Positions 1-64,000 of a stretch of DNA of 64,000 bases are shown in pieces. Within the stretch, counting starts at the first letter, position 1. Every line of letters starts with the position of its first letter. A model generated the notes under the pieces. That model was not told the DNA's origin. It saw nothing but the letters and a program-made list of their open reading frames with translations, and did not search any database. Both the position numbers and the translations under genes were made by a program. The stretch is from Candidatus Nomurabacteria bacterium (GTDB taxonomy: Bacteria > Patescibacteriota > Minisyncoccia > Phycocordibacterales > UBA9973). The stretch covers positions 1,433 through 65,432 of the forward strand of contig CALRFQ010000002.1 in the NCBI GenBank assembly GCA_943356675.1. Reading direction: 5' to 3'.

Positions 1-194
1 GAACTGCTCAGGTGGGCTATGGTAACACAAATACAAACTCTTGGATTATAGGCTTCTTCCCATACAAGAATCCTCGCTACGCGTTCGCTGTGCTTATGGA
101 GCGCGGTCCGAAAGCTGCCTCTGGTAACGCCACACGCGTAATGGCCGAAACACTCGACTACATGAGCGTCTACGCTCCGGAATATATAAAATAA
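1..194 (+). CDS. partial CDS: C-terminal end of a class B penicillin-binding transpeptidase (PBP2/MrdA-like); 5' end outside window
   Basis: Open frame runs from the window edge to a stop at 192-194. The tail ...WIIGFFPYKNPRYAFAVLMERG... resembles PBP transpeptidase C-termini. Confidence 0.4.
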   Translation, partial: TAQVGYGNTNTNSWIIGFFPYKNPRYAFAVLMERGPKAASGNATRVMAETLDYMSVYAPEYIK

Positions 195-208
195 GGGATT
201 TTTATCTA

Positions 209-238
209 TTGACAAAATAGGCTTATTTATGCTATAAT
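209..238 (+). promoter_or_regulatory. sigma70-like promoter (TTGACA, 18-nt spacer, TGC-TATAAT)
   Basis: Consensus -35 TTGACA at 209-214 and extended -10 TGCTATAAT at about 230-238. It lies upstream of the ORF at 348. Confidence 0.5.
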
Positions 239-347
239 ATAATTAATAAGTTTTTTTGATATTGGATTTTATTTTGTGTGTTGCTCTCTGGATGTCAGTT
301 TACTGGTTTCTATAGAGCAATAATGCAAAATAAATAATTAAAATTAT

Positions 348-752
348 ATGTGGCTAGACAAATTAATCCCAGACCTGGACACTTGCTTTAGTGTCCAACA
401 CCAATTTGACGAATTTGGAGAATATTCTTCAGGTTCAAGTGTAAATTTTTATCTTGAAGATGGAAGTTATCTCGAAATGAGAGTTAAGTTTTCACCCGAA
501 GATAAATCTATTGCACCTAATCTCGACCTAACCGATTGTAGTAACGAAATAGAAGAGTTGGCATCAAGAAATCAACTTGAAAAAATTATTCGTTGCACAA
601 CCGACGGCTTTACACATTGGGTTAATAATAACCCCGATCCTGTAATTGGAGGATTTCTAAACAGCGGCAGAAAAGCTATCGTAGCTGTAAAGAACGGCGG
701 AGGTGGATTAATTTATGTTGCCAATAATGTTCATTATTTTATACAACCATAA
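348..752 (+). CDS. hypothetical protein (134 aa)
   Basis: Intact ORF preceded by a promoter-like sequence and followed by a hairpin plus T-tract. No recognisable motifs. Confidence 0.4.
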   Translation: MWLDKLIPDLDTCFSVQHQFDEFGEYSSGSSVNFYLEDGSYLEMRVKFSPEDKSIAPNLDLTDCSNEIEELASRNQLEKIIRCTTDGFTHWVNNNPDPVIGGFLNSGRKAIVAVKNGGGGLIYVANNVHYFIQP

Positions 753-764
753 GCAATTTAAATT

Positions 765-804
765 ACCCACCTTGGAAAGTCCATCTTTCTTGGGTGGGTT
801 TTTC
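765..804 (+). terminator. rho-independent terminator-like hairpin plus T-tract
   Basis: acccacc...ggtgggttttt directly after the stop of the 348-752 ORF. Confidence 0.45.
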
Positions 805-899
805 ATTATTTAGGGGTTTACTTATCCTCCTATTCCGTATATAATACGTGCTACTGACGGATACGAAATGGCAGTTTTACACATTAATTTAAACATAAA

Positions 900-1358
900 A
901 TGGACTATATAACAGAAGAAAAAAAGAAGGCATTGATCGAAGAACTCGCGCACCTAAAAGGTCCTCGTAGAAAGGAGATTTTGGAGACTTTGGAATACGC
1001 CAAGAGTCTTGGCGATTTGTCTGAGAATGCAGAATACCACCAGGCTCGTGAAGATCAGGGTAAACTTGAGGACAGAATAAATCAGATCGAATACATGCTC
1101 CAGTCTGCGACTGTGGTAAAGAAAAAGGCTCACTCTACAAAAGTGGAAATCGGTGCGACTGTAGTTGTGAAGAAGGACATTTCAAAGACTCCAATGACAT
1201 TTCACATAGTAGGTGCAGAAGAAGCAGACATGGCTACTGGCAAGATTTCAAATCGCTCACCACTTGGGCAATCCCTTTTCGGTAAAGAGAAAGGAGCTGT
1301 TATTTCTATCTCCACACCAAAGGGAGTTGTGAAATACACTATACTTGAGATACAATAG
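900..1358 (+). CDS. greA: transcription elongation factor GreA
   Basis: 152 aa. N-terminal coiled-coil region (LSENAEYHQAREDQ) and C-terminal FKBP-like domain typical of GreA. Confidence 0.85.
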   Translation: MDYITEEKKKALIEELAHLKGPRRKEILETLEYAKSLGDLSENAEYHQAREDQGKLEDRINQIEYMLQSATVVKKKAHSTKVEIGATVVVKKDISKTPMTFHIVGAEEADMATGKISNRSPLGQSLFGKEKGAVISISTPKGVVKYTILEIQ

Positions 1359-1362
1359 TTAT

Positions 1363-2844
1363 ATGGCCTCACTTGAAGAACTAAGAAGCGTAAGACTTGA
1401 AAAATTAAATATTTTGAAAGAGTTTGGAATGAACCCGTATCCGGCAAATGTCGTGCGGGATTTTACTCTGCTTGAAGTCACAAATGATTTCAAGAAATTA
1501 GAAGCGGAAGGGAAGTCTATCTCTATTGTCGGACGCATTATGTCTATCCGCGGGCAGGGAGCTATAGTCTTCGTGTCACTCTTTGACGGCAGTGCGAAGT
1601 TCCAAGCTGTTTTCAAAAAGGATGAAATAGAAGAAAAGCTTTTTAAACTTTTCGCAGATGCAGTAGATATCGGTGACTTCATAGAAGTCACGGGCACACT
1701 CTTCGTCACAAAGGCAGAGCAGAATTCACTCCTTGTGAAGAGCTGGACAATGCTTACGAAAGCGCTACTTCCACTTCCAGATAAATGGCACGGTCTTCAG
1801 GATGTAGAAGAATCTTACCGCAAGCGATACCTCGATATCCTCATGGATGAAGAAGTGCGCAATCGTTTTATTACTCGCGCAAAGATTGTGAGTTATATTC
1901 GTAAATATTTAGATAATAAAAATTTCCTAGAAGTGGAAACTCCAATGCTTCAGAATCAAGCTGGTGGTGCTATGGCGAAAGTTTTCGACACGCATCACAA
2001 TGATTATGATTTGGATATGGTCCTACGCATTTCCATTGAGCTTGAGCACAAGATCCTCACAGTGGGTGGATATCCACGCATATACGAGATAGGCAAGAAC
2101 TTCCGCAACGAAGGCTCCGACCCTACTCACATCCAAGAGTTCACAATGCTTGAGTGGTACGCAGCGTATGAATCTCTCGAATCAAATATGGCTTGGACTG
2201 AAGAAATGCTAAGAGGAATAGCGAAAGATGTAATCGGCTCTGATACTTTCACAGTTTATGACAAGGAAGGAAATTCTACGGAAGTAGATTTCTCAAAAGA
2301 TTGGCCACGCGTGAAATTTGGTGATTTGATAAAAGAAAATGCAGGCCTCGATATGGCGACAGCAACTATAGATGAAATAAAAAGTAAATGTGTAGAGCTA
2401 GGCATGGATAAGGGAGAGATGGAGAAGACTGGCCGCGGAAACTTACTCGACTTTATTTTCAAAAAGTCTTCAAGAGTAAAAATTATAAATCCTACATACG
2501 TGCTCGATTACCCAGGAGATCTTAAGCCTCTAGCACAGCAGAACGAGGACGGCACAGCGAAGGTAGCTCAGCTCATCATAGCCGGTGCAGAATTGACGAA
2601 TCAATACGCAGAGCTTGTGAACCCGATAGTTCAGCGTGAACTTCTTGAAGCACAAAGCAAAGCAAAAGATGGAGGTGACGAAGAAGCGATGGAAGTGGAT
2701 GAAAGGTTCCTCACAGCCATGGAGCACGGCATGCCACCTATGACTGGTTTCGGTCTTGGTATCGACCGCTTAGTTGCCATAATGACAAATCAAAAGAATC
2801 TTCGTGATGTTATCTTCTTTCCGATAATGAGACCAAAAGAATAA
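1363..2844 (+). CDS. lysS: lysyl-tRNA synthetase, class II
   Basis: OB-fold anticodon-binding N-domain followed by class II core motifs (GKNFRNEGSDPTHIQEFTMLEWY, GMPPMTGFGLGIDRL). Start chosen at MASLEEL (1363), just after the greA stop, rather than the ORF-track 1345. Confidence 0.9.
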   Translation: MASLEELRSVRLEKLNILKEFGMNPYPANVVRDFTLLEVTNDFKKLEAEGKSISIVGRIMSIRGQGAIVFVSLFDGSAKFQAVFKKDEIEEKLFKLFADAVDIGDFIEVTGTLFVTKAEQNSLLVKSWTMLTKALLPLPDKWHGLQDVEESYRKRYLDILMDEEVRNRFITRAKIVSYIRKYLDNKNFLEVETPMLQNQAGGAMAKVFDTHHNDYDLDMVLRISIELEHKILTVGGYPRIYEIGKNFRNEGSDPTHIQEFTMLEWYAAYESLESNMAWTEEMLRGIAKDVIGSDTFTVYDKEGNSTEVDFSKDWPRVKFGDLIKENAGLDMATATIDEIKSKCVELGMDKGEMEKTGRGNLLDFIFKKSSRVKIINPTYVLDYPGDLKPLAQQNEDGTAKVAQLIIAGAELTNQYAELVNPIVQRELLEAQSKAKDGGDEEAMEVDERFLTAMEHGMPPMTGFGLGIDRLVAIMTNQKNLRDVIFFPIMRPKE

Positions 2845-2859
2845 AATAGATAAAAATTT

Positions 2860-2897
2860 ACCCCGTACTAAAAATTAGTCCGGGGTTATTTTTTTTT
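2860..2897. terminator. bidirectional rho-independent terminator
   Basis: ccccgtact...agtccgggg hairpin followed by a T9 run. It sits between convergent lysS and the minus-strand ORF 2906-3091. Confidence 0.6.
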
Positions 2898-2905
2898 GAA
2901 GAGGT

Positions 2906-3091
2906 TTACATTTCCCACAGTACCATTCCGCGCATAGGATCTTTAAGAAATAATGCCTTTTTAAAAGCATATACTTTTTCACGATCTACACCAGAAAAAT
3001 TAACAGCACCTGGAAAGCATTTATCCCTTCGTAGACCAAATACATTAAGTACTTTTTCTACCTTTTCATTTTTAGGTATTTTTACTTTCAT
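2906..3091 (-). CDS. small hypothetical protein (61 aa)
   Basis: ORF only. It lies between the lysS terminator and the mraZ upstream region. No recognisable motifs. Confidence 0.25.
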   Translation of the reverse strand: MKVKIPKNEKVEKVLNVFGLRRDKCFPGAVNFSGVDREKVYAFKKALFLKDPMRGMVLWEM

Positions 3092-3184
3092 TGGGAGAAC
3101 TGGGTTTATAGTTCAAGGATAATAGTACAACAAATATTCTTAAATGTAAATGTTAATAAAAAAACTGTAAGTTATCCACAGAAT

Positions 3185-3256
3185 AGGGTGGGATTTGGTG
3201 ATTGTATTGTGGGATAAAGTGGCGTATAATATAGGGAAGTGGGATGAAGTGGGAAA
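3185..3256 (+). promoter_or_regulatory. mraZ promoter region with repeated GTGGG/TGGGA boxes (putative MraZ operator) and a TATAAT at about 3224-3229
   Basis: GTGGG-like boxes recur at about 3187, 3209, 3218, 3239 and 3249 with roughly 10-nt periodicity immediately upstream of mraZ. MraZ is known to bind direct GTGG(G/T)-type repeats in its own promoter. Confidence 0.45.
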
Positions 3257-3290
3257 AGAAAAATAATCTTCATTTTACTTAATAAATACA

Positions 3291-3725
3291 ATGCTTATTG
3301 GCGAATACATACACACCCTAGATGATAAGAATCGGTTGTCACTACCGATGAAATTCCGTAAAGAAATAGGGAAGCGTGTAATCGTTGCTCCGTACCTCGA
3401 TTCTTGTCTTGCACTTTTCACAGAAAAGGAATGGGAGAATATTTCTGGAAAGCTTTCTGAGAGCTCAATGCTCCAGAGCGACAATCGCTCATTCTCTCGT
3501 TTTATGTTCGGACAGGCTGTCGACACTGATGTAGATGCAAACGGAAGAATTTTAATTCCTCCACACCTACGCCAGCGTTCAGGACTTGGTGAGAAGGTGG
3601 CTGTGATCGGAGTGCAGAACCGTGTTGAAATTTGGAATGAATCTGCTTGGGCGAAATACAAACAAGTTGTAGAAACGCAGGCGGATACATTAGCAGAGAA
3701 GCTAGGTCAAGTAGGAGTACTTTAA
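3291..3725 (+). CDS. mraZ: transcriptional regulator MraZ
   Basis: 144 aa with the tandem MraZ/SpoVT-AbrB-type fold signature (DDKNRLSLP...RILIPP) and its position at the head of the dcw cluster. Confidence 0.85.
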   Translation: MLIGEYIHTLDDKNRLSLPMKFRKEIGKRVIVAPYLDSCLALFTEKEWENISGKLSESSMLQSDNRSFSRFMFGQAVDTDVDANGRILIPPHLRQRSGLGEKVAVIGVQNRVEIWNESAWAKYKQVVETQADTLAEKLGQVGVL

Positions 3726-3726
3726 T

Positions 3727-4632
3727 ATGGCTAAATTTATTTTGCATATTCCGGTACTTCTCAAAGAAACAGTTGATGGACTTAACATCAAGAGTGGCGC
3801 AGTTCTTTTAGACGGCACACTAGGTGGTGGAGGTCATACAGCTGAGATAGTGAAGAGGCATGGAGATAGTGTGAAGATAGTGGGTCTTGATCTTGATTCT
3901 GGTGCGTTTCCGAGAGCAGAGGAAAAGCTTAAGGATATAAAGCACGACACAGTGTTCAAGGAAAGTGCATTCCAAAACGGAGATAAAGTTCTCGATGAAC
4001 TTGGAATCGAGAAATTGGATGGAGTGATGCTAGACCTTGGAATAAGTTCTTTTCAACTTGAGGAAGAAGGTCGCGGATTTTCTTTCATGCGTGATGAGCC
4101 ACTGCTCATGACTATGAAAAAGAATCCGGGAGAAATGGATGTAACAGCATACGACGTGGTGAATACTTGGGGTGAGGAAAGTCTTGCAGATATCATTTAT
4201 GGTTTTGGTGAAGAGAGGTATTCAAGAAGGATAGCGAAAGCAATAGTAGAAGCAAGGGAGAAGAAGGAGATAAAGACGACGGGTGAATTATCAGAAATTG
4301 TGAACGCTGTGGTAGGGAGGGAATACAAGAGACTAAAAATAAATCCCGCTACAAAAACTTTCCAAGCTATCCGCATCGCAGTAAACAGTGAGCTTACAGC
4401 AGTAGAGCAAAGTATACCGAAGTATTTCGAACGATTGAGTATCGGAGGAAGAATGGTGATCATATCATTCCACTCGCTCGAGGACAGGATTGTGAAGAAT
4501 GAATTTAGAAAGTTAGCGGATGAAGGAAAAGGAAAATTGATAACGAAGAAGCCGATAGTACCAAGTGATGAAGAAATAAAAATTAATCCAAGGAGTAGAA
4601 GTGCAAAGCTAAGAATAATAGAAAAAATATGA
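3727..4632 (+). CDS. rsmH: 16S rRNA (cytosine1402-N4)-methyltransferase RsmH
   Basis: Motifs VLLDGTLGGGGHT, LDLGISSFQLEE and FHSLEDRIVK. It lies immediately after mraZ. Confidence 0.9.
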   Translation: MAKFILHIPVLLKETVDGLNIKSGAVLLDGTLGGGGHTAEIVKRHGDSVKIVGLDLDSGAFPRAEEKLKDIKHDTVFKESAFQNGDKVLDELGIEKLDGVMLDLGISSFQLEEEGRGFSFMRDEPLLMTMKKNPGEMDVTAYDVVNTWGEESLADIIYGFGEERYSRRIAKAIVEAREKKEIKTTGELSEIVNAVVGREYKRLKINPATKTFQAIRIAVNSELTAVEQSIPKYFERLSIGGRMVIISFHSLEDRIVKNEFRKLADEGKGKLITKKPIVPSDEEIKINPRSRSAKLRIIEKI

Positions 4633-4952
4633 AAACATTAGCATTTACAAAACAAATAGTTGACGACAATCAAACACGAAAGCAGATCTTTCGAGTGCTA
4701 ATGTCTATTACAATTATTTTGAGTATTTGCTACGTCTATTTTATAGGCTCAATAACATTTAGTATTGTAGCTAGGAAGACTCTAGAGTCCACAATGCGCG
4801 AGACATCAAGCCGTGTTAGCTCACTTGAGGTGGAATATCTTACATTGTCGAATAAGGTTGATGTGCCTACTGGAATCGCTCGTGGATTCGTCGATCCGCA
4901 CAATACGATATTTGCAACTCGTACGACAGAGAGTCGAGTGGCTATGCGCTAA
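4629..4952 (+). CDS. FtsL-like small bitopic cell-division protein
   Basis: 107 aa with a single TM helix. Its position between rsmH and ftsI matches ftsL. Overlapping start and stop codons indicate translational coupling. Confidence 0.4.
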   Translation: MKTLAFTKQIVDDNQTRKQIFRVLMSITIILSICYVYFIGSITFSIVARKTLESTMRETSSRVSSLEVEYLTLSNKVDVPTGIARGFVDPHNTIFATRTTESRVAMR

Positions 4953-6667
4953 TGAATAATACTACACCTTTCCATTCTCGAATTCGCATCGTAGCAGGTG
5001 CTTTTTTTGTATTTGCTTGCATACTCGCTGCCAAGCTTTTCCTTGTGCAAGTAGTTCACTCTAGCTCATATGCAGACCGCGCAGACAAGCAGTATGCTAC
5101 ACCTATCGGTGATATGTTTGAGAGAGGAAGTATCTTCTTTGCAAATCGTGACGGCACACTAGTGGCAGCTGGCACTGTGATGACTGGATTTAAAATTGCA
5201 ATAAATTCTAAAAATGTTGTCGATGCAGAATCGCTTTACACTTATCTTTCCTCATATACGAAGCTCACTCACGATGAGTTCATAGCTAAGGTTACAAAGA
5301 AAAATGATCCATACGAAGAAGTAGCAACTCATCTGAGTAAGGAGGTTGCGGATTCAATCACGCTTCTTAAAATTCCAGGAGTTTCCATTTATAAAGAGAA
5401 GTGGAGATTTTATCCCGGAGATTCACTTGCTTCACACACACTAGGCTTCGTGGCTTATAAAGGTGATGATAGAATTGGCCAGTACGGTCTTGAGAAATCT
5501 TATAATAATATTTTATCTAAGCCTGCAAATGAGGCATATATAAATTTCTTTGCGGAAGTTTTCTCCAACATCGGCAAAAGCTTTTCAGGTGAAAAGAATG
5601 GAGATATAGTGACGACCATAGATCCAGCAGTTCAGCATATGCTTGAAGAAGAAATGCGCAAAACTTTCACAGAGTGGAATGCAGACCAGATGGGCGCTAT
5701 AATAATGGACCCAAAGACTGGTGAGATATATGCCATGGCAGATATGCCAGATTTCAATCTAAATGATTTTCAAAATGTGAAGAATCCATACCTATATAGT
5801 AATCCGCTTGTTGAGAACGTCTTCGAATTTGGATCTGTTATCAAACCACTTGTGATGGAGTCTGCGCTCGATGCTGGTGTGATCACTCCGGAGACCACAT
5901 ACTTCGACGGAGGTAAGGTAATTGTAGACGGCAAGCCTATAAACAACTTCGACCTAAAAGGTCGCGGTAATGTAAACATGCAAACAGTGCTTGATCAATC
6001 GCTTAACACTGGAATGGTTTTCGTTGAAAATAAACTTGGTCACGATAAATTCAGAGAGTATATGAAAGCTTTTGAAATCGGCAAGAAAACTGGCATAGAT
6101 GTGCCAAACGAAACTGTGGGTTTGATCAAGAACTTGGAAAGTCCTAGGAATCTAGAATACGCGAACGCGGCCTTCGGCCAAGGTATAGCCCTCACTCCTT
6201 TTGAAGCGATAAAGGCATTCTCAAGCCTAGGGAATGGTGGAATACTTGTGACACCTCATTTAGTAAAGGAAATAAAGTACGATGACGGCACGAGTAAGAC
6301 ACTAGAGTGGCCTACAGGGAAAAATGGTATTACAAAGCCAGAAGTTTCAGGAGATACTATCACTCGCATGCTTGTGAATGTCTTCGACAAGGCTTACGGC
6401 GAAGGTAAGTACAAATTCGACCACTATAGCGTCGCCACGAAGACTGGTACTGCGCAAGTGGCAAAAGAGAATGGAAAAGGGTATTATGAAGACCGTCACA
6501 TGCACTCATTTTTTGGATACTTCCCAGCATATGACCCGAAGTTTATTGTATTTATGTATTTGAAAAATCCTAAACAAATCAAATACGCTTCGCAGACACT
6601 CATACCACCATTTGTAAATATCACAAAGTTTCTCATAAATTATTACAACTTACCACCAGATCGCTAA
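4952..6667 (+). CDS. ftsI: penicillin-binding protein, FtsI-like transpeptidase (class B PBP)
   Basis: N-terminal TM helix, PBP dimerisation domain and transpeptidase domain (SVIKP-like SxxK, KTGTA) in the dcw context. Confidence 0.8.
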   Translation: MNNTTPFHSRIRIVAGAFFVFACILAAKLFLVQVVHSSSYADRADKQYATPIGDMFERGSIFFANRDGTLVAAGTVMTGFKIAINSKNVVDAESLYTYLSSYTKLTHDEFIAKVTKKNDPYEEVATHLSKEVADSITLLKIPGVSIYKEKWRFYPGDSLASHTLGFVAYKGDDRIGQYGLEKSYNNILSKPANEAYINFFAEVFSNIGKSFSGEKNGDIVTTIDPAVQHMLEEEMRKTFTEWNADQMGAIIMDPKTGEIYAMADMPDFNLNDFQNVKNPYLYSNPLVENVFEFGSVIKPLVMESALDAGVITPETTYFDGGKVIVDGKPINNFDLKGRGNVNMQTVLDQSLNTGMVFVENKLGHDKFREYMKAFEIGKKTGIDVPNETVGLIKNLESPRNLEYANAAFGQGIALTPFEAIKAFSSLGNGGILVTPHLVKEIKYDDGTSKTLEWPTGKNGITKPEVSGDTITRMLVNVFDKAYGEGKYKFDHYSVATKTGTAQVAKENGKGYYEDRHMHSFFGYFPAYDPKFIVFMYLKNPKQIKYASQTLIPPFVNITKFLINYYNLPPDR

Positions 6668-6668
6668 T

Positions 6669-7964
6669 ATGAAAAATACATTCAAAAAAATAATAGTGAA
6701 AATTCTGACTTGGGAGTCCAAGTTAATTCTGGCACGCTACCATCCGAAGATAATTGCCATCACAGGCTCCGTGGGCAAGACTTCTACGAAGGATGCGATT
6801 TATTCTGTTATTTCAGAATTTTATACTGTAAGAAAAAGTGAGAAGAGTTTCAATAGTGAGATCGGATTACCGCTCACAATTCTCGGAGTAAAAAATGGTT
6901 GGAGTAATCCTGGTATCTGGATTGAGAATATTTTGCGTGGATTATTTTTAATATTATGGAAGAATAAATATCCAGAGTGGCTAGTGCTTGAGATAGGTGC
7001 AGGTAAACCTGGTGATATAAAAGGAGTGGCTCCATGGCTAAAGCCCGATGTAGTAGTGCTCACTCGTTTTCCTGATGTGCCGGTGCATGTAGAATTCTTT
7101 GGTACGACAGAGAAGATCATCGAGGAGAAGATGGCTCTTGCCCATGCTCTTAGAAAAAATGGAGTTCTCATTGTGAATCACGACGACCAGCGTGTATTTA
7201 ATTCTCATCAGATTGTGGATAGGCGCACAGTGTCCTATGGAGTGAACGATCATGCTACATATAAGGCTTCATATCCTATTATAAATATCGAGCCAATTGG
7301 CAATGATAATCCTTCAGGTCTTACTTTTAAGCTTGCGCATAATGGAAATACTTTTCCAGTTCACATGCCTCATATCATTGGGCAGACACATATGTACTGC
7401 GGTCTCGCTGCTATCGCAGTTGCTAGTGAAATTGGCTGTGACATATTGAAATCTATAGAAGCACTAAAGAATTATAAAACTCCGAAGAGTCGTCTTACAA
7501 TGATAGAAGGTGTAAACAAAAGTATCATAATCGACGATACTTACAATGCCTCACCGGTAGCTATGGAGGCTGCACTCTTTGTGCTTGAGACTACTCCAGC
7601 AAAGAGAAAGATCGCAGTCCTTGGTGATATGCTAGAGCTAGGGAAAAGGACAGAAGAAGCGCACAATGAAATAGGCTTGCAGGCATCAAGGGTGGCAGAC
7701 ATCATAGTGCTCGTTGGCCCCCGTGCGAAATTCATTGGTGACGGAGCGAAAGCAAATAAATTTAAAGAAAAAAATATTTACTATTTTGATAGCTCCATTA
7801 CTTGTGGCAAATTCCTTGCAGGAATAGTGGAAGAGGGAGATGTGATCTTACTCAAAGGCTCTCAAGGTGTGAGGCTTGAACGCGCAGTAGAAGCTATAAT
7901 GGCAAATCCTAGTGAGGCAAAGAGCCTTCTGTGTCGACAAGAGAAAGAGTGGAAGAGCAGATAA
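6669..7964 (+). CDS. murF: UDP-MurNAc-tripeptide--D-Ala-D-Ala ligase (MurF-like Mur ligase)
   Basis: Mur ligase P-loop ITGSVGKTSTKD and the MurF-type C-terminal motif IIDDTYNASP. Confidence 0.7.
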   Translation: MKNTFKKIIVKILTWESKLILARYHPKIIAITGSVGKTSTKDAIYSVISEFYTVRKSEKSFNSEIGLPLTILGVKNGWSNPGIWIENILRGLFLILWKNKYPEWLVLEIGAGKPGDIKGVAPWLKPDVVVLTRFPDVPVHVEFFGTTEKIIEEKMALAHALRKNGVLIVNHDDQRVFNSHQIVDRRTVSYGVNDHATYKASYPIINIEPIGNDNPSGLTFKLAHNGNTFPVHMPHIIGQTHMYCGLAAIAVASEIGCDILKSIEALKNYKTPKSRLTMIEGVNKSIIIDDTYNASPVAMEAALFVLETTPAKRKIAVLGDMLELGKRTEEAHNEIGLQASRVADIIVLVGPRAKFIGDGAKANKFKEKNIYYFDSSITCGKFLAGIVEEGDVILLKGSQGVRLERAVEAIMANPSEAKSLLCRQEKEWKSR

Positions 7965-7981
7965 TTTAATAATAATTACTG

Positions 7982-7997
7982 TGTTATAATGGACAAT
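7982..7997 (+). promoter_or_regulatory. extended -10 (TGTTATAAT) placed 7 nt before the ldh ATG: leaderless-type promoter
   Basis: TGTTATAAT at 7982-7990 and ATG at 7998. There is no room for a Shine-Dalgarno sequence. Confidence 0.45.
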
Positions 7998-8915
7998 ATG
8001 AGTAATGATAAATTAGAACAAAAAATAGCTATTATCGGTGCAGGTGCTGTTGGTTCTACTATTGCATATTCAGCTATGGTCAAGAACTTGGCTGCTGAAA
8101 TAATTCTGGTAGATTTAAATAAAGATAAAGAAAGAGGAGAAGTTCTTGATATGTGTGATGCATTGTCTTTCTGCGAGACGAATATTGTAAGAGTTGGTGG
8201 ATATAAAGATGTAGCAGATTCAGATATTATTATCCTTACCGCTGGTGTCGCTCAGAAGCCTGGAGAGAGCCGCCTCGATCTAGTAACGAAAAACAAATCC
8301 ATAGTTAGTTCAATATTTAAAGAAATTGGAAATATTAAATCTACAGCCATAATTGTTGTCGTAAGTAATCCAGTTGATGTAATTACATACTTAGTTCAAG
8401 AAATTTCAGGACTGCCTAAAAATCAAGTTTTTGGAACTGGTACCTGCCTTGATTCTGCTAGACTTCGTTCAAATTTAGCAAAACGATTAAGTGTGGATGG
8501 TAAGCAGATTGACGGATTCGTGCTCGGAGAGCATGGAGATGGAGAATTTGTCGCTTGGAGTACTGTAAGTGTTGCCGGTAAGCCTATTGCAGAAATACTT
8601 AGCCCTGAAGAAATGAATAATGTGTATGAGGAAGTGAAGAATGAAGTCTACGAGATAATTAAACTTAAAGGTGCCACATATTACGGTATAGCCATGGCAG
8701 TTGTGGACATACTCGAGGCACTGATTTTAAATCAAAATAAAATACTTCCTGTTTCTTATAGACTAGAAAATTATAATGGAGTAAGCGATATATGCCTTGG
8801 AGCTACTGCTGTGGTGGGATCAAATGGAATAATAAAGTCATGGCCAATAGAACTAAATGAGATCGAGCAAAATAAATTCCAAGACTCAGCTAAAAAGATT
8901 AAAGAGTATATATAG
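7998..8915 (+). CDS. ldh: L-lactate dehydrogenase (LDH/MDH family)
   Basis: Rossmann motif IAIIGAGAVG, LDH active-site signature LGEHGDG, and Gln at the substrate-specificity position (AQKPGESRLDL). Start moved to 7998 (MSNDKLEQKIAIIG); the ORF-track 7989 overlaps the -10 element. Confidence 0.75.
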   Translation: MSNDKLEQKIAIIGAGAVGSTIAYSAMVKNLAAEIILVDLNKDKERGEVLDMCDALSFCETNIVRVGGYKDVADSDIIILTAGVAQKPGESRLDLVTKNKSIVSSIFKEIGNIKSTAIIVVVSNPVDVITYLVQEISGLPKNQVFGTGTCLDSARLRSNLAKRLSVDGKQIDGFVLGEHGDGEFVAWSTVSVAGKPIAEILSPEEMNNVYEEVKNEVYEIIKLKGATYYGIAMAVVDILEALILNQNKILPVSYRLENYNGVSDICLGATAVVGSNGIIKSWPIELNEIEQNKFQDSAKKIKEYI

Positions 8916-8918
8916 TAT

Positions 8919-10196
8919 ATGCAAAAACAATGGTTTAAAAATTATGATGAATTAGCTACAAGTCCAAATCGTAAAATCGCTTTTGATATAGCAAACGCCG
9001 GATACAATGCCATTGATACAGAGCTCGTTGTCGCCAATCTTGTGCAGTTAGAGAATAATATTTTAACAATTGCTGATAAAAGCTTCGATTTAAATAATTT
9101 TAATAAAATAAAAGTAATAGGTTTCGGTAAAGCTTCCACTCTTGCTGCACTAGCACTCGAGAAAGTACTTGAGAATAGAATAAGTGAAGGTGCAGTCATC
9201 GGTCTACACAAGACACCTTGCAATTACATCGAGACTTTCGCCGGTACTCATCCGAAGCCGACTAGTGTAAATATCTTGCCAGGTCAGAAAATATTTGATA
9301 TTGCTGATAAGTCCGACGAGAACGATCTAATAATCGTAATAGTGTCTGGTGGTGGCTCTGCACTACTTTGTTATCCAGAAAGTGAATGTGATCAAAACAG
9401 CAGACTTTATGATGAATTTATAAAGTGCGGCAAAACTACAATAGAGATGAATACAGTACGAAAGCACCTGTCACTACTTAAGGGTGGAGGCTTGGCAAAG
9501 GTGGCATACCCAGCGACTGTTATTGGTTTGATATTCTCTGATGTACCTGGAGACAACTTCGAAGATGTGGCATCAGGTCCTACATATAAGGATATGTCTA
9601 CAGTAGACGATGTGAAAATGATTATAAAGAGTGACAACCTAGATGATTTTGATTTGATAGAAACAACGAAAGATGATAAGTATTTTGAAAAAGTTTTCAA
9701 CTTCGTACTAGTTTCCAATAAAACTGCAGTTGAGGCTATGCAAAAAAAGTCAGAAGAGTTAGGTTTGCGTGCGAAAATTATTTCTACGGAATTGTACAAC
9801 GAGACTCATCTAGCATTAAAAGAAATATTTGATGCGCAGAAAGATTTCGCGGGTGAAGTTATTCTCGCTGCAGGCGAGCCAGATCTTAAAGTGACAAAGA
9901 AAGGCGGTAGTGGCGGGCGCAACCTTTATATGGGTGCGCTTGCTGTGAAGATGGGAGTTATAGATGATAATTCTATTTTCTTACCTTTAGCATCTGATGG
10001 TATGGATAATTCTGATGCTGCAGGTGCGGTAGTAGATAGATCTACTATAGATAAAATAGTGGAATCAGGAATCGACCTCGATGAATATCTTGCGAACTTT
10101 GATGCATATCCTATCTTTAACAATACTAGTGAAATGATTATAACTGGTCCTACTGGCGCCAATGTTTCTGATTTAATGATTTTATTTAAAAAGTAA
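8919..10196 (+). CDS. glycerate 2-kinase, MOFRL family
   Basis: Motifs IVIVSGGGSALL, LLKGGGLAK, AGEPDLKVTKKGGSGGRNLYMGALAV and ASDGMDNSDAAGAVVD are characteristic of MOFRL glycerate kinases. Confidence 0.6.
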   Translation: MQKQWFKNYDELATSPNRKIAFDIANAGYNAIDTELVVANLVQLENNILTIADKSFDLNNFNKIKVIGFGKASTLAALALEKVLENRISEGAVIGLHKTPCNYIETFAGTHPKPTSVNILPGQKIFDIADKSDENDLIIVIVSGGGSALLCYPESECDQNSRLYDEFIKCGKTTIEMNTVRKHLSLLKGGGLAKVAYPATVIGLIFSDVPGDNFEDVASGPTYKDMSTVDDVKMIIKSDNLDDFDLIETTKDDKYFEKVFNFVLVSNKTAVEAMQKKSEELGLRAKIISTELYNETHLALKEIFDAQKDFAGEVILAAGEPDLKVTKKGGSGGRNLYMGALAVKMGVIDDNSIFLPLASDGMDNSDAAGAVVDRSTIDKIVESGIDLDEYLANFDAYPIFNNTSEMIITGPTGANVSDLMILFKK

Positions 10197-10197
10197 A

Positions 10198-11418
10198 ATG
10201 GAAAACATAATCACAAAAGTATTTGCAGAAGAAATAAAGGACTCAAGAGGAAATCCTACACTTAAGGTTACCGTTTACTGTGGCGACACGGATGCTAGCT
10301 TTTCTGTGCCGTCTGGCGCGAGTACTGGTATGCACGAAGCACACGAGCTTCGTGACGAAGATGGTAAAGGTGTAGAGAATGCCATCATGAAAATTAATGA
10401 AGACATTTCAAATTTACTTGTAGGTGAGAGTGTACTTGATCAAAATAATATAGATCATAAAATGATAAATTTTGATGGTACACCAAACAAGGTTAATTTA
10501 GGTGGAAATTCTATGATAGGAGTGAGTATCGCTTGCGCGAAAGTTGCTGCCAAGATTTCAGATTTGGAACTATATGAATATTTGCGTACTATTGCCGAGA
10601 TTAAGCCTTCAAGAAAGGTGCCACACTTATATATGAATCTTATAAATGGTGGTAAGCACGCAAAGAACAATCTGGCTTTTCAGGAGTATCATATTGTCAC
10701 TGACACAGATAATATAAAAGATGCTGTAGAGATAGGAATAAATATTCAGAAAACTTTAAACGAGATTATTGAAGAAGATTTAGGTGATGATTCCTTAACT
10801 CTTGGTGATGAAGGTGGTTATGCGCCACAAATATCAGATATAAGGCAGCCCTTAATGTATCTACAAGAATCTATAATTAGGAACAATCTGGAAGGTAAAG
10901 TGAGATTAGCTCTAGATGTGGCATCTTCATCCTTTTATAAGGATGGTAAGTATGAAGTTGATGGACAGCTAATTTCCAAGGAGGACTTGATGAATATTTA
11001 CGATTCACTTATATTGGAATTTAACTTACTTTCAATAGAGGATCCTTTTGATGAAGAAGATTTTGAAAGCTTTAGAAATCTTAAAAATGCTCATACAGAA
11101 ATTATCGTAATGGGGGACGATCTAACTGTTACAAATAAGACTTTACTTACTAAAGCCATAGAGAACAATTCCATAAATGCGATGATAATAAAGCCAAATC
11201 AAATTGGCACACTCACTGAGACACTCGATACAATGAAGCTAGCGAGAGAAAATAACATTGAGCTTATAGTAAGTCATAGAAGCGGGGAGACAGATGATGA
11301 TTTCATTGCAGATTTGTGTTATGCATTTTCTTGCTTTGGGCTCAAATCTGGCTCACCCATTAAATCTGAAAGAATGGTAAAATACGAAAGACTTATTAAA
11401 ATATCAGAAATTATATGA
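10198..11418 (+). CDS. eno: enolase (phosphopyruvate hydratase)
   Basis: [15 protein letters not shown], catalytic region [11 protein letters not shown], and SHRSGETDD. Confidence 0.85.
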
Positions 11419-12215
11419 ATTCAAAAGCACAAATAGTAGCGACAATAGGACCTGCCACAAAAGATAAAGAAATTTTAAAAGAAATGATTCTTCATGGTAT
11501 GGATGTGGCCCGGCTCAATTTCTCTTGGGGCACTTATGAAGAACATTCAAATTATATTAAAAATATTAAGGAGGTGTCGTTGGAATGCGGCAAAAATATT
11601 CCAATAATCCAGGATTTGTCAGGACCTCGAATTCAAGAAACGAATGGCCATGAATTCAACAATGAAGTAAGTCAAATTCTTACCGAAAAAGATTTAAATG
11701 ATTTGAAATTCGGAATCGAAAGTGGTGTGGATTATATAGCTATGTCATTCGTAGGTAGTGCTAGTGATGTGGTGCTCCTTAAGGATACAATGAATACGAT
11801 TGGGAAAGTTTTGCCAATTATTTCAAAAATTGAAAGAAAAATTGCTTTGAAAAATTTGGATGAAATCATAGCAGTAAGCGATGGAGTAATGATTGCTCGT
11901 GGAGACTTAGGGCATGAAGTTCCTATCGAAGAGATTCCATTTATTGAGAAGGATATTATTTCTAAATGTAAAGTTGCCAAGAAGCCAGTCATCGTAGCTA
12001 CTGAAATGATGCTCTCAATGGTGAAGAAATCTACACCTACGCGCGCTGAGATTACAGATATAGCATATGCAATTATAAACGGGGCAGATGCTGTCATGCT
12101 TTCGGAAGAGAGTGCACAGGGCGAGTACCCACTCGAAGCTGTGAAGATAATGGAGCTAGCTATAATAGAGGCTGAGAAGCACTTACCAAATTTCGATATT
12201 GTTAACTCATTGTAA
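11415..12215 (+). CDS. pyk: minimal pyruvate kinase (A-domain only; B-lid and C-terminal domains absent)
   Basis: IVATIGPA...[14 protein letters not shown] (the TKGPEIR equivalent), [21 protein letters not shown] and [12 protein letters not shown] are all present. The protein is only 266 aa, with the B-domain region reduced to about 15 residues and no C-terminal domain. Confidence 0.7.
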
Positions 12216-12218
12216 TTT

Positions 12219-13286
12219 ATGCTCCAAGTACCATTTTATGACCCAGAGAAGAGTTATGAAGAAAATCTTAGCGATGGTCCGTTTGGAGCTTTTGCAGATG
12301 GAGAAATTTTAGATCAAAAAGGAGAACCAAATTTTAATTTTTTCGGACACAAAGTGTACTCACCGTTTGGAATTCCTGCGGGCCCGCTTATAAATGGGAA
12401 TTTCGTGCAAGCTGCGCTCGATAAAGGATTTGATATTGTGACATACAAGACCGTCCGCACTGAGGCTCACGTGTGCCATCCTTGGCCGAACATCCTAGGT
12501 GTGAAGATTGATGGCGACCTTACACTTGAGAAAGCAAAAGAGAATTTAATAGGTATTACAAAATATGAAGAGCCACTTTCAATAACCAATTCATTTGGCG
12601 TGCCTTCACTTAGTCCAGAAATTTGGAAAGAAGATATAAAAAATTTAATTAAGAATAAAAGAGAAGGTCAAGTGATCGTGGGAGCATTCCAAGGAACGAA
12701 AAAAGGTGATGGGGATGTTGATTCTTATATCAATGACTTCTGCAATGCTGCTAGAATGCTAAAGGAAGTGGGAGTGGAAATAATGGAGGTGAATCTGAGC
12801 TGCCCGAACGAAGGCACAGATAATTTGCTTTGCTATGATGTGGAGCGAAGTGTGAAAGTAGCGGAGGCGATAAAAAATGAAATTGGAGAAATCCCGCTAA
12901 TAATTAAAATTGCATACTATAAGGACGAGGAAATGTTTAAAAATTTTGTGAAAGAAATAGGTAGTATTGTGGATGGAATTTCTGCTATCAATACCATCGC
13001 TGCACCGATAGTAAATGAGAATGGAGAGCAAGCGCTACCAGGCGAAGGCAGAATGAAGAGTGGTGTGTGTGGGCACTCTATAAAATGGGCAGGGATAGAA
13101 ATGGTGAAAAGATTAAAGAGCCTTCGGGAAGAATTTGGATATAAATACACTATTGTGGGTGTTGGTGGGGTTACAGCACCAGAAGATTTCTTCGATTACA
13201 GAAATGCTGGTGCAGACATAGTAATGAGCGCCACTGGCGCAATGTGGAACCCGTATTTGGCGAAGGAAATTAAAGAACTACTCTAA
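12219..13286 (+). CDS. dihydroorotate dehydrogenase-like flavoenzyme (class 1 DHOD/DHPD family)
   Basis: VNLSCPN active-site motif, GIPAGP N-terminal motif and C-terminal GGVTAPEDFFDYRNAGADIV FMN-binding region. Confidence 0.6.
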   Translation: MLQVPFYDPEKSYEENLSDGPFGAFADGEILDQKGEPNFNFFGHKVYSPFGIPAGPLINGNFVQAALDKGFDIVTYKTVRTEAHVCHPWPNILGVKIDGDLTLEKAKENLIGITKYEEPLSITNSFGVPSLSPEIWKEDIKNLIKNKREGQVIVGAFQGTKKGDGDVDSYINDFCNAARMLKEVGVEIMEVNLSCPNEGTDNLLCYDVERSVKVAEAIKNEIGEIPLIIKIAYYKDEEMFKNFVKEIGSIVDGISAINTIAAPIVNENGEQALPGEGRMKSGVCGHSIKWAGIEMVKRLKSLREEFGYKYTIVGVGGVTAPEDFFDYRNAGADIVMSATGAMWNPYLAKEIKELL

Positions 13287-13390
13287 TAATAATATTGTAT
13301 TACAACACATTTTATCAAAAATGTGCTTTTTTGACATAGCCTGATTAATGTTATAAACTTACAAAAAATCTCACTTTAACAAATATTAAT

Positions 13391-14719
13391 ATGACTGACA
13401 CAAATGAAGTAACTAGAAAATTGTTCGTACTAGATACGAATGTAATTTTGCATGACTCTCAATGCATTTACAAATTCAATGAACATGATATTGTGATTCC
13501 AATCCAATGTATTGAAGAACTTGATACATTTAAAAAAGGATTGGAAACTATAAATTTCCATGCGCGTGATTTTTGTAGAATTCTTGATGAGTTGTCTTCT
13601 GACCACATTTTTAATGGTGGTATTAGTCTTGGTAATGGATTGGGTAATTTGAGAATTGCCTTGGCCAAGAACTGGGATGAAAAAGTTAAAAGTAATTTAC
13701 GTAATCAGACTGTAGATGCGGAAATCATTAACTTAGCTTATTTGCTTAAAATTGAACATCCTGATACTCAGGTTGTTATTGTTTCCAAAGATGTAAACCT
13801 AAGAATGAAAGCAAAAGCATTAGGTGTACTTGCACAGGATTTTCTTTATGAGACAGTAATTAATACTGATATTCTCACTAGGAAAGTTGAAATCATTGAG
13901 GATGTGGAGCCTGAAACCATAAATTCATTGTACTCAAATAAAAACAAAAAGGTTGAGTACCTAATACCTAACGCAATGCCGAATCAGAATTACATTTTGA
14001 TGGGTGCAAATAAAACTGCTATGGTGGTCTACAAGGATAATTCAGTGAGAGTGATTTCTAAGGATAAGCAAAATGCATTCTCTGTTCACGCAAAAAATTC
14101 TGAGCAAGCTTTTGGTATTGACGCATTGTTTGATCCTGAAATCAGCTTAGTGACCATAGAAGGTAAGGCCGGAACTGGAAAAACTATTGTTTCTATTGCT
14201 TCTGCTTTACAGCAGTTGTATGAAAATACATACGATAAGATATTCTTTTCTAGGCAGACAATATCCGTAGGTAATCGTGAAATAGGATTTTTACCAGGCG
14301 ACGCGAAAGATAAAATTTCACCTTTTATGAACGGTATGTATGACAATCTCGACTATATTAAATCACTAAGCAAAAATAATGATGAGAGGATTAAATCTTA
14401 TGTTGAAAACGAGAAGCTATTGATTGAGCCACTAGCATTTATTAGAGGCCGAAGTTTGAATAAGGTATTCTTTATTTTGGATGAGGCTCAAAATCTTACC
14501 CCACATGAAGTGAAAACAATTGTGACTCGTGCCGGTGAAGGTACTAAGATTGTTCTCATTGGTGATACAAGGCAAATTGATCACCCATATCTTGACCAAA
14601 GATCAAATGGCTTTAGTTATTTGATACAAAAGTTTCAAGGTCAATACTGTTACAGTCATATTCATCTTATTAAAAGTGAAAGATCTCCATTGGCCGGATT
14701 GGCTGGTGAATTGCTTTAA
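13391..14719 (+). CDS. PIN-domain / PhoH-like ATPase (YlaK/PhoH2 family)
   Basis: N-terminal PIN (LFVLDTNVILHD) followed by a PhoH-like P-loop (EGKAGTGKT) and a DEAQ-type Walker B motif. Confidence 0.8.
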   Translation: MTDTNEVTRKLFVLDTNVILHDSQCIYKFNEHDIVIPIQCIEELDTFKKGLETINFHARDFCRILDELSSDHIFNGGISLGNGLGNLRIALAKNWDEKVKSNLRNQTVDAEIINLAYLLKIEHPDTQVVIVSKDVNLRMKAKALGVLAQDFLYETVINTDILTRKVEIIEDVEPETINSLYSNKNKKVEYLIPNAMPNQNYILMGANKTAMVVYKDNSVRVISKDKQNAFSVHAKNSEQAFGIDALFDPEISLVTIEGKAGTGKTIVSIASALQQLYENTYDKIFFSRQTISVGNREIGFLPGDAKDKISPFMNGMYDNLDYIKSLSKNNDERIKSYVENEKLLIEPLAFIRGRSLNKVFFILDEAQNLTPHEVKTIVTRAGEGTKIVLIGDTRQIDHPYLDQRSNGFSYLIQKFQGQYCYSHIHLIKSERSPLAGLAGELL

Positions 14720-14737
14720 TTAGCAACAAGTTTATAA

Positions 14738-14772
14738 AAAGCCCTTCTGTTACTCAGGAGGGCTTTTTTTTG
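14738..14772 (+). terminator. rho-independent terminator
   Basis: agcccttct...aggagggct hairpin followed by a T8 run after the PhoH-like gene. Confidence 0.6.
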
Positions 14773-14822
14773 ATATTATTTATGTTTTGTGGTAAATTGA
14801 AGAAAAAATAAATACCACTGCC

Positions 14823-15278
14823 ATGGAAACTAAAATTACCATCGTAAATCAAGGAAAAAAGAAGCTCTTTCTTTTTGGAGAGCAAGAATTTTTTGAATCA
14901 ATCGATATTGAGGATTTTGTCCCTCATGGGGCGGAAGACTTAATTTTAACTTTTTGTATTATTAGAGGTGAAATTATAATCGATAAAGGAAGTTTTGTGA
15001 CCAATTATCTTGGTCATCGGTACTTCAACTCAGAGAATATTTTTGCTTCAGCCTGGGGTGATGTTGCCGGTGATACAGTCAATTGCTCGCTCTGCTTTCA
15101 ACCAAGAATGTTTGAAGTAGGAGACACTATTGTCTTTAAGCACAACACTTCTTTTCATGAATTACTGAACTGTAATAATATGAAAGTTTTCGATGAGTAC
15201 ACATATAATGTTTTGCATTCTAATGCATACCATTTGAGAAGATCTATGCTATTACGGCGCAGAAAGGGTACAATGTAA
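14823..15278 (+). CDS. hypothetical protein (151 aa)
   Basis: ORF with its own terminator. No recognisable motifs. Confidence 0.4.
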   Translation: METKITIVNQGKKKLFLFGEQEFFESIDIEDFVPHGAEDLILTFCIIRGEIIIDKGSFVTNYLGHRYFNSENIFASAWGDVAGDTVNCSLCFQPRMFEVGDTIVFKHNTSFHELLNCNNMKVFDEYTYNVLHSNAYHLRRSMLLRRRKGTM

Positions 15279-15295
15279 TCCAACTAAAACAAAAC

Positions 15296-15325
15296 AGCCA
15301 GCTTCTATCGAAGCTGGTATTTTTG
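15296..15325 (+). terminator. rho-independent terminator
   Basis: ccagcttc-tatc-gaagctgg hairpin followed by TATTTTT. Confidence 0.6.
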
Positions 15326-15382
15326 TATGTTGCTCAAACAACCTTTTTGTGTTATTTTATATATGCATTTAATGATGTGTAT

Positions 15383-15455
15383 GGCCCTATCGTCTAACGG
15401 TTAGGACATCGCCTTCTCAAGGCGGTAATCAGGGTTCGATTCCCTGTAGGGTCAC
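15383..15455 (+). tRNA. tRNA-Glu (anticodon CUC)
   Basis: Hand-folded cloverleaf: acceptor GGCCCTA/TAGGGTC, D-arm GTCT/GGAC, anticodon stem TCGCC/GGCGG with loop TTCTCAA, T-arm CAGGG-TTCGATT-CCCTG, and discriminator A. No CCA is encoded. Confidence 0.85.
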
Positions 15456-15645
15456 AAATTTTTGCGGAGCACAAAATTTGTGATTTTTAAGCATAATCGG
15501 AATTATGTTTAAAAAGAATCGAAAGCCGGAGTGCGACGGCACGAGGCGGGGTCGCGAGCTTTTCTACGAAGAAAAGACTTGTGACCGAAAGCGTACTCGC
15601 GGTTCCCACAATCAGAAAAGTACCCGCGGCCGTAGGGCGAGATAC

Positions 15646-15670
15646 TCCCTGTAGGGTCACAAATTTTTGC
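15646..15670 (+). repeat. exact 25-bp direct repeat of the tRNA-Glu 3' end (tccctgtagggtcacaaatttttgc), about 190 bp downstream of the tRNA
   Basis: The same 25-mer occurs at 15441-15465 (inside and just after the tRNA) and at 15646-15670. The intervening 15471-15645 is conspicuously GC-rich. Confidence 0.7.
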
Positions 15671-15726
15671 ATTTGACTCCTTAAGATATCCTTGGTAGCA
15701 TTTAAGTAAATTAATAATTTCTATTG

Positions 15727-15897
15727 TATGGGTGATACTGAATTCGACAGTCACGCCTTGGATAGGGTGCCTACTGTCAACACTCCAAATGATGCAACCG
15801 ATGATGAAGATGAATTAGATGATTTACCGGTAAATCAAATTAGAGAAGAAGATGTGCCTCATAATGATATTACAAGGCACGATGATGATGACGATTA
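15727..15897 (+). CDS. small acidic hypothetical protein (56 aa, D/E-rich)
   Basis: Short ORF (MGDTEFDSHALDRVPTVNTP...HDDDDD) below the ORF-track cutoff, followed by inverted repeats. Weak call. Confidence 0.2.
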
Positions 15898-16023
15898 GGA
15901 GTAGTATAAAGACTACTCGTACTACATTAAATTTCCTGGGATTTACACTCCCGGGAATATTTATTTTAGGTGATTTTAATAAAAGTGCTATAATTATTTT
16001 ACTTATAAATTAATCCAAATTAT

Positions 16024-17076
16024 ATGGCCACAATAAAAGAAAAGGGTAAGGGGAGAAACAATGATCATAAGATACATTCGAAAGGTCGCGTGAATCAGCA
16101 TCCTATAGCAATGTTTGCCTACGGAGAGGACAATGATTTTGCAGAAGCTATAGCCAAGAATTTGAAGATAAATATTACTCCTCGTTCGTTTAAAAGATTT
16201 CCTTGTGGGGAAGTGCTTTCTCATCAAGCCGAGACTGTGCGTGATACAGATGTGTTCATAGTGTGCCAGCCTCGCATGGGTGAGAAGCTGATGAATGATC
16301 TCTTTGCTTGCGGACTTTTCGTAAATGCTGTGCGCCAAGGTTCACCATACAGAATCACAGTGATGATGCCATACCTTCCATTCTCTCGGCAAGATAAATC
16401 CACGAATCATCGTGAGCCTATCCTTGCGCGCTTTGTGCCTGAGCAGCTCCGTGCTGCAGGAGCTGATGCTGTAGTAGTATTCAAGCTTCACAATCCTGCA
16501 AGTATTTCCACATTCCCAGGAATTCATATGGACAATGTGGACACAAATGACATTGTCTTAAATTATATTCGTACGAATCCTAAAACTTTTATTTTGAAGA
16601 AATCACAAATCGGTGCGCCAGACCTTGGCTCCACAAAGTCTTGCAAGAAGTATGCAGACCAGCTTGGCATCGGCCTCGTAATCATAAATAAGTCTCGCGA
16701 CCACAAAGCTATCAGCGTTTCAAACACACTCGACGTGCATGGAGACCTTGCGGGTAGCGACATAATCTTCATCGACGACATGGCAGACACTTGTGGTACT
16801 GCCAAGGGTGCAGCCATAGCTGCCAAAGAGCGCGGTGCACACAAGATCTTCTTCTTCGCTACACATCCTGTGCTTTCAGGTAATGCAATTGCAAATATAA
16901 ATGAAGCAGGCTTCGATGGAGTATTCTTCACAGACACTATTCCGCTTACAGATGAGCAAAAGAAGGGGATTAAGAATATAAAAATAATTTCTGTTAGCAA
17001 GCTCGCAGCTCAAGTGATAGACAACATTCACAATGGGCACTCAGTATCCGGTCTCTGGAACGGTGACAGATACTAA
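16024..17076 (+). CDS. prs: ribose-phosphate pyrophosphokinase (PRPP synthetase)
   Basis: FPCGEV...DVFIVCQ N-domain and PRPP-binding loop IFIDDMADTCGT. It has a roughly 30-aa N-terminal extension. Confidence 0.8.
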   Translation: MATIKEKGKGRNNDHKIHSKGRVNQHPIAMFAYGEDNDFAEAIAKNLKINITPRSFKRFPCGEVLSHQAETVRDTDVFIVCQPRMGEKLMNDLFACGLFVNAVRQGSPYRITVMMPYLPFSRQDKSTNHREPILARFVPEQLRAAGADAVVVFKLHNPASISTFPGIHMDNVDTNDIVLNYIRTNPKTFILKKSQIGAPDLGSTKSCKKYADQLGIGLVIINKSRDHKAISVSNTLDVHGDLAGSDIIFIDDMADTCGTAKGAAIAAKERGAHKIFFFATHPVLSGNAIANINEAGFDGVFFTDTIPLTDEQKKGIKNIKIISVSKLAAQVIDNIHNGHSVSGLWNGDRY

Positions 17077-17111
17077 TTGACAAATATTCCTAAAGTAGTA
17101 GAATCCAAAAT

Positions 17112-17600
17112 ATGAAAAGATATATTATAGCTACAAGTATATTCGTACTCGTTTTAGGGATTGGCTTATTTGGCACTCCTAAAATTTCAAATGCATCATG
17201 GAGTATTAATCTAGGGTTTGGCGTAGGAGGTGGATCTTATGGTGGCTCATACAGTAATTACAACAATCCTTACTCATATGGTTCATATGGAAATAGTTAT
17301 TATGATCCATATTCTTACGGCAGTAGTTACTATGGTGGATCTGGATATTATGGAAGTAATTCAAATTCATATTACGGAAATAATTATGGAACTAGTTATG
17401 GTAATTATGGTAACTCTTATGGTGGTTATACTAATTCAAATAATTACGGAAATAATTACGGCACAAATTATGGTAACTCATATGGCAATTACTCAAATGC
17501 AAATAATTACAATCCTTACGGAGCCTATTCAAACTATTACGGATATTCATGCAGCGGTTGCAATGGTTCATACTACGGGCATCCTACAACAAACTATTAA
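17112..17600 (+). CDS. secreted low-complexity Gly/Tyr/Ser/Asn-rich protein
   Basis: N-terminal signal-peptide-like segment (MKRYIIATSIFVLVLGIGLFGTPKISNASWS) followed by about 130 aa of GSYG/NYG/SYY repeats. The overlapping ORF 17230-17643 is a repeat-driven frame artefact. Confidence 0.6.
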   Translation: MKRYIIATSIFVLVLGIGLFGTPKISNASWSINLGFGVGGGSYGGSYSNYNNPYSYGSYGNSYYDPYSYGSSYYGGSGYYGSNSNSYYGNNYGTSYGNYGNSYGGYTNSNNYGNNYGTNYGNSYGNYSNANNYNPYGAYSNYYGYSCSGCNGSYYGHPTTNY

Positions 17601-17601
17601 T

Positions 17602-17634
17602 AAAAAATCCCCACAATATTGTGGGGATTTTATA
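17602..17634. terminator. bidirectional terminator
   Basis: aaaaaatccccacaat-att-gtggggatttt lies between convergent genes. Confidence 0.6.
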
Positions 17635-18678
17635 TTATTCTAATTCGTGAGGCTTCTCTATTGTAAATGTTTCAAGCCCTGCGGATTCTCCTGTGATGCG
17701 GAGCACGTCTTTATCGAGCTTTTTAAATTCCTTTCCTGAGGCAGTGTAGTGGTTCACTACAGTCGCAAGTGATGTGCCGAGCTTTGAGTGGTATTCTTCA
17801 TAGCTCTTTAGGTGCTTGCCGAGTTCTTCCACACGCTTGATTATGTCCTTTGCTGTGTCTTCGATGGCGAGCGCACGGAGACCTTGGAGCACAGTCTGTA
17901 GGTATGCGAGGAATGAAGTAGGCGAGACGATGATCACTTTGTATTTCGATGCTGCACGTTGAATCAGATTCTCATCATCTTCACTTATGGCACCGACTTT
18001 GTTTATGAGTAGGTCGTAGTATATAGCTTCGTGGGGGATGAACATGAAGGCGAAGTCCATAGTGCCTTCTTCTGGCTTTATGTATTTCGCAGTCTCAGTA
18101 ATTCTATTCTTCAAATCGCCGACGAAAACTTTCTCAAGTCTGTCTTTTTCTGTCTTATCAGTAGCTTCAATCATACGATTGTAATTTTCGAGAGAGAATT
18201 TGGAATCGATAGGAATCACTTTATCTTTCACGAAAACGGCTGCGTCCACTATGTCGCCATTTTTGAATGCATACTGCATTTGGTAGCTACCATTTGGCAT
18301 AATATTTTTTAAGAGCGTCTCAAGGTAGTACTCACCGAGAATTCCGCGCTGTTTTGGATTCTTCAGAATATCTTGCAAGCTTTGGAGCTGATCTGTGAAA
18401 GAAACTACTTGCTTGTTTGTCTCTTCAAGGCGAGTGATCTTTTCTGTGATGTCTGCCACAATTCTCGTCGTCTCTGTGGATTGGTATCGCATAGATTCAT
18501 TCATGCTCTTGTTAGTATCTGTGAGCTTGCTGTCCACAGTGCGTGCGAGTTCATTGATCTGCGTGAGTAGCATCTGTAGTGAACCATCATCTTTCTTTTC
18601 TTCCGGCTTCACTAGGAACATCTTCGCCGCAATTATGAGCACGATAACCCCAATAATGATTATAAGTATTGTTTCCAT
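17635..18678 (-). CDS. rmuC: DNA recombination protein RmuC
   Basis: N-terminal TM helix, long coiled coil and C-terminal RmuC nuclease-like domain (FAFMFIPHEAIYYDLL). Confidence 0.8.
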   Translation of the reverse strand: METILIIIIGVIVLIIAAKMFLVKPEEKKDDGSLQMLLTQINELARTVDSKLTDTNKSMNESMRYQSTETTRIVADITEKITRLEETNKQVVSFTDQLQSLQDILKNPKQRGILGEYYLETLLKNIMPNGSYQMQYAFKNGDIVDAAVFVKDKVIPIDSKFSLENYNRMIEATDKTEKDRLEKVFVGDLKNRITETAKYIKPEEGTMDFAFMFIPHEAIYYDLLINKVGAISEDDENLIQRAASKYKVIIVSPTSFLAYLQTVLQGLRALAIEDTAKDIIKRVEELGKHLKSYEEYHSKLGTSLATVVNHYTASGKEFKKLDKDVLRITGESAGLETFTIEKPHELE

Positions 18679-18802
18679 AGATATATTTTAGCATAAAAGT
18701 ATAAATCTTATTTGTTTATATATGTGAATACATAAGTATGTACTAATTGACTTTAAGTCATAATTATGATATAATATCAAAAAATTAACATATATTATAG
18801 TC

Positions 18803-19633
18803 ATGTCAGAAATTCAAAAAAAGGAAAATGATAACAGTGAGTTGTCATCCCAAAATCAAGCAGAAATCATTACTGTTCAGAAATTACAATCACCAACTTT
18901 TTTAAAAAAAATGTTGCATGAGTTAATTGAGATCATTAACAAAAGAAAAGTTACCGTAAGCGACATTGTCGTTTACACTAGAATTAAGCATCAAGAAGTA
19001 ATAGATGCAGTATCTATTGCAATCTCCGAAGCTGATGCTGAGACTGCCGCTTCTTTATTTAACTACTTGGATCACATGTTTAAAAGTGAGGTTCTTGTAA
19101 AGGATGGAACAGATTTAAATGTATCCGTCTTTAATAAAGTCGAGGAATTGTACCCGAGCGAACTACCGAAGTATTTTATGTACCACTACAAAAAAGTAGT
19201 ACAAAGTTTGTACACTTTTAAGTTTACTGAAATTTCTGGTGAATTTATTGAAAATTTCGTAAATTTTGTTAACCAGATGCCTGTACTTATCCGAAAGGAT
19301 ATCTTTAAGGAAATGAATATTAAAATGATCTATCTAATTGCAGTTTTTGAAATTAGCTGGGTCAACGGTGGAAACAAATCTGAAGAACAAGAATTATACA
19401 ATTTAATTCGTGGTCATCATATTATTCCAATCGATTTTAATTTTTTATTCCTGTTGCAGGAGATTGCTCCTGATAGATATGATGAACTTTGCCGAGAGCT
19501 CTTAAACAGCGATTGGGAATTTTTACGCAATATCTTCTATGAGGGACATGGTTTCGAAGAGTATAACGAAGCTATGGGTTCATTCGACAAAGATTCAAGT
19601 TCTGGTTCAATGGGTGAAATATTTACTAAATAA
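18803..19633 (+). CDS. hypothetical protein (276 aa), AT-rich
   Basis: ORF only. Predicted largely helical, with no motifs I recognise. Confidence 0.45.
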   Translation: MSEIQKKENDNSELSSQNQAEIITVQKLQSPTFLKKMLHELIEIINKRKVTVSDIVVYTRIKHQEVIDAVSIAISEADAETAASLFNYLDHMFKSEVLVKDGTDLNVSVFNKVEELYPSELPKYFMYHYKKVVQSLYTFKFTEISGEFIENFVNFVNQMPVLIRKDIFKEMNIKMIYLIAVFEISWVNGGNKSEEQELYNLIRGHHIIPIDFNFLFLLQEIAPDRYDELCRELLNSDWEFLRNIFYEGHGFEEYNEAMGSFDKDSSSGSMGEIFTK

Positions 19634-19640
19634 GCCGAAC

Positions 19641-21230
19641 ATGGAAGAGTTAAAAGAAAATACCGATAACTTTGCCTTAGAGAAGTATGTGTCTCAGGGT
19701 GTAGTTAATGTTGACGCTTATATATTGCATGCAAATTTATTATATAAGCGATTCTACTCTATCTTTGAAAAGAACACTCCAGGTGCACATTTAAGCAGAT
19801 TGGTAGCTGATCGAGACAAGGATATTCAAAAAAATCTCCGTTCGTTTATACTATTAGTACTTCAGTGTTCGATTGAGAATAAAATTGAGTTTACTAGTAT
19901 TACAGATATAAAGGAATGCCGAGGTATGCTTCGTAAATATAGTGGACTTGAAGATTTGCAAAAATATCTTCAGGAAGTTAAATCTAATTTGCAAAGAGAA
20001 AAATTGATACTGCTATCAAAGGTAAAATATTCCGTAAAAAGATTATGGGAATACCCAGAGAGCTATGATCGAATAGAGTATAAAGATAATCATTTTTCGA
20101 ACATGAAGGAAATCGTAAACGATATTACCATGTGGGTAAAAATTGTACGACATCTTTGTGAGTTTGGAAATGAAATCCTTATGAAGAAATTCATGCAAGA
20201 AAAAGTTGAATTTTCAAAAAGACATCTAAAAAAGGATAAGGTATTGTCTGCATTTATTATCAGTTCTATTATAGGAGAAGTTAAAGAGGTCCTTGATATT
20301 GATGATATTAAATTAATCTTGAATAAGGTTAGGGATAATCCCAAATGGAGTGATGATATTGAAAACCAGATCCATAATCTTTTAGGAAATTCATTTTCTG
20401 AGATTAATTTTTCAAGCATGATATCTTTCAAAGAATTAATACACTATTTAAACACAACCTATATACCTTCTTTCCTTCTAGGTAGGACTGATATATCAAA
20501 AGCTATTCATACCCAAATTAAGAATTTGGTAAATGCGTATAATTTAGCATTCCAAGTTTCAGTGAGATCCAAGGTTGGTTCGACAGATACTATGTCCTAC
20601 ATAAAGATTTCAGAGGATATGAATGTACTAGTTGAACGTCAATCGTGTGAAATATTCTTGAGGATGTATAATACAGATCCAATGCTGTTGCTGCATTTGA
20701 ATGAAACTCAAATCTATCGCTTGCTCTCATTTATTAGATTACATAACGTACTGGATGAAAATGAAGTAAAAAGCATTTTTATTAAAAGTCATAGAAAAGC
20801 CGATTTTGAAAAGGTTTTTGCAACTCTTAATGAGATAAAAGATTATTCTAGTTTTGTAGGTTTCCTATCAATGCAAAGAAATTTATCTATCCTTAAGGAT
20901 GTTAACAATTTCAAAAATGACAAAGTTGAAATTCAGGCTGGTATAAATGGTAATGTTTTTATTCACAGTGACCAAGTTACTGGAATTTTAAAACAGCTAA
21001 CAACATTGATGGCTATGGGTATGAAGGAAAAAGATTATTACAATCTTATCTTAAATATCTATTCTGAGTATAATTCTCTTCTGGAACCTGATGATGAATT
21101 AATGTACTTTTTATTCTTCTATAATAAACTCAAAAAAAAGAAGAATCTACCTAAAAAAGTATTAGATTTTGTTAAAAAACAAATCTGGTACGAATTATTT
21201 ATGGATGATATAAATCTTATCCTTAGATAA
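19641..21230 (+). CDS. hypothetical protein (about 530 aa), AT-rich
   Basis: Start chosen at MEELKEN (19641), just after the stop of the preceding gene; the ORF-track start 19539 overlaps that gene in another frame. No recognisable motifs. Confidence 0.45.
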   Translation: MEELKENTDNFALEKYVSQGVVNVDAYILHANLLYKRFYSIFEKNTPGAHLSRLVADRDKDIQKNLRSFILLVLQCSIENKIEFTSITDIKECRGMLRKYSGLEDLQKYLQEVKSNLQREKLILLSKVKYSVKRLWEYPESYDRIEYKDNHFSNMKEIVNDITMWVKIVRHLCEFGNEILMKKFMQEKVEFSKRHLKKDKVLSAFIISSIIGEVKEVLDIDDIKLILNKVRDNPKWSDDIENQIHNLLGNSFSEINFSSMISFKELIHYLNTTYIPSFLLGRTDISKAIHTQIKNLVNAYNLAFQVSVRSKVGSTDTMSYIKISEDMNVLVERQSCEIFLRMYNTDPMLLLHLNETQIYRLLSFIRLHNVLDENEVKSIFIKSHRKADFEKVFATLNEIKDYSSFVGFLSMQRNLSILKDVNNFKNDKVEIQAGINGNVFIHSDQVTGILKQLTTLMAMGMKEKDYYNLILNIYSEYNSLLEPDDELMYFLFFYNKLKKKKNLPKKVLDFVKKQIWYELFMDDINLILR

Positions 21231-21235
21231 AATCT

Positions 21236-21273
21236 TCAAAAAAGGCTGTCGTTTTATCGACAGCCTTTTTTTA
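21236..21273. terminator. bidirectional rho-independent terminator
   Basis: aaaaaggctgtcg-ttttat-cgacagcc followed by a T7 run, between convergent genes. Confidence 0.65.
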
Positions 21274-22002
21274 TTGCAATTTTCCTAAATGATATTTGAG
21301 TGTGTAAATCCAGTCTTCGTCGCCGGGTTCGTTGGTTTCCTTCGTATTTAGGAACCATTCGAGGTATCCGCGGTCAGCTTGGGCTACTTCCGACACAGTC
21401 TTCCCAGAATGCTTGCCGAAAGAGAATTTGTACATAAGTGATGGGCGAGAGGAGATGTCGAGCATGTGTTTAATGGCTTCACTATCATCGAAATTATTTT
21501 CTTCTTTAATTTTATTCATTAATCTTTCGAAAAGCTTTTCGAGTACGAGCACATCACCAAGTGCGTCGTGAGCTTGCGCCTCTATTTCAATATCTAAAAA
21601 GTAGCGTAGAAATTGGAGTTTGTGCTGGGGGAGTTTGTTCTCTTTATCAAGAGCTCTTGCTACACGTAGTGTACATATCACATTCTTCGGCTTTATTCCT
21701 TCACGCTCAATCATTCCCACATCAAACTTCGCATTGTGCGCAATCATTATGCTCTCCATATCTTCAAGCATTTCTTTAAGAAGAGGGTAGTCCTTACTCT
21801 CTTTAAATGCTGGTTTTCCTTCCACTATTTTATTTGATATATGAGTCACCGCGCTTGCTTCTGCTGGAATCCTGATTGGTGGCTTGTAAAGTTCGCAGAA
21901 TATTTCATCGCCAGATTTGTATGCCAATTGGCAAAGGAAGTCAGTATCATTTACACCTGTCGTTTCAGTATCTAAAAATATAAGTTTCTTCTCTTTATTC
22001 AT
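21271..22002 (-). CDS. DnaQ-like 3'-5' exonuclease (DEDDh family) with ExoX-like C-terminal extension
   Basis: Exo I motif LIFLDTETTG, Exo II HNAKFD and Exo III HDALGD. On the minus strand a TGCTAAAAT -10 sits 6 nt before the ATG. Confidence 0.75.
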   Translation of the reverse strand: MNKEKKLIFLDTETTGVNDTDFLCQLAYKSGDEIFCELYKPPIRIPAEASAVTHISNKIVEGKPAFKESKDYPLLKEMLEDMESIMIAHNAKFDVGMIEREGIKPKNVICTLRVARALDKENKLPQHKLQFLRYFLDIEIEAQAHDALGDVLVLEKLFERLMNKIKEENNFDDSEAIKHMLDISSRPSLMYKFSFGKHSGKTVSEVAQADRGYLEWFLNTKETNEPGDEDWIYTLKYHLGKLQ

Positions 22003-22038
22003 ATGGATATTTTAGCATATATTTGTTATAATAAAACC

Positions 22039-22494
22039 ATGTCATTACATGAAGATATAAAAAATGGAATAAAGGATGCTATGAAGGCCAAGGACGCTGT
22101 CCGCCTTGAGGTTATGCGTGGATTATCAACTGCATTTATGAATGAGCTTGTGGCTACTGGTCACACACCTCAAGAAATGCTGTCCGATGAGGACTGCCTC
22201 AAAGTCATTACTCGCACTGCGAAACAAAGAAAGGATGCCATTGAGCAATTCTTAGCTGGTGGCCGCCAAGATTTGGCAGATGAAGACACTGCTCAGCTCA
22301 AAGTTCTCGAAGTATATTTACCTAAACTTATGGAGAAGGATGAAGTGGTAAAAGTCGTGAAGGAAATATTGGCCAAATCTGGTGCTATAGATCCTACGAA
22401 GAAGGGAATGTTTATGAAAGAGGTTATGATGGAGCTTAAAGGCAAAGCCGATGGTGCTATGGTGAAAATAGTAGTCGATGAAGTTTTTGTTTAA
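22039..22494 (+). CDS. GatB/YqeY domain protein
   Basis: Start at MSLHEDIKNGIKDAMKAKD, typical of YqeY. TGTTATAAT at 22024-22032 lies 6 nt upstream (leaderless-type). Confidence 0.8.
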   Translation: MSLHEDIKNGIKDAMKAKDAVRLEVMRGLSTAFMNELVATGHTPQEMLSDEDCLKVITRTAKQRKDAIEQFLAGGRQDLADEDTAQLKVLEVYLPKLMEKDEVVKVVKEILAKSGAIDPTKKGMFMKEVMMELKGKADGAMVKIVVDEVFV

Positions 22495-22517
22495 TTTATT
22501 AATTAATTTTAATTAAG

Positions 22518-22865
22518 ATGAAAATAATTTTACATTGGATAATTCTTTCAGTTGCGATTTGGGGAACTACACGTCTCGTAGGTGGTATCACTGTGGACCC
22601 TGTATGGGTAGCACTCATAGTGGGAGCATGTCTCACACTATTTAATATGTTCCTAAAGCCTATTATCAATATCCTCACAATGCCGCTCAATATAATCACT
22701 CTCGGATTGTTCTCACTCATTGTAAATGGTGCAGTGCTTTGGTACTTGGGTAACGGAGTGATAAATGGATTCTCTGTAAAGACATTCACAGCTGCAGTAG
22801 TAGGAGCACTCATCGTGTCACTTCTAAACTGGCTCATCACAAAAGTATTTCGTTTCGATCTGTAG
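22518..22865 (+). CDS. small 4-TM membrane protein (phage-holin-4_2 / YvlD-like family)
   Basis: Four hydrophobic segments with a glycine-rich pattern typical of this family. Confidence 0.5.
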   Translation: MKIILHWIILSVAIWGTTRLVGGITVDPVWVALIVGACLTLFNMFLKPIINILTMPLNIITLGLFSLIVNGAVLWYLGNGVINGFSVKTFTAAVVGALIVSLLNWLITKVFRFDL

Positions 22866-22868
22866 TCT

Positions 22869-23492
22869 ATGAATATCACAATTAATCTTCTTAAACATTT
22901 TGTCGAAATGTATGCAATTGGTGCATACGTTTTGATTTTCCTCGGCGTAATTATTGAAGGGGAAGTTGTTGTGATTCTAGCAGGAATATTTGCGCATCTT
23001 GGTTCCATAAACATTTTCTTTGCATTCATTGCCACAATCCTCGGTGGATTCACGAAGTCCACTCTTGGTTATACTGCCGGATACTACCTCGAGAAGCATC
23101 ATTCGAAGCGCACATTCATCCAGCGCACAGAAAGTAAGATCGCGTATTTCCTACCGAAGTTCAAAGAGAAGCCATTTTGGTCCATATTTATATCTCGCTT
23201 TTTTATTCTTGGGCTCAATTGGTTCACACTTATATATTCTGGTTACAAGAAAATAAACTTAAGGACTTATATAAATGCTGAAGCATGCTCACTATTCCTC
23301 TGGTCTATAATTATGCTCGCCTTAGGATACATTTTCAGCTACACAGCACTCTCTGTCGGCCGTGATGTGAGGAAGTTCCTAGGGTTACTCGTGCTTTTCT
23401 TCATTGCATTCTTTATTCTAGAGAGAATAGTATCTTTTATTTTAGAAATTTTAACAGGAGTCGGCGAAGAAAGTAATATAGAGCAAAAATAA
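22869..23492 (+). CDS. DedA/VTT-family membrane protein
   Basis: DedA core (VILAGIFAHLG...GGFTKSTLGY) with multiple TM helices. Confidence 0.7.
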   Translation: MNITINLLKHFVEMYAIGAYVLIFLGVIIEGEVVVILAGIFAHLGSINIFFAFIATILGGFTKSTLGYTAGYYLEKHHSKRTFIQRTESKIAYFLPKFKEKPFWSIFISRFFILGLNWFTLIYSGYKKINLRTYINAEACSLFLWSIIMLALGYIFSYTALSVGRDVRKFLGLLVLFFIAFFILERIVSFILEILTGVGEESNIEQK

Positions 23493-23494
23493 TT

Positions 23495-24385
23495 ATGAAT
23501 ATTTTCAAAAAGAAAAAGTTATTGGTCACTCACAACGGCACATTCCATGCTGATGATATTTTCGCGACGGCTGCTCTCTCACTTCTGCTTGATGGCAATA
23601 TGAAGGTAGTCCGCACGCGCGATGAGAAAATGTTTGCAAAAGGAGATTTCGTCTACGATGTCGGTGGTGTTTATGACGAGGCGAATAATCGCTTCGATCA
23701 TCATCAGGAAGGTGGTGCAGGAAAGCGTGCAAATGTTGTGCCTTACGCGGCCTTTGGTCTTGTTTGGAAAACATATGGAAAAACAATTTGCGGAGGTAGC
23801 TCTGAAGTAGCAGATGCTATTGAGAATAAATTAGTTGTGCCGATAGATGCAGATGACAATGGCATGAGTCTTTTCAAGCTTACGACAGACTCACCGATCT
23901 ATCTTATTCAGACAATGCTATACACTTTCCGTCCGACATGGAAGGAAGTGCAGGATTACGACACTCCATTTTTCAAATGTGTAGATCTTGCGAAGGAAAT
24001 ACTGAAAAGAGAGATAATTCGTGCTAGGGATTACTTTTCTGCCCAATCTATAGTAGTATCGATGTATGAGAAGGCTTCTGACAAAAGAGCCATATATATG
24101 GATGGCCAATACCCTTGGAAAGACACGATAGATGGGTACAATGAGCCAATTTATGTAATCTCACCGAAAGATGGCAAATGGCGAGGTGAATGTGTCCGCA
24201 AGGAGAAATATTCATATGAGAATCGCAAGTCATTCCCAGAATCATGGGCAGGCAAGAGAGATGGAGCACTCGAAGAAGTGACTGGTGTGAAAGGTGCATC
24301 ATTTTGCCACAACGGGAGATTCCTAGTAGTCGCGAATAGTAAAGAAGCAATCGATAAATTAATAGAACTAGCGCTAAAGAATTAA
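23495..24385 (+). CDS. MYG1/UPF0160-family metal-dependent hydrolase
   Basis: THNGTFHADD, VRTRD, VYDVGGVYD and RFDHHQ motifs match the MYG1 family. Confidence 0.7.
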   Translation: MNIFKKKKLLVTHNGTFHADDIFATAALSLLLDGNMKVVRTRDEKMFAKGDFVYDVGGVYDEANNRFDHHQEGGAGKRANVVPYAAFGLVWKTYGKTICGGSSEVADAIENKLVVPIDADDNGMSLFKLTTDSPIYLIQTMLYTFRPTWKEVQDYDTPFFKCVDLAKEILKREIIRARDYFSAQSIVVSMYEKASDKRAIYMDGQYPWKDTIDGYNEPIYVISPKDGKWRGECVRKEKYSYENRKSFPESWAGKRDGALEEVTGVKGASFCHNGRFLVVANSKEAIDKLIELALKN

Positions 24386-24388
24386 AAA

Positions 24389-25378
24389 ATGTTTATAGAT
24401 GAAATAAAATTAAATGGTAAAGCAGGTCGCGGTGGCGATGGTGTAGTGCGTTGGCGCCGTGAGAAGTTTATCGACAAAGGTGGACCAAATGGTGGCGACG
24501 GAGGTCGCGGTGGTAGTATGTTTGCAGTTGCTGTTCAAGACATAAACCTACTTTCAAAATATAAAAATAAAAAAGAATTTGAAGCAGGCGATGGTGAGCC
24601 GGGTGCAGGAGGAAGCCGTCATGGAAAAGATGGAAAGGATTTGATATTGGAATTACCAGTCGGTTCAATTATTACAAACAGAGAAAATGGTGCATCGGTC
24701 GAGCTTACGAAAATCGGCCAGAAAGAATTACTCCTTAAGGGTGGAGTAGGTGGCTATGGCAACGAGCAATTCAAGAGTTCTATAAACACTACTCCAACTA
24801 CAGCTACAAAAGGAAAATTCGGCGAACAAGGAAATTTTAAAATTGAACTTCATCTTTTTGCAGATATTGGTCTTGTGGGTCTTCCTAATGCTGGCAAAAG
24901 TTCACTATTAAATGAAATAACCCATGCTCGAGCAAAAATCGGTAGCTATCAATTCACCACACTCGATCCAAACCTTGGAGATTTTTATAAATTCATCATT
25001 GCCGACATTCCAGGACTTATTGAAGGCGCAAGTGAAGGTAAAGGGCTTGGAACTAAATTCCTCCGCCACATTACTCGCACGAAAATGCTTGCGCACTTAG
25101 TGTCATTTGAGAATGGAAAAGATGGAGAAGATATGATGAAGGTTTACAAAGAAATTCGTAATGAATTAAAATCATATGGCGACGGCCTCGATGATAAAGA
25201 CGAGATTATCGTACTTACAAAGACTGATGTTATTGAAGATAAAAAGATTATCGAGAAAAGATTGAAAGAATTTACGAAGCTTAAGAAACCTGTATTTGTT
25301 ATATCTATATTAGATGATGCTTCGGTAAAAGATTTTATGGATGAGCTTGTGAAGCTTTTGCGTATACAAGATAAATAA
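24389..25378 (+). CDS. obg: GTPase Obg
   Basis: Glycine-rich Obg fold (AGRGGDGVVRWRREKF..GGPNGGDGGRGGS) followed by GTPase motifs GLPNAGKSS, DIPG and TKTD. Confidence 0.9.
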   Translation: MFIDEIKLNGKAGRGGDGVVRWRREKFIDKGGPNGGDGGRGGSMFAVAVQDINLLSKYKNKKEFEAGDGEPGAGGSRHGKDGKDLILELPVGSIITNRENGASVELTKIGQKELLLKGGVGGYGNEQFKSSINTTPTTATKGKFGEQGNFKIELHLFADIGLVGLPNAGKSSLLNEITHARAKIGSYQFTTLDPNLGDFYKFIIADIPGLIEGASEGKGLGTKFLRHITRTKMLAHLVSFENGKDGEDMMKVYKEIRNELKSYGDGLDDKDEIIVLTKTDVIEDKKIIEKRLKEFTKLKKPVFVISILDDASVKDFMDELVKLLRIQDK

Positions 25379-25392
25379 GATACATTATATAT

Positions 25393-26805
25393 ATGGAGAA
25401 GAAGTACTACACTACAATAGGATTGGAAATTCACGCGGAGCTCAACACTCTAAGTAAAATGTTTTGTGGTTGCAAGAACGATCCTGAAGAAGAGAGACCA
25501 AACTACAATATCTGCCCAGTGTGCATGGCGCACCCTGGCACACTTCCTGTACCTAATAAAAAGGCGATGGAGAGTGTGGTCCGCGTGGGTATGGCTCTCG
25601 GTGGCGAAGTTGCAGACTTTACAGAATTCGACAGAAAGAATTATTTCTATCCAGATATTCCGAAAGCTTATCAGATCTCTCAGCTCAAATATCCAATAGT
25701 GAAAGGTGGCAAACTTGCCGGTGTCGATGTGACTCGCGTGCACCTCGAGGAGGATACTGCCACATCATCTCACAAAGCTGGTGCTTCACTTGTGAACTTC
25801 AATCGTGCTGGTGTGCCACTCATGGAGCTTGTGACTGAGCCAGTCATTCACGACACAGATACACTTGTGAAATTCGCGAAGGAACTTCAGCTCGTGCTCC
25901 GCTACCTCGGAGTGTCTGATGCCAATATGGAGAAAGGTCAGATGCGCGTGGAAGTGAATATTTCAGTGTCTCCCGATAAAGATAAACTCGGTGTGCCAGT
26001 AGAGGTGAAGAACATTGCATCATTCCGCTCAGCCGAGAAAGCAGCCCTTTTTGAAGAGAAGAGAATGATTGCACTTTGGGAAGAAGGCAAAGAAAGTGAA
26101 ATTGTGAAGGAAACTCGCGGATGGGATGATGACAAGAACAAGACTTTCTCTCAGCGTACAAAAGAAACTGCCGAGGATTATCGCTACTTACCAGATCCAG
26201 ATCTTTCTAAGTTTTATCTTTCAAAAGTATTTGATATGGATGCTTTAAAGAATACTATCCCAGAACTTCCAGAGGATAAGCGAGTGCGTTATGCAAATGA
26301 TTATGGAATAAAAGCTGAAGATATCGAAAGCTACGTGACCGACATTGAGCTTGGTGGTTACTTCGAAAATGTTGCGAAGATTTTAAATAATAAGGATGCT
26401 ATTAAGACGGCATCAAACTACATCACTTCAGATTACCTAGGTCTCAAGAAAGCAAATGTTAATATAAAGTTGCCAAGTGCAGAGAATTTCGCCGAGCTTA
26501 TAAGCATGGCAGTAGAAGGCAATATTAACTCTCGCTCTGCGAAAGACATCCTTGCTATGATTGTAACTCTAGACGCAAGCCCAATGAAAATTGCGACAGA
26601 GAAAGATATGCTCCAGAAGAACGATGAAGGCGCGCTCAAGGCAATGGTAGAGATGGTGATTGATCGGAATCCTGAAGTTGTGGCAACTTTCAAAGGTGGT
26701 AAAGACAATGCTCTTATGTCACTCGTGGGTCAGATTATGAAAGAATCTAAAGGCTCTGCAAACCCAGCCATGGTGCAGAAATTGCTTCGAGAGCTCCTCG
26801 CTTAA
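25393..26805 (+). CDS. gatB: Asp/Glu-tRNA amidotransferase subunit B
   Basis: IGLEIHAELNT, CGC...CPVCMAHPGTLPV, and C-terminal GatB/YqeY domain. Confidence 0.9.
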   Translation: MEKKYYTTIGLEIHAELNTLSKMFCGCKNDPEEERPNYNICPVCMAHPGTLPVPNKKAMESVVRVGMALGGEVADFTEFDRKNYFYPDIPKAYQISQLKYPIVKGGKLAGVDVTRVHLEEDTATSSHKAGASLVNFNRAGVPLMELVTEPVIHDTDTLVKFAKELQLVLRYLGVSDANMEKGQMRVEVNISVSPDKDKLGVPVEVKNIASFRSAEKAALFEEKRMIALWEEGKESEIVKETRGWDDDKNKTFSQRTKETAEDYRYLPDPDLSKFYLSKVFDMDALKNTIPELPEDKRVRYANDYGIKAEDIESYVTDIELGGYFENVAKILNNKDAIKTASNYITSDYLGLKKANVNIKLPSAENFAELISMAVEGNINSRSAKDILAMIVTLDASPMKIATEKDMLQKNDEGALKAMVEMVIDRNPEVVATFKGGKDNALMSLVGQIMKESKGSANPAMVQKLLRELLA

Positions 26806-26906
26806 ATATAGATATTATATTTTTGGCGCAAGAACAGTTCTTGCGCCAATTACTTGTGCACAGGTCACCCTGTGTATTTTCCTTTTTAAGCGTATAATGT
26901 ATATAT

Positions 26907-27140
26907 ATGGAAACTAAAATAAAAGCAGGTCAAATTTATAAGCATTACAAAGGGGATAGTTATAAAATTATTTCATTAGCAAAAAGTAGTGAGACAGAAG
27001 AATGGATGGTGGTATATGAGCGCATTACAGACATCACTCATAATGGATGGAAGGTTTGGGCACGGCCGCTCGCAATGTTTTTAGATCATATAGATAAGTC
27101 AGATTATAAAGGCCCAAGATTTGAGTATATTAGTGAGTAG
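26907..27140 (+). CDS. DUF1653-family small protein
   Basis: YKHYKGDSYKI...WVRPLAMF pattern. GCGTATAATGT -10 lies 8 nt upstream. Confidence 0.6.
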   Translation: METKIKAGQIYKHYKGDSYKIISLAKSSETEEWMVVYERITDITHNGWKVWARPLAMFLDHIDKSDYKGPRFEYISE

Positions 27141-27156
27141 ATGATATAATAAAAAT

Positions 27157-28200
27157 ATGAAATTATTTAAATCCAAAGAAGAACAAAAAAAGGTTCGGGT
27201 TGCTATTAACGGTTTCGGTCGTATTGGCAGAGCATTTCTCAAGATTGCTTGGGATCGCCCTGAGATAGAGATAGTCGCAGTGAACGACCTCGGCTCACTA
27301 GAATCACTTGCATACTTACTCAAATATGACACAGTGTACCGCACATGGGGCCATGATGTATCCGTTGTAGAAGGCGGGATGACTATAGACGGCAAGCGGG
27401 TGTTGTTCATCGGCGAGAAAGATACCACCAAGCTACCTTGGAAAGATTTGAATATCGATGTAGTCGTGGAGTCCACTGGTCTTTTCACTGCATATGAGAA
27501 AGCTAAATTCCATATTGATCAAGGTGCTCGCAAAGTTGTGATCTCAGCACCAAGTAAAGGTGACGGCTCCGTTCCAGGTGAGATGATCCTTCTCGGTGTG
27601 AATGAAGAGAAATTCGGCACATGCGACATAACTTCAAACGCTTCTTGTACTACAAATGCAACGAGCCCACTCATCGGAATACTCGATGAAGCTATAGGAA
27701 TCGAGAAAGCACTTCTAAATACTACTCATGCATACACAGGCACTCAGGCACTAGTGGATGGCCCTTCAAAGAAGGATCTCCGTGAAGGTCGCGCTGCAGC
27801 TCAGAACATCGTGCCATCTTCCACTGGTGCAGCTATCGCCGTGGGTAAAGTGTATCCAAAGCTAGATGGGCTCTTCGATGGAATTTCTATCCGTGTGCCA
27901 GTGCCAGCAGGATCTATCGTAGATATCACATTTATCGCGAAGCGAAGTACTACAGCCGAGGAAGTGAACGCTATTCTTACGAAAGCCGCAAGTGAAGATC
28001 GTTGGAAAGGAGTCTTTGCGGTTACAAATGTGCCTCTAGTGTCTTCAGATATTCTCGGTGAAAGTCATGCATCTCTCGCAGACCTCGCTATGACTCGCGT
28101 CGTCGGTGGCAATCTCGTGAAGGTTCTCGCTTGGTATGACAACGAAATGGGCTACACCCACACTCTTGTAGAACACGTGATCAAAACTGGAAATAAATAA
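27157..28200 (+). CDS. gap: glyceraldehyde-3-phosphate dehydrogenase
   Basis: VAINGFGRIGR and SNASCTTN catalytic-Cys region. TGATATAAT lies 6 nt upstream of the ATG (leaderless-type). Confidence 0.9.
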   Translation: MKLFKSKEEQKKVRVAINGFGRIGRAFLKIAWDRPEIEIVAVNDLGSLESLAYLLKYDTVYRTWGHDVSVVEGGMTIDGKRVLFIGEKDTTKLPWKDLNIDVVVESTGLFTAYEKAKFHIDQGARKVVISAPSKGDGSVPGEMILLGVNEEKFGTCDITSNASCTTNATSPLIGILDEAIGIEKALLNTTHAYTGTQALVDGPSKKDLREGRAAAQNIVPSSTGAAIAVGKVYPKLDGLFDGISIRVPVPAGSIVDITFIAKRSTTAEEVNAILTKAASEDRWKGVFAVTNVPLVSSDILGESHASLADLAMTRVVGGNLVKVLAWYDNEMGYTHTLVEHVIKTGNK

Positions 28201-28204
28201 AATC

Positions 28205-28816
28205 TTGCAAAGTTTTACTAAAAAAGAAATAGCACTGTTTAAGAAATTAAATACGCCATCGAAGGTGCAGGATTTTCTTAATGGTTTAAATAATAATTTC
28301 GAGCACAATGGTAAGGACACTGTGAAGAGCCCGATAAGAGTAATAAGGGAGGGGAATGCGCACTGCATCGAAGGTGCGATTCTCGGAGCATACATACTCT
28401 CGCTCCATGGGCACAAGCCACTACTAATGCACCTCAAGACCACGAAGGCAGACCTCGAGCATATCATCATGCCATTTAAGGTGGATGGTTTCTGGGGTGC
28501 ACTTTCAAAGACCAATCACGCAGTACTGCGGTATCGCGATCCTATCTACAAGAGTATTCGTGAGCTCGCACTTTCATATTTCCATGAATATTATTTGGAC
28601 TCAGGCGTGAAGACTCTTCGCTCGTATTCAGTGCCACTAAATTTAAATATTTTTAAAGACGACTGGGCAACTTCAGAAGATAACCTTTTCGGTATAGACG
28701 AAGAGCTAGACAGGATCAAGCATTACGACCTCTTTCCGAAGAAGGTTTTGAAGAATCTGCGCAAAGCTGAGAAGATAGAAATAGAAGCAGGCAAACTAAT
28801 ACAATACAAAAAATAA
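28205..28816 (+). CDS. hypothetical protein (203 aa); possible Cys/His hydrolase-like
   Basis: ORF. The EGNAHCIEGAILGAYIL...HGHKP segment hints at a Cys-His catalytic pair, but I cannot assign a family. Confidence 0.35.
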   Translation: MQSFTKKEIALFKKLNTPSKVQDFLNGLNNNFEHNGKDTVKSPIRVIREGNAHCIEGAILGAYILSLHGHKPLLMHLKTTKADLEHIIMPFKVDGFWGALSKTNHAVLRYRDPIYKSIRELALSYFHEYYLDSGVKTLRSYSVPLNLNIFKDDWATSEDNLFGIDEELDRIKHYDLFPKKVLKNLRKAEKIEIEAGKLIQYKK

Positions 28817-28817
28817 A

Positions 28818-28851
28818 CTATTCTCTAATTCGCTCGAATAGGCGAATAGTT
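28818..28851. repeat. 34-bp repeat element C (ctattctctaattcgctcgaataggcgaatagtt), copy 1 of 6
   Basis: Exact or near-exact copies at 47383, 49172, 50517, 51033 and 51389. Confidence 0.8.
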
Positions 28852-28902
28852 CTTTACTTTACATATTTGAGTAGGCGTGTATAATAAGAGTACAACTAAA
28901 TA

Positions 28903-28990
28903 GTTTTATAAAGAGTGGTGGTAGAGAATTGGCTCCATGACCCCACAGCAACCCCGTTTACGGAAGGTGCTAATTCCAACCTTTATTAAC
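28903..28990 (+). promoter_or_regulatory. SAM-I-type riboswitch (SAM-I/IV-like variant without an obvious P4) in the metK leader
   Basis: Matches the SAM-I core: AGAGTGG...GGTAGAG...GGCTCC ATGA CCCC ACAGCAACC ... GGTGCTAATTCC. P1 pairs ATAAAG (about 28908) with CTTTAT (about 28981). It sits directly upstream of metK, with a GTGTATAAT -10 at about 28877-28885. Confidence 0.6.
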
Positions 28991-29052
28991 TTAAAGGAAA
29001 GATAATGTCATTATTTTTCCTTATTATTAGGAAATTTTTTTTGTTTAAATAT

Positions 29053-29994
29053 ATGAAAATCAAAACAGCAGAATTCGTGAGTCCAAAGCATCCAGACAAG
29101 ATTTGTGATTTTATCGCAGATTCTATTCTTGATGCATATTTATCAGGGGACAAGCGTAGTCGCGTAGCTATTGAAGTCATGGGCGGCCACAATCTTATTA
29201 CTATCAATGGCGAGGTTACTTCGCTTTCAGAGCCAGATATTGAAAAAGTAGTGAAGGATATTGTCGGCATAGATTACAGAGTGATTATAAATATCGTAAA
29301 GCAAAGCCCTGAGATCGCTCAAGGTGTAGACACTGGCGGTGCCGGCGACCAAGGTATAATGCTCGGCTACGCTACAAGTGAGACTGAAGAACTCCTACCT
29401 CTTGAATACAAGCTTGCAAGGAATTTGTGCGAGAAAGTTTACGAGAAGTATCCATACGATGGCAAGACTCAAGTGACTGTGAATGATGGCAAGGTGACGA
29501 CAGTCGTCGCAAGTTTCCAAAATTCTAAAAATGCAGATTTACTTCCTCTTGTGCAAAGTATCATCGAAGCAGATGAATACCTTATCAATCCTGCAGGTGA
29601 ATGGGTGCAAGGCGGATTCGATGCCGACACTGGTCTCTCCGGCCGCAAGCTCATAGTGGACAACTACGGTCCAGAAATTTCAATTGGAGGTGGTTCATAT
29701 TCAGGCAAGGATTATACAAAGGTGGATCGCTCAGGTGCATACATGGCTCGCAAAATTTCAGTTGATATTTTGAAAAAGCGAGGTGCCAAGGAAGTCCGCA
29801 CCAAGCTCGCATATGCTATAGGCAAAGCAGAGCCTGTAATGGCTATCTCAATAGTGGATGGAGTGGAAGAAGAGATTGCAGGCTACGACCTCACGCCAAA
29901 GGGTATTCGTGAATTCTTAAAGCTCGATGAAGTAATATATAAAGACACATGCACATGGGGCCACTATGGTCACAACTTCAATTGGGATAAATAG
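29053..29994 (+). CDS. metK: S-adenosylmethionine synthetase (compact MetK)
   Basis: HPDKICDFIADSILDA, GAGDQG and GGGSYSGKDYTKVDRSGAYMARK motifs. Start set at MKIKTAEF (29053); the upstream ORF-track extension MSLFFLIIRK... looks non-coding. Confidence 0.85.
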   Translation: MKIKTAEFVSPKHPDKICDFIADSILDAYLSGDKRSRVAIEVMGGHNLITINGEVTSLSEPDIEKVVKDIVGIDYRVIINIVKQSPEIAQGVDTGGAGDQGIMLGYATSETEELLPLEYKLARNLCEKVYEKYPYDGKTQVTVNDGKVTTVVASFQNSKNADLLPLVQSIIEADEYLINPAGEWVQGGFDADTGLSGRKLIVDNYGPEISIGGGSYSGKDYTKVDRSGAYMARKISVDILKKRGAKEVRTKLAYAIGKAEPVMAISIVDGVEEEIAGYDLTPKGIREFLKLDEVIYKDTCTWGHYGHNFNWDK

Positions 29995-29996
29995 CA

Positions 29997-30040
29997 ATTA
30001 TAACATTCTCACATTCTCAAGAATGTGAGAATGTTATAAT
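29997..30040. repeat. palindromic repeat element A (aacattctcacattctcaagaatgtgagaatgtt), copy 1 of 4
   Basis: Near-perfect 34-44-bp palindrome between metK and the next gene. Its right arm creates TGTTATAAT 9 nt before ATG 30050. Other copies at 47475, 49592 and 52471. Confidence 0.8.
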
Positions 30041-30049
30041 AAGGTACAC

Positions 30050-30562
30050 ATGAAAAATAAAATTGTAAAAGTAAATGACAAAATGCAAAAGGGGTATACA
30101 TATGAACTCTCTGCAAGAATAGGCAAGGATTTCGCCCCAGACTTCAAGCCGGACCTCACTCCCAAGCAAATGCTTGCGATGGGGATCTTCGGCGGAGTAT
30201 ATATGCGCGATTGTAAAAAAGAATTTCCGAAAGATTGGTTTACAAAAGCTAAATTTGCGAAAGGTGATGCTCACGATCCAGAATTAAATTATTTCAAAGT
30301 GAGTGCTAGTCAGTCACTTTCCGAGTGGAGAAAGAAAGGATGGGTGAGTGAAGTGGATCCTCGTGGATGGTTCCAGTGGTATTGCCGTTACTATATGGGT
30401 CGCAGGCTTCTAAAGGAGGATGCTCGCCAGATAAAGCGCTGGAATGCTATCCGCCGCCACATCGGCCAGATCGTGGCAAACTGCCGCCCTGGCGACACTC
30501 TCTGCCGTCCTCGCCAACGCCAAGCACTCCTTCACTGGGCTTACAATACAAAAAATATTTAA
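30050..30562 (+). CDS. hypothetical protein (170 aa)
   Basis: ORF. AT-rich 5' half and GC-rich 3' half. No family assigned. Confidence 0.4.
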   Translation: MKNKIVKVNDKMQKGYTYELSARIGKDFAPDFKPDLTPKQMLAMGIFGGVYMRDCKKEFPKDWFTKAKFAKGDAHDPELNYFKVSASQSLSEWRKKGWVSEVDPRGWFQWYCRYYMGRRLLKEDARQIKRWNAIRRHIGQIVANCRPGDTLCRPRQRQALLHWAYNTKNI

Positions 30563-30705
30563 TCGTTATGTTATAATCAAAAAATGGATCCCGTTAGAAA
30601 TCGCGGTCACAATTTATTTCTAGTAGGATTTATTTATTAATTTAATTTTAGTAGGTATATACGCGGGTATCTTTATTTTATGATCGCGACCTATTTCTAA
30701 TCGGG

Positions 30706-31269
30706 ATGGATATTTTAGCACACACATTATGGGCCAATTATGGTTCACGTAAGGCGAACCGCATGATAGATAAGAGGAATGAGAAGAAGCCGGAGGCGAA
30801 GCCGGTAAAGAAATTAAACGTAGTAGCTACATCAATCTTTGGAGTTGCTCCAGACTTTTTTGCATTTACTTCGCCGTTTATTTTAATGCTTTGGAATTTG
30901 CTGTCTGGTAAAGCCACACTCTCTTCATTCTCTCACCACGGTCCACCCACCGAAGGTCTCGACCTTGCATCATATTTATACCAATTCAGTCATAGTCTTG
31001 TGATTTTTGCTATTGTGTTCATTCTCGTATGGGTCCTTTACAAGCGCCCACGATTCGAGCTCCTCGGCTGGGCTCTGCACATACTTATCGACATTCCTTC
31101 ACACGCAATTTCATTTTTCCCGACACCATTTCTTTTCCCAATATCAGAATACCGATTCCCATATGGAGTGTCTTGGGGTAATAAGTGGTATATGATTGTG
31201 AATTATTCATTGCTACTCATCTGCGCGGCATATATGATGCTTTCGCAAAAGAAATTAGACAAAAAATAA
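30706..31269 (+). CDS. hypothetical membrane protein (187 aa)
   Basis: ORF with a Lys-rich N-terminus and several hydrophobic helices. Confidence 0.4.
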   Translation: MDILAHTLWANYGSRKANRMIDKRNEKKPEAKPVKKLNVVATSIFGVAPDFFAFTSPFILMLWNLLSGKATLSSFSHHGPPTEGLDLASYLYQFSHSLVIFAIVFILVWVLYKRPRFELLGWALHILIDIPSHAISFFPTPFLFPISEYRFPYGVSWGNKWYMIVNYSLLLICAAYMMLSQKKLDKK

Positions 31270-31270
31270 T

Positions 31271-31504
31271 ATGATATACATAGACGTGCGTACGAAAGGT
31301 GAATACGATAGTGGTCACAAGGAAGATGCCACAAACCACGACATTATGGATATGATGTCTGGCAAGTTTCCAGACTTTCCTAAAGATACTGAAATCACTT
31401 TATATTGTGAGTCCGGCAACCGCTCAATGATGGCAAAGGCTATGATGGAGCAAGCAGGATTTACAAAAGTCACCGATGGTGGCGGAGTGGATAACTTTAT
31501 CTAG
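31271..31504 (+). CDS. single-domain rhodanese-like sulfurtransferase
   Basis: IDVRTKGEY...LYCESGNRS active-site loop with the Cys characteristic of rhodanese domains. Confidence 0.7.
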   Translation: MIYIDVRTKGEYDSGHKEDATNHDIMDMMSGKFPDFPKDTEITLYCESGNRSMMAKAMMEQAGFTKVTDGGGVDNFI

Positions 31505-31530
31505 ACAAGTTTAATAAAATGGTATAATGG

Positions 31531-32502
31531 ATGCATATGAAAAAATATAAAACATATGCATTTTTGTTTGTCTTAAGTTTATTAGTAACAACAAGTGTGG
31601 TATTAGCAGAAGATAATGGTGTTGAAGGAGATAGTAATCTTCCTCCTAGGCCAGAACTTCGTGGTGGTGAATTAAAAGATGCTAGAGAAGCTCTTAAGAA
31701 TGATCGTGAAGCATTAAGAGAAGCTGATAAAGCAAAGGCTGAAGCAATGCGTGAACAGCTTAAGAATGATCGCGAGAAAGCAAAGGAAGAGATAAAGAAA
31801 TCTCGTGATGAATTCAAAGCAGGTATTAAAGAGGATAAAGAGAACGCAAAGGATCTTATCAAGGCTAAGCGTGAGGACCTTATAAATGCAACAGTAGAGA
31901 ACCGTGAAGCATTCAAGAAAGAGATTGAAGACAAGAAGGAAGAAATGAAGCAATCTCGTGAAGAAATGAAGGCTAAATTCAAGGATGAACTTGGCAAGAT
32001 TAAGGATGAAGCCAAGAAGGTAAAAGCTGAGAACATCGCAAACAACATCGCGACAGTAAATGAAAATTTGATTGCGAAGAATACAAAGCTCGTAGCAGAC
32101 ATCGAGACAGTACTCGTAGCTATCGAATCTCGTGCAGATAAGGCAGCAGCAAATGGTGCAGATGTAGCAGCAGTGCGTAGTGCTATTACAAGTGCGGAGC
32201 AAGCTATAGCCGATGCTCGTGCTGCAATAGCAGTGCAATCAGGCAAGACTTACACAACTACAATCAGTAGTGATGCTACAGTAAAGACTGATCTTCAAGC
32301 AGTTCGTGATTTGTTCCGTGCAGATGTAAAGGTGATGAATGCGGCTGTAAAGGCAGCTCATAAGGCTACAAGAGGTGCTGCAGAATTATTAAAAGAAATT
32401 CCAAAGGTTGATGAAGCTGAAGTAGAAGACTCTGCATCTGCTACAAGTACACCAGCAGCGACAGACACTACAGCAACTACAACTACTACAACAACTAACT
32501 AA
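31531..32502 (+). CDS. secreted coiled-coil repeat protein with Thr-rich C-terminal tail
   Basis: Signal-peptide-like N-terminus, degenerate repeats (REALKNDREALREADKAKAE...) and a terminal TATTTTTTTN run. Confidence 0.5.
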   Translation: MHMKKYKTYAFLFVLSLLVTTSVVLAEDNGVEGDSNLPPRPELRGGELKDAREALKNDREALREADKAKAEAMREQLKNDREKAKEEIKKSRDEFKAGIKEDKENAKDLIKAKREDLINATVENREAFKKEIEDKKEEMKQSREEMKAKFKDELGKIKDEAKKVKAENIANNIATVNENLIAKNTKLVADIETVLVAIESRADKAAANGADVAAVRSAITSAEQAIADARAAIAVQSGKTYTTTISSDATVKTDLQAVRDLFRADVKVMNAAVKAAHKATRGAAELLKEIPKVDEAEVEDSASATSTPAATDTTATTTTTTTN

Positions 32503-32510
32503 TAAATTAT

Positions 32511-32747
32511 ATGAATAAAAATACAACACTTACAATTTTTGCAGTTATCGTTATCGTTTTACTTGGCTTGGTTGTTTGGAAATATTCTGCAAAGAAGGAA
32601 GTTCCACTTACTCCAGCACAAGAGCTAAATAGTGCAACACAGTCAGACACAACTACTTCTATCGATGAAAGTCTTAATTCTATAAATACAGATAGTACTA
32701 TAGACGCAGACTTAAATTCTGTAGACGCAGATTTGAAAACTCTTTAA
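32511..32747 (+). CDS. small membrane-anchored protein (78 aa)
   Basis: ORF with an N-terminal TM helix. Confidence 0.35.
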   Translation: MNKNTTLTIFAVIVIVLLGLVVWKYSAKKEVPLTPAQELNSATQSDTTTSIDESLNSINTDSTIDADLNSVDADLKTL

Positions 32748-32943
32748 TTTTTATTAGGACATATGGGTTTATTAGTATATACTCCTCCAGTCGGTTTAGT
32801 ATAACTAATTTCTTAAATACATATGTCAGACGAAATAATAAAAGAAGACGAAGTAGTAGTAGAAGTTCCTGTGGAAGCTCCAGAGGAAACACCTACAGAG
32901 GAAACTCCTTCTGAAGAGACTCCTGCATAATAATAAATGCTTT

Positions 32944-32976
32944 AAAATGCCCCGCGGACTACCGCGGGGCATTTTA
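32944..32976. terminator. strong bidirectional rho-independent terminator
   Basis: aaaatgccccgcgg-acta-ccgcggggcatttt. Confidence 0.7.
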
Positions 32977-32977
32977 A

Positions 32978-33006
32978 TTGACAAAAATCCATTAATATCC
33001 TATTAT
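32978..33006 (+). promoter_or_regulatory. sigma70-like promoter (TTGACA, 17-nt spacer, TATTAT)
   Basis: Consensus -35 with optimal spacing immediately after the terminator. Confidence 0.45.
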
Positions 33007-33101
33007 TTCTTGATACAGTTCTTTAAATTTTGAGTAGTTTAGTTTGTGGCTCTTTGGATATCAGTCTCTGGTATCTAGTGAGCCACAAGGCTAAACATTA
33101 T

Positions 33102-33620
33102 ATGACACAGTTAACAAACGCAAAAAAAGAAGAAGAGGTAAAAGTAAAATTACCCGACGGAAGAATTTTAAGATTCTATCCTGTAGAATCAGATGAAGGT
33201 GTAGAGCAGAAGTATTCATTCGATATCGAAGGCGATGCCGAAATGACTACAAAGCTGCTTAATGCGACAAAAAAACATCGTATTAAGTACAGCTACATCA
33301 AAACCTATGCCGATAAGTTATCGAACCTGATTACTGAAGACAAGTTGACCGCCATCGTAACGGGTGAACAGATTTCAAACTATTATGAAGCATTCCGTAA
33401 GAAATTCGGTTGCCAGCCAGAATTTGAATTTTCTGAGGACAATTCAAAACCCGTAACTTCTTTTACTGCGAAATTAATTAACTCACAAATTGTTGATCAG
33501 AGCATTACCGGTTCCGGCCGAAGGAAGGCATGCGCAAAGGTAAACGCTATTAAAATCGCCCTCGGCGAAGAAAATGCCGATGAAAATGTTCAGCATGAAA
33601 ACACTCAAACCGACCACTAG
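33102..33620 (+). CDS. hypothetical protein with C-terminal dsRBD-like motif
   Basis: GSGRRKACAKVNAIKIAL resembles the C-terminal helix motif of double-stranded RNA-binding domains. The start is ambiguous; the ORF track begins at 33030. Confidence 0.4.
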   Translation: MTQLTNAKKEEEVKVKLPDGRILRFYPVESDEGVEQKYSFDIEGDAEMTTKLLNATKKHRIKYSYIKTYADKLSNLITEDKLTAIVTGEQISNYYEAFRKKFGCQPEFEFSEDNSKPVTSFTAKLINSQIVDQSITGSGRRKACAKVNAIKIALGEENADENVQHENTQTDH

Positions 33621-33643
33621 TATTAGTGGTACGCTAAAATAAA

Positions 33644-33676
33644 AAGCGAAGACCTTTATGGCCTTCGTTTTTTTGT
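33644..33676 (+). terminator. rho-independent terminator
   Basis: gcgaagacc-tttat-ggccttcg followed by a T7 run. Confidence 0.6.
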
Positions 33677-33712
33677 ATTCATATTAATCCAAATTAAGCG
33701 TATAATGTACTC

Positions 33713-34150
33713 ATGCAAATACTTTCACTTTTTATTTTAGTCGCTGGGTTCATCATCGGCCTCGGTGCTGTGACCGTGATCGACCTACACGGCTTCCTCG
33801 GCCGCAAGAGTGAGTATTGGACCCTCGCCACGACTCGCACGCACAAGGTCACCAAGCCTCTCATCTGGATCGGCATGTTCCTAGTCGCGCTTGGAGTCAC
33901 ACTACTTTACCGCATTCACTTCCTCTCATATTTCGAAATGAACATCATGATGGACATCGTAGGTATGCTCGTGGTGAATGGCTTCTTTTTATCATTCGTT
34001 ATCAGTCCGTATTTATTAGCTAAGGAGAAAGAAGGCAAGTCGAGCGAACTACTTCCCCAAGTAATGCAGAATAAAATTATTTTTAGTTTTATTGTGTCAT
34101 TCCTCGGCTGGTGGTCATTAGTATTATTATTCGTTAATTCTATAAATTAA
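33713..34150 (+). CDS. hypothetical membrane protein (145 aa), GC-rich
   Basis: ORF with TM helices. GCGTATAATGT -10 lies 6 nt before the ATG. Composition differs markedly from the neighbours. Confidence 0.4.
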   Translation: MQILSLFILVAGFIIGLGAVTVIDLHGFLGRKSEYWTLATTRTHKVTKPLIWIGMFLVALGVTLLYRIHFLSYFEMNIMMDIVGMLVVNGFFLSFVISPYLLAKEKEGKSSELLPQVMQNKIIFSFIVSFLGWWSLVLLFVNSIN

Positions 34151-34151
34151 A

Positions 34152-34550
34152 ATGAACAACTTCACAAACTACGCAGAACTTATCAAGCCCACTTGGGCGC
34201 CACCATCATGGGTATTTGGCCCAGTGTGGACAGTTTTATATATCATTATCTTTTTCACTTTTGGCAAGGTTTTCTTAATGGCATATCAGAAAGTTATTCC
34301 TCTCGTTGTCGCTCTGCCATTCTTCCTTAATCTTGTATTTAATTTTGCTTTTACTCCGCTCCAGTTTGGCCTCAAGAACAACATCCTCGCCGCCGCAGAC
34401 ATCCTCCTCGTCCTCATCACACTAGTCTGGGCACTCATCGCCATTTATCCATACATGAAGTCCATCACGTATTGGAACATCCCTTACACACTTTGGGTAT
34501 CATTTGCCACAGTTGTCCAGCTCACAATTACATATTTGAATTTTAAATAA
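34152..34550 (+). CDS. tspO: TspO/MBR family tryptophan-rich sensory protein
   Basis: KPTWAPPSWVFGPVWTVLY is a TspO N-terminal hallmark. 132 aa, 5-TM-like. Confidence 0.75.
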   Translation: MNNFTNYAELIKPTWAPPSWVFGPVWTVLYIIIFFTFGKVFLMAYQKVIPLVVALPFFLNLVFNFAFTPLQFGLKNNILAAADILLVLITLVWALIAIYPYMKSITYWNIPYTLWVSFATVVQLTITYLNFK

Positions 34551-34552
34551 TT

Positions 34553-35071
34553 ATGAATAAATCCATAAAGATAATTTTAGGTATAGCCGTAGGGTTAGTA
34601 TTGCTTGTTGCTATAGCAGGCTTTGTTCGTTTTAATTTCACAAATGGGGGAGATGTCGTAATAAAGGAAGAGACTCCTGCTGTAACAATACTTACAGCAA
34701 AATATATTCACTCGGAGACACCATGGCCACCGAAGGTAACATATTCAAAAGAAGCATTTATATGCAATGATCCCGAATGGAAATCGTCTGATGAAGTTGC
34801 GAAGATGACTAATATTGGATGGACGATAATGATTAGTGGTAAGAAGTATTGTGTAAATGAAGAAGCAGAAGGAGGAGCTGGGAGTACATACATTACATAT
34901 GAATACAGTACTTTAGTAAATACACAACTCGCAAAAGTCACTTTTACACTTAGACATATATCCTGTATGAATTATGATGAACCAGAGAGGTCAGAATGTG
35001 TCGCGGAGCAGAACTTGTATAATGCCGATTCAATTGCAAATGATTTGATTTTAGCCGATAATAAAAATTAA
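34553..35071 (+). CDS. hypothetical exported protein (172 aa)
   Basis: ORF with N-terminal TM/signal segment. Confidence 0.4.
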   Translation: MNKSIKIILGIAVGLVLLVAIAGFVRFNFTNGGDVVIKEETPAVTILTAKYIHSETPWPPKVTYSKEAFICNDPEWKSSDEVAKMTNIGWTIMISGKKYCVNEEAEGGAGSTYITYEYSTLVNTQLAKVTFTLRHISCMNYDEPERSECVAEQNLYNADSIANDLILADNKN

Positions 35072-35074
35072 TAT

Positions 35075-35569
35075 ATGAAAAACGAAATCATCACAAACCA
35101 CCCCGAGACTACCGTCGGACACATTCACCTCACAGTGTCGGACCTCGACCGCGCACTCACTTTCTACCGCGACCTTCTTGGCTTCACCGTTTCCGCTCGC
35201 TATGGCGACTCTGCCGTATTCCTCTCCGCTGGTGGCTACCATCATCACATAGGGCTCAACACTTGGGCGGGGAAAGGCGCTACACCTGCGCCCCAAGGCC
35301 ACACCGGCATGTATCATGTGGCATTCCTTTACCCATCGAGGAAGGAGCTTGCTCGCGTGCTCAAGCACATCCTAGACTCCGGCTATCCACTTGAAGGTGC
35401 ATCGGACCATATGGTGTCGGAAGCTATTTACCTCCGCGATCCAGACGGCAATGGCGTCGAGATATATGTGGATCGCCCACGTAAGGATTGGAAAGTTTCA
35501 AACGACGGCCTAGTCGAAATGGACACCCTCCCTCTCGATATGGAGGATTTACTTAAACAAGCAAATTAA
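35075..35569 (+). CDS. VOC-family (glyoxalase / extradiol dioxygenase-like) protein
   Basis: Tandem beta-alpha-beta-beta-beta modules with His/Glu metal ligands (HIHLTVSDLDR ... HHHIGLN). GC-rich. Confidence 0.7.
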   Translation: MKNEIITNHPETTVGHIHLTVSDLDRALTFYRDLLGFTVSARYGDSAVFLSAGGYHHHIGLNTWAGKGATPAPQGHTGMYHVAFLYPSRKELARVLKHILDSGYPLEGASDHMVSEAIYLRDPDGNGVEIYVDRPRKDWKVSNDGLVEMDTLPLDMEDLLKQAN

Positions 35570-35572
35570 TAT

Positions 35573-36196
35573 ATGCAAACCATCATCACCATACTCATCA
35601 TTGTCATACTGTGGTCCCTCTGGGGCTACTTCACTTCACGCGTCGAGCAAGCCGATTACAAAGTCCTGTCGAAGAATGCCGATTACGAAGTGAGAGAGTA
35701 CTCCGAGCATATCGTGGCAGAGACCGCGGTGTCTTCTTCATCATTTCGTGGTTCTATGAATTCTGGTTTCTCTATCGTCGCTGGATACATTTTCGGCGCC
35801 AATACGAAAAGTGCAAAGATCGCCATGACGGCACCCGTCGTCGAGCAGGCGAGATCCTCCGAGAAGATCGCCATGACTGCGCCTGTCACAGTAAATACGA
35901 AAGGTGACTCTAGGGTCATAGCTTTCGGCATGCCTCGCTCATACACCATGGACACTCTTCCTACTCCCACAGACCCTCGTGTGAAGCTCCGCTTAGTACC
36001 CAAGGCCAAGGTGGCTGTGCTCCGTTTCTCTTGGTCCCGCTCCGAATCCCGCGTGGAGAAGATGAAGGCCAAGCTCGCAGAGTACTTAAAGCGTGATGGC
36101 GTGGAGACCGTCGGCATTCCTAGCTACGCCGGCTACAATGCTCCTTGGACCCCACCTTGGATGAACAGGAATGAAATTTTAGTAGAAATAAAATAA
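35573..36196 (+). CDS. SOUL heme-binding-family protein
   Basis: ADYEVREY start and a duplicated IAMTAPV motif typical of the SOUL/HBP family. GC-rich. Confidence 0.6.
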   Translation: MQTIITILIIVILWSLWGYFTSRVEQADYKVLSKNADYEVREYSEHIVAETAVSSSSFRGSMNSGFSIVAGYIFGANTKSAKIAMTAPVVEQARSSEKIAMTAPVTVNTKGDSRVIAFGMPRSYTMDTLPTPTDPRVKLRLVPKAKVAVLRFSWSRSESRVEKMKAKLAEYLKRDGVETVGIPSYAGYNAPWTPPWMNRNEILVEIK

Positions 36197-36200
36197 TTTT

Positions 36201-36689
36201 ATGAATAAGAAAATGTACATTGCGGGTGGGTGCTTCTGGGGGCTTGAAGACCTTATGCGAAGGGAGATCGGCGTGAAGGATATCACCGCCGGCTACGCCG
36301 GCGGCACCACCCCGAGCCCTACCTATGAGCACCACGGCGACTACGCCGAAGCCATCGAGATAGCCTACGATCCCTCGCAGACTTCCTTCTGGAACCTCCT
36401 CGACTTTTTCTTCCAAATTCACAACCCCACCACACTCAATCAGCAGGGGAACGACATCGGCATCTCATACCGTAGCGCCATTTTCTACCAGGACGAAGAC
36501 GAGCACAAGCAAGCCGAGGACTTTATTAAAATAGTGAATGATTCCCATCGCTGGCCGAACCCCGTCGTCACCACCCTCGAGCCCTTTACCAATTTCTTCC
36601 GCGCCGAGGAATACCACCAAGACTTCCTAGAGAAGAACCCCGGCGGCTACACCTGCCATGCCATCTATTTCGATTCATATTTAAAATAG
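36201..36689 (+). CDS. msrA: peptide methionine sulfoxide reductase MsrA
   Basis: YIAGGCFWGLE catalytic motif. Confidence 0.9.
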   Translation: MNKKMYIAGGCFWGLEDLMRREIGVKDITAGYAGGTTPSPTYEHHGDYAEAIEIAYDPSQTSFWNLLDFFFQIHNPTTLNQQGNDIGISYRSAIFYQDEDEHKQAEDFIKIVNDSHRWPNPVVTTLEPFTNFFRAEEYHQDFLEKNPGGYTCHAIYFDSYLK

Positions 36690-36719
36690 ACTAATCAAAC
36701 TTCGCTCTTCGGAGCGCGT

Positions 36720-36914
36720 CTACTGTAGCTTGTCCGTAGTCTTTTTATCTCTTATATTCTCTTTTTCTGCATGTTCTAGCATTTCTTTCCAATGCTGACC
36801 AACATCAAATCCATATTTGGCTGAAATTTCTTTTTGTTTTAATAGACTCTTTTTAATTCTTTCCATTTTTTCATCTGTGCTCATTTGATTGATTTGTTTT
36901 TTACTTAATTTCAT
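36720..36914 (-). CDS. small hypothetical protein (64 aa)
   Basis: ORF only, lying at the left edge of the AT-rich island. Confidence 0.25.
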   Translation of the reverse strand: MKLSKKQINQMSTDEKMERIKKSLLKQKEISAKYGFDVGQHWKEMLEHAEKENIRDKKTTDKLQ

Positions 36915-37261
36915 ATTTGTATTATTTTTAAAATTTAATAATACTCTTTGGGCTCAAATCTGCTGACTGGGCAAAGAAAAAAGCGACTAAGAGTTTTGAT
37001 CAAGATTCGACAATCTTAATGAAATCTCCCAATCGCCTTTGGCAATCAGTCATGATAAGGTATTTGGATCCTCGCAGATTTCCCAATTCACCTACCCATT
37101 CAAGGGAACCTCACATGGTCTACAGTCTGGCAGACTCAGTGTTACCTTTAAGGGCAACAATTATATTATATAACATATATCATTTACTGACAAGTTTTTT
37201 GTCGCCATATGAGTTTCTCATATTAATGATATACTTATGAAAGTTACCTACATACAAGATT

Positions 37262-39712
37262 ATGGAATTTTCAAAAAGTGATTATCTTTTAAAAATAAAA
37301 GGAATTATAATAAACGATTTAGGAATCAATGCAAATGAATATATTTCATGTTTTTTTGATGAAAATGAACCATATATTGAAATTAAAACTAGTTATGTTA
37401 AATATAAAATTATAATTGATAGGAGTGATTGTGGTTCTAGATATACAACAGAAAATACTAAAATAATAGTTATAGGGTCTAGTTTTTTAGAGCAAGAAGA
37501 TAAGGTTAAGTTTTTCCTAAGAAGGCAGTTTATAGCAGATGAAGAGCTTTTTAACTTATATCTTAAAAGAGGTAAAGAAATTAATCCGCATGAGGCACAA
37601 CATGTTGCCCTTTTAAATTTAGAAAACACTAGAAAAAGTGGGAACAATAAGGCATTAGCAGTACTTGCAACAGGTCTAGGTAAAACGATTTTATCAGCTT
37701 TGGATGTAAAAAATACAAAATCAGATAAAGTATTATTCATTGTTCATATCGATGAAATTTTAAAACAAACAAAGGAATCGTTTGAAATGGTTATGCCAGA
37801 AAGAAAAAATGATATGGGTTTTTTTACTGGAAAACAAAAGGATCGTGATAAAAAAATATTATTTGCCTCGATCCAGACTATTGGTAGGCAGAAACACATT
37901 GAATCATTTTCTCCGAATCATTTTGATTATATAATTATAGATGAAACCCATCACACTGCAGCACCCACATATAAAAAAATTTTTGACTATTTTCACCCTA
38001 ATTTCTTTCTTGGTTTAACAGCAACACCTGATAGAATGGATAAAAAAGATATATTGAATTTCTATGATCATAATGTTGTATTTGAAATGAATCAAGAAGA
38101 TGCAATAGAGCAAGGATATTTAACCCCATTTCAGTATTTGGGATTTAAGGATAATATTAACTATTCAAATATATTTTTTAACGGTTTCAAGTATGATATT
38201 AAGGATTTAAACAAGCATCTACTTATAGATGCACGTGATAATGAAATTATAAAAAAATATAAAGAATCAGCTGGTAATAGAAAAACTATAGGTTTTTGTG
38301 CCTCAATAGAACATGCAGAGAGGTGTGCTAAGAAGTTCAACGAGGCAGGGATAGATGCAATCTCAATTCATTCTAAAAGTGTTGGTCTAGATGGTTTTAA
38401 TGAAAAAGGAGTAAAGACTTTAATAAATCATTTCAGGCAAAATAAATGCCAGATTGTTTTTGTTGTAGATATGTTTAATGAAGGAATTGATATTCCTGAT
38501 GTTTCTTGTTTGTTATTTTTACGACCAACAGAGTCAAAGACAGTTTTTGTTCAACATATGGGTCGTGGTTTAAGAATATCTCCAGGCAAGGAAAATGTTT
38601 TAATTTTAGATTTTATTGGAAACTATCGTACTGCTAATTTAATTATTGAAGGATTGAATTTAAAAAATAATATTAGAGATTTAAAGAAATCAAAAAGGGA
38701 AGGCAAGGATGTATTTGCTTATAGTATTAATAATTGTGAAATAATTTTTGAATCTGAAGTGATAGATATTTTTAAAAATAATGAAGCTGCATATTCAGAA
38801 GAAATAAAAAATGAATTTATCTCAAAAGAGTGGATCGAATATTCTACTTATTTAAATAAATGGACAAAAGATAATTTATATTGGAAAAGGGGACAGCAAA
38901 ATCAATACTTTGAAGTTAACCTTGAGGCTATTAGGGTAATAAAAGATAATCCTAAAATAACAGAAAAAGATTTTATCGAAAAAATACAAGAAATTGTAAA
39001 AGAGAAATACCCCGGCAAAAATATGACTGCTGGATTTCGTGGATTAATGCTTTCAAAAATTAGTGGCTTTATTTCTGCTAATACACCGCTTAAACCAATG
39101 GAACCATTTATGAAAATTTGTGAAAAAACAAAAGATTTTAAAAACATTGAATTATACCGAGATGTTCTTACTTCACAGTTAGAAAAGATATTATATTGGA
39201 ATCCAATTTATGGCTCATATAATAAATACGTTGATTTATCTCATAGGGTGTCTTTTAATGACTTTAAAGTATATCCATTCTTCTTCATCTATGATGTATT
39301 GATTAGTCTTATTGATGACTATGGAGAAACAGAGCCATTTGTTAGTAGATTTGAATTTAATACTTTTATGGCTATCACTAAAGAGCATTCAGAGTCTAAA
39401 GATGTGCTAGAAAGGATCCTTCGTTTTAGGAAAGATGAGGAAATTCATCAAACCAAAAAATTATTAGACAAAAATAACAACATCGACCCGCGTTTTTATG
39501 GGATTGTGCATTATAATAAATATATTGAAAAAACAAAAATAGGTATAAAAATCAAGGACAAATACGTGGACGAGGTAAGAGAAAAAGTAAAAAAATTTAA
39601 AGAGCTTTACAATTCAGGTAAACTTATTTTCTATAAGGAAAATGACCAAGAATTATATGAAAATATGCTATACTCTAATCAAGATTTAATAAATTATTGC
39701 ACAGAGAAATAG
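37262..39712 (+). CDS. SF2 helicase (ResIII/DEAD-like core) with about 110-aa N-terminal and about 340-aa C-terminal domains of unknown function
   Basis: Motif I ATGLGKT, motif II IIDETHH, motif III LGLTATPDR, motif V VVDMFNEGIDIPDV and motif VI QHMGRGLR. The C-terminal extension may be DUF3427-like; I cannot verify that without a search. Confidence 0.75.
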   Translation: MEFSKSDYLLKIKGIIINDLGINANEYISCFFDENEPYIEIKTSYVKYKIIIDRSDCGSRYTTENTKIIVIGSSFLEQEDKVKFFLRRQFIADEELFNLYLKRGKEINPHEAQHVALLNLENTRKSGNNKALAVLATGLGKTILSALDVKNTKSDKVLFIVHIDEILKQTKESFEMVMPERKNDMGFFTGKQKDRDKKILFASIQTIGRQKHIESFSPNHFDYIIIDETHHTAAPTYKKIFDYFHPNFFLGLTATPDRMDKKDILNFYDHNVVFEMNQEDAIEQGYLTPFQYLGFKDNINYSNIFFNGFKYDIKDLNKHLLIDARDNEIIKKYKESAGNRKTIGFCASIEHAERCAKKFNEAGIDAISIHSKSVGLDGFNEKGVKTLINHFRQNKCQIVFVVDMFNEGIDIPDVSCLLFLRPTESKTVFVQHMGRGLRISPGKENVLILDFIGNYRTANLIIEGLNLKNNIRDLKKSKREGKDVFAYSINNCEIIFESEVIDIFKNNEAAYSEEIKNEFISKEWIEYSTYLNKWTKDNLYWKRGQQNQYFEVNLEAIRVIKDNPKITEKDFIEKIQEIVKEKYPGKNMTAGFRGLMLSKISGFISANTPLKPMEPFMKICEKTKDFKNIELYRDVLTSQLEKILYWNPIYGSYNKYVDLSHRVSFNDFKVYPFFFIYDVLISLIDDYGETEPFVSRFEFNTFMAITKEHSESKDVLERILRFRKDEEIHQTKKLLDKNNNIDPRFYGIVHYNKYIEKTKIGIKIKDKYVDEVREKVKKFKELYNSGKLIFYKENDQELYENMLYSNQDLINYCTEK

Positions 39713-39740
39713 ATAATTTATATATCTTAAATTTATTTTC

Positions 39741-41330
39741 ATGAAAAAAATCATTAAAAACATATCAGCTGAATCGCATCCTTCTCATTATATGATGCAT
39801 AAATATTGGGGACGAAAGCCACACAATGTTGTGAGTGATTATATTTTAAATTACACAAAACCAGGGGATGTGGTCCTTGACCCATTTATGGGTAGTGGTG
39901 TTGTTGTGATTGAATCCCTAAAGCATAATCGTAAAGCAATCGGGATAGACCTAAACCCGATGGCTTGTTTTATTACGGAAAACACAATCAATAAAGTTGA
40001 TCTTGAAGACTTTGAAAAAACTTTTTTTCAGATCTACGAGCATAATTACAAAAAATTTATCGATTTATATGATACGAAATGTCCAAAGTGTGAACATCAT
40101 GTACCATTTGAAAACTCAATCTGGGACCTCGACGAATTTGTAAAAGTTAGAGCAATTTGTCCTATACACGGTAAATTTATAAAAAAAACAGATTCATACG
40201 ATCAAAAAGTTTTAAAAAAATCCTTAGAAACTTTCCATAAACTCGACAAAGAAAATAAAATATTCTATCCAAAAGATGAGATTCTAAAATTCGTAAAAAG
40301 AAATGGTAAGAGTAGGCTCGATGAGTTTTTTTCAGAGAGAGCGCTTTCTGTGCTTGGCTCAATAATAAAAGATATAGATACTGTTGAAAATCCTGAGACA
40401 AAGAGTCTTCTTCTTTTATGTTTTACTTCTATGTTGCCAAACGTATCAAAAATGATTCCTGGCAATACTGAGTCTGTGAACGGTAAATCAGGATGGGTAA
40501 TAAGCAAACTATGGGCTCCAAAAGTGCACACTGAAAAGAATGTTTTTAATAGTTTCAAACACAGATTTACAAAAGTTAAAAAAGGAAAACAAGAATTAGT
40601 TGGAGTTTTTGAGTCAAAGAACGCTAAAATATTAAATATTGACGCAACAAATCTTAGCGCAGTTAAATCTGAATCAGTAGATTATATTTTTACTGACCCT
40701 CCTTATGGAGACAGTATTGCTTATTTTGGACTCAGTATGTTTTGGAATGGATGGCTTAAAAACAAAGTCAATTATGAAAGCGAGATTATATATGACCCAT
40801 ATCGTAATAAAAAATACGAGGATTATTCTTCACGAATGAAAAAAGTATACTCCGAATTATTCAGGGTTTTGAAGGATGAAAAATATCTTTCTTTCACTTT
40901 CCATAATAGAAACTTAAATATCTGGAAAGCAGTAATGGATGCTGTTACTGGTGGTGGGTTTCATCTTGTGAATTTGGTCTATCAAGAGCAGGCTGTTGCG
41001 TCAGGGACACAAGGCTTAAACCGAAATAACACCCTGCGTGGAGACTTTGTATACAACTTCACTAAGAATACAAAAATAAAAACTATCGATAAGATATATG
41101 ACCATATGGATAGTAAAAAAGAGATCGTAAAAAAAGTTCAGTTGTGGATACAAAAAAATGATGGTTTTATAACCTCGGATTCTTTATACGAGAAACTTAT
41201 TCCATTTATTGTTGAAAAAAATTTGTACAGCGACGAAGATGGACAGGTCATGAACATTGAAGGCTTACTCAAGCAGAGTTTTAATTATAAGCAACTCCAC
41301 ACAGAAGAATATGGCTGGCAAGAAAAATAA
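39741..41330 (+). CDS. DNA amino-methyltransferase (N6-adenine or N4-cytosine) with internal Cys4 zinc-ribbon
   Basis: N-terminal HPSHYMMHKYWGRKP (motif X-like) and DPFMGSGVV (motif I, FxGxG). TDPPYGD (motif IV) lies about 270 aa downstream. CPKCEHH...CPIHG sits in the intervening target-recognition region. Confidence 0.75.
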   Translation: MKKIIKNISAESHPSHYMMHKYWGRKPHNVVSDYILNYTKPGDVVLDPFMGSGVVVIESLKHNRKAIGIDLNPMACFITENTINKVDLEDFEKTFFQIYEHNYKKFIDLYDTKCPKCEHHVPFENSIWDLDEFVKVRAICPIHGKFIKKTDSYDQKVLKKSLETFHKLDKENKIFYPKDEILKFVKRNGKSRLDEFFSERALSVLGSIIKDIDTVENPETKSLLLLCFTSMLPNVSKMIPGNTESVNGKSGWVISKLWAPKVHTEKNVFNSFKHRFTKVKKGKQELVGVFESKNAKILNIDATNLSAVKSESVDYIFTDPPYGDSIAYFGLSMFWNGWLKNKVNYESEIIYDPYRNKKYEDYSSRMKKVYSELFRVLKDEKYLSFTFHNRNLNIWKAVMDAVTGGGFHLVNLVYQEQAVASGTQGLNRNNTLRGDFVYNFTKNTKIKTIDKIYDHMDSKKEIVKKVQLWIQKNDGFITSDSLYEKLIPFIVEKNLYSDEDGQVMNIEGLLKQSFNYKQLHTEEYGWQEK

Positions 41331-42435
41331 ACTAAAAATTATAGACCTATTCGCGGGGGTGGGAGGCATCTCATCTGGCTTTAAAAAGGCTGGTTTTAAT
41401 GTTGTGTCAGCGAACGAGTATAAATTTGAGATTGCGAACACTTATATTAAAAATCATCCAGGTACAAAGATGATTGTCGAGGATATAACGAAAGTGAAGT
41501 CAAAGGATTTGCTTAACGGAGAGCATAATATTGATGTGATTGTTGGTGGTCCACCATGCCAAGGGTTCAGTATGGCTGGTAGGCGTATACGAGGAGGAGG
41601 GGGTGCATTCCTAAAGGACCCTCGCAATGAACTCTTTAAAGAATTTATACGGATAGTAAAGGAGATTAAGCCAAAGGTATTTGTAATGGAAAATGTAGCA
41701 GCAATGCTTAATATACACGGTGGTGCTGTTCGAAATGAGATAATCAAGAAATTTAAGGAAATAGGATATGAGACAAAAGTTCATGTTCTTCTTGCAGCAG
41801 AATACGGAGTACCTCAGATGAGAAAGCGTGCCGTATTCATTGGAAACAGAATAGGAGTAGACCCTGAAGAATTCTTCCCAGAAAAAACTCACGGTCCCAA
41901 GAATGCAAAACCATATGTAACCGTGGCCGAAACCATTCTTGACTTACCGAAAGTGCTATCAGGAGAAGGAGAGTTTGAATCAGAATACGGTCCGGTTAAA
42001 GCACTTTCTGAGTATCAACAGGAAAGACGTGGAAAGAGCGAAAAATTATACAACCATCAAGCTACTCACCACGATCCACGCATTGTCGAATTACTCAAAA
42101 ATATCAAGGAAGGAGAGGGTAGAACAAGCTTACCGAAGGAGCTACAGACGAAATCGGTGCATAGTGGCGCGTTTGGTAGAATGAATAGAAACAAGCCCGC
42201 ATATACGATCACAACGCGTTTTGACACCCCTTCCGTTGGTCGTGTAACTCATCCATCACAGCACCGGGCTTTAACTCCACGAGAGGCTGCGCGAATCCAG
42301 TCCTTCGATGATGATTTTGTATTTTATGGTAGCAAGAGTTCCGTTGGGATACAGATAGGAAATTCTGTACCTCCATTATTAGCCTATGCGATTGCTCAAA
42401 AAATTTTAAAAGTTTTAAATAAAAATCATGATTAA
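41314..42435 (+). CDS. DNA (cytosine-5)-methyltransferase
   Basis: Motif I IDLFAGVGG, motif IV GGPPCQGFS, motif VI ENV, and C-terminal QIGNSVPP. The start at MAGKKNKLKIIDLFAG overlaps the upstream gene's end (coupled). Confidence 0.85.
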   Translation, partial: AGKKNKLKIIDLFAGVGGISSGFKKAGFNVVSANEYKFEIANTYIKNHPGTKMIVEDITKVKSKDLLNGEHNIDVIVGGPPCQGFSMAGRRIRGGGGAFLKDPRNELFKEFIRIVKEIKPKVFVMENVAAMLNIHGGAVRNEIIKKFKEIGYETKVHVLLAAEYGVPQMRKRAVFIGNRIGVDPEEFFPEKTHGPKNAKPYVTVAETILDLPKVLSGEGEFESEYGPVKALSEYQQERRGKSEKLYNHQATHHDPRIVELLKNIKEGEGRTSLPKELQTKSVHSGAFGRMNRNKPAYTITTRFDTPSVGRVTHPSQHRALTPREAARIQSFDDDFVFYGSKSSVGIQIGNSVPPLLAYAIAQKILKVLNKNHD

Positions 42436-43780
42436 TGACTATAAAAAATATTTAGAAGGGAAAGGCACTAAAAACTTTTGGAAAAAAGCAAAGCAAAAGG
42501 AATACACTAGAGATGTTGTAAATAAGATTTACAAGGAATTGACGTCTGGTTTTAGTAAATTAACAACTCGTAGCAGCATTACTTTACGATACTTAGGTTT
42601 AATAATTAATCTAGGCGGAGACAAGCTTCAAATCTCAAATGCGGGAGATACTTTTCTAAAATCATTATACAAACAAAAAATTCTTGACGAGCAGGTCATG
42701 AAAGTTTATCTAGATTGCCCTGAATTAAATGAAAATCTTTCAATAAAGATTGCGCCAATGGAGGTTCTTTTGAAGATTCTTTATTCGGTAGACTATGTTT
42801 CATTTGAGGAGTATCAATTATTTGTATGTTGGACGAATGATAAGAGCGAAATATCTCTTGTTATTGATTTAATTGAGGAATATAGAAATAGTGATTCAAA
42901 AGAGTCTTATTTAGAAATTTTAAAAGATAAAAGTCAAGAATTAAGTATCGTAGACTTCGCCGATGCTGTAAAAAGATTTTTTAATACACTGATTATTTCT
43001 TCATATATTCAAAAAGAAAGTGACAAGATCATCCCAAAACTTTCAAAGAAAGATATTGAATTAATATTAGAAAGTTTTTCTTTGAGAGATTTTAGCGAGG
43101 AGGGATACTTTGATTATTTAAATACGAATGATGGATGGCAAATTTACACAAGTAATCCTAATTATTTAAGAGTTATAGAGAGTTTAGAGCAAAAAACAAC
43201 GGAAGAACAAGAAGAAATTGTAAATAAAATAACTGGAGGATTAAGTTTTCCAGATCTTTCTAAAGTTAAACCACAGATATTAGAAATGCAGATTGATGAA
43301 AGCATTGAACCAACAATAAAAACAAAAAGGGTAAAAAGTGGTACAGCAAAAAAAATCGATTTTGAATTAAGAGATAGTAATAATCGGGCAGCAGGTGATT
43401 TTGCAGAGAAGATAGTTATCAAACATGAAATCGAAGAATTAAAAGAAACAAACCCTGAGCTTATTAATCGTATTAAACAAGTGTCCTTAGAAGATGATAC
43501 ATTAGGATACGATATCTTATCTTTAACGTCAGATTCATATGAAAAACACATTGAAGTGAAAGCTGTAAGATATAGACCAGCAATAAAATTTAGATTTTTT
43601 ATTTCCGAAAATGAAGTATCGATTGCAAAAGAAGATCCTAATTATTATCTATATATTGTTTTTGATTATTTGTCGGAATCACCTTTTATTTATATGATGC
43701 CTAATCCTTTCATGAATAAAATTCCTGGAGTACAGATCGACCCAATAAAATATCTTGTGACAGTAAAAATTAAAAAATAA
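42428..43780 (+). CDS. hypothetical protein with C-terminal DUF3883-like (PD-(D/E)xK-type) nuclease domain
   Basis: The C-terminal 130 aa carry AAGDFAEKIVIKHE...GYDILSL...IEVKAV...FFISENEVSIAKEDPNYYLYIV, matching my recollection of the DUF3883 core (GYDI...IEVK). The N-terminal 300 aa are unassigned. Its start overlaps the upstream gene's stop. Confidence 0.5.
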   Translation: MINDYKKYLEGKGTKNFWKKAKQKEYTRDVVNKIYKELTSGFSKLTTRSSITLRYLGLIINLGGDKLQISNAGDTFLKSLYKQKILDEQVMKVYLDCPELNENLSIKIAPMEVLLKILYSVDYVSFEEYQLFVCWTNDKSEISLVIDLIEEYRNSDSKESYLEILKDKSQELSIVDFADAVKRFFNTLIISSYIQKESDKIIPKLSKKDIELILESFSLRDFSEEGYFDYLNTNDGWQIYTSNPNYLRVIESLEQKTTEEQEEIVNKITGGLSFPDLSKVKPQILEMQIDESIEPTIKTKRVKSGTAKKIDFELRDSNNRAAGDFAEKIVIKHEIEELKETNPELINRIKQVSLEDDTLGYDILSLTSDSYEKHIEVKAVRYRPAIKFRFFISENEVSIAKEDPNYYLYIVFDYLSESPFIYMMPNPFMNKIPGVQIDPIKYLVTVKIKK

Positions 43781-43785
43781 ATTTT

Positions 43786-44640
43786 ATGGAAAATATAAGT
43801 AAAAAAATAACATTATTTTTAAATGATGGATTACCAAAAGGTATTCGTGAAGTATCTATTGATCAATGGAGTGGTGGGGCAATTTGTGGACCAAGAAATA
43901 AAATTGAGGAAATTTTAAAATTTGAACAGTTGAATGGTCCTTGCGTTTATTTTTTAATTGGTGAATCTGATGAAAGTGACTTATTGAATGTATATGTGGG
44001 TGAAGCTGACTCATTTAGTCAAAGAGTTAAAGATCATTTAAGAAAAAAAGATTGGTGGCAGAACGTGGTGGTCTTTTTTGGTTATAATAATAACCCAAGT
44101 AAGACTGGTATTGAATATCTCGAGTCTTTTATCTACTCAGATTTAATAAATGCAGCTAGGTGTATTTTGGAGAATGGAAATAAGCCCGCTCTGCCCAATA
44201 TATCTAAACATGACATACCTGGACTGCATATATTTTATGAAAATATTAAATTAATTATGCCAGTTATGGGTTTTGATATTTTTGCAGTAGATATAAAAGA
44301 AGATAAAATAAATGAAAGCCAACATATTTTTTGTGAAGGTAAAGGTTCAAAATCTGAAGCTATTCTTTTGGATGATGGGAAGGTTCTTGTTTTAAAAGGT
44401 TCAACTGCAATAAAAGAAAATGCTCCAAGTTTTGAAAAACATAATTATAAAAAAATCAAAGATAATTTATTAAAAATTGATAGACTTGTTGAGGTTGGTG
44501 ATTATCTATCTTTTTCAGAAGATTATCTTTTTGATAGTTTAAGCGCCGCCGCTGCGGTAATATTAGCAAGGTCTGCACAAGGGCCAAAAGAGTGGAAATT
44601 TAAGACTGGTAAGTCTGTTAAAGATTTTATCGAGAATTAA
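43786..44640 (+). CDS. GIY-YIG-like nuclease domain protein with DUF4357-like C-terminal domain
   Basis: N-terminal CVYFLIGESD...LNVYVGEADSFSQRVKDHL resembles a GIY-YIG core. The C-terminal VLVLKGS...SAAAAVILARSAQGPKEWK resembles DUF4357. Confidence 0.5.
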   Translation: MENISKKITLFLNDGLPKGIREVSIDQWSGGAICGPRNKIEEILKFEQLNGPCVYFLIGESDESDLLNVYVGEADSFSQRVKDHLRKKDWWQNVVVFFGYNNNPSKTGIEYLESFIYSDLINAARCILENGNKPALPNISKHDIPGLHIFYENIKLIMPVMGFDIFAVDIKEDKINESQHIFCEGKGSKSEAILLDDGKVLVLKGSTAIKENAPSFEKHNYKKIKDNLLKIDRLVEVGDYLSFSEDYLFDSLSAAAAVILARSAQGPKEWKFKTGKSVKDFIEN

Positions 44641-46221
44641 ATGAAACTTCTAACCAAAACAGATTTTATACTATATCGTGAATGTCCGAATAATGTTTGG
44701 GTTAAAATTCATATGCCCGAGGAGTATTCTAAATTCCCAGTATCAGATTTTGAAAAGTCTTTAGGGGTAATGGGTAACGAGGTTGAAGAGCTTGCTCGGG
44801 GTATGTTCCCAGGTGGAGTCATGGTAGCGGGTCGCGGAGACGAGGCTCGTGAATATACAAAGAAGTTGATTGCCGAGAAAGCTCCTGTGATTTTCCAAGC
44901 TGTGTGTGCTACGGATAAATACTTGGCTGCGGGTGATGTCTTGGTCTGGAATACTGATGCCTGCATGTATGACTTGTATGAAATAAAAATGTCTTCAACT
45001 AAGGAAGAGAATGACGATGAAGAAGAGGAAGGCAAACCAAAAAAGGTAAATAAGAAAAAGGAATTGCAATACGAATACGATATTGCTTTCCAAACCAATG
45101 TATTTTCTATGTGTGGTGTACCATTGAATAATAAATATCTTGTCCGACTAAATAAAGAATATATTAAAATAGGTAATTTGGATTTTTCAGAAAATAAACT
45201 TTTTATCATAGAAGACAAAACTGAGTCAATAAATGAGATGATAGAAAATGTAAAATTTGAAATGGGTCAAGCTTTTGAGTATCTTTCTCACGATGCAATT
45301 CCAAGTGGTCATTGTCCTTGCTATTACAAAGGGCGTAGCTCTCATTGCACAACTTTTACTTTTACGAACCCTGATGTGCCAGCATATAGCGTGCATGATT
45401 TGAATAGAATTGGTAATAGTAAAGCTTATTTGAAAGAACTTCTTGATGCAAATATTTTAACAATAGATAATGTAATTGAGTCTGAAATACCAAAACCTTC
45501 AAAAACAAAAGACGGAAGACCTGGTAAACCAAGAAAGTTGAACCAAGTAGTAATTCACAAGTCTAAAGAGCCCATTATTGATCTTGATGCGATAAAAGCT
45601 GAATTAAATTCTTTAACATTTCCGCTTTATTTCCTGGATTACGAGACGTATCCAACGGCTATACCAGTTTTTGATGGATATCATCCTTATCAGCACATCG
45701 TATTTCAATATTCTATTCATGTACTCAAAGATAAGGATGCCGAATTAGAACATTATGAAATGCTTGTTTTAGAAGGGGATCCAGCGGAGAAAATTGTCGC
45801 CGGTTTGAGGGAAGTCATAGGTGACACAGGTAGTGTAATATCTTGGTACAAAGCATTTGAAAATGCGAGAAATAGAGAACTGTCCCGTTTGGTTCCACTT
45901 CAATTTGAATTCTTGCAAAGTGTGATAAGTAGAACTTATGATCTGATGGATATTGTAGAACAACAGTATTATGTCCATCACGGTTTTAAGGGTAGCTCGT
46001 CGATCAAAAAGGTGCAACCTATTTTAGCCCCAGAATTTTCATACAAGGATTTGGATGTTCAGAGTGGAACTGATGCAATAGAATCGTATCGGCAAATAGC
46101 ACAAGGGGAATTGGATGGTAAAGATTTGGAGGAAAAGAAAAGGCAAATGCTGAAATACTGTGGTTATGATACTGAGATAATGTATATCTTGTGGAAATTT
46201 TTTACAGACTTAGTTAAATAA
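44641..46221 (+). CDS. DUF2779-like protein (Cas4/RecB-like N-terminal nuclease fold with Cys cluster, plus RNase-H-like C-terminal region)
   Basis: FILYRECPNNVW start, Cys cluster HCPCYYKGRSSHC, and central LYFLDYETYPTAIPVFDGYHPYQHIVFQYSIH block. Its start follows the upstream stop with no gap. Confidence 0.55.
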   Translation: MKLLTKTDFILYRECPNNVWVKIHMPEEYSKFPVSDFEKSLGVMGNEVEELARGMFPGGVMVAGRGDEAREYTKKLIAEKAPVIFQAVCATDKYLAAGDVLVWNTDACMYDLYEIKMSSTKEENDDEEEEGKPKKVNKKKELQYEYDIAFQTNVFSMCGVPLNNKYLVRLNKEYIKIGNLDFSENKLFIIEDKTESINEMIENVKFEMGQAFEYLSHDAIPSGHCPCYYKGRSSHCTTFTFTNPDVPAYSVHDLNRIGNSKAYLKELLDANILTIDNVIESEIPKPSKTKDGRPGKPRKLNQVVIHKSKEPIIDLDAIKAELNSLTFPLYFLDYETYPTAIPVFDGYHPYQHIVFQYSIHVLKDKDAELEHYEMLVLEGDPAEKIVAGLREVIGDTGSVISWYKAFENARNRELSRLVPLQFEFLQSVISRTYDLMDIVEQQYYVHHGFKGSSSIKKVQPILAPEFSYKDLDVQSGTDAIESYRQIAQGELDGKDLEEKKRQMLKYCGYDTEIMYILWKFFTDLVK

Positions 46222-46265
46222 CCTATGAATATTCAGTAAAGATGCTATAATAGAAACGTGCGACA

Positions 46266-46395
46266 ATTTAATAGTTTATATTAAGAGTGGTGGTAGAGAA
46301 TTGGCTCAATGACCCCACAGCAACCTGCATTTGTAAGGTGCTAAATCCAACCAGACGCGAAAGCGTCAGGAAAGATAAGTCTTGCGTCTAGTCCA
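46266..46395 (+). promoter_or_regulatory. second SAM-I-like riboswitch copy (core near-identical to the metK leader) with its own TGCTATAAT promoter at about 46243-46251
   Basis: AGAGTGGTGGTAGAGAATTGGCTCAATGACCCCACAGCAACC...GGTGCTAAATCCAACC differs from the metK copy by 1 nt over 42 nt. It is followed by a GACGC-GAAA-GCGTC hairpin. I could not unambiguously pair the P1 3' strand. Confidence 0.45.
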
Positions 46396-46437
46396 CGCTT
46401 GAAAATCTTTCCTCATTATTTGAGGAATTTTTTATTT

Positions 46438-46701
46438 ATGGAAATAATTAAAAAGGAGATAAAGTTGTGCGTAGTTTGTAATAATTTTAGGGGATTGGTT
46501 GAAGAGAGGTATAATGGAGAGGTTCCAGTACATTGTGCTTGTGATCTAGAGAAAGAAAGGATGAATTATGGTAAATGGCGTAGTCCTTGCATGATAAGTC
46601 CTAATGGGGATAAGCTTTGGTGGACGCCTATTTCAGATCATAAAAAGGCCGATGGTAGATGGTATCATGTCGCATACTTCGCCAGACCCGCATTAAATTA
46701 A
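46438..46701 (+). CDS. small Cys-rich hypothetical protein (87 aa) downstream of riboswitch copy 2
   Basis: Start taken at MEIIKKEIK, preceded by GAGGAA 8 nt upstream; the ORF track gives 46399. Contains CVVC...HCAC and WW motifs. No family recognised. Confidence 0.35.
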   Translation: MEIIKKEIKLCVVCNNFRGLVEERYNGEVPVHCACDLEKERMNYGKWRSPCMISPNGDKLWWTPISDHKKADGRWYHVAYFARPALN

Positions 46702-47156
46702 TATCGAATATAAATATTGATTTAGATAAATTACGTAAAAAAATTGAAGAGGAAGAAAAAAATACTAAAAGTAATATAGAAATTTTTAGGGATAATGTTC
46801 ACAAAAAGGAGATTAAAGAAATTTCAGAGAATAAGGAGGTATTTGAAAATGAATTTATAAAGGAGCTTGAGATTGAAATATATTCAAAAGAGCCAACAAG
46901 AAAAGATAAATTTATTTTAAAATTTGCTGAATTAATTAAAAAACTAGGATTATTTAATTTTCTAATTGAATTTGCGTACCTTCACGAAAAAATTGTAAGC
47001 GAAATTCAACATAAATTAAATTTGTCTAAAACTGATTTAAAGGAAAATTTTAAAATTAGGACTATAATATTGCTATGTTTTCAGTTTGTAGTAGCATTAG
47101 TTCTAGTTTTATTAACTAAAATCATTAAAATTATTTTAATTCATTTATTTAAATAA
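46659..47156 (+). CDS. hypothetical protein (165 aa), Lys/Glu-rich with C-terminal TM helix
   Basis: ORF overlapping the previous one by 43 nt. Confidence 0.35.
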   Translation: MVSCRILRQTRIKLISNINIDLDKLRKKIEEEEKNTKSNIEIFRDNVHKKEIKEISENKEVFENEFIKELEIEIYSKEPTRKDKFILKFAELIKKLGLFNFLIEFAYLHEKIVSEIQHKLNLSKTDLKENFKIRTIILLCFQFVVALVLVLLTKIIKIILIHLFK

Positions 47157-47188
47157 GTTTTTGTGATTATCAAGGACCGTCCTTGCTA

Positions 47189-47406
47189 AAGTTGATGACA
47201 AATCTCATGATAGGGAAGACAGGATAGAACGCGATGGTATAGTAGAAGGGATTTTGAAAGACGCTGGGATGCCACTTTTACGATTTGAAAACCATGGATC
47301 ATTTAGCAAAGATGAAATAGAAAAAACATTCTGGTATTCTGCAGAATACCAGAATGTTTTTTATTTATCTATCTATCTATTACTATTCTCTAATTCGCTC
47401 GAATAG
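47189..47406 (+). pseudogene. remnant 3' fragment of a DUF2726-family gene (copy 1)
   Basis: In-frame translation VDDKSHDREDRIERDGIVEGILKDAGMPLLRFENHGSFSKDEIEK matches the conserved DUF2726 C-terminus (SHD...ERD...AGIPLLRF). There is no start codon or N-terminal portion. Confidence 0.4.
47325..47358. repeat. perfect 34-bp palindrome element B (aacattctggtattctgcagaataccagaatgtt), copy 1 of 3, flanked by an A6 and a T6 run
   Basis: Its reverse complement is identical. The A-tract/T-tract flanks make it terminator-like. Other copies at 49114 and 49940. Confidence 0.8.
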
Positions 47407-47416
47407 GCGAATAGTT
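47383..47416. repeat. repeat element C, copy 2
   Basis: Identical to 28818-28851. Confidence 0.8.
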
Positions 47417-47474
47417 CCCGAATATTTTCCAAATAGCCCCACGCCACCAACCCTCACCAAGCACAATACCAAAA

Positions 47475-47512
47475 ATAACATTCTCACATTCTCAAGAATG
47501 TGAGAATGTTAT
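47475..47512. repeat. palindromic repeat element A, copy 2
   Basis: aaaaataacattctcacattctcaagaatgtgagaatgttatttt. Confidence 0.8.
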
Positions 47513-47915
47513 TTTGTTGTAATATTTTCTCAACGTACCCGTCTTTTAATATGTAAGTACTTTGTTATTTTTTATAGGAAATGGCAGAAAAATATCCTCG
47601 GACAAGGATGTAATGCATACCCACATAGCGAAAGGGCTGTAAGGGTAGTTAGGAGGCCTTATTACAAAGGTATTGTTCAAAAGCGGGTGTAGATAAACTG
47701 AACCACCCCCTATTTATTAAACATATATAAAATAAACTGCAGTGCGTTTTGTATATGAAATAGGTCAGACAAGTAGCGTATGTTGGTCGCTAGTCTCTCA
47801 AATATCAAGTGGGCTTGATCTTTGTGCAAAAATAAAAGCTGAAGCAACACCTCTTTTGCGAGTAAAACCTATTCTCGTTTTCCTATAAAAGGTAATAAAA
47901 TGTTATAATATTATT

Positions 47916-48914
47916 ATGAAGAAGAAGGTAATTAAAACTAAAGACAAAAATCAAGGCATGGTTATATATCAGGCTAAATCCGGAGCAATCGAACTTCGCG
48001 GGGATTTTAAGCATGAGACAGTATGGGCAACACAGGATCAAATTGCTGAACTTTTCATGACTACAAAGCAAAACATTAGTCAGCACTTGAAAAGTATTTT
48101 TGAAACAAAAGAATTAAATCAGAATTCAGTTGTAAAGGATTTCTTTACAACTGCTAAAGATGGTAAGCAATATAAGGTTAAATTTTATAATTTAGATGTT
48201 CTACTTTCTGTCGGGTATAGAGTTAATTCCAGAAATGCAACCCAGTTTCGTATTTGGGCCACAAAGACACTGAAAGAGCATTTAGTGAAAGGCTACACTA
48301 TAAACAAGAAAGTCATACTTAAAAATTATGATTCTTTTATTGAGACAGTAAATAGCATTCAGGCACTCCTTCCAGAGCACGTAGTCCTTGATCCGAAAGC
48401 AATTCTTGATTTGGTGAAGGAATATTCGGTCACATGGGCTAAGCTTGATGCTTATGATAAAGACCAATTGTTTACCAAAGGCCAAACAAAGAAAAAAGTA
48501 AAACTTGCCGGACAAGAACTATTGGACGCTATTTCAGAATTGAAAAATGAATTAATGAAGAAAGACGAAGCTACAGATATGTTTGCAATGGAGAGGTTTG
48601 CTGGTGGCGTGGAAGGTATAGTGGGTAACGTGATGCAAGCATTTGGCGGGCAAGATGTGTATCTTACTGTCGAAGAAAAGGCAGCTCACTTACTATATTT
48701 TATGGTAAAGAATCATCCGTTCACAGATGGTAATAAACGTTCGGGTGCTTTTGCGTTTATTTGGTTCCTGCGGAAAGTGGGTGTGCTTGGTGCTAAAAAC
48801 ATAAATCCTTCAGGCCTAACAGCTATCACACTCCTTATTGCTGAAAGCGATCCAAAGCATAAAGACAAAATGGTTGCCCTAGTTGTTGAGCTTTTGCAAG
48901 TAAATAAAAAATAA
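47916..48914 (+). CDS. RhuM-family N-terminal domain fused to Fic/Doc domain (putative AMPylating/phosphorylating toxin-like protein)
   Basis: The N-terminal YNLDVLLSVGYRVNSRNATQFRIWATK is RhuM-like. The C-terminal HPFTDGNKRSG matches the Fic motif HPFx(D/E)GN(G/K)R. TGTTATAAT lies 6 nt before the ATG. Confidence 0.75.
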   Translation: MKKKVIKTKDKNQGMVIYQAKSGAIELRGDFKHETVWATQDQIAELFMTTKQNISQHLKSIFETKELNQNSVVKDFFTTAKDGKQYKVKFYNLDVLLSVGYRVNSRNATQFRIWATKTLKEHLVKGYTINKKVILKNYDSFIETVNSIQALLPEHVVLDPKAILDLVKEYSVTWAKLDAYDKDQLFTKGQTKKKVKLAGQELLDAISELKNELMKKDEATDMFAMERFAGGVEGIVGNVMQAFGGQDVYLTVEEKAAHLLYFMVKNHPFTDGNKRSGAFAFIWFLRKVGVLGAKNINPSGLTAITLLIAESDPKHKDKMVALVVELLQVNKK

Positions 48915-48950
48915 ACTTAATTAAGATAATGTTTAGTAAGGACCGTAGTT

Positions 48951-49195
48951 GCTAAACAGAACGCGATGGTATAGTAGAAGGGATTTTTTAAAGACGCTGG
49001 GATGCCACTTTTACGATTTGAAAACCATGGATCATTTAGCAAAGACGAAATCCAAAAAATAATTTTATCAAAATTATCCTAAACATCTCCCACCACCACC
49101 TCTCCTCAAAATAAACATTCTGGTATTCTGCAGAATACCAGAATGTTTTTTATTTATCTATCCATACATTACTATTCTCTAATTCGCTCGAATAG
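48951..49195 (+). pseudogene. remnant 3' fragment of a DUF2726-family gene (copy 2, internally deleted and frameshifted)
   Basis: About 90% identical to 47213-47330 at the DNA level (...ERDGIVEGI...), but with a 1-nt insertion and a missing upstream segment. Confidence 0.35.
49114..49147. repeat. palindrome element B, copy 2
   Basis: Exact copy. Confidence 0.8.
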
Positions 49196-49205
49196 GCGAA
49201 TAGTT
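49172..49205. repeat. repeat element C, copy 3
   Basis: Exact copy. Confidence 0.8.
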
Positions 49206-49256
49206 ATATAAAAAAGGGCAGAACAAATTTGTTCCACCCTTTTTAAGCCGCAATGG

Positions 49257-49526
49257 TTATTTGAGATCGAATTGACCGGATTTTACTCCTTTAATAAATG
49301 CATCCCACTCATCGTGTTTAAAGTATTGTGTTGCCTTAGTTTCATCTTTCGAATCACGTATAGCTACACCTTCCTCCTTTATTGCAATCATTACACAGGT
49401 TTGCGGATTGTTTTTTGACCATTCCGACTTTTTAAAATCCTGCTCTTCAACATCAAAACCAAAAGGCTTTTTCTTTTTTTTATCTAACACTTCGCTATTC
49501 TCCTTTCTGAAATTTGTGTTATTCAA
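49257..49526 (-). CDS. DUF397-domain protein
   Basis: WSKNNPQTCVMIAIKEEGVAIRDSKDETKATQYFKHDEWDAFIKGVKSGQFDL fits the DUF397 pattern (W.KSS...CVEVA...VAVRDSKD...F...EW.AF..GVK.G.FD). Confidence 0.5.
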   Translation of the reverse strand: MNNTNFRKENSEVLDKKKKKPFGFDVEEQDFKKSEWSKNNPQTCVMIAIKEEGVAIRDSKDETKATQYFKHDEWDAFIKGVKSGQFDLK

Positions 49527-49591
49527 GAACTATTCTTGAAATCATTTTCAATTATTATAATACCATAATATACACAAATTGCAACCCTAAA

Positions 49592-49626
49592 ATAACATTC
49601 TCACATTCTTGAGAATGTGAGAATGT
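49592..49626. repeat. palindromic repeat element A, copy 3 (variant centre)
   Basis: ataacattctcacattcttgagaatgtgagaatgt. Confidence 0.75.
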
Positions 49627-49653
49627 CGTTTTGGACTATTTTGTTTCTAAGCA

Positions 49654-49884
49654 CTATGCCTTTTTGATAAATTCAGTGCGGAGGACAATGCCTTTCATAC
49701 CGTCGATATTGCACTCCACTAGCTCTTCATCATCTGTCAGGCGGATATTCTTGGCCTTGGTGCCTTTCTTGATCACTATTGAGCTACCTTTTATTTTTAA
49801 ATCTTTTATAAGGGTGATACTGTCGCCATGGGCTAGTATCGTGCCGTTCGCATCGCGAACTATTACTTCATCTTCTGTTTCCAT
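49654..49884 (-). CDS. PhnA/YjdC-like C-terminal-domain protein (76 aa)
   Basis: DANGTILAHGDSITLIKDLKIKGSSIVIKKGTKAKNIRLTDDEELVECNIDGMKGIVLRTEFIKK aligns with PhnA-protein C-terminal domains. The ORF-track start 49944 lies inside palindrome B, so the internal Met at 49884 is preferred. Confidence 0.5.
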   Translation of the reverse strand: METEDEVIVRDANGTILAHGDSITLIKDLKIKGSSIVIKKGTKAKNIRLTDDEELVECNIDGMKGIVLRTEFIKKA

Positions 49885-49939
49885 ATAACTCAAAGTATAC
49901 ACAATTTTAAAATTTCTGCACCTATCAATTTTATTTAAT

Positions 49940-49973
49940 AACATTCTGGTATTCTGCAGAATACCAGAATGTT
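49940..49973. repeat. palindrome element B, copy 3, in a divergent promoter region
   Basis: Exact copy between the minus-strand PhnA-like gene and the plus-strand EVE gene. Confidence 0.8.
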
Positions 49974-50006
49974 ATTTTGCATTATTTCATATGATATAAT
50001 AACTCT

Positions 50007-50492
50007 ATGAACTACTGGCTAATAAAATCCGAGGCGTCGTGCTACGGCATCGACGATTTGAAGAAAGATAAGAAGACGAGTTGGGAAGGCGTGAGGAACT
50101 ACCAAGCGCGGAATTTCATGACGCAGGGGATGAAGGTGGGGGACAAGATACTTTTCTATCATTCAATAGGGTCAGACAAAACACCTGCGGGTGTGTACGG
50201 CGTCGCGCGCGTGGCGAGGGGAGCCCATGCCGACGAAACTCAGTTTGATAGGAAAGACGAACATTACGATCCCAAGGCTATTAAGCCCAAAGCTAGCAAT
50301 ACTGGCAAAGTCATATGGCAATGCGTAGACGTGGCATTTGTATCGAAGTGGAAGCATCCCGTCACCCTCGCAGAAATCCGCCTCGACCCCGCCCTCTCCG
50401 GCATGCCCCTCCTCGCCCCCGGCCAGCGCCTCTCCATAATGCCCGTGTCCGAAAAGCATTTCAATCATATTCTTAATTTATCCCAATCCTAA
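50007..50492 (+). CDS. EVE (PUA-like, DUF55) domain protein
   Basis: YWLIKSEA...W.GVRNYQARNFM...GDKILFYHS...GVYGVARV pattern. TGATATAAT lies 6 nt before the ATG. The 3' half is strikingly GC-rich. Confidence 0.75.
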   Translation: MNYWLIKSEASCYGIDDLKKDKKTSWEGVRNYQARNFMTQGMKVGDKILFYHSIGSDKTPAGVYGVARVARGAHADETQFDRKDEHYDPKAIKPKASNTGKVIWQCVDVAFVSKWKHPVTLAEIRLDPALSGMPLLAPGQRLSIMPVSEKHFNHILNLSQS

Positions 50493-50516
50493 TTTCCTTC
50501 CTCTCGCATCCCGTAT

Positions 50517-50550
50517 CTATTCTCTAATTCGCTCGAATAGGCGAATAGTT
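50517..50550. repeat. repeat element C, copy 4
   Basis: Exact copy. Confidence 0.8.
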
Positions 50551-50672
50551 GTGCACTATATTATATTTGCGAAATATCATTTTTATGGTATAAGTAATAT
50601 GAATAGTGTGTTTAGCATTATTTATTATAATAACCTACATAATAAAGTAGGAAAATAAAAAAATTTTAAACT

Positions 50673-50975
50673 ATGAGTTCTTTAAACAGAAACCAGAGAA
50701 GCTTGTCCAGAGCGAAAGCTTTTCTAAAACCGTTCCTTTCATCGAAAAAGGATCGTAAAGTAATTACAGCAGTCTACAAGGCTTGCTCAAAAATTTACAA
50801 TCTTGAATTATCTAATTCAGGATTCAGTAAAAAATTTTGTGACTTAGGTATTAGTCAACAGCAATTAAATCAAATCATTGATGACATTCAGTTTAGTACT
50901 GGCAAAATTTACAACTATAAACAACGCGATCTTCGTGAAAATGCGTTCGACCTTATGGTAATGGTAATGCTTTAA
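50673..50975 (+). CDS. hypothetical protein (100 aa)
   Basis: ORF only. Confidence 0.3.
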   Translation: MSSLNRNQRSLSRAKAFLKPFLSSKKDRKVITAVYKACSKIYNLELSNSGFSKKFCDLGISQQQLNQIIDDIQFSTGKIYNYKQRDLRENAFDLMVMVML

Positions 50976-51032
50976 AACAAAAATTAATGGGACCCGCACT
51001 TTGTGTGGGCCTTTTAATTTGCATGTTAGTTC

Positions 51033-51066
51033 ATATTCTCTAATTCGCACGAATAGGCGAATAGTT
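51033..51066. repeat. repeat element C, copy 5 (2 mismatches)
   Basis: catattctctaattcgcacgaataggcgaatagtt. Confidence 0.7.
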
Positions 51067-51130
51067 GCGTTGCGTTAGGGTTGTATCGGCATACTATATA
51101 CATAGAAATATTTTATGATATAATTTATTT

Positions 51131-51412
51131 ATGAAAATCGGAGAATATGAAAAAGTATTCAAAGCACTAGCAAACAAGAGGAGACTTGAGATAATTAAAT
51201 TTTTATCTGAAAAGTCTGAAGCCACAGTCGGCGAAATAGCAAAAAAGATTAAGCTTTCGATCAAAGCAACATCCAAACATTTGATAATACTCGCGAACGC
51301 TGAGGTATTAGAAAAGGACCAAAGGAATCTACTCGTGTTTTATCAGAAATCAAAAGCAATGCCCAAGAAATTACAATCTCTTATTAATCTATTCTCTAAT
51401 TCGCTCGAATAG
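51131..51412 (+). CDS. ArsR/SmtB-family HTH transcriptional regulator
   Basis: KALANKRRLEIIKFLSEKSEATVGEIAKKIKLSIKATSKHL winged-helix region. The last 7 codons and the stop codon are supplied by repeat element C. Confidence 0.7.
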   Translation: MKIGEYEKVFKALANKRRLEIIKFLSEKSEATVGEIAKKIKLSIKATSKHLIILANAEVLEKDQRNLLVFYQKSKAMPKKLQSLINLFSNSLE

Positions 51413-51422
51413 GCGAATAGTT
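51389..51422. repeat. repeat element C, copy 6 (overlaps the ArsR stop)
   Basis: Exact copy. Confidence 0.8.
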
Positions 51423-51435
51423 TAATTCATAATCT

Positions 51436-51816
51436 ATGATTATTAAAATAATTGAAAATTATATTTTGGGGTTTGCACTAGGAGTTATGCTTGAATGCGC
51501 GTATCGATCCATCAATGCGCGGAGGTTTGTACTGCCGGATTTTTTTAGCACTCAAATATATGCATTTAGTACTATGTTCTTGTATTTGTTAAGTTTTCTT
51601 TATTTACCCATAGCTTATTTGGTAATTGTAATTGCTGTAATTACTTCAGGTCTAGAATTTATAATTGGATATGCGTATTTAAAATTTAAGAATGTGATGC
51701 TCTGGGATTATTCGAAAGAGTTTATGAATTTCAAGGGATTGATTTGTTTGAAGTTTTCTATTCTCTGGGTAATACTTTCACTAATCTATTATTATCTAAT
51801 CATTCCATTTATTTAA
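51436..51816 (+). CDS. hypothetical membrane protein (126 aa)
   Basis: ORF with 3-4 TM helices, downstream of arsR-like gene. Confidence 0.35.
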   Translation: MIIKIIENYILGFALGVMLECAYRSINARRFVLPDFFSTQIYAFSTMFLYLLSFLYLPIAYLVIVIAVITSGLEFIIGYAYLKFKNVMLWDYSKEFMNFKGLICLKFSILWVILSLIYYYLIIPFI

Positions 51817-52098
51817 ATGTTTAAGAAAAAATTTATAATTAACGCAAAAGTTTGGCGGTGGCCGGGGGATGGAGGCTGGCATTTCGTGACGTTCGAGAAG
51901 AAGCTATCAGAGAGCATAAGAAAGGTATATACGAAAGGCTTTGTGAAGATTGAAGCGAAGGTGGGTAAGAGCACTTGGAAGACTTCGCTTTTCCCGCATA
52001 AGGAATCTGGCTATTTGCTTTGTATAAGTAAGAAGATTCGCAAAGCTGAAGACATAGTGGAAGGTGACGAAATTAAAATCTCAATTGTGATACAATAA
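51817..52098 (+). CDS. DUF1905-domain protein
   Basis: WRWPGDGGWHFVTF...GKSTWKTSLFPHKESGYLLCI...GDEIKISI matches the DUF1905 pattern. Confidence 0.55.
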   Translation: MFKKKFIINAKVWRWPGDGGWHFVTFEKKLSESIRKVYTKGFVKIEAKVGKSTWKTSLFPHKESGYLLCISKKIRKAEDIVEGDEIKISIVIQ

Positions 52099-52102
52099 AT
52101 TT

Positions 52103-52474
52103 ATGAAATTAAATGAGCTTACAGAAGAAGAGAAGAGAGTGATACTTGAGAAAGGCACAGAGGCGCCGTTTGTGGGTGAGTATACGAATACTAAAGAGAC
52201 TGGTGTGTATGTGTGCAAGCAATGCGAGGCACCACTATATAATTCGAAAGATAAATTTGAAAGTACTTGCGGGTGGCCAAGCTTCGACCAAGAGATTGAA
52301 GGAGCAATCAAAAGAGATTCATATATTGATCCATACTTCGGCCAAGAGATCACTTGTGCGAATTGCGGTGGGCACCTCGGCCACATATTTAAAGGTGAGC
52401 ACCTTACAGAGAAAGACACTCGCCACTGCGTGAATTCTATCTCGCTCAAGTTTGTGCCTGGAATTGAAAAATAA
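52103..52474 (+). CDS. msrB: peptide methionine-R-sulfoxide reductase MsrB
   Basis: Two CxxC pairs (CKQCEAPLY, CANCGGHLGHIF) and CGWPSF motif. Confidence 0.9.
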   Translation: MKLNELTEEEKRVILEKGTEAPFVGEYTNTKETGVYVCKQCEAPLYNSKDKFESTCGWPSFDQEIEGAIKRDSYIDPYFGQEITCANCGGHLGHIFKGEHLTEKDTRHCVNSISLKFVPGIEK

Positions 52475-52503
52475 CATTCTCACATTCTCAAGAATGTGAG
52501 AAT
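52471..52503. repeat. palindromic repeat element A, copy 4 (right arm truncated)
   Basis: ataacattctcacattctcaagaatgtgagaatttt lies immediately after the msrB stop. Confidence 0.75.
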
Positions 52504-52514
52504 TTTAAAAATTT

Positions 52515-53090
52515 GTGGAATATATAATTAAGAAAAATAAAAGATCGAAGAATTTGCGAATCATTGTGCATCAAGATGGCAGAGTGGTAGTGACGGCGCC
52601 TATACGTGCGCCACTTTACCTTGTGAAGAAATTCGTCGAGAGCAGGGAGGAATGGATAGAAGAGAGAGTGGAAAATTTCCTAAAGAAAAAGATAGAGGTG
52701 GAAAAAGAGAATGAAAAACTTGGAATACCGAAGAAGATGACGAAGGCTGAGCAAATGAAGGATTATAAAAAGTATAAGGAGAGTGCGAGAGAATTTGTTG
52801 AGAGTAGAATCATAGATTTAAATAAATTTTATAATTTTGAATATGGAAAAATCGCAATTAGGAATCAAAGCACAAGGTGGGGGAGCTGTTCAAGAAAGAA
52901 AAATTTAAATTTTAATTATAAAATTGTAAAACTTCCAAGTCATATGGCTGACTATATCATAGTGCATGAGCTGTGCCACCTCGCACATTTTAACCACTCA
53001 AAAAACTTTTGGGATTTAGTGGAGAGGATTGTACCAGACCATATAGAGATACGGCGTCAACTACACAAAATGGGACTTTCGTTTGATTAA
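52515..53090 (+). CDS. YgjP/DUF45-family metal-dependent hydrolase
   Basis: WGSCS...HELCHL zinc-binding region typical of the family. Confidence 0.7.
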   Translation: MEYIIKKNKRSKNLRIIVHQDGRVVVTAPIRAPLYLVKKFVESREEWIEERVENFLKKKIEVEKENEKLGIPKKMTKAEQMKDYKKYKESAREFVESRIIDLNKFYNFEYGKIAIRNQSTRWGSCSRKKNLNFNYKIVKLPSHMADYIIVHELCHLAHFNHSKNFWDLVERIVPDHIEIRRQLHKMGLSFD

Positions 53091-53199
53091 GTGTTTTCCC
53101 CTAGGGAAAAACTTGGTTCTCTAGGGAGAAAGGTGGTATAATATTCATATCGTTTTATTAATAATTAATCCTGACTTAAAAGGAATAAAATAAATTTAT

Positions 53200-53535
53200 A
53201 TGGCAGCAAAAAAAGCAGTAGCAAAAAAGGTGGTCGCAAAGAAAGTTGTAGCTAAGAAAGCAGCTCCAGCAAAGAAGGCAGCAGGGAAAGCAAATTCAGC
53301 TTTCATGAAGCCAATGACAATCAGTGCAGACTTAATGGCAGTAGTAGGAAAGAGTTCAATGCCTCGTTCTGAGGTTGTGAAGGCTCTATGGGTATATATT
53401 AAGAAATTTAATCTTCAAGATCCTAAGAACAAGCGAAATATCGTTGCCGATGCTAACCTTAAGAAGGTTTTCGGTGGTAAGGCTGTGGTAAACATGTTTG
53501 AAATGACAAAGCTTGTTTCAAAGCACCTTTCCTAA
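53200..53535 (+). CDS. SWIB/MDM2-domain protein with N-terminal Lys/Ala-rich histone-H1-like tail
   Basis: AKKAVAKKVVAKK tail followed by the SWIB core (RSEVVKALWVYIKKFNLQDPKNKRNI...LKKVFGG...MFEMTKLVSKHL). Confidence 0.7.
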   Translation: MAAKKAVAKKVVAKKVVAKKAAPAKKAAGKANSAFMKPMTISADLMAVVGKSSMPRSEVVKALWVYIKKFNLQDPKNKRNIVADANLKKVFGGKAVVNMFEMTKLVSKHLS

Positions 53536-53680
53536 ATTTTAACTTTCTCTATCTACAAAATGCGCCCAAATGGGTGCATTTTGTATTGATATTTGCTTTT
53601 TTAGTAAATTAGTGTTATTATATAAAGATAATAGCAAAATGCTTTCGAAAGCAATAATTTAACTATAACAAATATAATTT

Positions 53681-54274
53681 ATGGGAAATTTCCAAGGTGG
53701 TAGAGGAGGAGGTGGAGGATTTAGAGGTGGTTCATCTGGTGGCCGCCCAAGCTTCGGTGGACGCAAGAGTTTCGGTGGCGACCGCGGTGGACGCAGTGAT
53801 GGTCCAGCTGAAATGTTTAAGACAGTATGTAGTGAGTGTGGTAATTCTTGTGAAGTACCATTTCGTCCATCTGGTGACAAGCCAGTGTACTGTAACAACT
53901 GTTTCAGTAGTAAGCGTGAAGGTGTAGACCGAAAGCCAAGAAATGATTTCGGAGATCGTGCACCACGCCGTGAGTTTAACGACCGCCCAGCATTTACTCC
54001 AAAGCCATCATTTGATGCTAAGCCAGCCGGAAATTCTGGAATGGAAAAGCAACTTACAGAAATGAATATCAAGCTTGATCGTTTGATCCGCTCTATTGAA
54101 GTGCTTTCACTTCCTAAGCAAGCTCCAAAAGAAATTGCAAAAGAAGTAGTAAAGGCTCCTGTAGCAGCTCCAAAGGTAGTAGCGAAAGCTCCTGCAAAGC
54201 CAGTAGCAAAAGTAGCGAAAGTAGCTACAAAGGCTCCAGCCAAGAAAGCAGCTCCAGCAAAGAAAAAGAAATAA
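53681..54274 (+). CDS. RGG-rich / zinc-ribbon (CxxC...CxxC) protein with C-terminal Lys/Ala/Pro-rich tail
   Basis: Gly/Arg-rich N-terminus, CSECGNSCEVPFRPSGDKPVYCNNCF zinc ribbon (zf-trcl-like) and KAPVAAPKVVAKAPAKPVAK tail. The antisense ORF 53659-54243 is treated as a shadow. Confidence 0.5.
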   Translation: MGNFQGGRGGGGGFRGGSSGGRPSFGGRKSFGGDRGGRSDGPAEMFKTVCSECGNSCEVPFRPSGDKPVYCNNCFSSKREGVDRKPRNDFGDRAPRREFNDRPAFTPKPSFDAKPAGNSGMEKQLTEMNIKLDRLIRSIEVLSLPKQAPKEIAKEVVKAPVAAPKVVAKAPAKPVAKVAKVATKAPAKKAAPAKKKK

Positions 54275-54289
54275 TATTTTATTCTTCAC

Positions 54290-54318
54290 AAAAGCCCTCA
54301 TTTGAGGGCTTTTGTTTT
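54290..54318 (+). terminator. rho-independent terminator
   Basis: agccctca-tt-tgagggct followed by TTTTGTTTT. Confidence 0.6.
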
Positions 54319-54441
54319 ATTTGTTATAATAACGGAATGAATCCCGATAGAAATTTAACAGATCACAAATGTGATAAGTTATTTTATGGGATATTCGGTG
54401 CACTAAGTAATCACATTATAAATTAATAAATTTCACACGGG

Positions 54442-55116
54442 ATGAATAAGACATATACATTTTTAATTATTGCAATTGTTATGCTTGCTGGTGGGTATTT
54501 TGTATTTAAGAGTAATAGTACAGAGAACACACCTAAGTCGATAGAAGAAGCAAAAAATGAGCAAGATAAATTATTGAATTTAGTAGCGGGAGAGAAGGGT
54601 GAGTCACAAATTATTAATAAAGAAGTAACTAAGAAAAATATTATGAAAGCAACACTACACACAACAAAAGGAGATATCACTATAGAATTCGGTAGCACTA
54701 CACCAAACACAGTGGCAAACTTCGTAAAATTGGCAGGAGAAGGATTCTATGATGGTGTGAAGTTCCACCGCGTGATAAAAGGATTTATGATTCAAGGTGG
54801 AGATCCACTTACCAAGGATGATAGTAAGATGGCTATGTGGGGCACTGGCGGACCAGGATACAAATTTGAAGACGAACTAACAGCTACAAATAAAAACGAC
54901 GTAGGCACTATCTCAATGGCAAACTCAGGACCAAATACAAATGGTAGCCAATTCTTCATCAACGTAAATGCGAATAACTTCCTAGATGGAAAGCACGTAG
55001 TCTTCGGAAAGGTAGTAAAAGGCATGGATGTAATCACAGCTATCGAGAATACTCCGACCGCTCCTGGGGATAGACCTCTTGAAGCAATGGTTATAAAGAG
55101 CGTTACCCTAGAATAG
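54442..55116 (+). CDS. cyclophilin-type peptidyl-prolyl cis-trans isomerase with N-terminal signal/TM segment
   Basis: FHRVIKGFMIQGGDP and GTISMANSGPNTNGSQFFI cyclophilin signatures. Confidence 0.85.
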   Translation: MNKTYTFLIIAIVMLAGGYFVFKSNSTENTPKSIEEAKNEQDKLLNLVAGEKGESQIINKEVTKKNIMKATLHTTKGDITIEFGSTTPNTVANFVKLAGEGFYDGVKFHRVIKGFMIQGGDPLTKDDSKMAMWGTGGPGYKFEDELTATNKNDVGTISMANSGPNTNGSQFFINVNANNFLDGKHVVFGKVVKGMDVITAIENTPTAPGDRPLEAMVIKSVTLE

Positions 55117-55169
55117 TCTAGATATAAAACAGTAGCTAATTTAAAAAATTTGTGGTATAATTATCACAT

Positions 55170-55742
55170 ATGAATATCACTTCCGCTACGTTTGTGAAAG
55201 GTGTCGTCGGGATTGATAAAGCCCTTGAACTTGGTATTCCTCAGGTAGCGTTTATCGGCCGCTCAAATGTGGGCAAGTCTAGCACTATAAATGCGATTTG
55301 TAATAATAAAAATTTAGTAAAATCAAGCTCTCATCCTGGTAAAACTCAAGAAATAAATGTTTTCCTCGTAAATAAAAATCTTCACCTTATGGATCTCCCT
55401 GGCTACGGCTATGCGAAGGCCTCTTTCACTGGGCGTGAAGCACTGGAGAAATTGATTTATGGATACTTACTTGATTCTCATTATAGTCAGAGGAAAGTTA
55501 TCCTAATTATCGATGCATTCGTAGGTCCGACGAAAGATGACCTCGCCATGCTACGTGCACTCGGTGAACACAGCAAGAACATTGTGATAGTTGCAAACAA
55601 GATTGACCAAGTAAAAAAATCTGAATTAGCTATTCAAATAGAAAAGATTCAAAAAAAAGTAGGTCATCACACACTCATACCTTTCTCTGCTACAAAAAAA
55701 ATAGGAGTAGTTGAGCTTGTGAATGAAGTACTAAGCGAGTAA
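55170..55742 (+). CDS. engB: ribosome-biogenesis GTPase EngB/YihA
   Basis: G1 GRSNVGKSS, DLPGYG and NKID motifs. Confidence 0.85.
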   Translation: MNITSATFVKGVVGIDKALELGIPQVAFIGRSNVGKSSTINAICNNKNLVKSSSHPGKTQEINVFLVNKNLHLMDLPGYGYAKASFTGREALEKLIYGYLLDSHYSQRKVILIIDAFVGPTKDDLAMLRALGEHSKNIVIVANKIDQVKKSELAIQIEKIQKKVGHHTLIPFSATKKIGVVELVNEVLSE

Positions 55743-55782
55743 ATCTATACTCCAAAATTTGTTTGCATGTTATAATAGACAT

Positions 55783-56973
55783 ATGTCGCCTAGAGCAAAA
55801 AGGGAATTTTATTACATGATGAATACCATGCTTATTGTCATACTTTTTGCTATGGGTAAATTCATGCTTTATGATCCTTATATTAAAGGTCATGATGATG
55901 TAAATACAAATACTCTTACTGCACAAGCAAGCGATGTGGTAAGTGAAATGCCTACTGTCGTGCAAAGTAAAAAAATTACTCTGATCGCAGTCGGCGATGT
56001 GATGATGCACCAGAGTGAGCTCTCGGCTGGGTACGACAAGAAAACTGACACTTACAATTTCGATAATTTATTTACAAATATTAAATCGTATTTGGAAGGG
56101 GACATCGTCTATGCGAATTTGGAAACTCCAGTGGCAGGTAAAGAGCTTAAGTATTCTGGCTATCCGAATTTCAATGCACCAGCTGAATTACTAACTGCAC
56201 TTAAGAATAATAACTTCACACATTTATCTCTTGCCAACAATCACACACTCGACAGAGGTGCGAGAGGTCTTACAAACACTGTGAAGAATGTGACAGATAT
56301 GGGATTCACAGCATTAGGCACAAGGAGTGATAGTAAAAAGGTGAATTTTGAAATTACAGAGAAGAATGGACTTCGTGTCGGATTCCTATCTTACACATAC
56401 GGCACCAACGGCCTGAAGCTAAGTGATAAAAATTCATTTATGCTTTCTTATATAAATAAAGATCAGATAAAGAAAGATATTCTAGACTTGAAGAAAGAGA
56501 ATATCGATGCAGTTATTGTGACACTACATTTCGGAGAGGAATATAAACTCACACAAAATAAATTTCAAGAAGACATAGCGAAGCTAGCGTGTGATAACGG
56601 TGCAGACATTGTGCTTGGTTCACATCCGCATGTACTTCAGCCGATAAAGTATCTAAATAATGGAAAGTGCTTGGTGGCGTACTCACTTGGGAACTTCATC
56701 TCTGGTATGAGCGCAACTTATACTGACCTCGGTGGAATTTTGAAAGTAGAAATTTCTATAGAAAATGATCTTCTTAAGACTACTCCGGATTTTATAGGTA
56801 CATGGGTGAAGAGAAGTACAGATAGTAGTGGATTAAAGAATTTCACCATCGTGCCACTTGATGTAGATAAAATCCCAGAAAGTATAAAAATCACAAAAGT
56901 AGAGGAGGCTCGCCTTAAGAATTACCGGAATTTCATCGATACTAGGATTAAAACCTACACTTTAAAGCCCTAG
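55783..56973 (+). CDS. CapA-family metallophosphatase (poly-gamma-glutamate capsule synthesis-like)
   Basis: IAVGDVMMH start of the calcineurin-like domain and later GSHPHVLQP. Start set at 55783 (MSPRAK) because TGTTATAAT at 55768-55776 lies inside the ORF-track-extended frame. Confidence 0.65.
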   Translation: MSPRAKREFYYMMNTMLIVILFAMGKFMLYDPYIKGHDDVNTNTLTAQASDVVSEMPTVVQSKKITLIAVGDVMMHQSELSAGYDKKTDTYNFDNLFTNIKSYLEGDIVYANLETPVAGKELKYSGYPNFNAPAELLTALKNNNFTHLSLANNHTLDRGARGLTNTVKNVTDMGFTALGTRSDSKKVNFEITEKNGLRVGFLSYTYGTNGLKLSDKNSFMLSYINKDQIKKDILDLKKENIDAVIVTLHFGEEYKLTQNKFQEDIAKLACDNGADIVLGSHPHVLQPIKYLNNGKCLVAYSLGNFISGMSATYTDLGGILKVEISIENDLLKTTPDFIGTWVKRSTDSSGLKNFTIVPLDVDKIPESIKITKVEEARLKNYRNFIDTRIKTYTLKP

Positions 56974-57004
56974 AAATAGGACTTTTTTGTGCTATAATTC
57001 ATTT

Positions 57005-58030
57005 ATGACAAATAAAAATATTCAACTTTATTTCTTCCTCGGGTTACTTATATTAATATCCGTTTTTAATTTATTTATATTCTTACCATTCATAAAGCTT
57101 TTTGCTGTTGTGGGAATATTTGCAGTCGTGTTCTTCCCAATGTTTGAAAGGATTAAAAAGTATGTAGCGTCCAATGGCTCTATAGCTGCAGTGCTTACTA
57201 TCCTTGCGGTAGGAATAGTGGTTCTTATACCGGTTACATTCTTTACATTTCAGGTGTTTGGTGAAGCGAAAGTATTATATATGAATGTTGGAAATTTCCA
57301 CGACACATTAAATGTACTTTCTGCGAATTTGAATAATAGACTTGCAGACTTCGTGCCAGCTGGCTCCATCGATCTTTCCTCATACATGTCTTCAATGTTT
57401 AATAAACTACTAAATAATCTTGGAGGAATATTTTCTGGCATAGCTTCATCTATACCGATAATTTTCCTAAGTACGATTTCTTTATTCTTCTTCTTGCGCG
57501 ATGGTAGGGGGTTTGTCGAGAGAATGATAAAAATTAGCCCACTCGATGATACTCATGATGTTCAGATACTTACTAAATTAAAGAAAGCGATCAATTCTAT
57601 AGTTAAAGGTACACTTATGATGTCTGGCATACAAGGGCTTATGGCTTGGTTCGGATTTATGATGTTTGGCGTGCCATCTGCTGCACTCTGGGGTGCTCTT
57701 ACAATATTTGCTGCGCTTATCCCAGGTGTGGGTACTGCGCTCGTTGTTGTGCCTGCTATCGTTTACCTTATCTTTACTGGAGGAAGTTTGTTCTCAATCA
57801 TTGGTCTTGCAGTATGGGGCATATTTATCGTTGGCCTCGTGGACAACTTCGTCCGTCCAATACTCGTCGGTAAAGATGTCGACATACATCCATTCCTTAT
57901 TATGATGTCTGTGTTTGGAGGACTTATTGTATTTGGTGCACTAGGTTTTCTTCTTGGTCCACTAATACTCTCACTATTTTCAGCACTCATTGAGATATAC
58001 CCGATAGTGACAAAGAAAGTTCTACAATAA
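57005..58030 (+). CDS. AI-2E (PerM/UPF0118) family transporter
   Basis: 8-TM topology pattern and central GLIPGVGTALVVVP region. Start at MTNKNIQ follows TGCTATAAT by 6 nt. Confidence 0.7.
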   Translation: MTNKNIQLYFFLGLLILISVFNLFIFLPFIKLFAVVGIFAVVFFPMFERIKKYVASNGSIAAVLTILAVGIVVLIPVTFFTFQVFGEAKVLYMNVGNFHDTLNVLSANLNNRLADFVPAGSIDLSSYMSSMFNKLLNNLGGIFSGIASSIPIIFLSTISLFFFLRDGRGFVERMIKISPLDDTHDVQILTKLKKAINSIVKGTLMMSGIQGLMAWFGFMMFGVPSAALWGALTIFAALIPGVGTALVVVPAIVYLIFTGGSLFSIIGLAVWGIFIVGLVDNFVRPILVGKDVDIHPFLIMMSVFGGLIVFGALGFLLGPLILSLFSALIEIYPIVTKKVLQ

Positions 58031-58034
58031 TTTC

Positions 58035-58769
58035 ATGAATAAGAATACTATTAAATTCATAAAGTTACTTCATCTGAAGAAGTTCCGTAAAGAAGAGGGG
58101 ATGTTCCTCGTGGAAGGAGAGAAAAGTATAATTGAACTATCGAAGTCGGACTTCGATATTGTAAATATTTATATTACACGAGAAATATTTGAAAAGTATC
58201 GGGAAGAATTTCGGAAATTTGATGCTATATCTGAGATAGTTACAGAAGAAGATTTGACGAAAGCTAGCACTCTTGAATTCAACGATACTGGGATTGCTAT
58301 CGTGAGAGAAAAAGAAAATATAGAATTTGAAATCGGAAATGAGTTAGTGGTAATGCTTGATGAAATCCGTGACCCAGGAAATCTTGGTACAATTATCCGC
58401 ACTTCTGATTGGTATGGAGTAAAGAAAATTATTTGCAGTGAGACGACTGCGGAATTTTATAATCCGAAAGTGATTGCCGCATCTATGGGCTCGTTCACAA
58501 GGGTTAATATTTTCTATACAGATTTAAAAGACTATTTAGAGAAAAATAATAATGTGAAAGTCTTGGGAGCGCTACTCGATGGCAGTGATGCACACACTTT
58601 CTCATACCCTGATTCTGGAATACTACTCATGGGCAATGAATCAAATGGTATTCATGCTGACCTTACGCCATATATCACAGATAAGATTACAATCCCTCGC
58701 TACGGCAAAGCAGAATCGCTAAACGTATCCATGGCAACCGGCATCCTCCTCGACAACTGGAAAAGATAA
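58035..58769 (+). CDS. SpoU/TrmH-family RNA 2'-O-methyltransferase
   Basis: VMLDEIRDPGNLGTIIRT, LLMGNESNG and SLNVSMATGIL motifs. Confidence 0.75.
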   Translation: MNKNTIKFIKLLHLKKFRKEEGMFLVEGEKSIIELSKSDFDIVNIYITREIFEKYREEFRKFDAISEIVTEEDLTKASTLEFNDTGIAIVREKENIEFEIGNELVVMLDEIRDPGNLGTIIRTSDWYGVKKIICSETTAEFYNPKVIAASMGSFTRVNIFYTDLKDYLEKNNNVKVLGALLDGSDAHTFSYPDSGILLMGNESNGIHADLTPYITDKITIPRYGKAESLNVSMATGILLDNWKR

Positions 58770-58770
58770 T

Positions 58771-58802
58771 AAAAAATAGAGCCATATGGCTCTATTTTTT
58801 TT
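58771..58802. terminator. bidirectional rho-independent terminator
   Basis: aaaaaatagagccatatggctctatttttttt. Confidence 0.65.
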
Positions 58803-58992
58803 ATCTTCTTTCCCTGCGGCGTTCATAACGACTATCTTCTTCCTCTTCAATTTTTTCTTTAGTTATGCCGCAATTTGGGCATACTCCACCTACGAGTTTG
58901 ATATTACAATCGGGGCACATTATATCGTCGCCAGTATTTGCTACTGGGGCATCTTCGATCGACAAATTTTCCATATATTCTTCGTAATCCAT
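58801..58992 (-). CDS. small zinc-ribbon protein (63 aa)
   Basis: CPDCN...CPNCG pair followed by an acidic/basic tail. It is convergent with the SpoU gene and shares the terminator. Confidence 0.35.
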   Translation of the reverse strand: MDYEEYMENLSIEDAPVANTGDDIMCPDCNIKLVGGVCPNCGITKEKIEEEEDSRYERRRERR

Positions 58993-59036
58993 ATGAAATA
59001 ATATATCATATCCCCATATTTAATCAAAAATAGCCT

Positions 59037-61727
59037 ATGAATTATGGTATAATTACGACTATGGAATGGTACACACAAACTAGTGAGCAAATATTTACTC
59101 ATTTTGATTCAAATGAAAACGGGCTATCGAAAGAGCAGGTCCTGATCAAACGCGAGAAATACGGAGAGAATAAATTGCCAGTTGCTGAAAAGACCACATA
59201 CTTTGAAATTTTCCTTCGTCAATTTCAGAGCTCGCTCATATATGTGCTTCTCGCTGCATGCGTGATTGTATTCATCATGGGTGATTATGGTTCAGGATTT
59301 TTTATCGGCATAGTTTTAATTATTAATGCAATTATTGGAACAATACAAGAAGGTAAAGCTCAGAATACACTTGAAGCACTTAATCATCTTGTGGATACTG
59401 AAGCCACCGTACTACGCTCAGGGATTGAACTTATTGTAAAGGATAGTGAGCTCGTTCCTGGAGATATTGTTCTCCTAAAAGAAGGAGATAAAATTCCAGC
59501 AGACACGAGAATAGTGAGTGCAGAAGATTTTACTATAGATGAATCATCTCTTACTGGTGAATCAGCAAACATTCATAAAAAAAGCGGAACGATTATTGGA
59601 AGTAATCTAAATATTCAAGACCAAAACAATATGGTTTTCCGTGGGACTTATGTGCTTTCAGGGACGGCAAAAGCTATCGTTGTAGCGACAGGTATTTACA
59701 CATTCATTGGAAATATTTCTGTAAAATTAAAATCTCTCGATACTGATGTGCCGCTCAAAGCTGATATAAAAAGATTGTCGAATGTACTCATTATAATTGT
59801 TTGTGTAATTGTCGTCATAATGTTTTTCCTTGGAGTATACTCTGGTATTCCAGTGCGTGAGATGTTCTCAATAGCGGTGGCAGTGGCAGTATCTGCAGTG
59901 CCGGAGGGACTCCCTGTAGTGGTGACGCTAATACTCGCGACAGGTGTGAGTAGGATGAGTAAAAGAAATGCGCTGGTGAAGAATCTGCAATCAGTGGAAG
60001 CGCTCGGACAGGCAGACATAATCGCTGTGGACAAGACTGGCACTCTTACACTCAATCAAATGATGGTTACAGAGGTTTATACTGCAAATGGCCTTTATGA
60101 AGTCACTGGTAATGGCTATGAGCCGAAGGGTATGATAAAAGAATCTGGTAATCAAGTGGACTATACTTCACGTCCTGACCTAATGTATGTAGGCAAGATT
60201 TCTTCACTTACTGTGAGGGCTCATATTGCATACAATGAAGAGAAGGATTCTTGGCAGAGAGTTTCTGGAGATCCTACCGAAGTGGCACTACTCGTATTTG
60301 CACAGAAATTGGGACTAAATAAATTTGTACTAGAAGCAGAGAATCCAAAGATAAGTGAAATACCATTTAGTTATAAAAATAAATTCCATAGTACTTTAAA
60401 TGAAGTTCACGGGAAGAAAGTCTATTTCGTTGCTGGCTCACCGGAAGTAATACTTAAAGCTTCAAAAGAAATATTATTTAGTAATAAAAAGATTCCAATT
60501 ACTGATGAAAAATATAAGGAATTAGAAGTGGAACTAAGTAAAATGCTTGCGAAAGGACTCCGAGTACTTGGGCTTGCTGTTGCGGAGCATCACAATACTG
60601 AAGTAGATCAAAATGAGTTACCAAAGCTTACATTTGTAGGTTTCGTGGGCATAGAAGACGCGATAAGAGTGGAGGTGGCAGATGCTGTAGCACGCTCGAA
60701 GGCTGCTGGAATACGCGTGGTGATGATCACTGGAGACCATGTAGACACTGCGAAAGCTATTGGGAAAATTGTGGGAATTTATACGGATGGTGATGATGTG
60801 ATTACAGGTGATGAGCTAGACACTCTAAGTGCTACAGAAATAAAAAGTAGAATCGTGAAGACTAGCCTTTTTGCTCGCGTGAATCCAGAGCACAAGATGG
60901 CAATCATAAATGCATATAAAAGTGCGGGGCTCATCGTGGCTATGACTGGAGATGGTGTGAACGATGCGCTCTCACTTGCTGCAGCGGACCTAGGGGTGGC
61001 TATGGGTAAGATCGGTACTGAGGTGGCGAAAGAAGCCGCAGACATTGTGCTCCTCGATGACAACTTCGGAAGCATTGTATCTGCTGTGGAAGAAGGCCGG
61101 AATATTTACAATACAATTAAAAAGGTGGTGATGTATTTGCTCTCAACAGGACTCGGAGAAATATTTGCTATTGCGGGAGTGATGGTGCTTGGGCTTGATA
61201 TGCCATTTACTGCAAGCCAGATCATATGGCTCAATTTCGTGACAGATGGATTCCTTGTGGCGGCTATTGCACTTGAGCCAAGTGAGCCCGGCATCTTAAA
61301 TGAGAAGAAGAGAAAGGGGGATAGTAAGTTGCTCACTTTCCCTATGCTTGTGCGAATGTTCATCATGGGATTTGTGATGATGGCAGGCACACTATTCTTG
61401 TATAAATTCTATTCTGCTGATTTCCTGAAAGCTTCGACCGTGGCAGTGACAGTGCTCGCTGTGTATCAATGGATGAATGCGCTCAACTGCCGAAGTGAAA
61501 AGAAATCGATTTTCAAAATTAACTTTTTCTCAAATATATATTTGGTTTTGTCACTTATGGCAGTGTTCCTACTACAGTTCGCTGCAGTATACGTGCCATG
61601 GTTTAATAATTTCCTAAGTACTACACCGATTGGATTTTATGACTGGGTGATTATTATGATAGTCTCACTTTCTGTGATCGTGGTAGATGAAATTTACAAA
61701 TTCCTAGTATATGGTAGAATGCGCTAA
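59037..61727 (+). CDS. P-type cation-transporting ATPase (Ca2+/Mg2+ type II-like)
   Basis: TGES, DKTGTLT phosphorylation site, MTGDGVNDALSL hinge, PEGLP, and 10-TM layout. Confidence 0.85.
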   Translation: MNYGIITTMEWYTQTSEQIFTHFDSNENGLSKEQVLIKREKYGENKLPVAEKTTYFEIFLRQFQSSLIYVLLAACVIVFIMGDYGSGFFIGIVLIINAIIGTIQEGKAQNTLEALNHLVDTEATVLRSGIELIVKDSELVPGDIVLLKEGDKIPADTRIVSAEDFTIDESSLTGESANIHKKSGTIIGSNLNIQDQNNMVFRGTYVLSGTAKAIVVATGIYTFIGNISVKLKSLDTDVPLKADIKRLSNVLIIIVCVIVVIMFFLGVYSGIPVREMFSIAVAVAVSAVPEGLPVVVTLILATGVSRMSKRNALVKNLQSVEALGQADIIAVDKTGTLTLNQMMVTEVYTANGLYEVTGNGYEPKGMIKESGNQVDYTSRPDLMYVGKISSLTVRAHIAYNEEKDSWQRVSGDPTEVALLVFAQKLGLNKFVLEAENPKISEIPFSYKNKFHSTLNEVHGKKVYFVAGSPEVILKASKEILFSNKKIPITDEKYKELEVELSKMLAKGLRVLGLAVAEHHNTEVDQNELPKLTFVGFVGIEDAIRVEVADAVARSKAAGIRVVMITGDHVDTAKAIGKIVGIYTDGDDVITGDELDTLSATEIKSRIVKTSLFARVNPEHKMAIINAYKSAGLIVAMTGDGVNDALSLAAADLGVAMGKIGTEVAKEAADIVLLDDNFGSIVSAVEEGRNIYNTIKKVVMYLLSTGLGEIFAIAGVMVLGLDMPFTASQIIWLNFVTDGFLVAAIALEPSEPGILNEKKRKGDSKLLTFPMLVRMFIMGFVMMAGTLFLYKFYSADFLKASTVAVTVLAVYQWMNALNCRSEKKSIFKINFFSNIYLVLSLMAVFLLQFAAVYVPWFNNFLSTTPIGFYDWVIIMIVSLSVIVVDEIYKFLVYGRMR

Positions 61728-62227
61728 TGAAAATAACGCTGAAAGAAATCATTAAAAAGACCGAGAAGAACGAGCATTCCTGCGTGGTGATACTCGATGA
61801 GCTTACAGATGTGCACAATGTGGGAGCTATTATCCGTAGCTCTGTGGCTTCTGGCGCTGATGCAATCGTGGTAGGCAAGCACAATCAAGCTCCGATCAAT
61901 GAAACTGTGGCTCGCACTTCTGCAAACACTGTGGGTATGATTCCGATAATTGAAATGAATGTGAATGATGCAATACGCACACTCAAGGACAATAAATACT
62001 GGGTCCACGGGCTCTTCATGCAAGGAGGAAGTACTCTCTGGAGCAGTGACCTCACAGGCAAGGTGGCGATAGTAGTGGGCTCTGAAGGTGAAGGCATAAA
62101 TGACCTTACGAAAAAATTATGTGACTTCTCGCTCTCTATACCGATGGATAAAAAAGTGGAATCACTCAACGCTTCCGTCTCCGCAGCTATCGCACTCTAC
62201 GAACGCTTACGACAAATATCAAAGTAG
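61727..62227 (+). CDS. SpoU/TrmH-family RNA methyltransferase (short, TrmL/RlmB-like)
   Basis: VILDELTDVHNVGAIIRS, VVGSEGEGI and SLNASVSAAIALYE motifs. Confidence 0.7.
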   Translation: MKITLKEIIKKTEKNEHSCVVILDELTDVHNVGAIIRSSVASGADAIVVGKHNQAPINETVARTSANTVGMIPIIEMNVNDAIRTLKDNKYWVHGLFMQGGSTLWSSDLTGKVAIVVGSEGEGINDLTKKLCDFSLSIPMDKKVESLNASVSAAIALYERLRQISK

Positions 62228-62384
62228 TGTATAATATAAATATATTATTAATTTAATTTAAATAAATTATATGGGAAAAGGAGATCATAGAGTAAAAAAG
62301 GAAGTGAAGAAGCCAAAGAAGGATAAGAAGAAATAGTTTTCATGAAGTCACCCGAAAGGGTGATTTTATGTTATAATAGCTCTT

Positions 62385-63386
62385 ATGATAATGATTGGAA
62401 TATTTATACTACTGATGGCTTCAGGCTTCTTCTCGGCCCTCACACTCGCTTATATGACCTTTGACATGAGTGTGCTTGAGCGCATGGCAAAGCAGAAGAA
62501 TAAAGATGCCATAGCCGTACTTTCTATTCGTAAACATGGTATGAAGCTCCTGGCGACGCTTATTCTGGGTACAAATCTCGCAAACGCTTTTGCTACGGTG
62601 CTCATTGGTGACCGCTTCAGCGGCTTTGTGACGGGTATAGTTTCTGCTGCACTCATCTTCCTGCTTGCAGATGTTTTCCCTCAATCTTTCGGTAGTCGGC
62701 ATGCACTCAAGCTCGGTAGCTTCTGTGCACCATTTATGAAATTGCTCTTATTTATTTTTTATCCTATCACTGCACCTATTGCATACTTGCTTAAGAAAAT
62801 TCTTGGTGAAGAAAAGATTAATAAACTTTCAAAAGTTGATTTGCTTTCCATACTAGACGAAGATGAGAAAAATAATGTCCTCGGGGTTGATCATGATGAG
62901 CGCCGTATCGCTCGCGGATCACTCTCATTCTCGACACGCAGAGTTTACAACACAATGACTCCAAATACTGTAGTGAAGACTATTTCCTCAGGTGCAGTGC
63001 TCGACCAAGTAGCGCTCCTTGAACTTCGTGATACTGGATACTCACGTATACCTGTGTATGAGAATGACCACAATAATTTCATAGGAATTTTATATTTGAA
63101 AGATCTGATTGGCATACCAGTACCAAGTAATGTGAAAGATGTAATGGACCGCACTGTGCACTTTGTGCACGAACAAGATCCACTTGATAAAGTGCTCGGT
63201 GAATTCATATCAACGAAGATGCATCTTTTCGTGGTGCTCGATGAATTCGGCGGATTTACTGGAGTGATTACAGTGGAAGATATTCTTGAAGAAATCATTG
63301 GCCAAGAAATAATGGATGAAGATGATGTGATTCCAGACCTCCGCTCCTTCGCTCGTGCCCGCCAGAAAAATAAGATGGATAAATAA
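62385..63386 (+). CDS. CNNM/CorC-type DUF21 + CBS-pair domain protein (HlyC/CorC family)
   Basis: N-terminal 4-TM DUF21, then tandem CBS (RIPVYENDHNNFIGILYLKDL ... HLFVVLDEFGGFTGVITVEDILEEI). TGTTATAAT lies about 7 nt before the ATG. Confidence 0.8.
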   Translation: MIMIGIFILLMASGFFSALTLAYMTFDMSVLERMAKQKNKDAIAVLSIRKHGMKLLATLILGTNLANAFATVLIGDRFSGFVTGIVSAALIFLLADVFPQSFGSRHALKLGSFCAPFMKLLLFIFYPITAPIAYLLKKILGEEKINKLSKVDLLSILDEDEKNNVLGVDHDERRIARGSLSFSTRRVYNTMTPNTVVKTISSGAVLDQVALLELRDTGYSRIPVYENDHNNFIGILYLKDLIGIPVPSNVKDVMDRTVHFVHEQDPLDKVLGEFISTKMHLFVVLDEFGGFTGVITVEDILEEIIGQEIMDEDDVIPDLRSFARARQKNKMDK

Positions 63387-64000
63387 TATGGACAACAGCC
63401 AAGAACAATTTGACGTGATAGTTATCGGTGGTGGTGCGTCTGGCATGATGGCAGCGGCTGTAGCAAGCAAGGAGAAGAAGACAGTGCTCGTGATCGAGAA
63501 GAACTATATGCTCGGTGCGAAGCTAAGGATTACTGGCGGCGGCAGATGCAACATCACAAATGATGAGGACGACATAAGAGTCTTTATGAAATACTATGGG
63601 AAGGCTGAACCATTCCTTTATTCTGCATTTTCAGAATTTGATAAGAATGACACTTTTAAATACTTCGAAGAGCGTGGGCTGCCACTCGTGGTGCAGGCAA
63701 GGAAGCGCGCATTCCCGCATACAGAGCGCGCAGAAGATGTGTGCCAAGTGATGGAAAAGGATTTGAATAATGCATATGTAAAAATCAAATTAAATACTCG
63801 CGTCGAGAAAATTCTCCACGATGGCAAGAAGATCACAGGAATACTCACAAACAAAGGTAGCTTCACAGCCGGCTCATACATACTCGCAACTGGCGGGCTC
63901 TCACACCCAGAGACTGGTGCGACTCGTGACGGATTCGACTTTATGAAAGATTTAGGTCACACAGTAAAGGAGCCTACACCTAGTATCGTGCCGCTTGAAG
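63387..64000 (+). CDS. HI0933/YhiN-family FAD-dependent flavoprotein, 3' end outside window
   Basis: FDVIVIGGGASGMMAA dinucleotide-binding motif and LGAKLRITGGGRCNITN family signature. No stop codon before the window end. Confidence 0.65.

What the first reader, a model, noticed from the sequence alone, without database searches (positions are those of the whole stretch)
15383..15670. tRNA-Glu with a duplicated 25-bp 3' end enclosing a 190-bp GC-rich, highly structured insert
The exact 25-mer tccctgtagggtcacaaatttttgc (T-stem 3' half, acceptor 3' strand and trailer) occurs at the tRNA 3' end and again about 190 bp downstream. The enclosed 15471-15645 is much more GC-rich than its surroundings and full of helices (gcgac...gtcgc, cttttc-tacgaa-gaaaag, ttgtgaccg...cggttcccacaa).

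Two readings:
(a) An attL/attR-like scar of a tRNA-targeting integrative element that has largely been deleted.
(b) A small structured ncRNA that co-opts a tRNA-like 3' end.

I could not fit it to tmRNA, RNase P, SRP or 6S RNA by eye.
Basis: seen in the sequence. Interest (0 to 1): 0.55.

Follow-up and report, generated by a model that had tools for sequence, protein, structure and literature searches.

The report
Small structured RNA element behind tRNA-Glu
The GC-rich insert behind this tRNA-Glu gene belongs to an apparently undescribed family of small folded RNA elements found in Patescibacteria (candidate phyla radiation), which sit just downstream of tRNA and other genes and close their fold with copied pieces of the neighbouring gene.

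Summary
tRNA-Glu(CTC) lies at 15383-15454. An exact 25-mer occurs at 15441-15465 and 15646-15670, enclosing 180 nt whose right-hand 126 nt are 59% GC in a 38% GC window.

The insert is neither a random deletion scar nor a degenerate tRNA. Positions 15521-15586 are a 66-nt two-hairpin core. The same core turned up in 2 Saccharibacteria genomes and about 23 metagenome contigs.

- It is always co-oriented with the upstream gene. 19 of 35 copies lie behind a same-strand tRNA of 11 amino-acid types, and others lie 10-46 nt after an ORF stop such as rplK.
- Hairpin P2 covaries strongly and keeps an invariant G·U pair, so the fold is strand-specific.
- In tRNA-linked copies the 5' flank is antisense to the tRNA's T-loop and 3' part. 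The 3' flank is a 15-27 nt sense copy of that part. Together they form a closing stem.

There was no Rfam, phage, plasmid, IMG/VR or literature match, and no recombinase gene nearby.

Best reading: a small insertion-type structured RNA module with host-derived arms, co-transcribed with its host gene. How it inserts and what it does are inferred, not shown.

The parts
15383..15454 (+). tRNA-Glu (anticodon CTC), intact and canonical. It is the host gene of the element.
   Evidence: ARAGORN; Rfam RF00005 at 61.8 bits, E = 5.8e-11.
15441..15465 (+). Direct repeat copy 1 (DR1): T-stem 3' strand, acceptor 3' strand, discriminator and 11 nt of trailer.
   Evidence: the repeat finder family D1, 100% identity.
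15452..15488 (+). Terminator-like hairpin. tcacaaatttttgc (end of the tRNA plus trailer) pairs with gcacaaaatttgtga (15469-15483, antisense copy) and is followed by TTTTT. The antisense strand can alternatively pair with DR2 (15657-15670).
   Evidence: Read directly from the sequence. The MFE fold pairs 15469-15483 with 15656-15670. The hairpin is conserved in L021.
15489..15510 (+). AT-rich hairpin aagcataat-cgga-attatgttt. It is shared with relative L021, where the changes are G-U to A-U in the stem and one base in the loop.
15516..15523 (+). 5' arm GAATCGAA. This is the exact antisense of the tRNA-Glu T-loop plus the first T-stem base (TTCGATTC, 15435-15442). GAAUC pairs with GGUUC (15601-15605) to form closing stem P0.
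   Evidence: Sequence; MFE of 15511-15610. The same rule holds in L022, L023, L029, L031, L036, L038, L042, L027 and L047.
15521..15586 (+). Conserved 66-nt core (model R1). It comprises junction GAAA, hairpin P1 (15525-15547: GCC-GGA-GUGC-GACG-GCAC-GA-GGC), linker GG, and hairpin P2 (15550-15586, with a bulged A and a conserved G·U pair).
   Evidence: cmsearch 88.9 bits, E = 1.9e-22, the only copy in the window. Covariation statistics.
15587..15602 (+). 3' extension GAAAGCGTACTCGCGG of the 'long form', shared with L021 and L022 and displaced in L043. CGUACUCGCGG is complementary to the 5' strand of P1 (CCGGAGUGCG). This gives either a terminal-inverted-repeat-like feature or an alternative fold.
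   Evidence: The centroid structure uses this pairing.
15603..15607 (+). TTCCC, the start of the original 3' arm (a copy of tRNA 15440-15444). It is cut off from the rest of the arm by a later 42-nt insertion.
   Evidence: Homology with L021 ends at 15607. In L022 the tRNA copy follows CGCGG directly.
15608..15649 (+). Secondary 42-nt insertion or duplication (acaatcag...gagatactccc). It contains a second, degenerate extension-like motif (GAAAAGTACCCGCGG) and a degenerate tRNA-end copy (CCGTAGGG). Removing it restores a 26-nt copy of tRNA 15440-15465.
   Evidence: Direct reading of the sequence and comparison with L021, L022 and L043. This is an inference.
15646..15670 (+). Direct repeat copy 2 (DR2), the sense copy of the tRNA 3' part plus trailer. 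It is the 3' arm of the element.

Best explanation
The insert is one member, and the only one in this window, of a previously uncatalogued family of small structured RNA elements of Patescibacteria (CPR).

Each member has a conserved core of about 66 nt. The core has two hairpins, P1 and P2, joined at a three-way junction. The third helix, P0, is not part of the conserved sequence. It is built from the host locus: a 5' arm antisense to the 3' part of the gene just upstream, and a 3' arm that is a sense copy of that part.

In this window the host is tRNA-Glu.
- The 5' arm is the antisense of its T-loop.

The element lies on the same strand as its host gene, within about 100 nt of the gene's end. 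I infer that it is made as RNA by read-through from the host gene.

Most likely history (inferred): the module arrived by an insertion event that duplicated the target, giving variable repeats of 15-33 nt that regenerate the target and allow tandem re-insertion. This left the tRNA intact. The module then persisted under selection for its RNA fold.

Shown: family membership, the fold, its strand specificity, the co-orientation and the host-derived arms.

Inferred: transcription, the insertion mechanism and any function. A plausible function is a stable 3'-end cap or processing signal.
For: 1. Family. A 22-mer from the insert hit two Saccharibacteria MAGs. A 21-mer hit 25 metagenome contigs, about 23 of them genuine. 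Model R1 scores the window copy at 88.9 bits and finds 35 copies in the fetched loci, up to 5 in 12 kb.

2. Fold. 97% of cells are paired. Ten P2 pairs show changes on both sides, and 0 of 500 shuffles reach the observed values. Slid controls pair at 33-49%. P1 variants are compensatory: GCC/GGC changes to GGC/GCC, ACC/GGU or GAC/GUC, and GUGC/GCAC changes to GGCU/AGCC. A G·U pair is invariant in 20 of 20 sequences, so the fold is specific to this strand.

3. Position. 19 of 35 copies lie 30-250 nt behind a same-strand tRNA. None has an opposite-strand tRNA as its nearest upstream tRNA. At least 5 lie 10-46 nt after a same-strand ORF stop.

4. Arms. Direct repeats of the tRNA 3' part flank the element at Glu, Gln, Leu, Val, His and a second Glu locus. 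The 5' arm is antisense across the left boundary of the repeat. The contiguous P0 helix averages 5.35 bp, against 3.28 +/- 0.24 bp in 2000 permutations of the arms. In L023 the 5' arm and the repeat changed together (G-C to A-U) relative to the tRNA. In L025 C-to-T changes keep G·U pairs.

5. Insertion-like behaviour. The element is absent behind tRNA-Glu in relatives L014 and L020. It is present but in a rearranged context in the close relative L021, which is 87-88% identical at the nucleotide level while the element itself is 92.7% identical. Tandem copies each carry their own repeat (L027, L030, L031, L038).

6. Not catalogued elsewhere. There was no match in Rfam, even at E <= 10, in phages or plasmids, in IMG/VR, or in the literature by sequence.
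Against: - No transcript data, so co-transcription is inferred from position and strand only. In several loci, including this one, a terminator-like hairpin lies between the tRNA and the core.
- No enzyme that could move the element was found next to any copy.
- The sequences between repeat copy 1 and the 5' arm are unrelated between loci. It is therefore unclear what the mobile unit is, and whether the repeats are true target-site duplications.
- Copies within one contig (L027) differ more from each other than copies at the same kind of locus in distant genomes do. The rplK-linked cores are about 95% identical although the L11 proteins are only 66% identical. This looks more like long-term purifying selection on a host function than like recent transposition.
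- P1 conservation is inflated because the search patterns lay inside P1.
- Duplications of tRNA 3' parts also occur in these genomes without the core (L040, L028).
Confidence: 0.55

Rival explanations
1. It is a host-encoded, non-mobile cis-acting 3'-end module. The three-way junction, co-transcribed with tRNAs and with highly expressed mRNAs such as rplK, would serve as a processing, stability or termination signal, or as a protein-binding site. The antisense arm would allow a switch between pairing with the end of the host gene and pairing with the downstream copy. New copies would arise only rarely, by local duplication.
For: - The element is conserved at the same kind of locus in distant lineages. 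The rplK-linked cores of L025/L027/L046 and of L039 are about 95% identical, while the L11 proteins are 65.6% identical, and the arms track each local rplK end.
- Compensatory changes keep P0 paired (L023, L025).
- The element is strictly co-oriented and lies between the stop codon and a canonical terminator.
- The window-L021 differences fall mostly in loops.
- Two near-isoenergetic folds exist in long-form members.
Against: - Density varies enormously, from 1 per 64 kb in the window to 5 per 12 kb in L027.
- The element is absent behind tRNA-Glu in relatives.
- Tandem stacks and nested partial copies look like repeated insertion.
- Perfect host-derived arms of 15-27 nt need a copying mechanism. 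Point mutation would not produce them.
Confidence: 0.25
2. It is a trans-acting small RNA that mimics the acceptor/T-arm minihelix of the neighbouring tRNA. It would act as a decoy or substrate for RNase P, RNase Z, the CCA-adding enzyme or a tRNA-targeting toxin, with the core replacing the rest of the tRNA body.
For: - In tRNA-linked members P0 reproduces the T-stem and part of the acceptor stem of the adjacent tRNA (L023, L047).
- In L022 and L038 the copied end carries CCA.
Against: - Members behind rplK and other ORFs have arms with no resemblance to tRNA.
- In the window the copy ends in ACAAA rather than CCA.
- The copies include gene trailer sequence, so they derive from DNA or precursor, not from mature tRNA.
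Confidence: 0.08
3. It is the attL/attR scar of a tRNA-integrating prophage or integrative element that has been almost completely deleted.
For: - The direct repeat runs from the T-loop/T-stem to beyond the tRNA 3' end, which is the classical extent of att identity at tRNA genes (established knowledge).
- Contigs of this species often break inside the tRNA.
- The locus is rearranged in relatives.
Against: - The same core with the same small total size recurs at more than 20 unrelated loci, including non-tRNA loci.
- No integrase gene or fragment lies within about 10 kb.
- Nothing matches in INPHARED, PLSDB or IMG/VR.
- The sequence next to the right-hand repeat is not the inverted core-type site expected of a tyrosine-recombinase att site (direct reading).
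Confidence: 0.05
4. It is a degenerate second tRNA-Glu gene, that is, a decayed tandem duplication.
For: - The 3' 25 nt are identical to the end of the tRNA.
- Partial tRNA copies do occur in these genomes (L014, L040).
Against: - Neither ARAGORN nor the Rfam tRNA model sees anything in 15456-15670, even at E <= 10.
- The interior is the R1 core, shared with loci of other tRNAs and of rplK.
Confidence: 0.02

Closest known systems
REP/BIME, ERIC, Correia/RUP-type small repetitive intergenic elements of bacteria
   Same: All are short (under 200 nt), lack an ORF and are repeated. They sit in transcribed 3' regions between a stop codon and a terminator, fold as RNA, and vary greatly in copy number between lineages.
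   Different: The known elements carry their own fixed ends or inverted repeats and occur in both orientations. Here only the core is conserved, the closing stem is copied from the host gene (antisense plus sense), and all copies are co-oriented with the host gene. The family appears confined to Patescibacteria.
tRNA-gene att sites of integrative elements (tyrosine-integrase attL/attR, T-loop sublocation) and integrase-less derivatives (CIMEs)
   Same: A direct repeat starts in the T-loop or T-stem and runs past the tRNA 3' end. The tRNA is left intact. The target is regenerated, so tandem arrays can form.
   Different: The enclosed DNA is only about 100-200 nt. No integrase gene is present and there is no phage or ICE homology. 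The same core also sits at non-tRNA sites, and an antisense arm lies inside the element.
Folded single-strand recombination substrates (integron attC x attI; CTX-phi attP with XerCD)
   Same: The arrangement X - spacer - X' - variable structure - X is what results when a circular single strand, folded through X':X, exchanges one strand with a target X. Like attC sites, the elements follow genes in a fixed orientation.
   Different: The elements lack the attC R''/R' core sites and any dif-like site. X differs at every locus. No IntI or Xer dependence has been shown. The structured centre is conserved here, whereas it is variable in attC.
Site-specific retroelements co-transcribed with their host gene (R2 in 28S rDNA; group II intron EBS-IBS pairing)
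   Same: They depend on read-through transcription from a highly expressed host gene. An internal segment is complementary to the host sequence just upstream of the insertion point. Target duplications vary in length.
   Different: The element has no ORF and no reverse transcriptase, and no HDV-like or group II ribozyme signature was detected by Rfam. At about 100 nt it is one to two orders of magnitude smaller.

Membership tests
tRNA (RF00005), for 15383-15454 | Cloverleaf scoring above the Rfam gathering threshold, with an anticodon assigned. | tested here: met
   61.8 bits against a threshold of 29. ARAGORN calls Glu-CTC.
tRNA / pseudo-tRNA, for the insert 15456-15670 | Any cloverleaf-like match. 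| tested here: not met
   No ARAGORN call, and no RF00005 match at E <= 10.
tmRNA, RNase P RNA, SRP RNA, 6S RNA, known self-cleaving ribozymes, HEARO/OMEGA RNAs, group I/II introns (all Rfam 15 families) | A covariance-model match. | tested here: not met
   Nothing beyond chance hits at E <= 10 on 15300-15760. Nothing consistent over 16 other family loci.
R1 element family (defined here) | The 66-nt core: a 4-nt junction, P1 with a GGA/GA internal loop, a GG linker, and P2 with GGUCG...YGUGAC at its base, a bulged A and a conserved G·U pair. | tested here: met
   88.9 bits, E = 1.9e-22. The window sequence was one of the 20 used to build the model, so the score is partly circular. The independent evidence is the exact 21- and 22-mer hits and the alignment.
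R1 element family | Lies on the same strand as an upstream gene and within a few hundred nt downstream of its 3' end. | tested here: met
   The core starts 66 nt after tRNA-Glu on the same strand.
R1 element family | Host-derived arms: the 5' arm is antisense to the host gene's 3' part and the 3' arm is a sense copy of it. | tested here: met
   GAATCGAA (15516-15523) is the antisense of T-loop TTCGATTC. The copy of the tRNA end lies at 15603-15607 plus 15646-15670.
Integrative element / prophage att scar | A direct repeat covering the 3' part of a tRNA gene. | tested here: met
   A 25-nt exact repeat.
Integrative element / prophage att scar | An integrase gene or remnant, or element cargo, between or next to the repeats. 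| tested here: not met
   The six-frame translation shows no recombinase-like ORF. The neighbours are a PhoH/PIN protein, a hypothetical protein, PRPP synthetase and RmuC.
Integrative element / prophage att scar | Homology of the enclosed DNA to phage, plasmid or viral sequences. | tested here: not met
   No match.
MITE (DNA-transposon derivative) | Element-borne terminal inverted repeats, a target duplication of fixed length, and insertion in either orientation. | tested here: not met
   The long form has an imperfect 11-nt inverted repeat (CCGGAGTGCG / CGTACTCGCGG). However, the repeats vary from 15 to 33 nt, and orientation is 19:0 with respect to the host tRNA.
Integron attC site | R''(RYYYAAC) ... 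R'(GTTRRRY) core sites bounding an imperfect palindrome. | tested here: not met
   Direct reading of the element boundaries in 20 members shows no such motifs.
IS200/IS605 omega-RNA or IS110 bridge RNA | An adjacent tnpB/iscB or DEDD recombinase gene. | tested here: not met
   No such ORF lies next to the window copy. ORFs next to the copies in L030 and L043 are housekeeping genes. Only a subset of loci was inspected.

The most novel reading that the evidence does not exclude
The element is a self-contained, ORF-less, roughly 100-nt 'programmable' insertion element.
- Its 5' arm would act as a guide that base-pairs with the target strand across the insertion point. In the tRNA-linked members the arm spans the left boundary of the duplication.
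- The conserved three-way-junction core would be the catalytic or protein-recruiting scaffold.
- Insertion would duplicate the target, so the host gene survives and the site is regenerated.

This would be a new class of RNA-guided or fold-guided mobile element that uses highly expressed genes, chiefly tRNAs, as safe havens and as its source of transcription.
Probability: 0.2. Interest if true: 0.9.

Novelty: new variant of a known kind. Interest (0 to 1): 0.7.

Why it matters
Patescibacteria make up a large share of bacterial diversity, yet almost nothing is known about their non-coding RNAs. This finding points to a widespread, strongly conserved structured RNA element that is absent from Rfam. 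It marks the 3' ends of tRNA genes and of some protein genes.

The architecture is unusual: a conserved core closed by sense and antisense copies of the host gene's own end.

- If the element is mobile, it is a very small element whose target-matching arms suggest guide-like target choice. It would also explain tRNA-end duplications, tandem stacks and rearrangements at tRNA loci in these tiny genomes.
- If it is a host device, it would be a new kind of 3'-end signal.

Either way, it offers practical benefits:
- It supplies a covariance model for annotating these genomes.
- It removes spurious ORF calls, such as the 61-aa minus-strand 'gene' over the insert.
- It may explain why assemblies of these genomes break at tRNA genes.

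Tried and rejected
- **Rfam.** Searches at gathering and at permissive thresholds on the window and on 16 family loci found only tRNAs and two SAM riboswitches.
- **Coding potential.** The six-frame translation of the insert shows nothing protein-like, and the 61- and 81-aa minus-strand ORFs have no support.
- **Public sequence collections.** BLASTN against INPHARED phages and PLSDB plasmids gave nothing. Three IMG/VR pattern scans, including a degenerate P1 pattern, gave nothing.
- **Literature.** Searches by topic and by sequence string found nothing relevant.
- **Same-species contigs.** L001-L013 are 100% identical across the locus, so they say nothing about gain or loss.
- **Homology to L020.** I tested the GC-rich sequence behind the inverted tRNA-Glu of L020. 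The alignment is unconvincing and R1 does not hit it.
- **Autonomous version.** I looked for one between oppositely oriented cores in L043 and L030 and found only a HAD-like gene and tRNAs.
- **By-eye comparisons** (recalled from memory, not tested beyond Rfam): hammerhead, HDV-like, twister, K-turn, SRP Alu domain, RNase P P4, group II domain V, and the 23S L11-binding three-way junction. The last shares a GAAAGCGUA 9-mer and an AGCAG loop with the element. None fits the conserved positions.
- **Mature-tRNA-templated (retroviral PBS-like or retroplasmid-like) origin of the arms.** I consider this unlikely, because the copies include gene trailer sequence instead of CCA.
- **Taxonomy.** The cluster look-up of neighbouring proteins added little.

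Full report
**1. The observation**

The window encodes a single tRNA, tRNA-Glu(CTC), at 15383-15454/5 (ARAGORN; Rfam 61.8 bits). The 25-mer TCCCTGTAGGGTCACAAATTTTTGC occurs exactly twice in the window, at 15441-15465 and 15646-15670.

The 180 nt between the copies are not uniform. The first 54 nt are 26% GC. The last 126 nt are 58.7% GC, in a window that averages 38.0%. The region folds better than shuffled controls on either strand (z about -4).

The surrounding genes are ordinary chromosomal genes: enolase, pyruvate kinase, dihydroorotate dehydrogenase, a PIN-PhoH protein, a 151-aa hypothetical protein, a 56-aa acidic protein, PRPP synthetase and RmuC. PRPP synthetase homologues place the organism in Patescibacteria. 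A Saccharibacteria MAG, L021, is 87-88% identical at the DNA level over conserved genes.

**2. What the insert contains**

A 22-mer from the GC-rich part hit two Saccharibacteria MAGs in the species-representative genome set. A 21-mer hit 25 metagenome contigs. Two of those (L024, L032) look like chance hits in GC-rich DNA.

All genuine hits share a core of about 66 nt:
- a 4-nt junction, often GAAA;
- hairpin P1, GCC-GGA-GUGC-GACG-GCAC-GA-GGC;
- a GG linker;
- a long hairpin P2, with GGUCGCG...YGUGACC at its base, a bulged A and a variable top.

On 20 sequences the proposed structure pairs 97% of cells. Ten P2 pairs change on both sides, and no shuffle out of 500 reaches the observed values. 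Slid controls pair at only 33-49%. One G·U pair is invariant in 20 of 20 sequences, which ties the fold to this strand, as RNA or as single-stranded DNA.

P1 is invariant in that set only because the search patterns lay inside it. Copies found later with the covariance model show compensatory P1 variants: GCC/GGC changes to GGC/GCC, ACC/GGU or GAC/GUC, GUGC/GCAC changes to GGCU/AGCC, and some copies have much longer inner hairpins. The GGA/GA internal loop and the GG linker are kept.

The window has exactly one copy, at 15521-15586 (88.9 bits). Other contigs have several: five in the 12 kb of L027, four in L030 and three in L044.

**3. Where the copies sit**

Of the 35 model hits, 19 lie 30-250 nt downstream of a same-strand tRNA. 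The tRNAs are Glu, Gln, Leu, Lys-CTT, Lys-TTT, Val-TAC, Val-GAC, Ala, Ser, His and Cys. For none of the 35 hits is an opposite-strand tRNA the nearest upstream tRNA. At least five further hits lie 10-46 nt after a same-strand ORF stop, including the ribosomal protein L11 gene (rplK) in two lineages. The element is therefore a co-oriented feature of gene 3' ends.

**4. The arms: what the 25-mer repeat really is**

In tRNA-linked members the core is directly followed by a sense copy of the host tRNA's 3' part. The copy starts inside the T-loop (positions 57-59) and runs through the T-stem 3' strand, the acceptor 3' strand and some trailer. It is 15-27 nt long, sometimes with one mismatch (L022, L023, L029, L038, L042, L027).

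The core is directly preceded by a segment antisense to the T-loop and T-stem 3' strand, and sometimes also to the acceptor strand. This segment regularly ends in GAA, opposite the T-loop's TTC, so it spans the left boundary of the repeat.

The two arms pair to form a closing helix, P0, and the whole RNA becomes a three-way junction. Across 31 copies the contiguous helix averages 5.35 bp, against 3.28 +/- 0.24 bp when the arms are permuted between copies.

P0 is under selection at the RNA level:
- In L023 the 5' arm has A and the repeat has U at the position where the tRNA has C. This is a double change from G-C to A-U.
- In L025 the degenerate copy of the rplK end differs from the gene by C-to-T changes that keep G·U pairs.

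Members behind ORFs use the last 10-15 nt of the coding sequence in the same way, often placing the stop codon in the loop of a perfect hairpin (L039, L027-7369).

A second arrangement is seen at tRNA-Lys and at one tRNA-Val. There the 5' arm (tgtgcga) pairs with the very end of the tRNA, through a long hairpin that encloses the terminator.

**5. The window copy read with these rules**

- GAATCGAA (15516-15523) is the exact antisense of the tRNA-Glu T-loop TTCGATTC (15435-15442).
- The core follows at 15521-15586.
- Next comes a 16-nt extension, GAAAGCGTACTCGCGG, shared with L021 and L022 and displaced in L043.
- Then comes TTCCC, the start of the tRNA copy.

Homology with the close relative L021 ends exactly there, at 15607. 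In L022 the tRNA copy follows CGCGG without interruption. Removing 15608-15649 (42 nt) restores a 26-nt copy of tRNA 15440-15465. I therefore read those 42 nt as a later partial re-duplication. They contain a second, degenerate extension-like motif and a degenerate copy of the tRNA end.

Upstream, the tRNA trailer forms a terminator-like hairpin with an antisense copy (15469-15483) followed by T5. That antisense copy can also pair with 15657-15670.

The extension is complementary to the 5' strand of P1. This gives an alternative fold of similar energy: MFE -40.4 kcal/mol against a centroid of -36.5 kcal/mol. Seen as DNA, the same complementarity is an imperfect terminal inverted repeat.

**6. 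History**

The element is absent behind tRNA-Glu in L014 (PRPP synthetase 79% identical) and in L020 (70% identical).

It is present in L021 at 92.7% identity, with differences mostly in loops. There it lies in a rearranged neighbourhood and behind a different small conserved sequence. It therefore predates the split between the window genome and L021.

In L016 (98% identical) and in L020 the tRNA is inverted relative to the PRPP synthetase gene. Same-species contigs often end inside the tRNA. The locus is structurally unstable.

Tandem stacks occur, each unit with its own repeat: L027 at tRNA-Val, L030, and L031, where core b is flanked by the same tRNA segment on both sides. L038 has three copies of a tRNA-Glu end bracketing two different structured modules. 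Duplications of tRNA 3' parts also occur without this core (L040, L028).

**7. Interpretation**

The size, the recurrence at unrelated loci, the lack of any recombinase gene and the absence from phage, plasmid and viral collections argue against a scar of a large integrative element. ARAGORN and Rfam exclude a degenerate tRNA. No Rfam family fits, and no paper holds the sequence.

What remains is a new family of small structured elements. I favour an origin by insertion, for four reasons:
- host-derived arms of this length need a copying step;
- the repeats vary in length;
- the target is regenerated, so tandem arrays can form;
- copy number and presence or absence vary between lineages.

Formally, the arrangement X - spacer - X' - core - X is what a single strand exchange would give between a target X and a circular single strand folded through X':X. 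This is the geometry of integron attC and of CTX-phi. The antisense arm spanning the repeat boundary also resembles guide-target pairing in group II introns or in R2. None of these mechanisms is shown here.

Two points weigh against a purely selfish element. Copies at the same kind of locus in distant lineages are strongly conserved, and copies within one genome differ considerably from each other. A host function at 3' ends therefore remains a serious rival. The two views are compatible if the element was domesticated.

**8. Verdict**

The element is not catalogued and has an unusual architecture. The mechanism remains open.

Noticed in passing
window 28903-29008 (+) and 46275-46381 (+): Two SAM (S-box) riboswitch aptamers score above the Rfam gathering threshold (73.4 and 59.5 bits). 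This is notable in a Patescibacteria genome with reduced metabolism.
   Followed up: no
window 15487-15672 (-): A 61-aa minus-strand ORF lying entirely over the structured insert is called as a gene in public assemblies (L001, L004, L006, L008). It is almost certainly spurious.
   Followed up: partly
L014 4800-4865: In the relative that lacks the element, a degenerate copy of the 5' half of tRNA-Glu (ggccctatcgtctaac...ggacatcgccttc) sits immediately upstream of the intact tRNA-Glu. This is another partial tRNA duplication at the same locus.
   Followed up: no
L016 1-100; L020 151-223; L009-L013 contig ends: tRNA-Glu is inverted relative to the PRPP synthetase gene in two relatives. Many same-species contigs break inside the tRNA, which suggests population-level structural heterogeneity or repeat-induced assembly breaks.
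   Followed up: partly
L038 2187-2530: Three copies of a tRNA-Glu 3' end bracket two different modules. One is a GC-rich structured 'type B' module of about 130 nt (2230-2360) that also begins with an antisense T-loop segment (GAGAGTCGAA). The other is the R1 core. So there are further families with the same arm logic.
   Followed up: partly
L028 1150-1365 (-) and L040 1455-1560 (-): tRNA 3'-part direct repeats occur without the R1 core. tRNA-Leu(TAG) is followed by an AT-rich variant module that ends in GACC-AAGAAGCGAAGCG plus a copy of the tRNA end. tRNA-Ile has a plain 33-nt duplication of its T-arm and acceptor end, 48 nt downstream.
   Followed up: partly
L021 1062-1108 and L047 about 230-276: A conserved hairpin-like sequence of about 47 nt (GCYUUACGGGGYAAUGAA...CYCGAGAAGGCUCAC), with compensatory changes between the two loci, lies just upstream of the R1 element in place of a tRNA. 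It has no Rfam match and may be a miniature tRNA-derived or other small RNA.
   Followed up: partly
L040 (core at 1683-1748, minus strand) and L041 5000-5240: In two loci the element lies upstream of an intact tRNA (Ile, Asn). It is preceded by a 27-33 nt duplicate of the promoter-proximal 5' part of that tRNA. Here the arms resemble the anticodon stem rather than the T-arm.
   Followed up: partly
window 17112-17600 (+): A 162-aa predicted secreted protein made almost entirely of Gly/Tyr/Ser/Asn repeats (SYGGSY..., NNYG...), with no Pfam match.
   Followed up: no
L041 2204-3070 (+): A DDE (rve-type, IS481/IS3-like by eye) transposase ORF lies about 2 kb from one R1 copy. It is not adjacent to that copy and was not seen at other loci.
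   Followed up: no

Follow-up and report, generated by a model that had tools for sequence, protein, structure and literature searches.

In the 64,000-nt window analysed here, a stretch of a Candidatus Nomurabacteria contig, the genes msrA and msrB stand about 15.4 kb apart, which raises the question of what separates them and how it came to lie there. The initial annotation regarded the intervening DNA as one accessory island, and its expectation that the two genes should be neighbours proved correct for most relatives, as they lie at most 1 kb apart in 66 of the 71 loci holding both. The order msrB-then-msrA is found in 61 of the 71, and msrA-then-msrB only in a minority clade (L007, L016, L133/L134, L004 and L075) that shares the window's flanking genes. 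The proposed ends of the interval, the msrA end at 36689 and the msrB start at 52103, are borne out by the placement of the Pfam domains:

36201–36689, plus strand: msrA, left anchor (Pfam PMSR, 3.2e-54)
52103–52474, plus strand: msrB (Pfam SelR, 1.2e-41), with a palB repeat at 52473–52506 overlapping the stop codon

Based on comparisons with related genomes and viral contigs, we propose, with a probability of roughly 0.7 for the explanation as a whole, that the interval is a composite plasticity zone in a Patescibacteria (Paceibacteria/Nomurabacteria-like) host chromosome and not a single inserted island, that it contains a defence-cargo slot (slot 1) between the msrA stop codon and a conserved DUF2779 gene, and that the main cargo of this slot is a mobile cassette moving as a unit. 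The interval is genuine but composite: an exchangeable defence slot makes up about half, and reshuffled resident small genes the rest. It is therefore a genomic island of an ordinary kind, in a lineage that has been little studied.

As described initially, the interval is AT-rich (33.4% GC against 39.4% in the rest of the window). Its tetranucleotide signature deviates by z = 4.8–7.7 at 37–41 kb. The helicase/methylase operon and the Fic/RhuM, DUF397, PhnA, EVE, ArsR and DUF1905 genes were all located with Pfam, and the second SAM-I riboswitch copy was confirmed with Rfam (RF00162). The EVE gene is indeed GC-rich, but not in its 3' half alone, each half having 51.9%. Both junctions are backed by three independent same-species assemblies at 99.9–100% identity, with contigs running from msrA into the cargo (L001, L002) or from the helicase gene to SWIB (L090); every comparator is a contig from a MAG or metagenome. 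Compositional outliers also occur elsewhere: msrA itself has 53% GC (GC3 73%), the glyoxalase and SOUL genes just 5' of it fall with it at 51–53% GC, and the tetranucleotide z reaches 2.1–3.3 at 19–22 kb.

The earlier view of one 15.4-kb insertion ending at msrB does not hold, as only the following segment, up to its right anchor, acts as exchangeable cargo and the right-half genes have orthologues in relatives:

36693–44634: slot 1, exchangeable defence cargo (7,942 bp, 31.6% GC, tetranucleotide z up to 7.7)
44641–46221, plus strand: DUF2779 gene, right anchor of slot 1 (Pfam, 1.4e-35)

On the left, the closest species (L003, msrA 90% identical in amino acids) is ~90% identical to the window from metK through msrA, and its nucleotide homology stops at 36692, 3 nt past the msrA stop codon. 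On the right, homology to L184–L187, whose DUF2779 proteins are 89–92% identical to the window copy, restarts at 44635, 6 nt before the gene, and across five relatives it begins at 44635–44654. The suggestion of repeated acquisition is supported at this site by six related genomes with six different defence or restriction-modification (R-M) sets, immediately 5' of DUF2779 in four relatives and 3' of msrA in two others. The cargo comprises SoFic (6.5e-117), a type I MTase (3e-262) and a specificity subunit in L003; an Nhi/AbiO-like helicase fused to an S24 peptidase, a PDC-M36A-like protein and a Zeta toxin in L004; an SNF2 helicase, a MutH-like nuclease, a C5 MTase and an EcoR124_C protein in L075 plus L177, contigs joined by an exact 141-nt end overlap of k-mer length only; a type IIG R-M protein (2.7e-270), a REase_II-like protein and NucS/PDC-S18 in L188; and type II MTases (9.8e-95) in L184. 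The comparison with L184–L188 covers the DUF2779 side only, and msrA is the cargo's left neighbour in the window and L003 only, the association being looser in L004 and L075. An empty slot, with msrA abutting DUF2779, was seen in none of the six comparator genomes.

In agreement with the initial annotation, a recombinase domain was found in no annotated ORF of the interval or its flanks (27–63 kb), and three recombinases used as tblastn queries gave no match within the window. No att-like repeat was found, the left junction and the right part having no word of 14 nt or more in common, and no tRNA lies at the junctions. The site is an integrase-less defence hotspot. It resembles the P. aeruginosa cDHS (PMC10250203) and E. 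coli hotspot #37 (PMC10121019) in having conserved flanks and a different defence system per genome, and also in that mobility genes often are not detectable there, 68% of the occupied cases of hotspot #37 being without a detectable MGE (PMC10121019). Unlike these, slot 1 belongs to a Patescibacterium whose genome is very small, is anchored by msrA and DUF2779, is small (~8 kb) with effectively one system, has no empty counterpart among the six comparators, and adjoins a second, non-defence variable slot and dense palindromic repeats. With neither a recombinase nor an att repeat or tRNA at the junctions, the most likely route of cargo turnover is homologous recombination within the conserved genes on either side, presumably after uptake or phage delivery of incoming DNA. 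This mechanism we infer from the lack of mobility genes within 64 kb, and a recombinase acting in trans, or a decayed prophage, may instead be behind the exchange.

The cargo of slot 1 consists of a four-gene cassette and two neighbours:

36720–36914, minus strand: 64-aa ORF at the left edge, predicted as a gene in both L001 and L002
37262–39712, plus strand: cassette gene 1, SF2 helicase with SauUSI-like motor (Pfam ResIII, 8.1e-40; Helicase_C)
39741–41330, plus strand: cassette gene 2, N6/N4 DNA methyltransferase (Pfam N6_N4_Mtase, 2.1e-27; PADLOC MTase_II, 9.6e-56)
41311–42435, plus strand: cassette gene 3, C5 cytosine DNA methyltransferase (Pfam DNA_methylase, 6.8e-78; NCBIfam dcm, 235.7 bits, cut-off 100.65)
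42428–43780, plus strand: cassette gene 4, putative nuclease with AlwI-like N-terminal half (Pfam RE_AlwI, 1.4e-9, 37.9 bits, cut-off 23.1) and C-terminal NOV_C (DUF3883; 2e-15)
43786–44640, plus strand: DUF4357 protein (Pfam, 1.4e-13; PADLOC PDC-S14, a candidate defence family, 3.4e-79; weak GIY-YIG signal, 0.042)

The 64-aa ORF has no Pfam match, neither it nor the DUF4357 gene has a homologue in the fetched loci, and the latter is missing from other copies of the cassette. Taken together, the four genes correspond to none of PADLOC's named multi-gene systems. With AlwI-family type IIS R-M systems they share the N-terminal region of the nuclease and the two methylases, but the nuclease ends in NOV_C/DUF3883 in place of an AlwI cleavage domain. 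The motor part of the helicase matches the type IV enzyme SauUSI (PDB 7clg; 1.5e-78, residues 100–489) and PADLOC mREase_IV (1.2e-81, helicase part only), an assignment that excludes the N-terminal 100 aa and the C-terminal ~330 aa; unlike SauUSI, the protein has no N-terminal PLD nuclease and no C-terminal DUF3427. The cassette further differs from both kinds of system in being a fixed four-gene unit. In type IIS systems, two methylases are expected with an asymmetric site. Two methylases of different chemistry beside an AlwI-type recognition domain would fit such a site, its two strands perhaps being protected separately, while the helicase may act as an ATP-driven partner of the predicted restriction system. 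In one strain, the helicase gene has a premature stop.

The same cassette is found in unrelated surroundings. It is 77% identical in nucleotides over 6.36 kb to the copy in L172/L173, and its genes are individually 57–86% identical at the protein level in L172–L176, every context being unrelated; helicase homologues in other contexts are 64–71% identical. Genes for a phage lysin and a phage integrase flank the cassette in L172/L173, as they do in two IMG/VR viral contigs (L182 and L183). Homology to the phage copies is limited to the four genes (37480–43781), with the right end at 43781/43780 (L172, L175). The cassette is low in GC in every location (e.g. 32% against 45% for the flanks in CP064996.1), and its C5 methylase gene has a higher GC content wherever it occurs. 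This feature is thus intrinsic to the cassette and gives no evidence of separate acquisition. The cassette is likely a moron of uncultivated temperate phages, carried at the lysin–integrase position, that also occupies unrelated sites in other CPR genomes. Both R-M-encoding genomic islands in Patescibacteria and Paceibacteria prophages with a C5 cytosine methylase have been reported (PMC12455944), in agreement with our findings; beyond that work, a specific recurrent locus is defined here, as is a specific four-gene cassette common to chromosomes and viral contigs.

The remainder of the interval (44641–52102) is made up of lineage-resident genes in permuted order and one Fic/RhuM unit. Between the units lie AT-rich, terminator-like palindromic repeats of three families (palA, palB, repC), which probably supply short stretches of homology. 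Following DUF2779, the features are:

46275–46381, plus strand: SAM-I riboswitch aptamer (RF00162, 59.5 bits, gathering score 44.4)
46438–47156, plus strand: riboswitch-controlled pair o46438 (87 aa) and o46659 (165 aa)
47226–47416, plus strand: left direct repeat, with DUF2726 C-terminal fragment (47191–47325), palA (47325–47358) and repC (47384–47414)
47417–49205, plus strand: Fic/RhuM unit (1,789 bp), with palB (47477–47510), gene (47916–48914) and right direct repeat (48958–49205)
49257–49526, minus strand: DUF397 (Pfam)
49594–49627: palB, between DUF397 and PhnA/YjdM
49654–49944, minus strand: PhnA/YjdM (Pfam; NCBIfam phnA, 89.7 bits, cut-off 80.2), true start probably 49884
49940–50548, plus strand: palA–promoter–EVE–repC unit, EVE at 50007–50492 (Pfam EVE, 6.6e-48)
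50673–52102, plus strand: resident right end with 100-aa ORF, repC, ArsR, CmpB-like gene and DUF1905 (Pfam)
51131–51412, plus strand: ArsR, stop codon within repC
51817–52098, plus strand: DUF1905, abutted by the CmpB-like gene and 4 nt from msrB

DUF2779 is a highly conserved Patescibacteria gene; 1,076 homologues reach E ≤ 1e-50, and the best 120 are 61–92% identical over 98–100% of the query. The region from here to PhnA (46222–49653) probably forms a second slot, whose content likewise differs between species and which here holds the conserved riboswitch operon and the Fic/RhuM unit. The aptamer and the metK leader at 28903–29008 are paralogues with a near-identical core, and a terminator hairpin (46409–46427) and a T run follow the aptamer. 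It thus has the full-length RF00162 match and downstream terminator of SAM-I (S-box) metK leaders but, unlike them, controls a conserved Cys-rich protein, a pairing that recurs in other Patescibacteria. In o46438 a CxxC...CxC pattern is conserved (Cys11, 14, 33 and 35 invariant) and its family comprises 12 protein clusters at 60–82% identity; o46659 has a hydrophobic C-terminus, and neither protein matches Pfam. The riboswitch also precedes o46438 homologues in three other assemblies (L177, L178, L181); riboswitch and small Cys-rich ORF together are thus a unit under conservation and no relic.

The Fic/RhuM gene (Pfam RhuM and Fic; PADLOC PDC-S23, 2e-108) is preceded by a 400-nt leader without ORF. 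Two pseudogene remnants had been noted in the interval; they are present, but prove to be the same DUF2726 C-terminal fragment (Pfam, 1.2e-5) in duplicate. The unit lies between direct repeats of ~190–250 nt and may be lost by recombination between them: in one strain assembly (L084/L090, 99.96% identical) 47416 is joined straight to 49206, with exactly 1,789 bp missing and the crossover within the repeat, in palA and the adjacent spacer. This deletion could be an assembler shortcut over a 57-nt identical stretch. Further right, 49654–52102 is made up of lineage-resident single-gene units, with ArsR, the CmpB-like gene and DUF1905 closely packed 5' of msrB. In relatives, PhnA, EVE, DUF1905 and ArsR-type genes are met again next to msr genes, their order permuted. 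PhnA orthologues are 71–87% identical (L177, L185, L186, L013), ArsR-type genes lie 5' of msrB in L115, L117 and L184, and DUF1905 is near msr genes at 10 loci.

How well do simpler histories account for these data? Entry of the whole interval as one 15.4-kb island, in one event, into an adjacent msrA–msrB pair would agree with its GC, which as a whole is below that of the window, and with L007 (same order, 18 nt apart), L016 and L133/L134 (close together), which share the window's downstream genes. However, orthologues of DUF2779, riboswitch plus o46438, PhnA, EVE, the ArsR-type regulator and DUF1905 are found in relatives outside any such island and in permuted order, homology to relatives restarts mid-interval at 44635, the DUF1905–msrB gap is only 4 nt, and in L004 msrA and msrB are already 7.3 kb apart, with EVE in common but other cargo. 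This reading is very unlikely and already largely refuted. Still more improbable is that there is no island, the interval being an assembly chimera or ancestral DNA with normal CPR compositional heterogeneity: the window is patchy elsewhere, but the junctions recur in three other assemblies and other species have different genes at them. Better placed, albeit unlikely, is a decayed temperate prophage beside msrA that kept its defence moron and lost its integrase, structural and lysis genes. The lysin–integrase position of the cassette in L172/L173/L182 and L183 and the reported C5-methylase-carrying Paceibacteria prophages (PMC12455944) would fit, but the stretch at 36.7–52.1 kb yielded no gene or gene fragment for phage structure, lysis or integration, homology to phage copies stays within the four genes, no att-like repeat was found, and relatives have non-phage cargo at the same site.

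The palindromes suggest a further alternative, in which they are recombination sites of a system encoded elsewhere and 47–52.5 kb is an integron-like array of single-gene cassettes. The 13 copies counted initially are correct for the whole window (3 palA, 4 palB, 6 repC), but only 10 lie in 36690–52102; of the others, one overlies the msrB stop codon (52473–52506) and two flank metK (28819, 30002). Packing of 10 of the 13 into 5.2 kb (binomial P ~3e-9), between nearly all gene pairs, favours such sites, as do the palA crossover in the Fic/RhuM loss, hybrid palindromes in L003 and L004 (palA left arm with palB right arm, or the reverse), a palA (49940–49973) in a divergent promoter region where a terminator role is not obvious, and conservation across species exceeding that of neighbouring proteins. 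Integron arrays and REP elements likewise have short palindromic repeats between single-gene units, many of them toxin-like. Yet the window has no integrase and no IntI or RAYT gene, and the repeats are perfect palindromes with A and T runs, like the unique bidirectional terminators elsewhere in the window, and show neither extrahelical bases nor attC core sites. The genes differ in orientation, two running on the opposite strand, and come with promoter-like sequences of their own; ordinary homologous recombination over 57–96 nt or an assembly artefact would explain the crossover equally well; and the relatives' loci (2.05 Mb) hold just ~13 copies. We consider this alternative doubtful, somewhat more so than the prophage. 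Within the composite zone favoured here, the EVE unit including its upstream palindrome is kept in L004 (15714–16284, 73% nucleotide identity).

Based on comparisons to loci from related genomes and metagenomes, we propose that 36693-44634, between the msrA stop codon and DUF2779, is an exchangeable defence slot, because nucleotide homology to L003 (the closest other species) and to relatives of DUF2779 ends at its two edges and the cargo differs from genome to genome. The initial annotation had read all of 36690-52102, between msrA and msrB, as one island of about 15.4 kb built by repeated acquisition at a hotspot. The hotspot with repeated acquisitions stands, but the single 15.4-kb island does not: its right end is not at msrB, and DUF2779 is the functional right boundary. 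All genes originally listed between msrA and msrB are present (Pfam; NCBIfam).

Main features, in window coordinates
34551-36206: 172-aa ORF, glyoxalase and SOUL genes; candidate variable slot
36201-36689: msrA (Pfam)
36693-44634: predicted defence slot (slot 1)
37262-43780: four-gene cassette, in the order helicase (37262-39712), N6/N4 methylase (N6_N4_Mtase), C5 methylase (DNA_methylase; dcm above cut-off), RE_AlwI + NOV_C protein
44641-46221: DUF2779
46222-49653: second candidate variable slot, non-defence
52103-52474: msrB (Pfam)

L003, whose msrA is 90% identical at the amino acid level, aligns collinearly with the window between metK and TspO as well as over msrA, the nucleotide identity being about 82-92%; its homology ends at 36692, 3 nt past the msrA stop codon, in agreement with the left boundary first placed at msrA. 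DUF2779 is highly conserved in Patescibacteria: at E <= 1e-50 it has 1,076 homologues, and the top 120 are 61-92% identical over about full length. In its closest relatives nucleotide homology to the window restarts at 44635, 6 nt ahead of the start codon. Each edge is defined by the end of nucleotide-level homology in single relatives. At 99.9-100% identity, the independent same-species assemblies L001 and L002 contain the msrA-to-cargo junction and a further one, L090, runs from the helicase gene through SWIB, so that a chimeric assembly is unlikely. The window derives from a 68.7-kb contig of an ENA metagenome, which matches it exactly in the 20-kb stretches compared.

The cargo found next to these flanks is diverse. 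In L003, msrA is followed by SoFic, a type I methylase with a specificity subunit and a Ymh-type gene, while the L004 locus holds an Nhi/AbiO-like helicase fused to an S24 peptidase, a PDC-M36A-like protein and a Zeta toxin, and then EVE (with palindromes on both sides), msrB, DUF1905 and SWIB. Directly upstream of DUF2779 lie type II methylases and an ORF without assignment (L184), RadC, an SNF2 helicase, a MutH-like nuclease, a C5 methylase and an EcoR124_C protein (the JAPLXP01 MAG, read from L075 joined to L177 via an exact 141-nt end overlap), or an N6_N4 methylase, a REase_II-like protein, a type IIG R-M enzyme and NucS/PDC-S18 (L188). This amounts to six distinct cargo sets with defence or R-M matches (PADLOC or Pfam), a diversity characteristic of defence hotspots. 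Such hotspots also share flanks: on the left, msrA fills this role in the window and L003 (more loosely in L004 and L075), and on the right DUF2779 does so in the window, L177, L184-L187 and L188. Only the window and the L075-L177 join document both flanks together. None of the fetched loci has an empty site with msrA abutting DUF2779; L186 carries DUF2779, msrB and msrA inside 3.5 kb, in a different order.

When species genomes were scanned with msrA, matches came solely from Paceibacteria, Nomurabacteria and MAGs labelled 'Saccharibacteria', placing the host in the Patescibacteria (CPR). Gene order was surveyed in 160 loci of relatives, 80 anchored on msrA (species genomes) and 80 on msrB (JGI metagenomes), and 71 of them contain both genes. 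Among these 71, msrA and msrB are usual neighbours, as had been supposed, and not merely in the odd relative: in 61, msrB is directly followed by msrA, the opposite of the window order. The order msrA before msrB occurs only in L007 (18 nt apart), L016, L133/L134 (~0.6-0.7 kb) and L004 (7.3 kb), and also in L075, where two short pieces (10518-10692), corresponding to window 52106-52193 and 52364-52443, are what is left of msrB, which seems to be a pseudogene with an internal deletion. These minority-order loci have the flanking genes of the window, with TspO upstream and YgjP, DUF1905, SWIB and zf_Tbcl downstream. Since most loci have the msrB-then-msrA order, an insertion between msrA and msrB is meaningful solely within the minority clade with msrA-msrB order. 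The msrB metagenome scan yielded distant relatives only (<=78% identity), which are informative for gene order and not for the right boundary. Five loci that are not syntenic in other respects (L008, L011, L027, L108, L114) have a Fic/RhuM homologue (39-56% identity) as the immediate neighbour of msrA or msrB.

The composition is atypical, as in integrative genomic islands: GC is 33.4% in the msrA-msrB interval against 39.4% in the remaining window, slot 1 (7.9 kb) has 31.6% against 39.4% elsewhere, and the tetranucleotide signature deviates strongly at 37-41 kb (z = 4.8-7.7), clearly at 42-48 kb and mildly at 49-53 kb. Atypical composition is the only hallmark of an integrative element that we detect. 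The reported absence of an integrase is borne out, with no recombinase domain in the annotated ORFs at 27-63 kb (Pfam) and a best E of 0.27 when three recombinases were compared with the window by tblastn; nor were att-like direct repeats found at the two flanks, 36600-37300 and 43700-52650 having no common word of at least 14 nt, and the sole tRNA in the window is at 15383, away from the junctions. The interval likewise has no phage structural, lysis or replication genes or fragments (Pfam), which argues against a prophage or its remnant, and its ORF-less stretches have no tblastx match in any of the loci. At 36.5-52.7 kb, an Rfam E-value search detected the SAM riboswitch only, besides spurious microRNA-model matches on palindromes. 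A second atypical stretch, at 18800-21300 (30-33% GC, tetranucleotide z = 2.1-3.3), holds ORFs 18803-19633 and 19539-21230.

The four cassette genes are linked in five unrelated contexts, with 57-86% protein identity for individual genes and 71-77% nucleotide identity over DNA-aligned stretches. In two distinct viral contigs (L172/L173/L182 and L183) the cassette lies between lysin and integrase; it also occurs in the closed 943-kb CPR genome CP064996.1 (L174) and in L175/L176. At the DNA level, the L172/L173 and L175/L176 copies match the window up to 43780/43781, which is the final base of the NOV_C stop codon or the one after it. A DUF4357 gene (weak GIY-YIG signal; PDC-S14) follows in the window, and DUF3644 takes its place in other copies. 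No cassette turned up in GenBank phages, where the sole match was a partial one to the NOV_C domain, in Vibrio phages. In the helicase (816 aa) the motor is of SauUSI type, with residues 100-489 matching residues 214-597 of PDB 7clg (1.5e-78); the N-terminal PLD nuclease and C-terminal DUF3427 of SauUSI are not found in it, Pfam being blank in residues 1-106 and 471-816, and it does not have the domain composition of a SauUSI-type (type IV) enzyme. The fourth protein matches RE_AlwI above the Pfam cut-off in its N-terminal half and ends in NOV_C/DUF3883, so that, by domain matches, methyltransferases are encoded beside a nuclease as in R-M systems. Judged from domain content, the cassette is a putative type IIS-like R-M system, in which the two methylases would protect separate strands and the helicase would act as an ATP-dependent partner. 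At equivalog level, NCBIfam names neither the helicase nor the NOV_C protein, and neither DUF4357 nor DUF2779. Mosaic composition had been taken as a sign of separate acquisitions; within the cassette it is intrinsic, because low GC and a GC-richest C5 methylase recur wherever the cassette occurs.

In L090 (1-1495, window 38218-39712; GCA_947475745.1), the helicase is called as a truncated product and a separate 68-aa ORF, with no indels relative to the window, which points to a premature stop and possible decay of the cassette in this strain. Upstream of the helicase in the window lies a 54-nt non-coding motif (36983-37036, + strand), GCGACTAAGAGTTTTGATC-hairpin-AATGAAATCTCCCAATCGC, which recurs with 89% identity at 3723-3776 of L181, upstream of an unrelated PLD-SNF2 helicase and a type IIG R-M, with compensatory changes in the central hairpin; neither Rfam nor the viral contigs scanned contain a match to it.

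CPR/Patescibacteria largely lack CRISPR and have tiny genomes, and to our knowledge the acquisition and exchange of defence genes in them is known chiefly through bulk island predictions. The locus provides a concrete, testable case, with a different restriction or defence set per related genome between the msrA stop and DUF2779. The slot boundaries are exact, cargo differs among six relatives, and the cassette is shared with viral contigs. Cargo is demonstrably common to the slot and temperate CPR phages, and there is no mobility gene within the 64-kb window. Cargo would be exchanged through homologous recombination in the flanks, following DNA uptake or phage delivery. The locus behaves like the core-gene-flanked defence hotspots of P. 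aeruginosa (PMC10250203) and like hotspot #37 of E. coli, which in most occupied cases has no detectable mobile element (PMC10121019). R-M islands have been described in Patescibacteria, as have Paceibacteria prophages with a C5 methylase (PMC12455944). Our findings extend the hotspot concept to a new lineage and do not overturn current ideas; DUF2779 can be used as an anchor for mining defence cargo in Patescibacteria metagenomes, and the conserved helicase/two-methylase/AlwI-NOV_C cassette is a candidate for experimental characterisation.

Outside slot 1 the region also varies. Upstream, 34551-36206 probably forms an additional variable slot, because it is absent from L003, where TspO adjoins msrA. 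The glyoxalase, SOUL and msrA genes (within 34551-36689) are strong GC outliers, with 51-53% GC and a GC3 of 58-73% in a genome of ~39% GC. Downstream, relatives differ in the genes between DUF2779 and PhnA (msrB, an ArsR-like gene, Tag or msrA), for which reason we regard 46222-49653 as a likely second, non-defence slot. Many relatives carry PhnA, EVE, DUF1905, ArsR-type, TspO, SOUL, glyoxalase and several small genes without names beside their msr genes, in permuted order. EVE is GC-rich over its whole length, not only in its 3' half as first described. An extended -10-like leader, T(A/G)TGATA(T/C)AAT-N7-ATGAA (repeat family D7), lies ahead of EVE, ArsR and msrB alike (49990-50011, 51114-51135, 52086-52107).

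Rfam confirms a second SAM riboswitch, with SAM-I elements at 28903-29008 ahead of metK and at 46275-46381 inside the interval. The latter is full-length (RF00162, 59.5 bits versus a gathering score of 44.4, model positions 1-108) and is followed by a terminator hairpin at 46409-46427; it is a paralogue of the metK leader, with a nearly identical aptamer core, different P3/P4 stems and a similar terminator after it. Behind it lies o46438, an 87-aa Cys-rich ORF of a conserved family (12 clusters, 60-82% identity, four invariant cysteines).

Loci of the o46438 family
Window: 46275-47156
L177: 3080-3946
L181: 1451-2142
L179: 26-1478

A SAM-I riboswitch precedes the o46438 homologue in L177/L178 and L181, and in L179 the ORF comes after metK. 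The order in L177, DUF2779 - 164-aa ORF - tRNA - riboswitch - o46438 - o46659-like ORF ... PhnA(-), parallels the window. The family (87-99 aa) has no relative in Pfam or PDB; it appears to be a hitherto undescribed part of the Patescibacteria SAM regulon. In three loci a SAM riboswitch and metK come within 0.1-2.6 kb after the cassette (L172 19192-20327 and L173 13578-14713, of the viral lineage L172/L173/L182, and L174 16707-17968, of CP064996.1), and the phage of the viral lineage appears to bring its own riboswitch-regulated SAM synthetase beside two SAM-dependent methylases. These loci raised the idea that the interval riboswitch is a relic of a cassette-linked metK, which we reject as the main explanation since riboswitch and o46438 form a conserved unit in L177, L178 and L181.

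Further along, the Fic/RhuM gene (PDC-S23, 2e-108) lies between direct repeats at 47226-47416 and 48958-49205, ~95% identical with indels, each composed of a DUF2726 fragment, palA and repC; the two pseudogene remnants once listed separately are both copies of this single DUF2726 C-terminal fragment. GCA_947475745.1 is 99.96% identical to the window minus exactly 47417-49205. Its single repeat combines the flank of the left copy with internal variants of the right copy, which places a crossover inside palA and the adjacent spacer, and loss of Fic/RhuM would be the product expected of homologous recombination between direct repeats. Possibly, the deletion is instead an assembler shortcut over a 57-nt identical stretch.

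The three palindrome families and the total of 13 copies are as first reported, but 13 is the window-wide count (3 palA, 4 palB, 6 repC), with 10 inside the interval, 1 over the msrB stop and 2 around metK. The palindromes are bounded by A and T runs, as in unique bidirectional terminators elsewhere in the window, and related ones lie at orthologous gene ends in eight loci (L003, L004, L016, L075, L093, L096, L117, L188); the viral contigs scanned had no match to the consensus. Hybrids occur after metK in L003 (1253-1286, palA left arm and palB right arm) and, in reverse, after EVE in L004 (16297-16330), which suggests recombination or gene conversion between repeat types close to their centres. 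An integron cassette array, defined by IntI with attI and by attC with R''/L''-L'/R' cores, was rejected: no integrase was found, the palindromes are perfect, and the repeat ends, compared by inspection (AAAAAAC...GTTTTTT and AAATAAC...GTTATTT), misfit RYYYAAC/GTTRRRY. Defining features of REP elements are absent as well. It is very unlikely, in our estimate, that palA, palB and repC are crossover sites of an integrase-independent or trans-encoded system shuffling promoter-gene-terminator units in Patescibacteria. If true, this would account for the same dozen small genes (msrA, msrB, TspO, EVE, PhnA, DUF1905, Fic/RhuM and others) in ever-changing order, and for the hybrid palindromes of sister species and the strain-variable Fic/RhuM unit. 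We favour terminator-like elements, with a presumed terminator function, that also supply recombination homology. One of the copies, at 49940-49973, is located within a region of divergent promoters. The repC copy at 51390-51420 provides the last codons of ArsR and its TAG stop (51410-51412), and that at 47384-47414 ends the ORF through the DUF2726 fragment (stop 47404-47406) with the same ending as ArsR, LFSNSLE*.

What the first reader, a model, noticed from the sequence alone, without database searches (positions are those of the whole stretch)
37262..46221. Six-gene AT-rich operon (helicase, two methyltransferases, three nuclease-fold proteins) that does not fit a canonical R-M or known defense-system layout
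Six co-directional genes are packed with overlapping or abutting starts and stops (41330/41314, 42435/42428, 43780/43786, 44640/44641). Their AT content is clearly higher than that of the flanking msrA and housekeeping genes.

Products:
- An SF2 helicase with all core motifs (ATGLGKT, DETHH, TATPDR, QHMGRGLR) plus unassigned N- and C-terminal domains.
- An amino-methyltransferase with a Cys4 ribbon in its TRD.
- A C5-cytosine methyltransferase.
- A 450-aa protein ending in a DUF3883-like PD-(D/E)xK core (GYDI...IEVK).
- A GIY-YIG-like protein with a DUF4357-like tail.
- A DUF2779-like protein with a Cas4/RecB-like Cys cluster.

I see no HsdS, HsdR or Res partner, and none of the hallmark proteins I know from BREX (PglZ), DISARM (DUF1998/PLD), Dnd/Ssp, Gabija, Hachiman or other described systems. 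Two modification enzymes combined with three distinct nuclease folds and a helicase suggest a composite modification-dependent, or modification plus helicase-driven, restriction system that may be uncharacterised. The domain labels DUF3427, DUF3883, DUF4357 and DUF2779 are from memory of motif patterns, not from a search.
Basis: partly seen in the sequence, partly recalled or inferred. Interest (0 to 1): 0.85.

Follow-up and report, generated by a model that had tools for sequence, protein, structure and literature searches.

The report
Helicase-assisted Type IIS restriction cassette, plus passengers
The six genes are not one system: four form a mobile restriction-modification cassette (a BpuJI-like cutter, two protective methylases and a DNA motor protein that has lost its own nuclease), followed by one restriction-associated nuclease gene and one widespread, highly conserved nuclease gene that is syntenic in a related genome.

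Summary
All six ORFs, their tight junctions, their low GC and five of six domain labels hold; DUF3427 does not.

Comparative data split the cluster in three.
1. g1-g4 (37262-43780) is a conserved four-gene cassette. It occurs in several candidate-phyla-radiation (CPR) genomes and in two viral contigs.
2. g5 and g6 are a 2.5-kb block absent from the orthologous cassette in L089. g5 is a GIY-YIG/DUF4357 gene (PADLOC PDC-S14).
3. g6 (DUF2779) is syntenic with a related genome.

g2-g3-g4 is a Type IIS layout that also occurs without the helicase. g4 combines a BspD6I/BpuJI-type recognition domain with a DUF3883 PD-(D/E)xK nuclease, next to two methylases.

g1 has a SauUSI-type SF2 motor. Its C-terminal domain is homologous to g4's recognition domain. 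Its N-terminal Vsr/DUF559-like nuclease has lost the catalytic motif. Relatives with an intact nuclease pair with orthologous Dcm and, in the sequence available, lack a g4-like gene. Every lineage with a dead nuclease carries a trans gene of the form recognition domain plus nuclease (DUF3883 or HNH).

Best reading: an ATP-dependent, methylation-sensitive restriction system with a split motor and nuclease. It is a new variant of a known kind. I found no description of the motor family in the searchable literature. Biochemistry is untested.

The parts
37262..39712 (+). g1: motor subunit. Three domains: a degenerate nuclease-like N-domain, a SauUSI-type SF2 helicase, and a BpuJI/AlwI-like recognition domain.
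   Evidence: Pfam ResIII and Helicase_C. The nearest solved structure is SauUSI 7clg (profile E 9e-101; Foldseek E 3e-26). AlphaFold2 (AF2) model pLDDT 87.8. At least 24 clusters of 64-71% identical orthologues.
37262..37561 (+). g1 N-domain (residues 1-100): decayed Vsr/DUF559/MTES_1575-type PD-(D/E)xK nuclease.
   Evidence: Relatives carry DF..KYAIE(C/T)DG..YH and hit PF18741. The window protein and its 24 closest relatives lack the motif and are about 30 residues shorter. Within this clade the N-domain is 32% identical, against 79% for the helicase and 69% for the C-terminal domain.
37562..38671 (+). g1 SF2 helicase core (residues about 101-470).
   Evidence: Walker A G138/G140/K141/T142, D227/E228/H230/H231, T253/A254 and Q431/G434/R435/G436/R438 are invariant in 60 sequences. 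PADLOC mREase_IV matches the core only, positions 215-573 of 953.
38804..39709 (+). g1 C-terminal domain (residues 515-816): sequence-recognition domain homologous to the N-domain of g4.
   Evidence: hhalign of the g1 family against the g4 family: g1 525-808 aligns with g4 3-237, probability 92.5%, E 4.8e-7. RE_AlwI is above the gathering score in relatives P0006 and P0036. The window's own C-terminal domain gave no Pfam hit. The same domain is found fused to HNH, PLD and AAA_5.
39741..41330 (+). g2: amino-methyltransferase M1 (N6_N4_Mtase; permuted order FxGxG ... TRD with CxxC..CxxH ... DPPY).
   Evidence: Pfam. PADLOC MTase_II and PglXI, both 1e-55. It is fused to the Dcm gene in L169/170 and L177.
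41311..42435 (+). g3: C5-cytosine methyltransferase M2.
   Evidence: Pfam DNA_methylase 7e-78. Orthologues 41-50% identical lie next to every full-length motor relative. Dcm genes near SauUSI-like helicases are only 24-37% identical.
42428..43780 (+). g4: BpuJI-like Type IIS endonuclease. N-terminal recognition domain (42428-43297) plus C-terminal DUF3883/NOV_C PD-(D/E)xK nuclease (43403-43687).
43786..44640 (+). g5: GIY-YIG nuclease with a DUF4357/RAMA-like tail. An R-M-associated accessory, not part of the conserved core.
   Evidence: PADLOC PDC-S14 3e-79, full length. phrog_12629. Absent from most cassettes. A 35% identical orthologue follows NOV_C in L177. Homologues sit between hsdS and hsdR on plasmids.
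44641..46221 (+). g6: DUF2779 protein (Cas4-like PD-(D/E)xK plus predicted 3'-5' exonuclease). A CPR-wide conserved gene; the backbone reading rests on synteny with one related contig (L180).
   Evidence: Pfam DUF2779 1e-35. Hundreds of orthologues at 63-92% identity. Synteny of g6, riboswitch, d1, d2 and YjdM with L180. Domain reading from PMC13621843 and PMC3985635.
46275..46381 (+). SAM riboswitch marking the downstream edge of the cluster. It recurs downstream of orthologous cassettes.
   Evidence: Rfam RF00162, 59.5 bits. Also found after NOV_C in L089 and L086 and before metK in L084. 84.8% DNA identity with the L089 copy.

Best explanation
The core is g1-g4. It is a mobile, partly phage-borne restriction-modification cassette built on a BpuJI-like Type IIS system.

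Proposed mechanism:
- g2 (amino-methylase) and g3 (C5-methylase) each methylate one strand of a short asymmetric site. This step is inferred from the two-methylase Type IIS layout and from the fusion of the two methylases in relatives.
- g4 binds the unmethylated site through its BspD6I/BpuJI-type N-domain and cuts with its DUF3883 PD-(D/E)xK domain. The domain identities are shown; the activity is inferred.
- g1 carries a homologous recognition domain on a SauUSI-type dsDNA motor, but its own nuclease domain is dead. I infer that it binds the same kind of site and uses ATP to translocate or loop DNA. That would deliver or activate the g4 nuclease over long distances, as the H and R subunits do in CglI. 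BpuJI itself needs two sites for full activity.

g5 is a separate nuclease of a family found embedded in or next to R-M loci in the five contexts examined. It may be a back-up or guard. g6 is a widespread, highly conserved DUF2779 nuclease that is syntenic in a related genome and that the cassette happens to sit next to.
For: Cassette conservation. g1-g4 is collinear at 57-88% protein identity in L004, L084/85, L086, L089, L178 and L179, in unrelated flanks. Two of these are IMG/VR viral contigs, and L084/85 lie next to tail, lysis and integrase genes.

Motor. SauUSI is the closest structure. The C-terminal domain is homologous to the g4 N-domain.

Cis-to-trans pattern.
- Nine loci with an intact N-terminal nuclease have orthologous Dcm and no second recognition-nuclease gene in the sequence available: L006, L008, L087, L090-L093, L095 and L096.
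- All dead-nuclease lineages have one. The CPR clade and L177 have DUF3883. L176 and L175 have HNH proteins whose N-domains match the helicase C-terminal-domain HMM at 1e-11 and 7e-9.
- Counting lineages conservatively gives 3/3 against 1/8, hand-calculated one-sided Fisher p about 0.02.

Selection. In the dead-nuclease clade the N-domain is 32% identical, while the helicase (79%) and C-terminal domain (69%) stay conserved with invariant ATPase motifs.
Against: No biochemistry, methylome or expression data exist. Cooperation between g1 and g4 is inferred from gene context only.

One locus (L169) has both an intact cis nuclease and a g4 homologue. So trans and cis nucleases can coexist, and the two proteins could act independently.

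g2-g3-g4 is evidently self-sufficient elsewhere, so g1 may be dispensable.

The g1 C-terminal domain and the g4 N-domain share only about 23% identity. The window's own C-terminal domain does not reach Pfam RE_AlwI on its own. Whether both recognise the same sequence is therefore unknown.

Several 'intact, no partner' loci are short contigs that cannot exclude a partner gene further away.
Confidence: 0.6

Rival explanations
1. Only g2-g3-g4 is the working R-M system. g1 is a decaying remnant of a once autonomous helicase-nuclease restriction enzyme, or an independent element that merely shares the methylases.
For: g2-g3-g4 stands alone in L171-L174. The N-terminal nuclease of g1 has lost its motif and drifts at 32% identity. 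L169 shows that the two restriction-type proteins can coexist with both nucleases intact.
Against: The helicase and C-terminal domain are 79% and 69% identical across at least 18 clade members, with every ATPase motif invariant. The gene is kept full-length in two viral contigs. Loss of the cis nuclease coincides with a trans nuclease in three or four lineages that use two different nuclease folds.
Confidence: 0.17
2. g1 serves modification or maintenance rather than cleavage. It could be an ATP-dependent loader or activator of the methylases, as MtsA/B are for MtsC in MANTIS. Alternatively it could be a Dcm-linked repair helicase descended from a Vsr-like nickase.
For: g1 always neighbours Dcm. 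The ancestral N-domain is Vsr/DUF559-like. ATP-dependent methylation exists in MANTIS.
Against: The C-terminal domain belongs to a restriction-enzyme recognition family that is otherwise fused to HNH, PLD, DUF3883 and McrB-like modules. The methylases work without g1 in L171-L174. A bona fide vsr gene follows the cassette in L173. The family is mobile, linked to phages and integrases.
Confidence: 0.1
3. All six genes form one integrated, uncharacterised defence system.
For: Tight co-directional packing with 0-28-nt spacers or overlaps. A g5 orthologue follows the cassette in L177. DUF2779 genes lie near a related helicase in L087.
Against: g5 and g6 are absent from six orthologous cassettes and form a discrete insertion relative to L089. 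g6 is syntenic with L180 and has hundreds of orthologues in unrelated contexts. g5 homologues sit inside Type I R-M operons.
Confidence: 0.06
4. g1 is a Type IV methyl-directed restriction enzyme. This is what a PADLOC-style annotation (mREase_IV) would call it.
For: PADLOC mREase_IV 1e-81. SauUSI is the closest structure.
Against: The match covers only the motor core, positions 215-573 of 953. No PLD and no DUF3427 domain is present. The C-terminal domain is BpuJI/AlwI-like. The nuclease is dead. Cognate methylases are always adjacent.
Confidence: 0.04

Closest known systems
BpuJI (Type IIS R-M, 5'-CCCGT; PMC1874659), and the AlwI / N.BspD6I family
   Different: One of the two methylases is an amino-methylase rather than a second C5 enzyme. 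The cassette carries an additional SF2 motor gene with a paralogous recognition domain. The recognition sequence and cleavage pattern are unknown.
SauUSI (ATP-dependent Type IV enzyme, PDB 7clg; PMC7913695, bioRxiv 2025.10.16.682607)
   Same: The g1 motor core is its closest solved relative. The overall order nuclease, SF2 motor, target-recognition domain is the same in g1's intact relatives.
   Different: SauUSI has a PLD nuclease and a DUF3427 5mC reader, and it attacks methylated DNA. The g1 family has a Vsr/DUF559-like nuclease (dead in g1) and a Type IIS-type sequence-recognition domain, and it is always paired with methylases. This implies attack on unmethylated DNA.
CglI / NgoAVII (R plus H/N subunits plus an m5C methylase; PMC4267653, PMC5737866, PMC5861437)
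   Same: A site-specific nuclease subunit works with a separate SF2 helicase-like ATPase subunit and a C5 methylase at an asymmetric site. This is the best functional analogy for g4 plus g1 plus g3.
MANTIS / Gao_RL and related DUF499-centred BREX-related systems (bioRxiv 10.64898/2026.09.23.753747)
   Same: A SauUSI-like motor is used against unmethylated asymmetric sites. g2 is distantly related to the PglXI/DUF1156 methylase clade (PADLOC PglXI 1e-55). The g5 tail weakly matches the PADLOC DUF3780 model (4.5e-9).
   Different: There is no DUF499/BrxC-type AAA+ ATPase and no PglZ. g2 scores 51 bits against a cut-off of 1000 for the DUF1156 family. A second (C5) methylase and a BpuJI-like endonuclease are present.

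Membership tests
Type IIS R-M, BpuJI/AlwI-like (g2-g3-g4) | Endonuclease with a separate N-terminal recognition domain of the BpuJI/BspD6I fold | tested here: met
Type IIS R-M, BpuJI/AlwI-like (g2-g3-g4) | Separate catalytic domain with an intact nuclease active site | tested here: met
Type IIS R-M, BpuJI/AlwI-like (g2-g3-g4) | Two adjacent methylases, one per strand of an asymmetric site | tested here: inconclusive
   The two methylase genes are adjacent and overlapping. They are fused into one protein in L169 and L177. Strand-specific methylation and site asymmetry cannot be tested here.
Type IIS R-M, BpuJI/AlwI-like (g2-g3-g4) | Cleavage of unmethylated DNA at or near the site | not testable with these tools
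   Needs enzyme assays.
SauUSI-type Type IV enzyme (PADLOC mREase_IV) for g1 | SauUSI-like SF2 motor | tested here: met
   7clg at E 9e-101 by profile. Foldseek rank 1.
SauUSI-type Type IV enzyme (PADLOC mREase_IV) for g1 | N-terminal PLD nuclease | tested here: not met
   No PLD hit. The N-domain is a decayed Vsr/DUF559/MTES_1575-type domain.
SauUSI-type Type IV enzyme (PADLOC mREase_IV) for g1 | C-terminal DUF3427/SRA-like modified-cytosine reader | tested here: not met
   No DUF3427 hit. The C-terminal domain is homologous to the g4 / RE_AlwI recognition domain.
Type III R-M | Res subunit = helicase with a C-terminal PD-(D/E)xK domain and no DNA-recognition domain; recognition supplied by Mod | tested here: not met
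   g1 has an N-terminal (dead) nuclease-like domain and its own C-terminal recognition domain. PADLOC REase_III gives only 8.7e-6.
BREX / MANTIS (DUF499-centred) / DISARM | Hallmark proteins: PglZ and BrxC; DUF499 MtsA; DrmB (DUF1998) | tested here: not met
   None of the six proteins matches these PADLOC models. The only hits are PglXI-like for g2, DrmMII/DruM-like for g3 and a marginal BrxH hit for g1. Pfam scans of ten neighbouring ORFs (35573-36914, 46399-51412) show none.
PADLOC candidate PDC-S14 (g5) | Full-length match to the family profile | tested here: met
   PDLC04925 3.4e-79, residues 1-281 against profile positions 13-294 of 301. DUF4357 51 bits against a cut-off of 38.4.
DUF2779 / UU173-like (g6) | PF11074 domain, with a Cas4-like N-terminal part | tested here: met
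   PF11074 1.4e-35. NCBIfam UU173_fam gives only 47 bits against a cut-off of 225. The Cas4-like and exonuclease reading is taken from PMC13621843 and PMC3985635 and was not re-tested.

The most novel reading that the evidence does not exclude
The g1 family is an undescribed class of ATP-dependent, methylation-sensitive restriction enzymes. Its plan is a Vsr/DUF559-like nuclease, a SauUSI-type motor and a Type IIS (BpuJI/AlwI-type) sequence-recognition domain, always paired with an orthologous C5 methylase.

In at least three lineages, including this window and CPR phages, the nuclease has moved from cis to trans. It now sits on a small protein that carries a paralogous recognition domain plus DUF3883 or HNH. 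That would create a two-subunit motor/nuclease enzyme in which both subunits read DNA.

The recurrent SAM riboswitch or metK immediately downstream may couple the cassette to SAM supply.
Probability: 0.4. Interest if true: 0.65.

Novelty: new variant of a known kind. Interest (0 to 1): 0.5.

Why it matters
It would add a modular subtype to ATP-dependent restriction: a SauUSI-like motor re-targeted from methylated to unmethylated, sequence-defined sites.

It also offers natural cis and trans versions of the same enzyme. These could be used to ask how translocation activates a nuclease.

It shows that a profile hit to 'Type IV mREase' can be misleading when only the motor core matches.

It documents R-M cassettes carried by phages of CPR bacteria, a group whose defence repertoire is poorly known.

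For the scan itself, the result shows that a tidy six-gene 'operon' can be a composite of a mobile cassette, an accessory gene and a gene that looks like host backbone.

Tried and rejected
- Genome and metagenome scans with the helicase alignment mostly returned SauUSI-like proteins that match only the motor core. They were useful only as a negative control for Dcm identity.
- A PDB profile search with the g4 family found nothing significant. The fold search was needed.
- Foldseek of the full g1 model was dominated by helicases and gave no view of the terminal domains.
- hhalign of the g4 family against the single L176 HNH protein was not significant. An HMM of the helicase C-terminal domain later detected that protein.
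- tblastn of a full-length intact-nuclease relative (P0036) against plasmids found only motor-core matches to DUF3427 proteins. g5 had no relatives in viral contigs.
- Literature searches for MTES_1575, DUF559 with helicase and methylase, and BspD6I/BpuJI with helicase found no description of the g1 family. This is absence in the searchable library only; REBASE could not be consulted.
- Considered and rejected: Type III, BREX, DISARM, MANTIS and CglI membership (hallmarks absent), a Dcm-linked Vsr-type repair role for g1, and tRNA-linked island integration (the only tRNA in the window is at 15383).
- Recognition-site inference by motif avoidance was not attempted, because 64 kb is too little sequence.

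Full report
**Observation.**
The six ORFs exist as described. Spacings are a 28-nt gap, 20- and 8-nt overlaps, and 5- and 0-nt gaps.

GC is 0.32 for the block, against 0.51-0.53 for SOUL and msrA and 0.38 for the window. g3 is less AT-rich (0.41), and the low-GC stretch runs on to about 49.5 kb.

Pfam confirms ResIII/Helicase_C, N6_N4_Mtase, DNA_methylase, NOV_C (DUF3883), DUF4357 and DUF2779. DUF3427 is absent.

The window is identical to an ENA metagenome scaffold. The closest relatives of its genes carry names from the candidate phyla radiation (CPR): Paceibacterota, Nomurabacteria and Saccharibacteria.

**The cluster is composite.**
Orthologues of the helicase at 64-71% identity lie in a collinear four-gene cassette: helicase, N6_N4 methylase, Dcm, NOV_C protein. 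This cassette is found in L004, L005 (cut), L084/85, L086, L089, L178 and L179, in unrelated flanks.
- L178 and L179 are IMG/VR viral contigs.
- L084/85 place the cassette between tail and lysis genes and an integrase.
- None of these copies has g5 or g6.

At the DNA level, homology between the window and L089 runs from 37497 to 43780. It then resumes at 46263-46451, a SAM riboswitch. So g5 and g6 form a 2.48-kb block inserted exactly between the g4 stop and the riboswitch.

Conversely, g6, the riboswitch, the small ORFs d1/d2 and YjdM are syntenic with a related Nomurabacteria contig, L180. g6 has hundreds of orthologues at 63-92% identity in varied contexts. It is a widespread, highly conserved CPR gene. 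On the evidence of one related contig it looks like host backbone, not part of the cassette.

**g2-g3-g4 is a Type IIS system.**
The three genes occur together without any helicase in L171/172 and L173/174. In the latter they are followed by a vsr gene.

D362, E376 and K378 are invariant in 50 homologues. This is the plan described for BpuJI: a site-binding N-domain, an Hjc-like nuclease with D348/E367/K369, a gene flanked by two methylases, and a need for two sites for full activity (PMC1874659).

DUF3883 domains have shown nuclease or nickase activity in YenY4I and HmaA. The two methylases are fused into one protein of about 905 aa in L169/170 and L177. That fusion argues that they act on one target.

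**g1 is a re-targeted SauUSI-type motor.**
Its core is closest to SauUSI (7clg). That explains the PADLOC 'mREase_IV' hit, which covers the motor only.

A profile-profile comparison aligns g1 residues 525-808 with g4 residues 3-237 (probability 92.5%, E 4.8e-7). The C-terminal domains of relatives P0006 and P0036 reach RE_AlwI above the gathering score. The window's own C-terminal domain does not reach Pfam on its own.

A library-wide search with the window's C-terminal domain finds the same domain fused to HNH, PLD and McrB-like AAA_5 modules. It is therefore a portable recognition module of restriction enzymes.

More distant full-length relatives (40-58% identity) carry an intact N-terminal Vsr/DUF559/MTES_1575-type motif, DF..KYAIE(C/T)DG..YH. 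They are followed by a convergent Dcm that is 41-50% identical to g3, and sometimes by a g2-like methylase. These are L006, L008, L087, L090-L093, L095 and L096. Dcm genes near SauUSI-like helicases are only 24-37% identical. This looks like a family of single-chain, ATP-dependent, methylation-sensitive restriction enzymes.

**Cis-to-trans nuclease pattern.**
The window protein and its 24 closest relatives lack the nuclease motif and about 30 residues of that domain. Within this clade the N-domain is 32% identical, against 79% for the helicase and 69% for the C-terminal domain. In intact relatives the N-domain is as conserved as the rest of the protein.

Other motif-less helicases are P0038 (L177), P0039 (L176) and P0026 (L175). 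Each has a trans gene of the form recognition domain plus nuclease:
- L177 has a NOV_C protein.
- L176 and L175 have proteins of 432-435 aa with a C-terminal HNH domain. Their N-domains match the helicase C-terminal-domain HMM at 1e-11 and 7e-9.

Loci with an intact motif show no such gene in the sequence available. The exception is L169, which has both. Counting lineages conservatively gives 3/3 against 1/8, hand-calculated one-sided Fisher p about 0.02. Several of the contigs are short.

I read this as functional partnership: the motor no longer needs its own nuclease because g4 supplies one. The mechanism is inferred by analogy with SauUSI and CglI. It would involve site binding by both proteins, ATP-driven translocation or looping by g1, and cleavage by g4.

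**g5 and g6.**
g5 matches the PADLOC candidate PDC-S14 over its full length and phrog_12629. Homologues at 30-35% identity are named GIY-YIG nucleases. They sit between hsdS and hsdR of Type I operons on Acinetobacter and Rhodococcus plasmids, next to a helicase and a methylase on a Rhodothermus plasmid, and after NOV_C in L177. g5 is thus found embedded in or next to R-M loci in the five contexts examined. It may be a guard or back-up effector; that is inference.

g6 belongs to DUF2779. Others read this family as a Cas4-like nuclease fused to a 3'-5' exonuclease.

**Comparison and novelty.**
Hallmarks of Type III, BREX, DISARM, MANTIS and CglI are absent. The core is a member of the Type IIS BpuJI/AlwI kind. 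The added motor subunit, and the wider family of nuclease-motor-recognition-domain proteins paired with Dcm, were not found in the searchable literature. REBASE could not be checked.

I rate this a new variant of a known kind, interest 0.5.

Noticed in passing
window 46275-46381 (also 28903-29008); L089 16596-16702; L086 16707-16819; L084 19192-19304; L180 3080-3187: A SAM riboswitch lies 54 nt after the g6 stop. Orthologous cassettes in unrelated flanks also have a SAM riboswitch immediately downstream. In L086 and L084 it leads into metK, and in L084/L178 that metK is apparently phage-borne. The recurring link between the R-M cassette and a SAM riboswitch or metK is unexplained. It could reflect SAM supply, insulation against read-through, or a recombination anchor.
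   Followed up: partly
window 46438-46701 and 46659-47156; L180 3242-3868: The riboswitch controls a small Cys-rich ORF (d1, 87 aa; 81.6% identical in L180) and a 165-aa ORF with a hydrophobic tail (d2). Neither has a Pfam or PHROG hit. Together they look like an uncharacterised SAM-regulated operon of these CPR genomes.
   Followed up: partly
window 47327-47356, 49116-49145, 49942-49971 (extended hairpins 47321-47362 and 49113-49148): There are three identical copies of the 30-nt perfect palindrome CATTCTGGTATTCTGCAGAATACCAGAATG, where 0 are expected by chance. They bracket the RhuM-Fic gene (47916-48914) and the DUF397 gene (49257-49526). They may be bidirectional terminators or a REP/MITE-like element marking another variable segment.
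   Followed up: partly
L181 2228-9581; L180 1-2147; window 43786-46221: DUF2779 orthologues (76-82% identical) are each tightly preceded, by 0-5 nt, by a different co-directional gene. Here it is g5. In L181 it is a DUF2130 protein behind an Hhe-like AAA_11/12 plus DUF559 helicase and AbiE. In L180 it is an unknown ORF. The site upstream of DUF2779 may be a defence-gene insertion hotspot, or DUF2779 may partner with variable genes.
   Followed up: partly
L184 5989-6915; L185 5998-6945; L183 6004-6867: Members of the g5 family (GIY-YIG plus DUF4357/RAMA, PADLOC PDC-S14) are embedded between hsdS and hsdR of Type I R-M operons on plasmids. This placement resembles that of PrrC-type guard genes.
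   Followed up: partly
proteins P0187, P0188, P0224, P0228, P0233, P0235, P0238, P0241: The recognition domain of g1 and g4 also occurs fused to PLD, HNH and McrB-like AAA_5 GTPase modules. It is a promiscuous sequence-reading module shared by several restriction architectures.
   Followed up: partly
L087 12549-22559: An intact-nuclease relative (P0036) sits on an integrative/conjugative-type region (TraC-like, TrbC, integrase). Nearby are a convergent operon of DUF2779, a small ORF, an N6_Mtase/Eco57I methylase and Dcm, then a second DUF2779 and GmrSD. This partly repeats the window's gene content in another arrangement.
   Followed up: no
window 47916-48914: A single 332-aa ORF combines an N-terminal RhuM domain with a C-terminal Fic/DOC domain. 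It lies in the low-GC stretch downstream of the cluster.
   Followed up: no
window 50007-50492: An EVE (PUA-like) domain protein gene with GC 0.52 lies just beyond the low-GC region. EVE domains are candidate readers of modified bases. No link to the cassette was examined.
   Followed up: no
window 36720-37261: A 64-aa ORF on the minus strand with no family match, plus a 347-nt intergenic region, precede g1. The region contains a near-consensus minus-strand promoter-like site (37193-37165). The upstream boundary of the cassette and its promoter were not defined.
   Followed up: no
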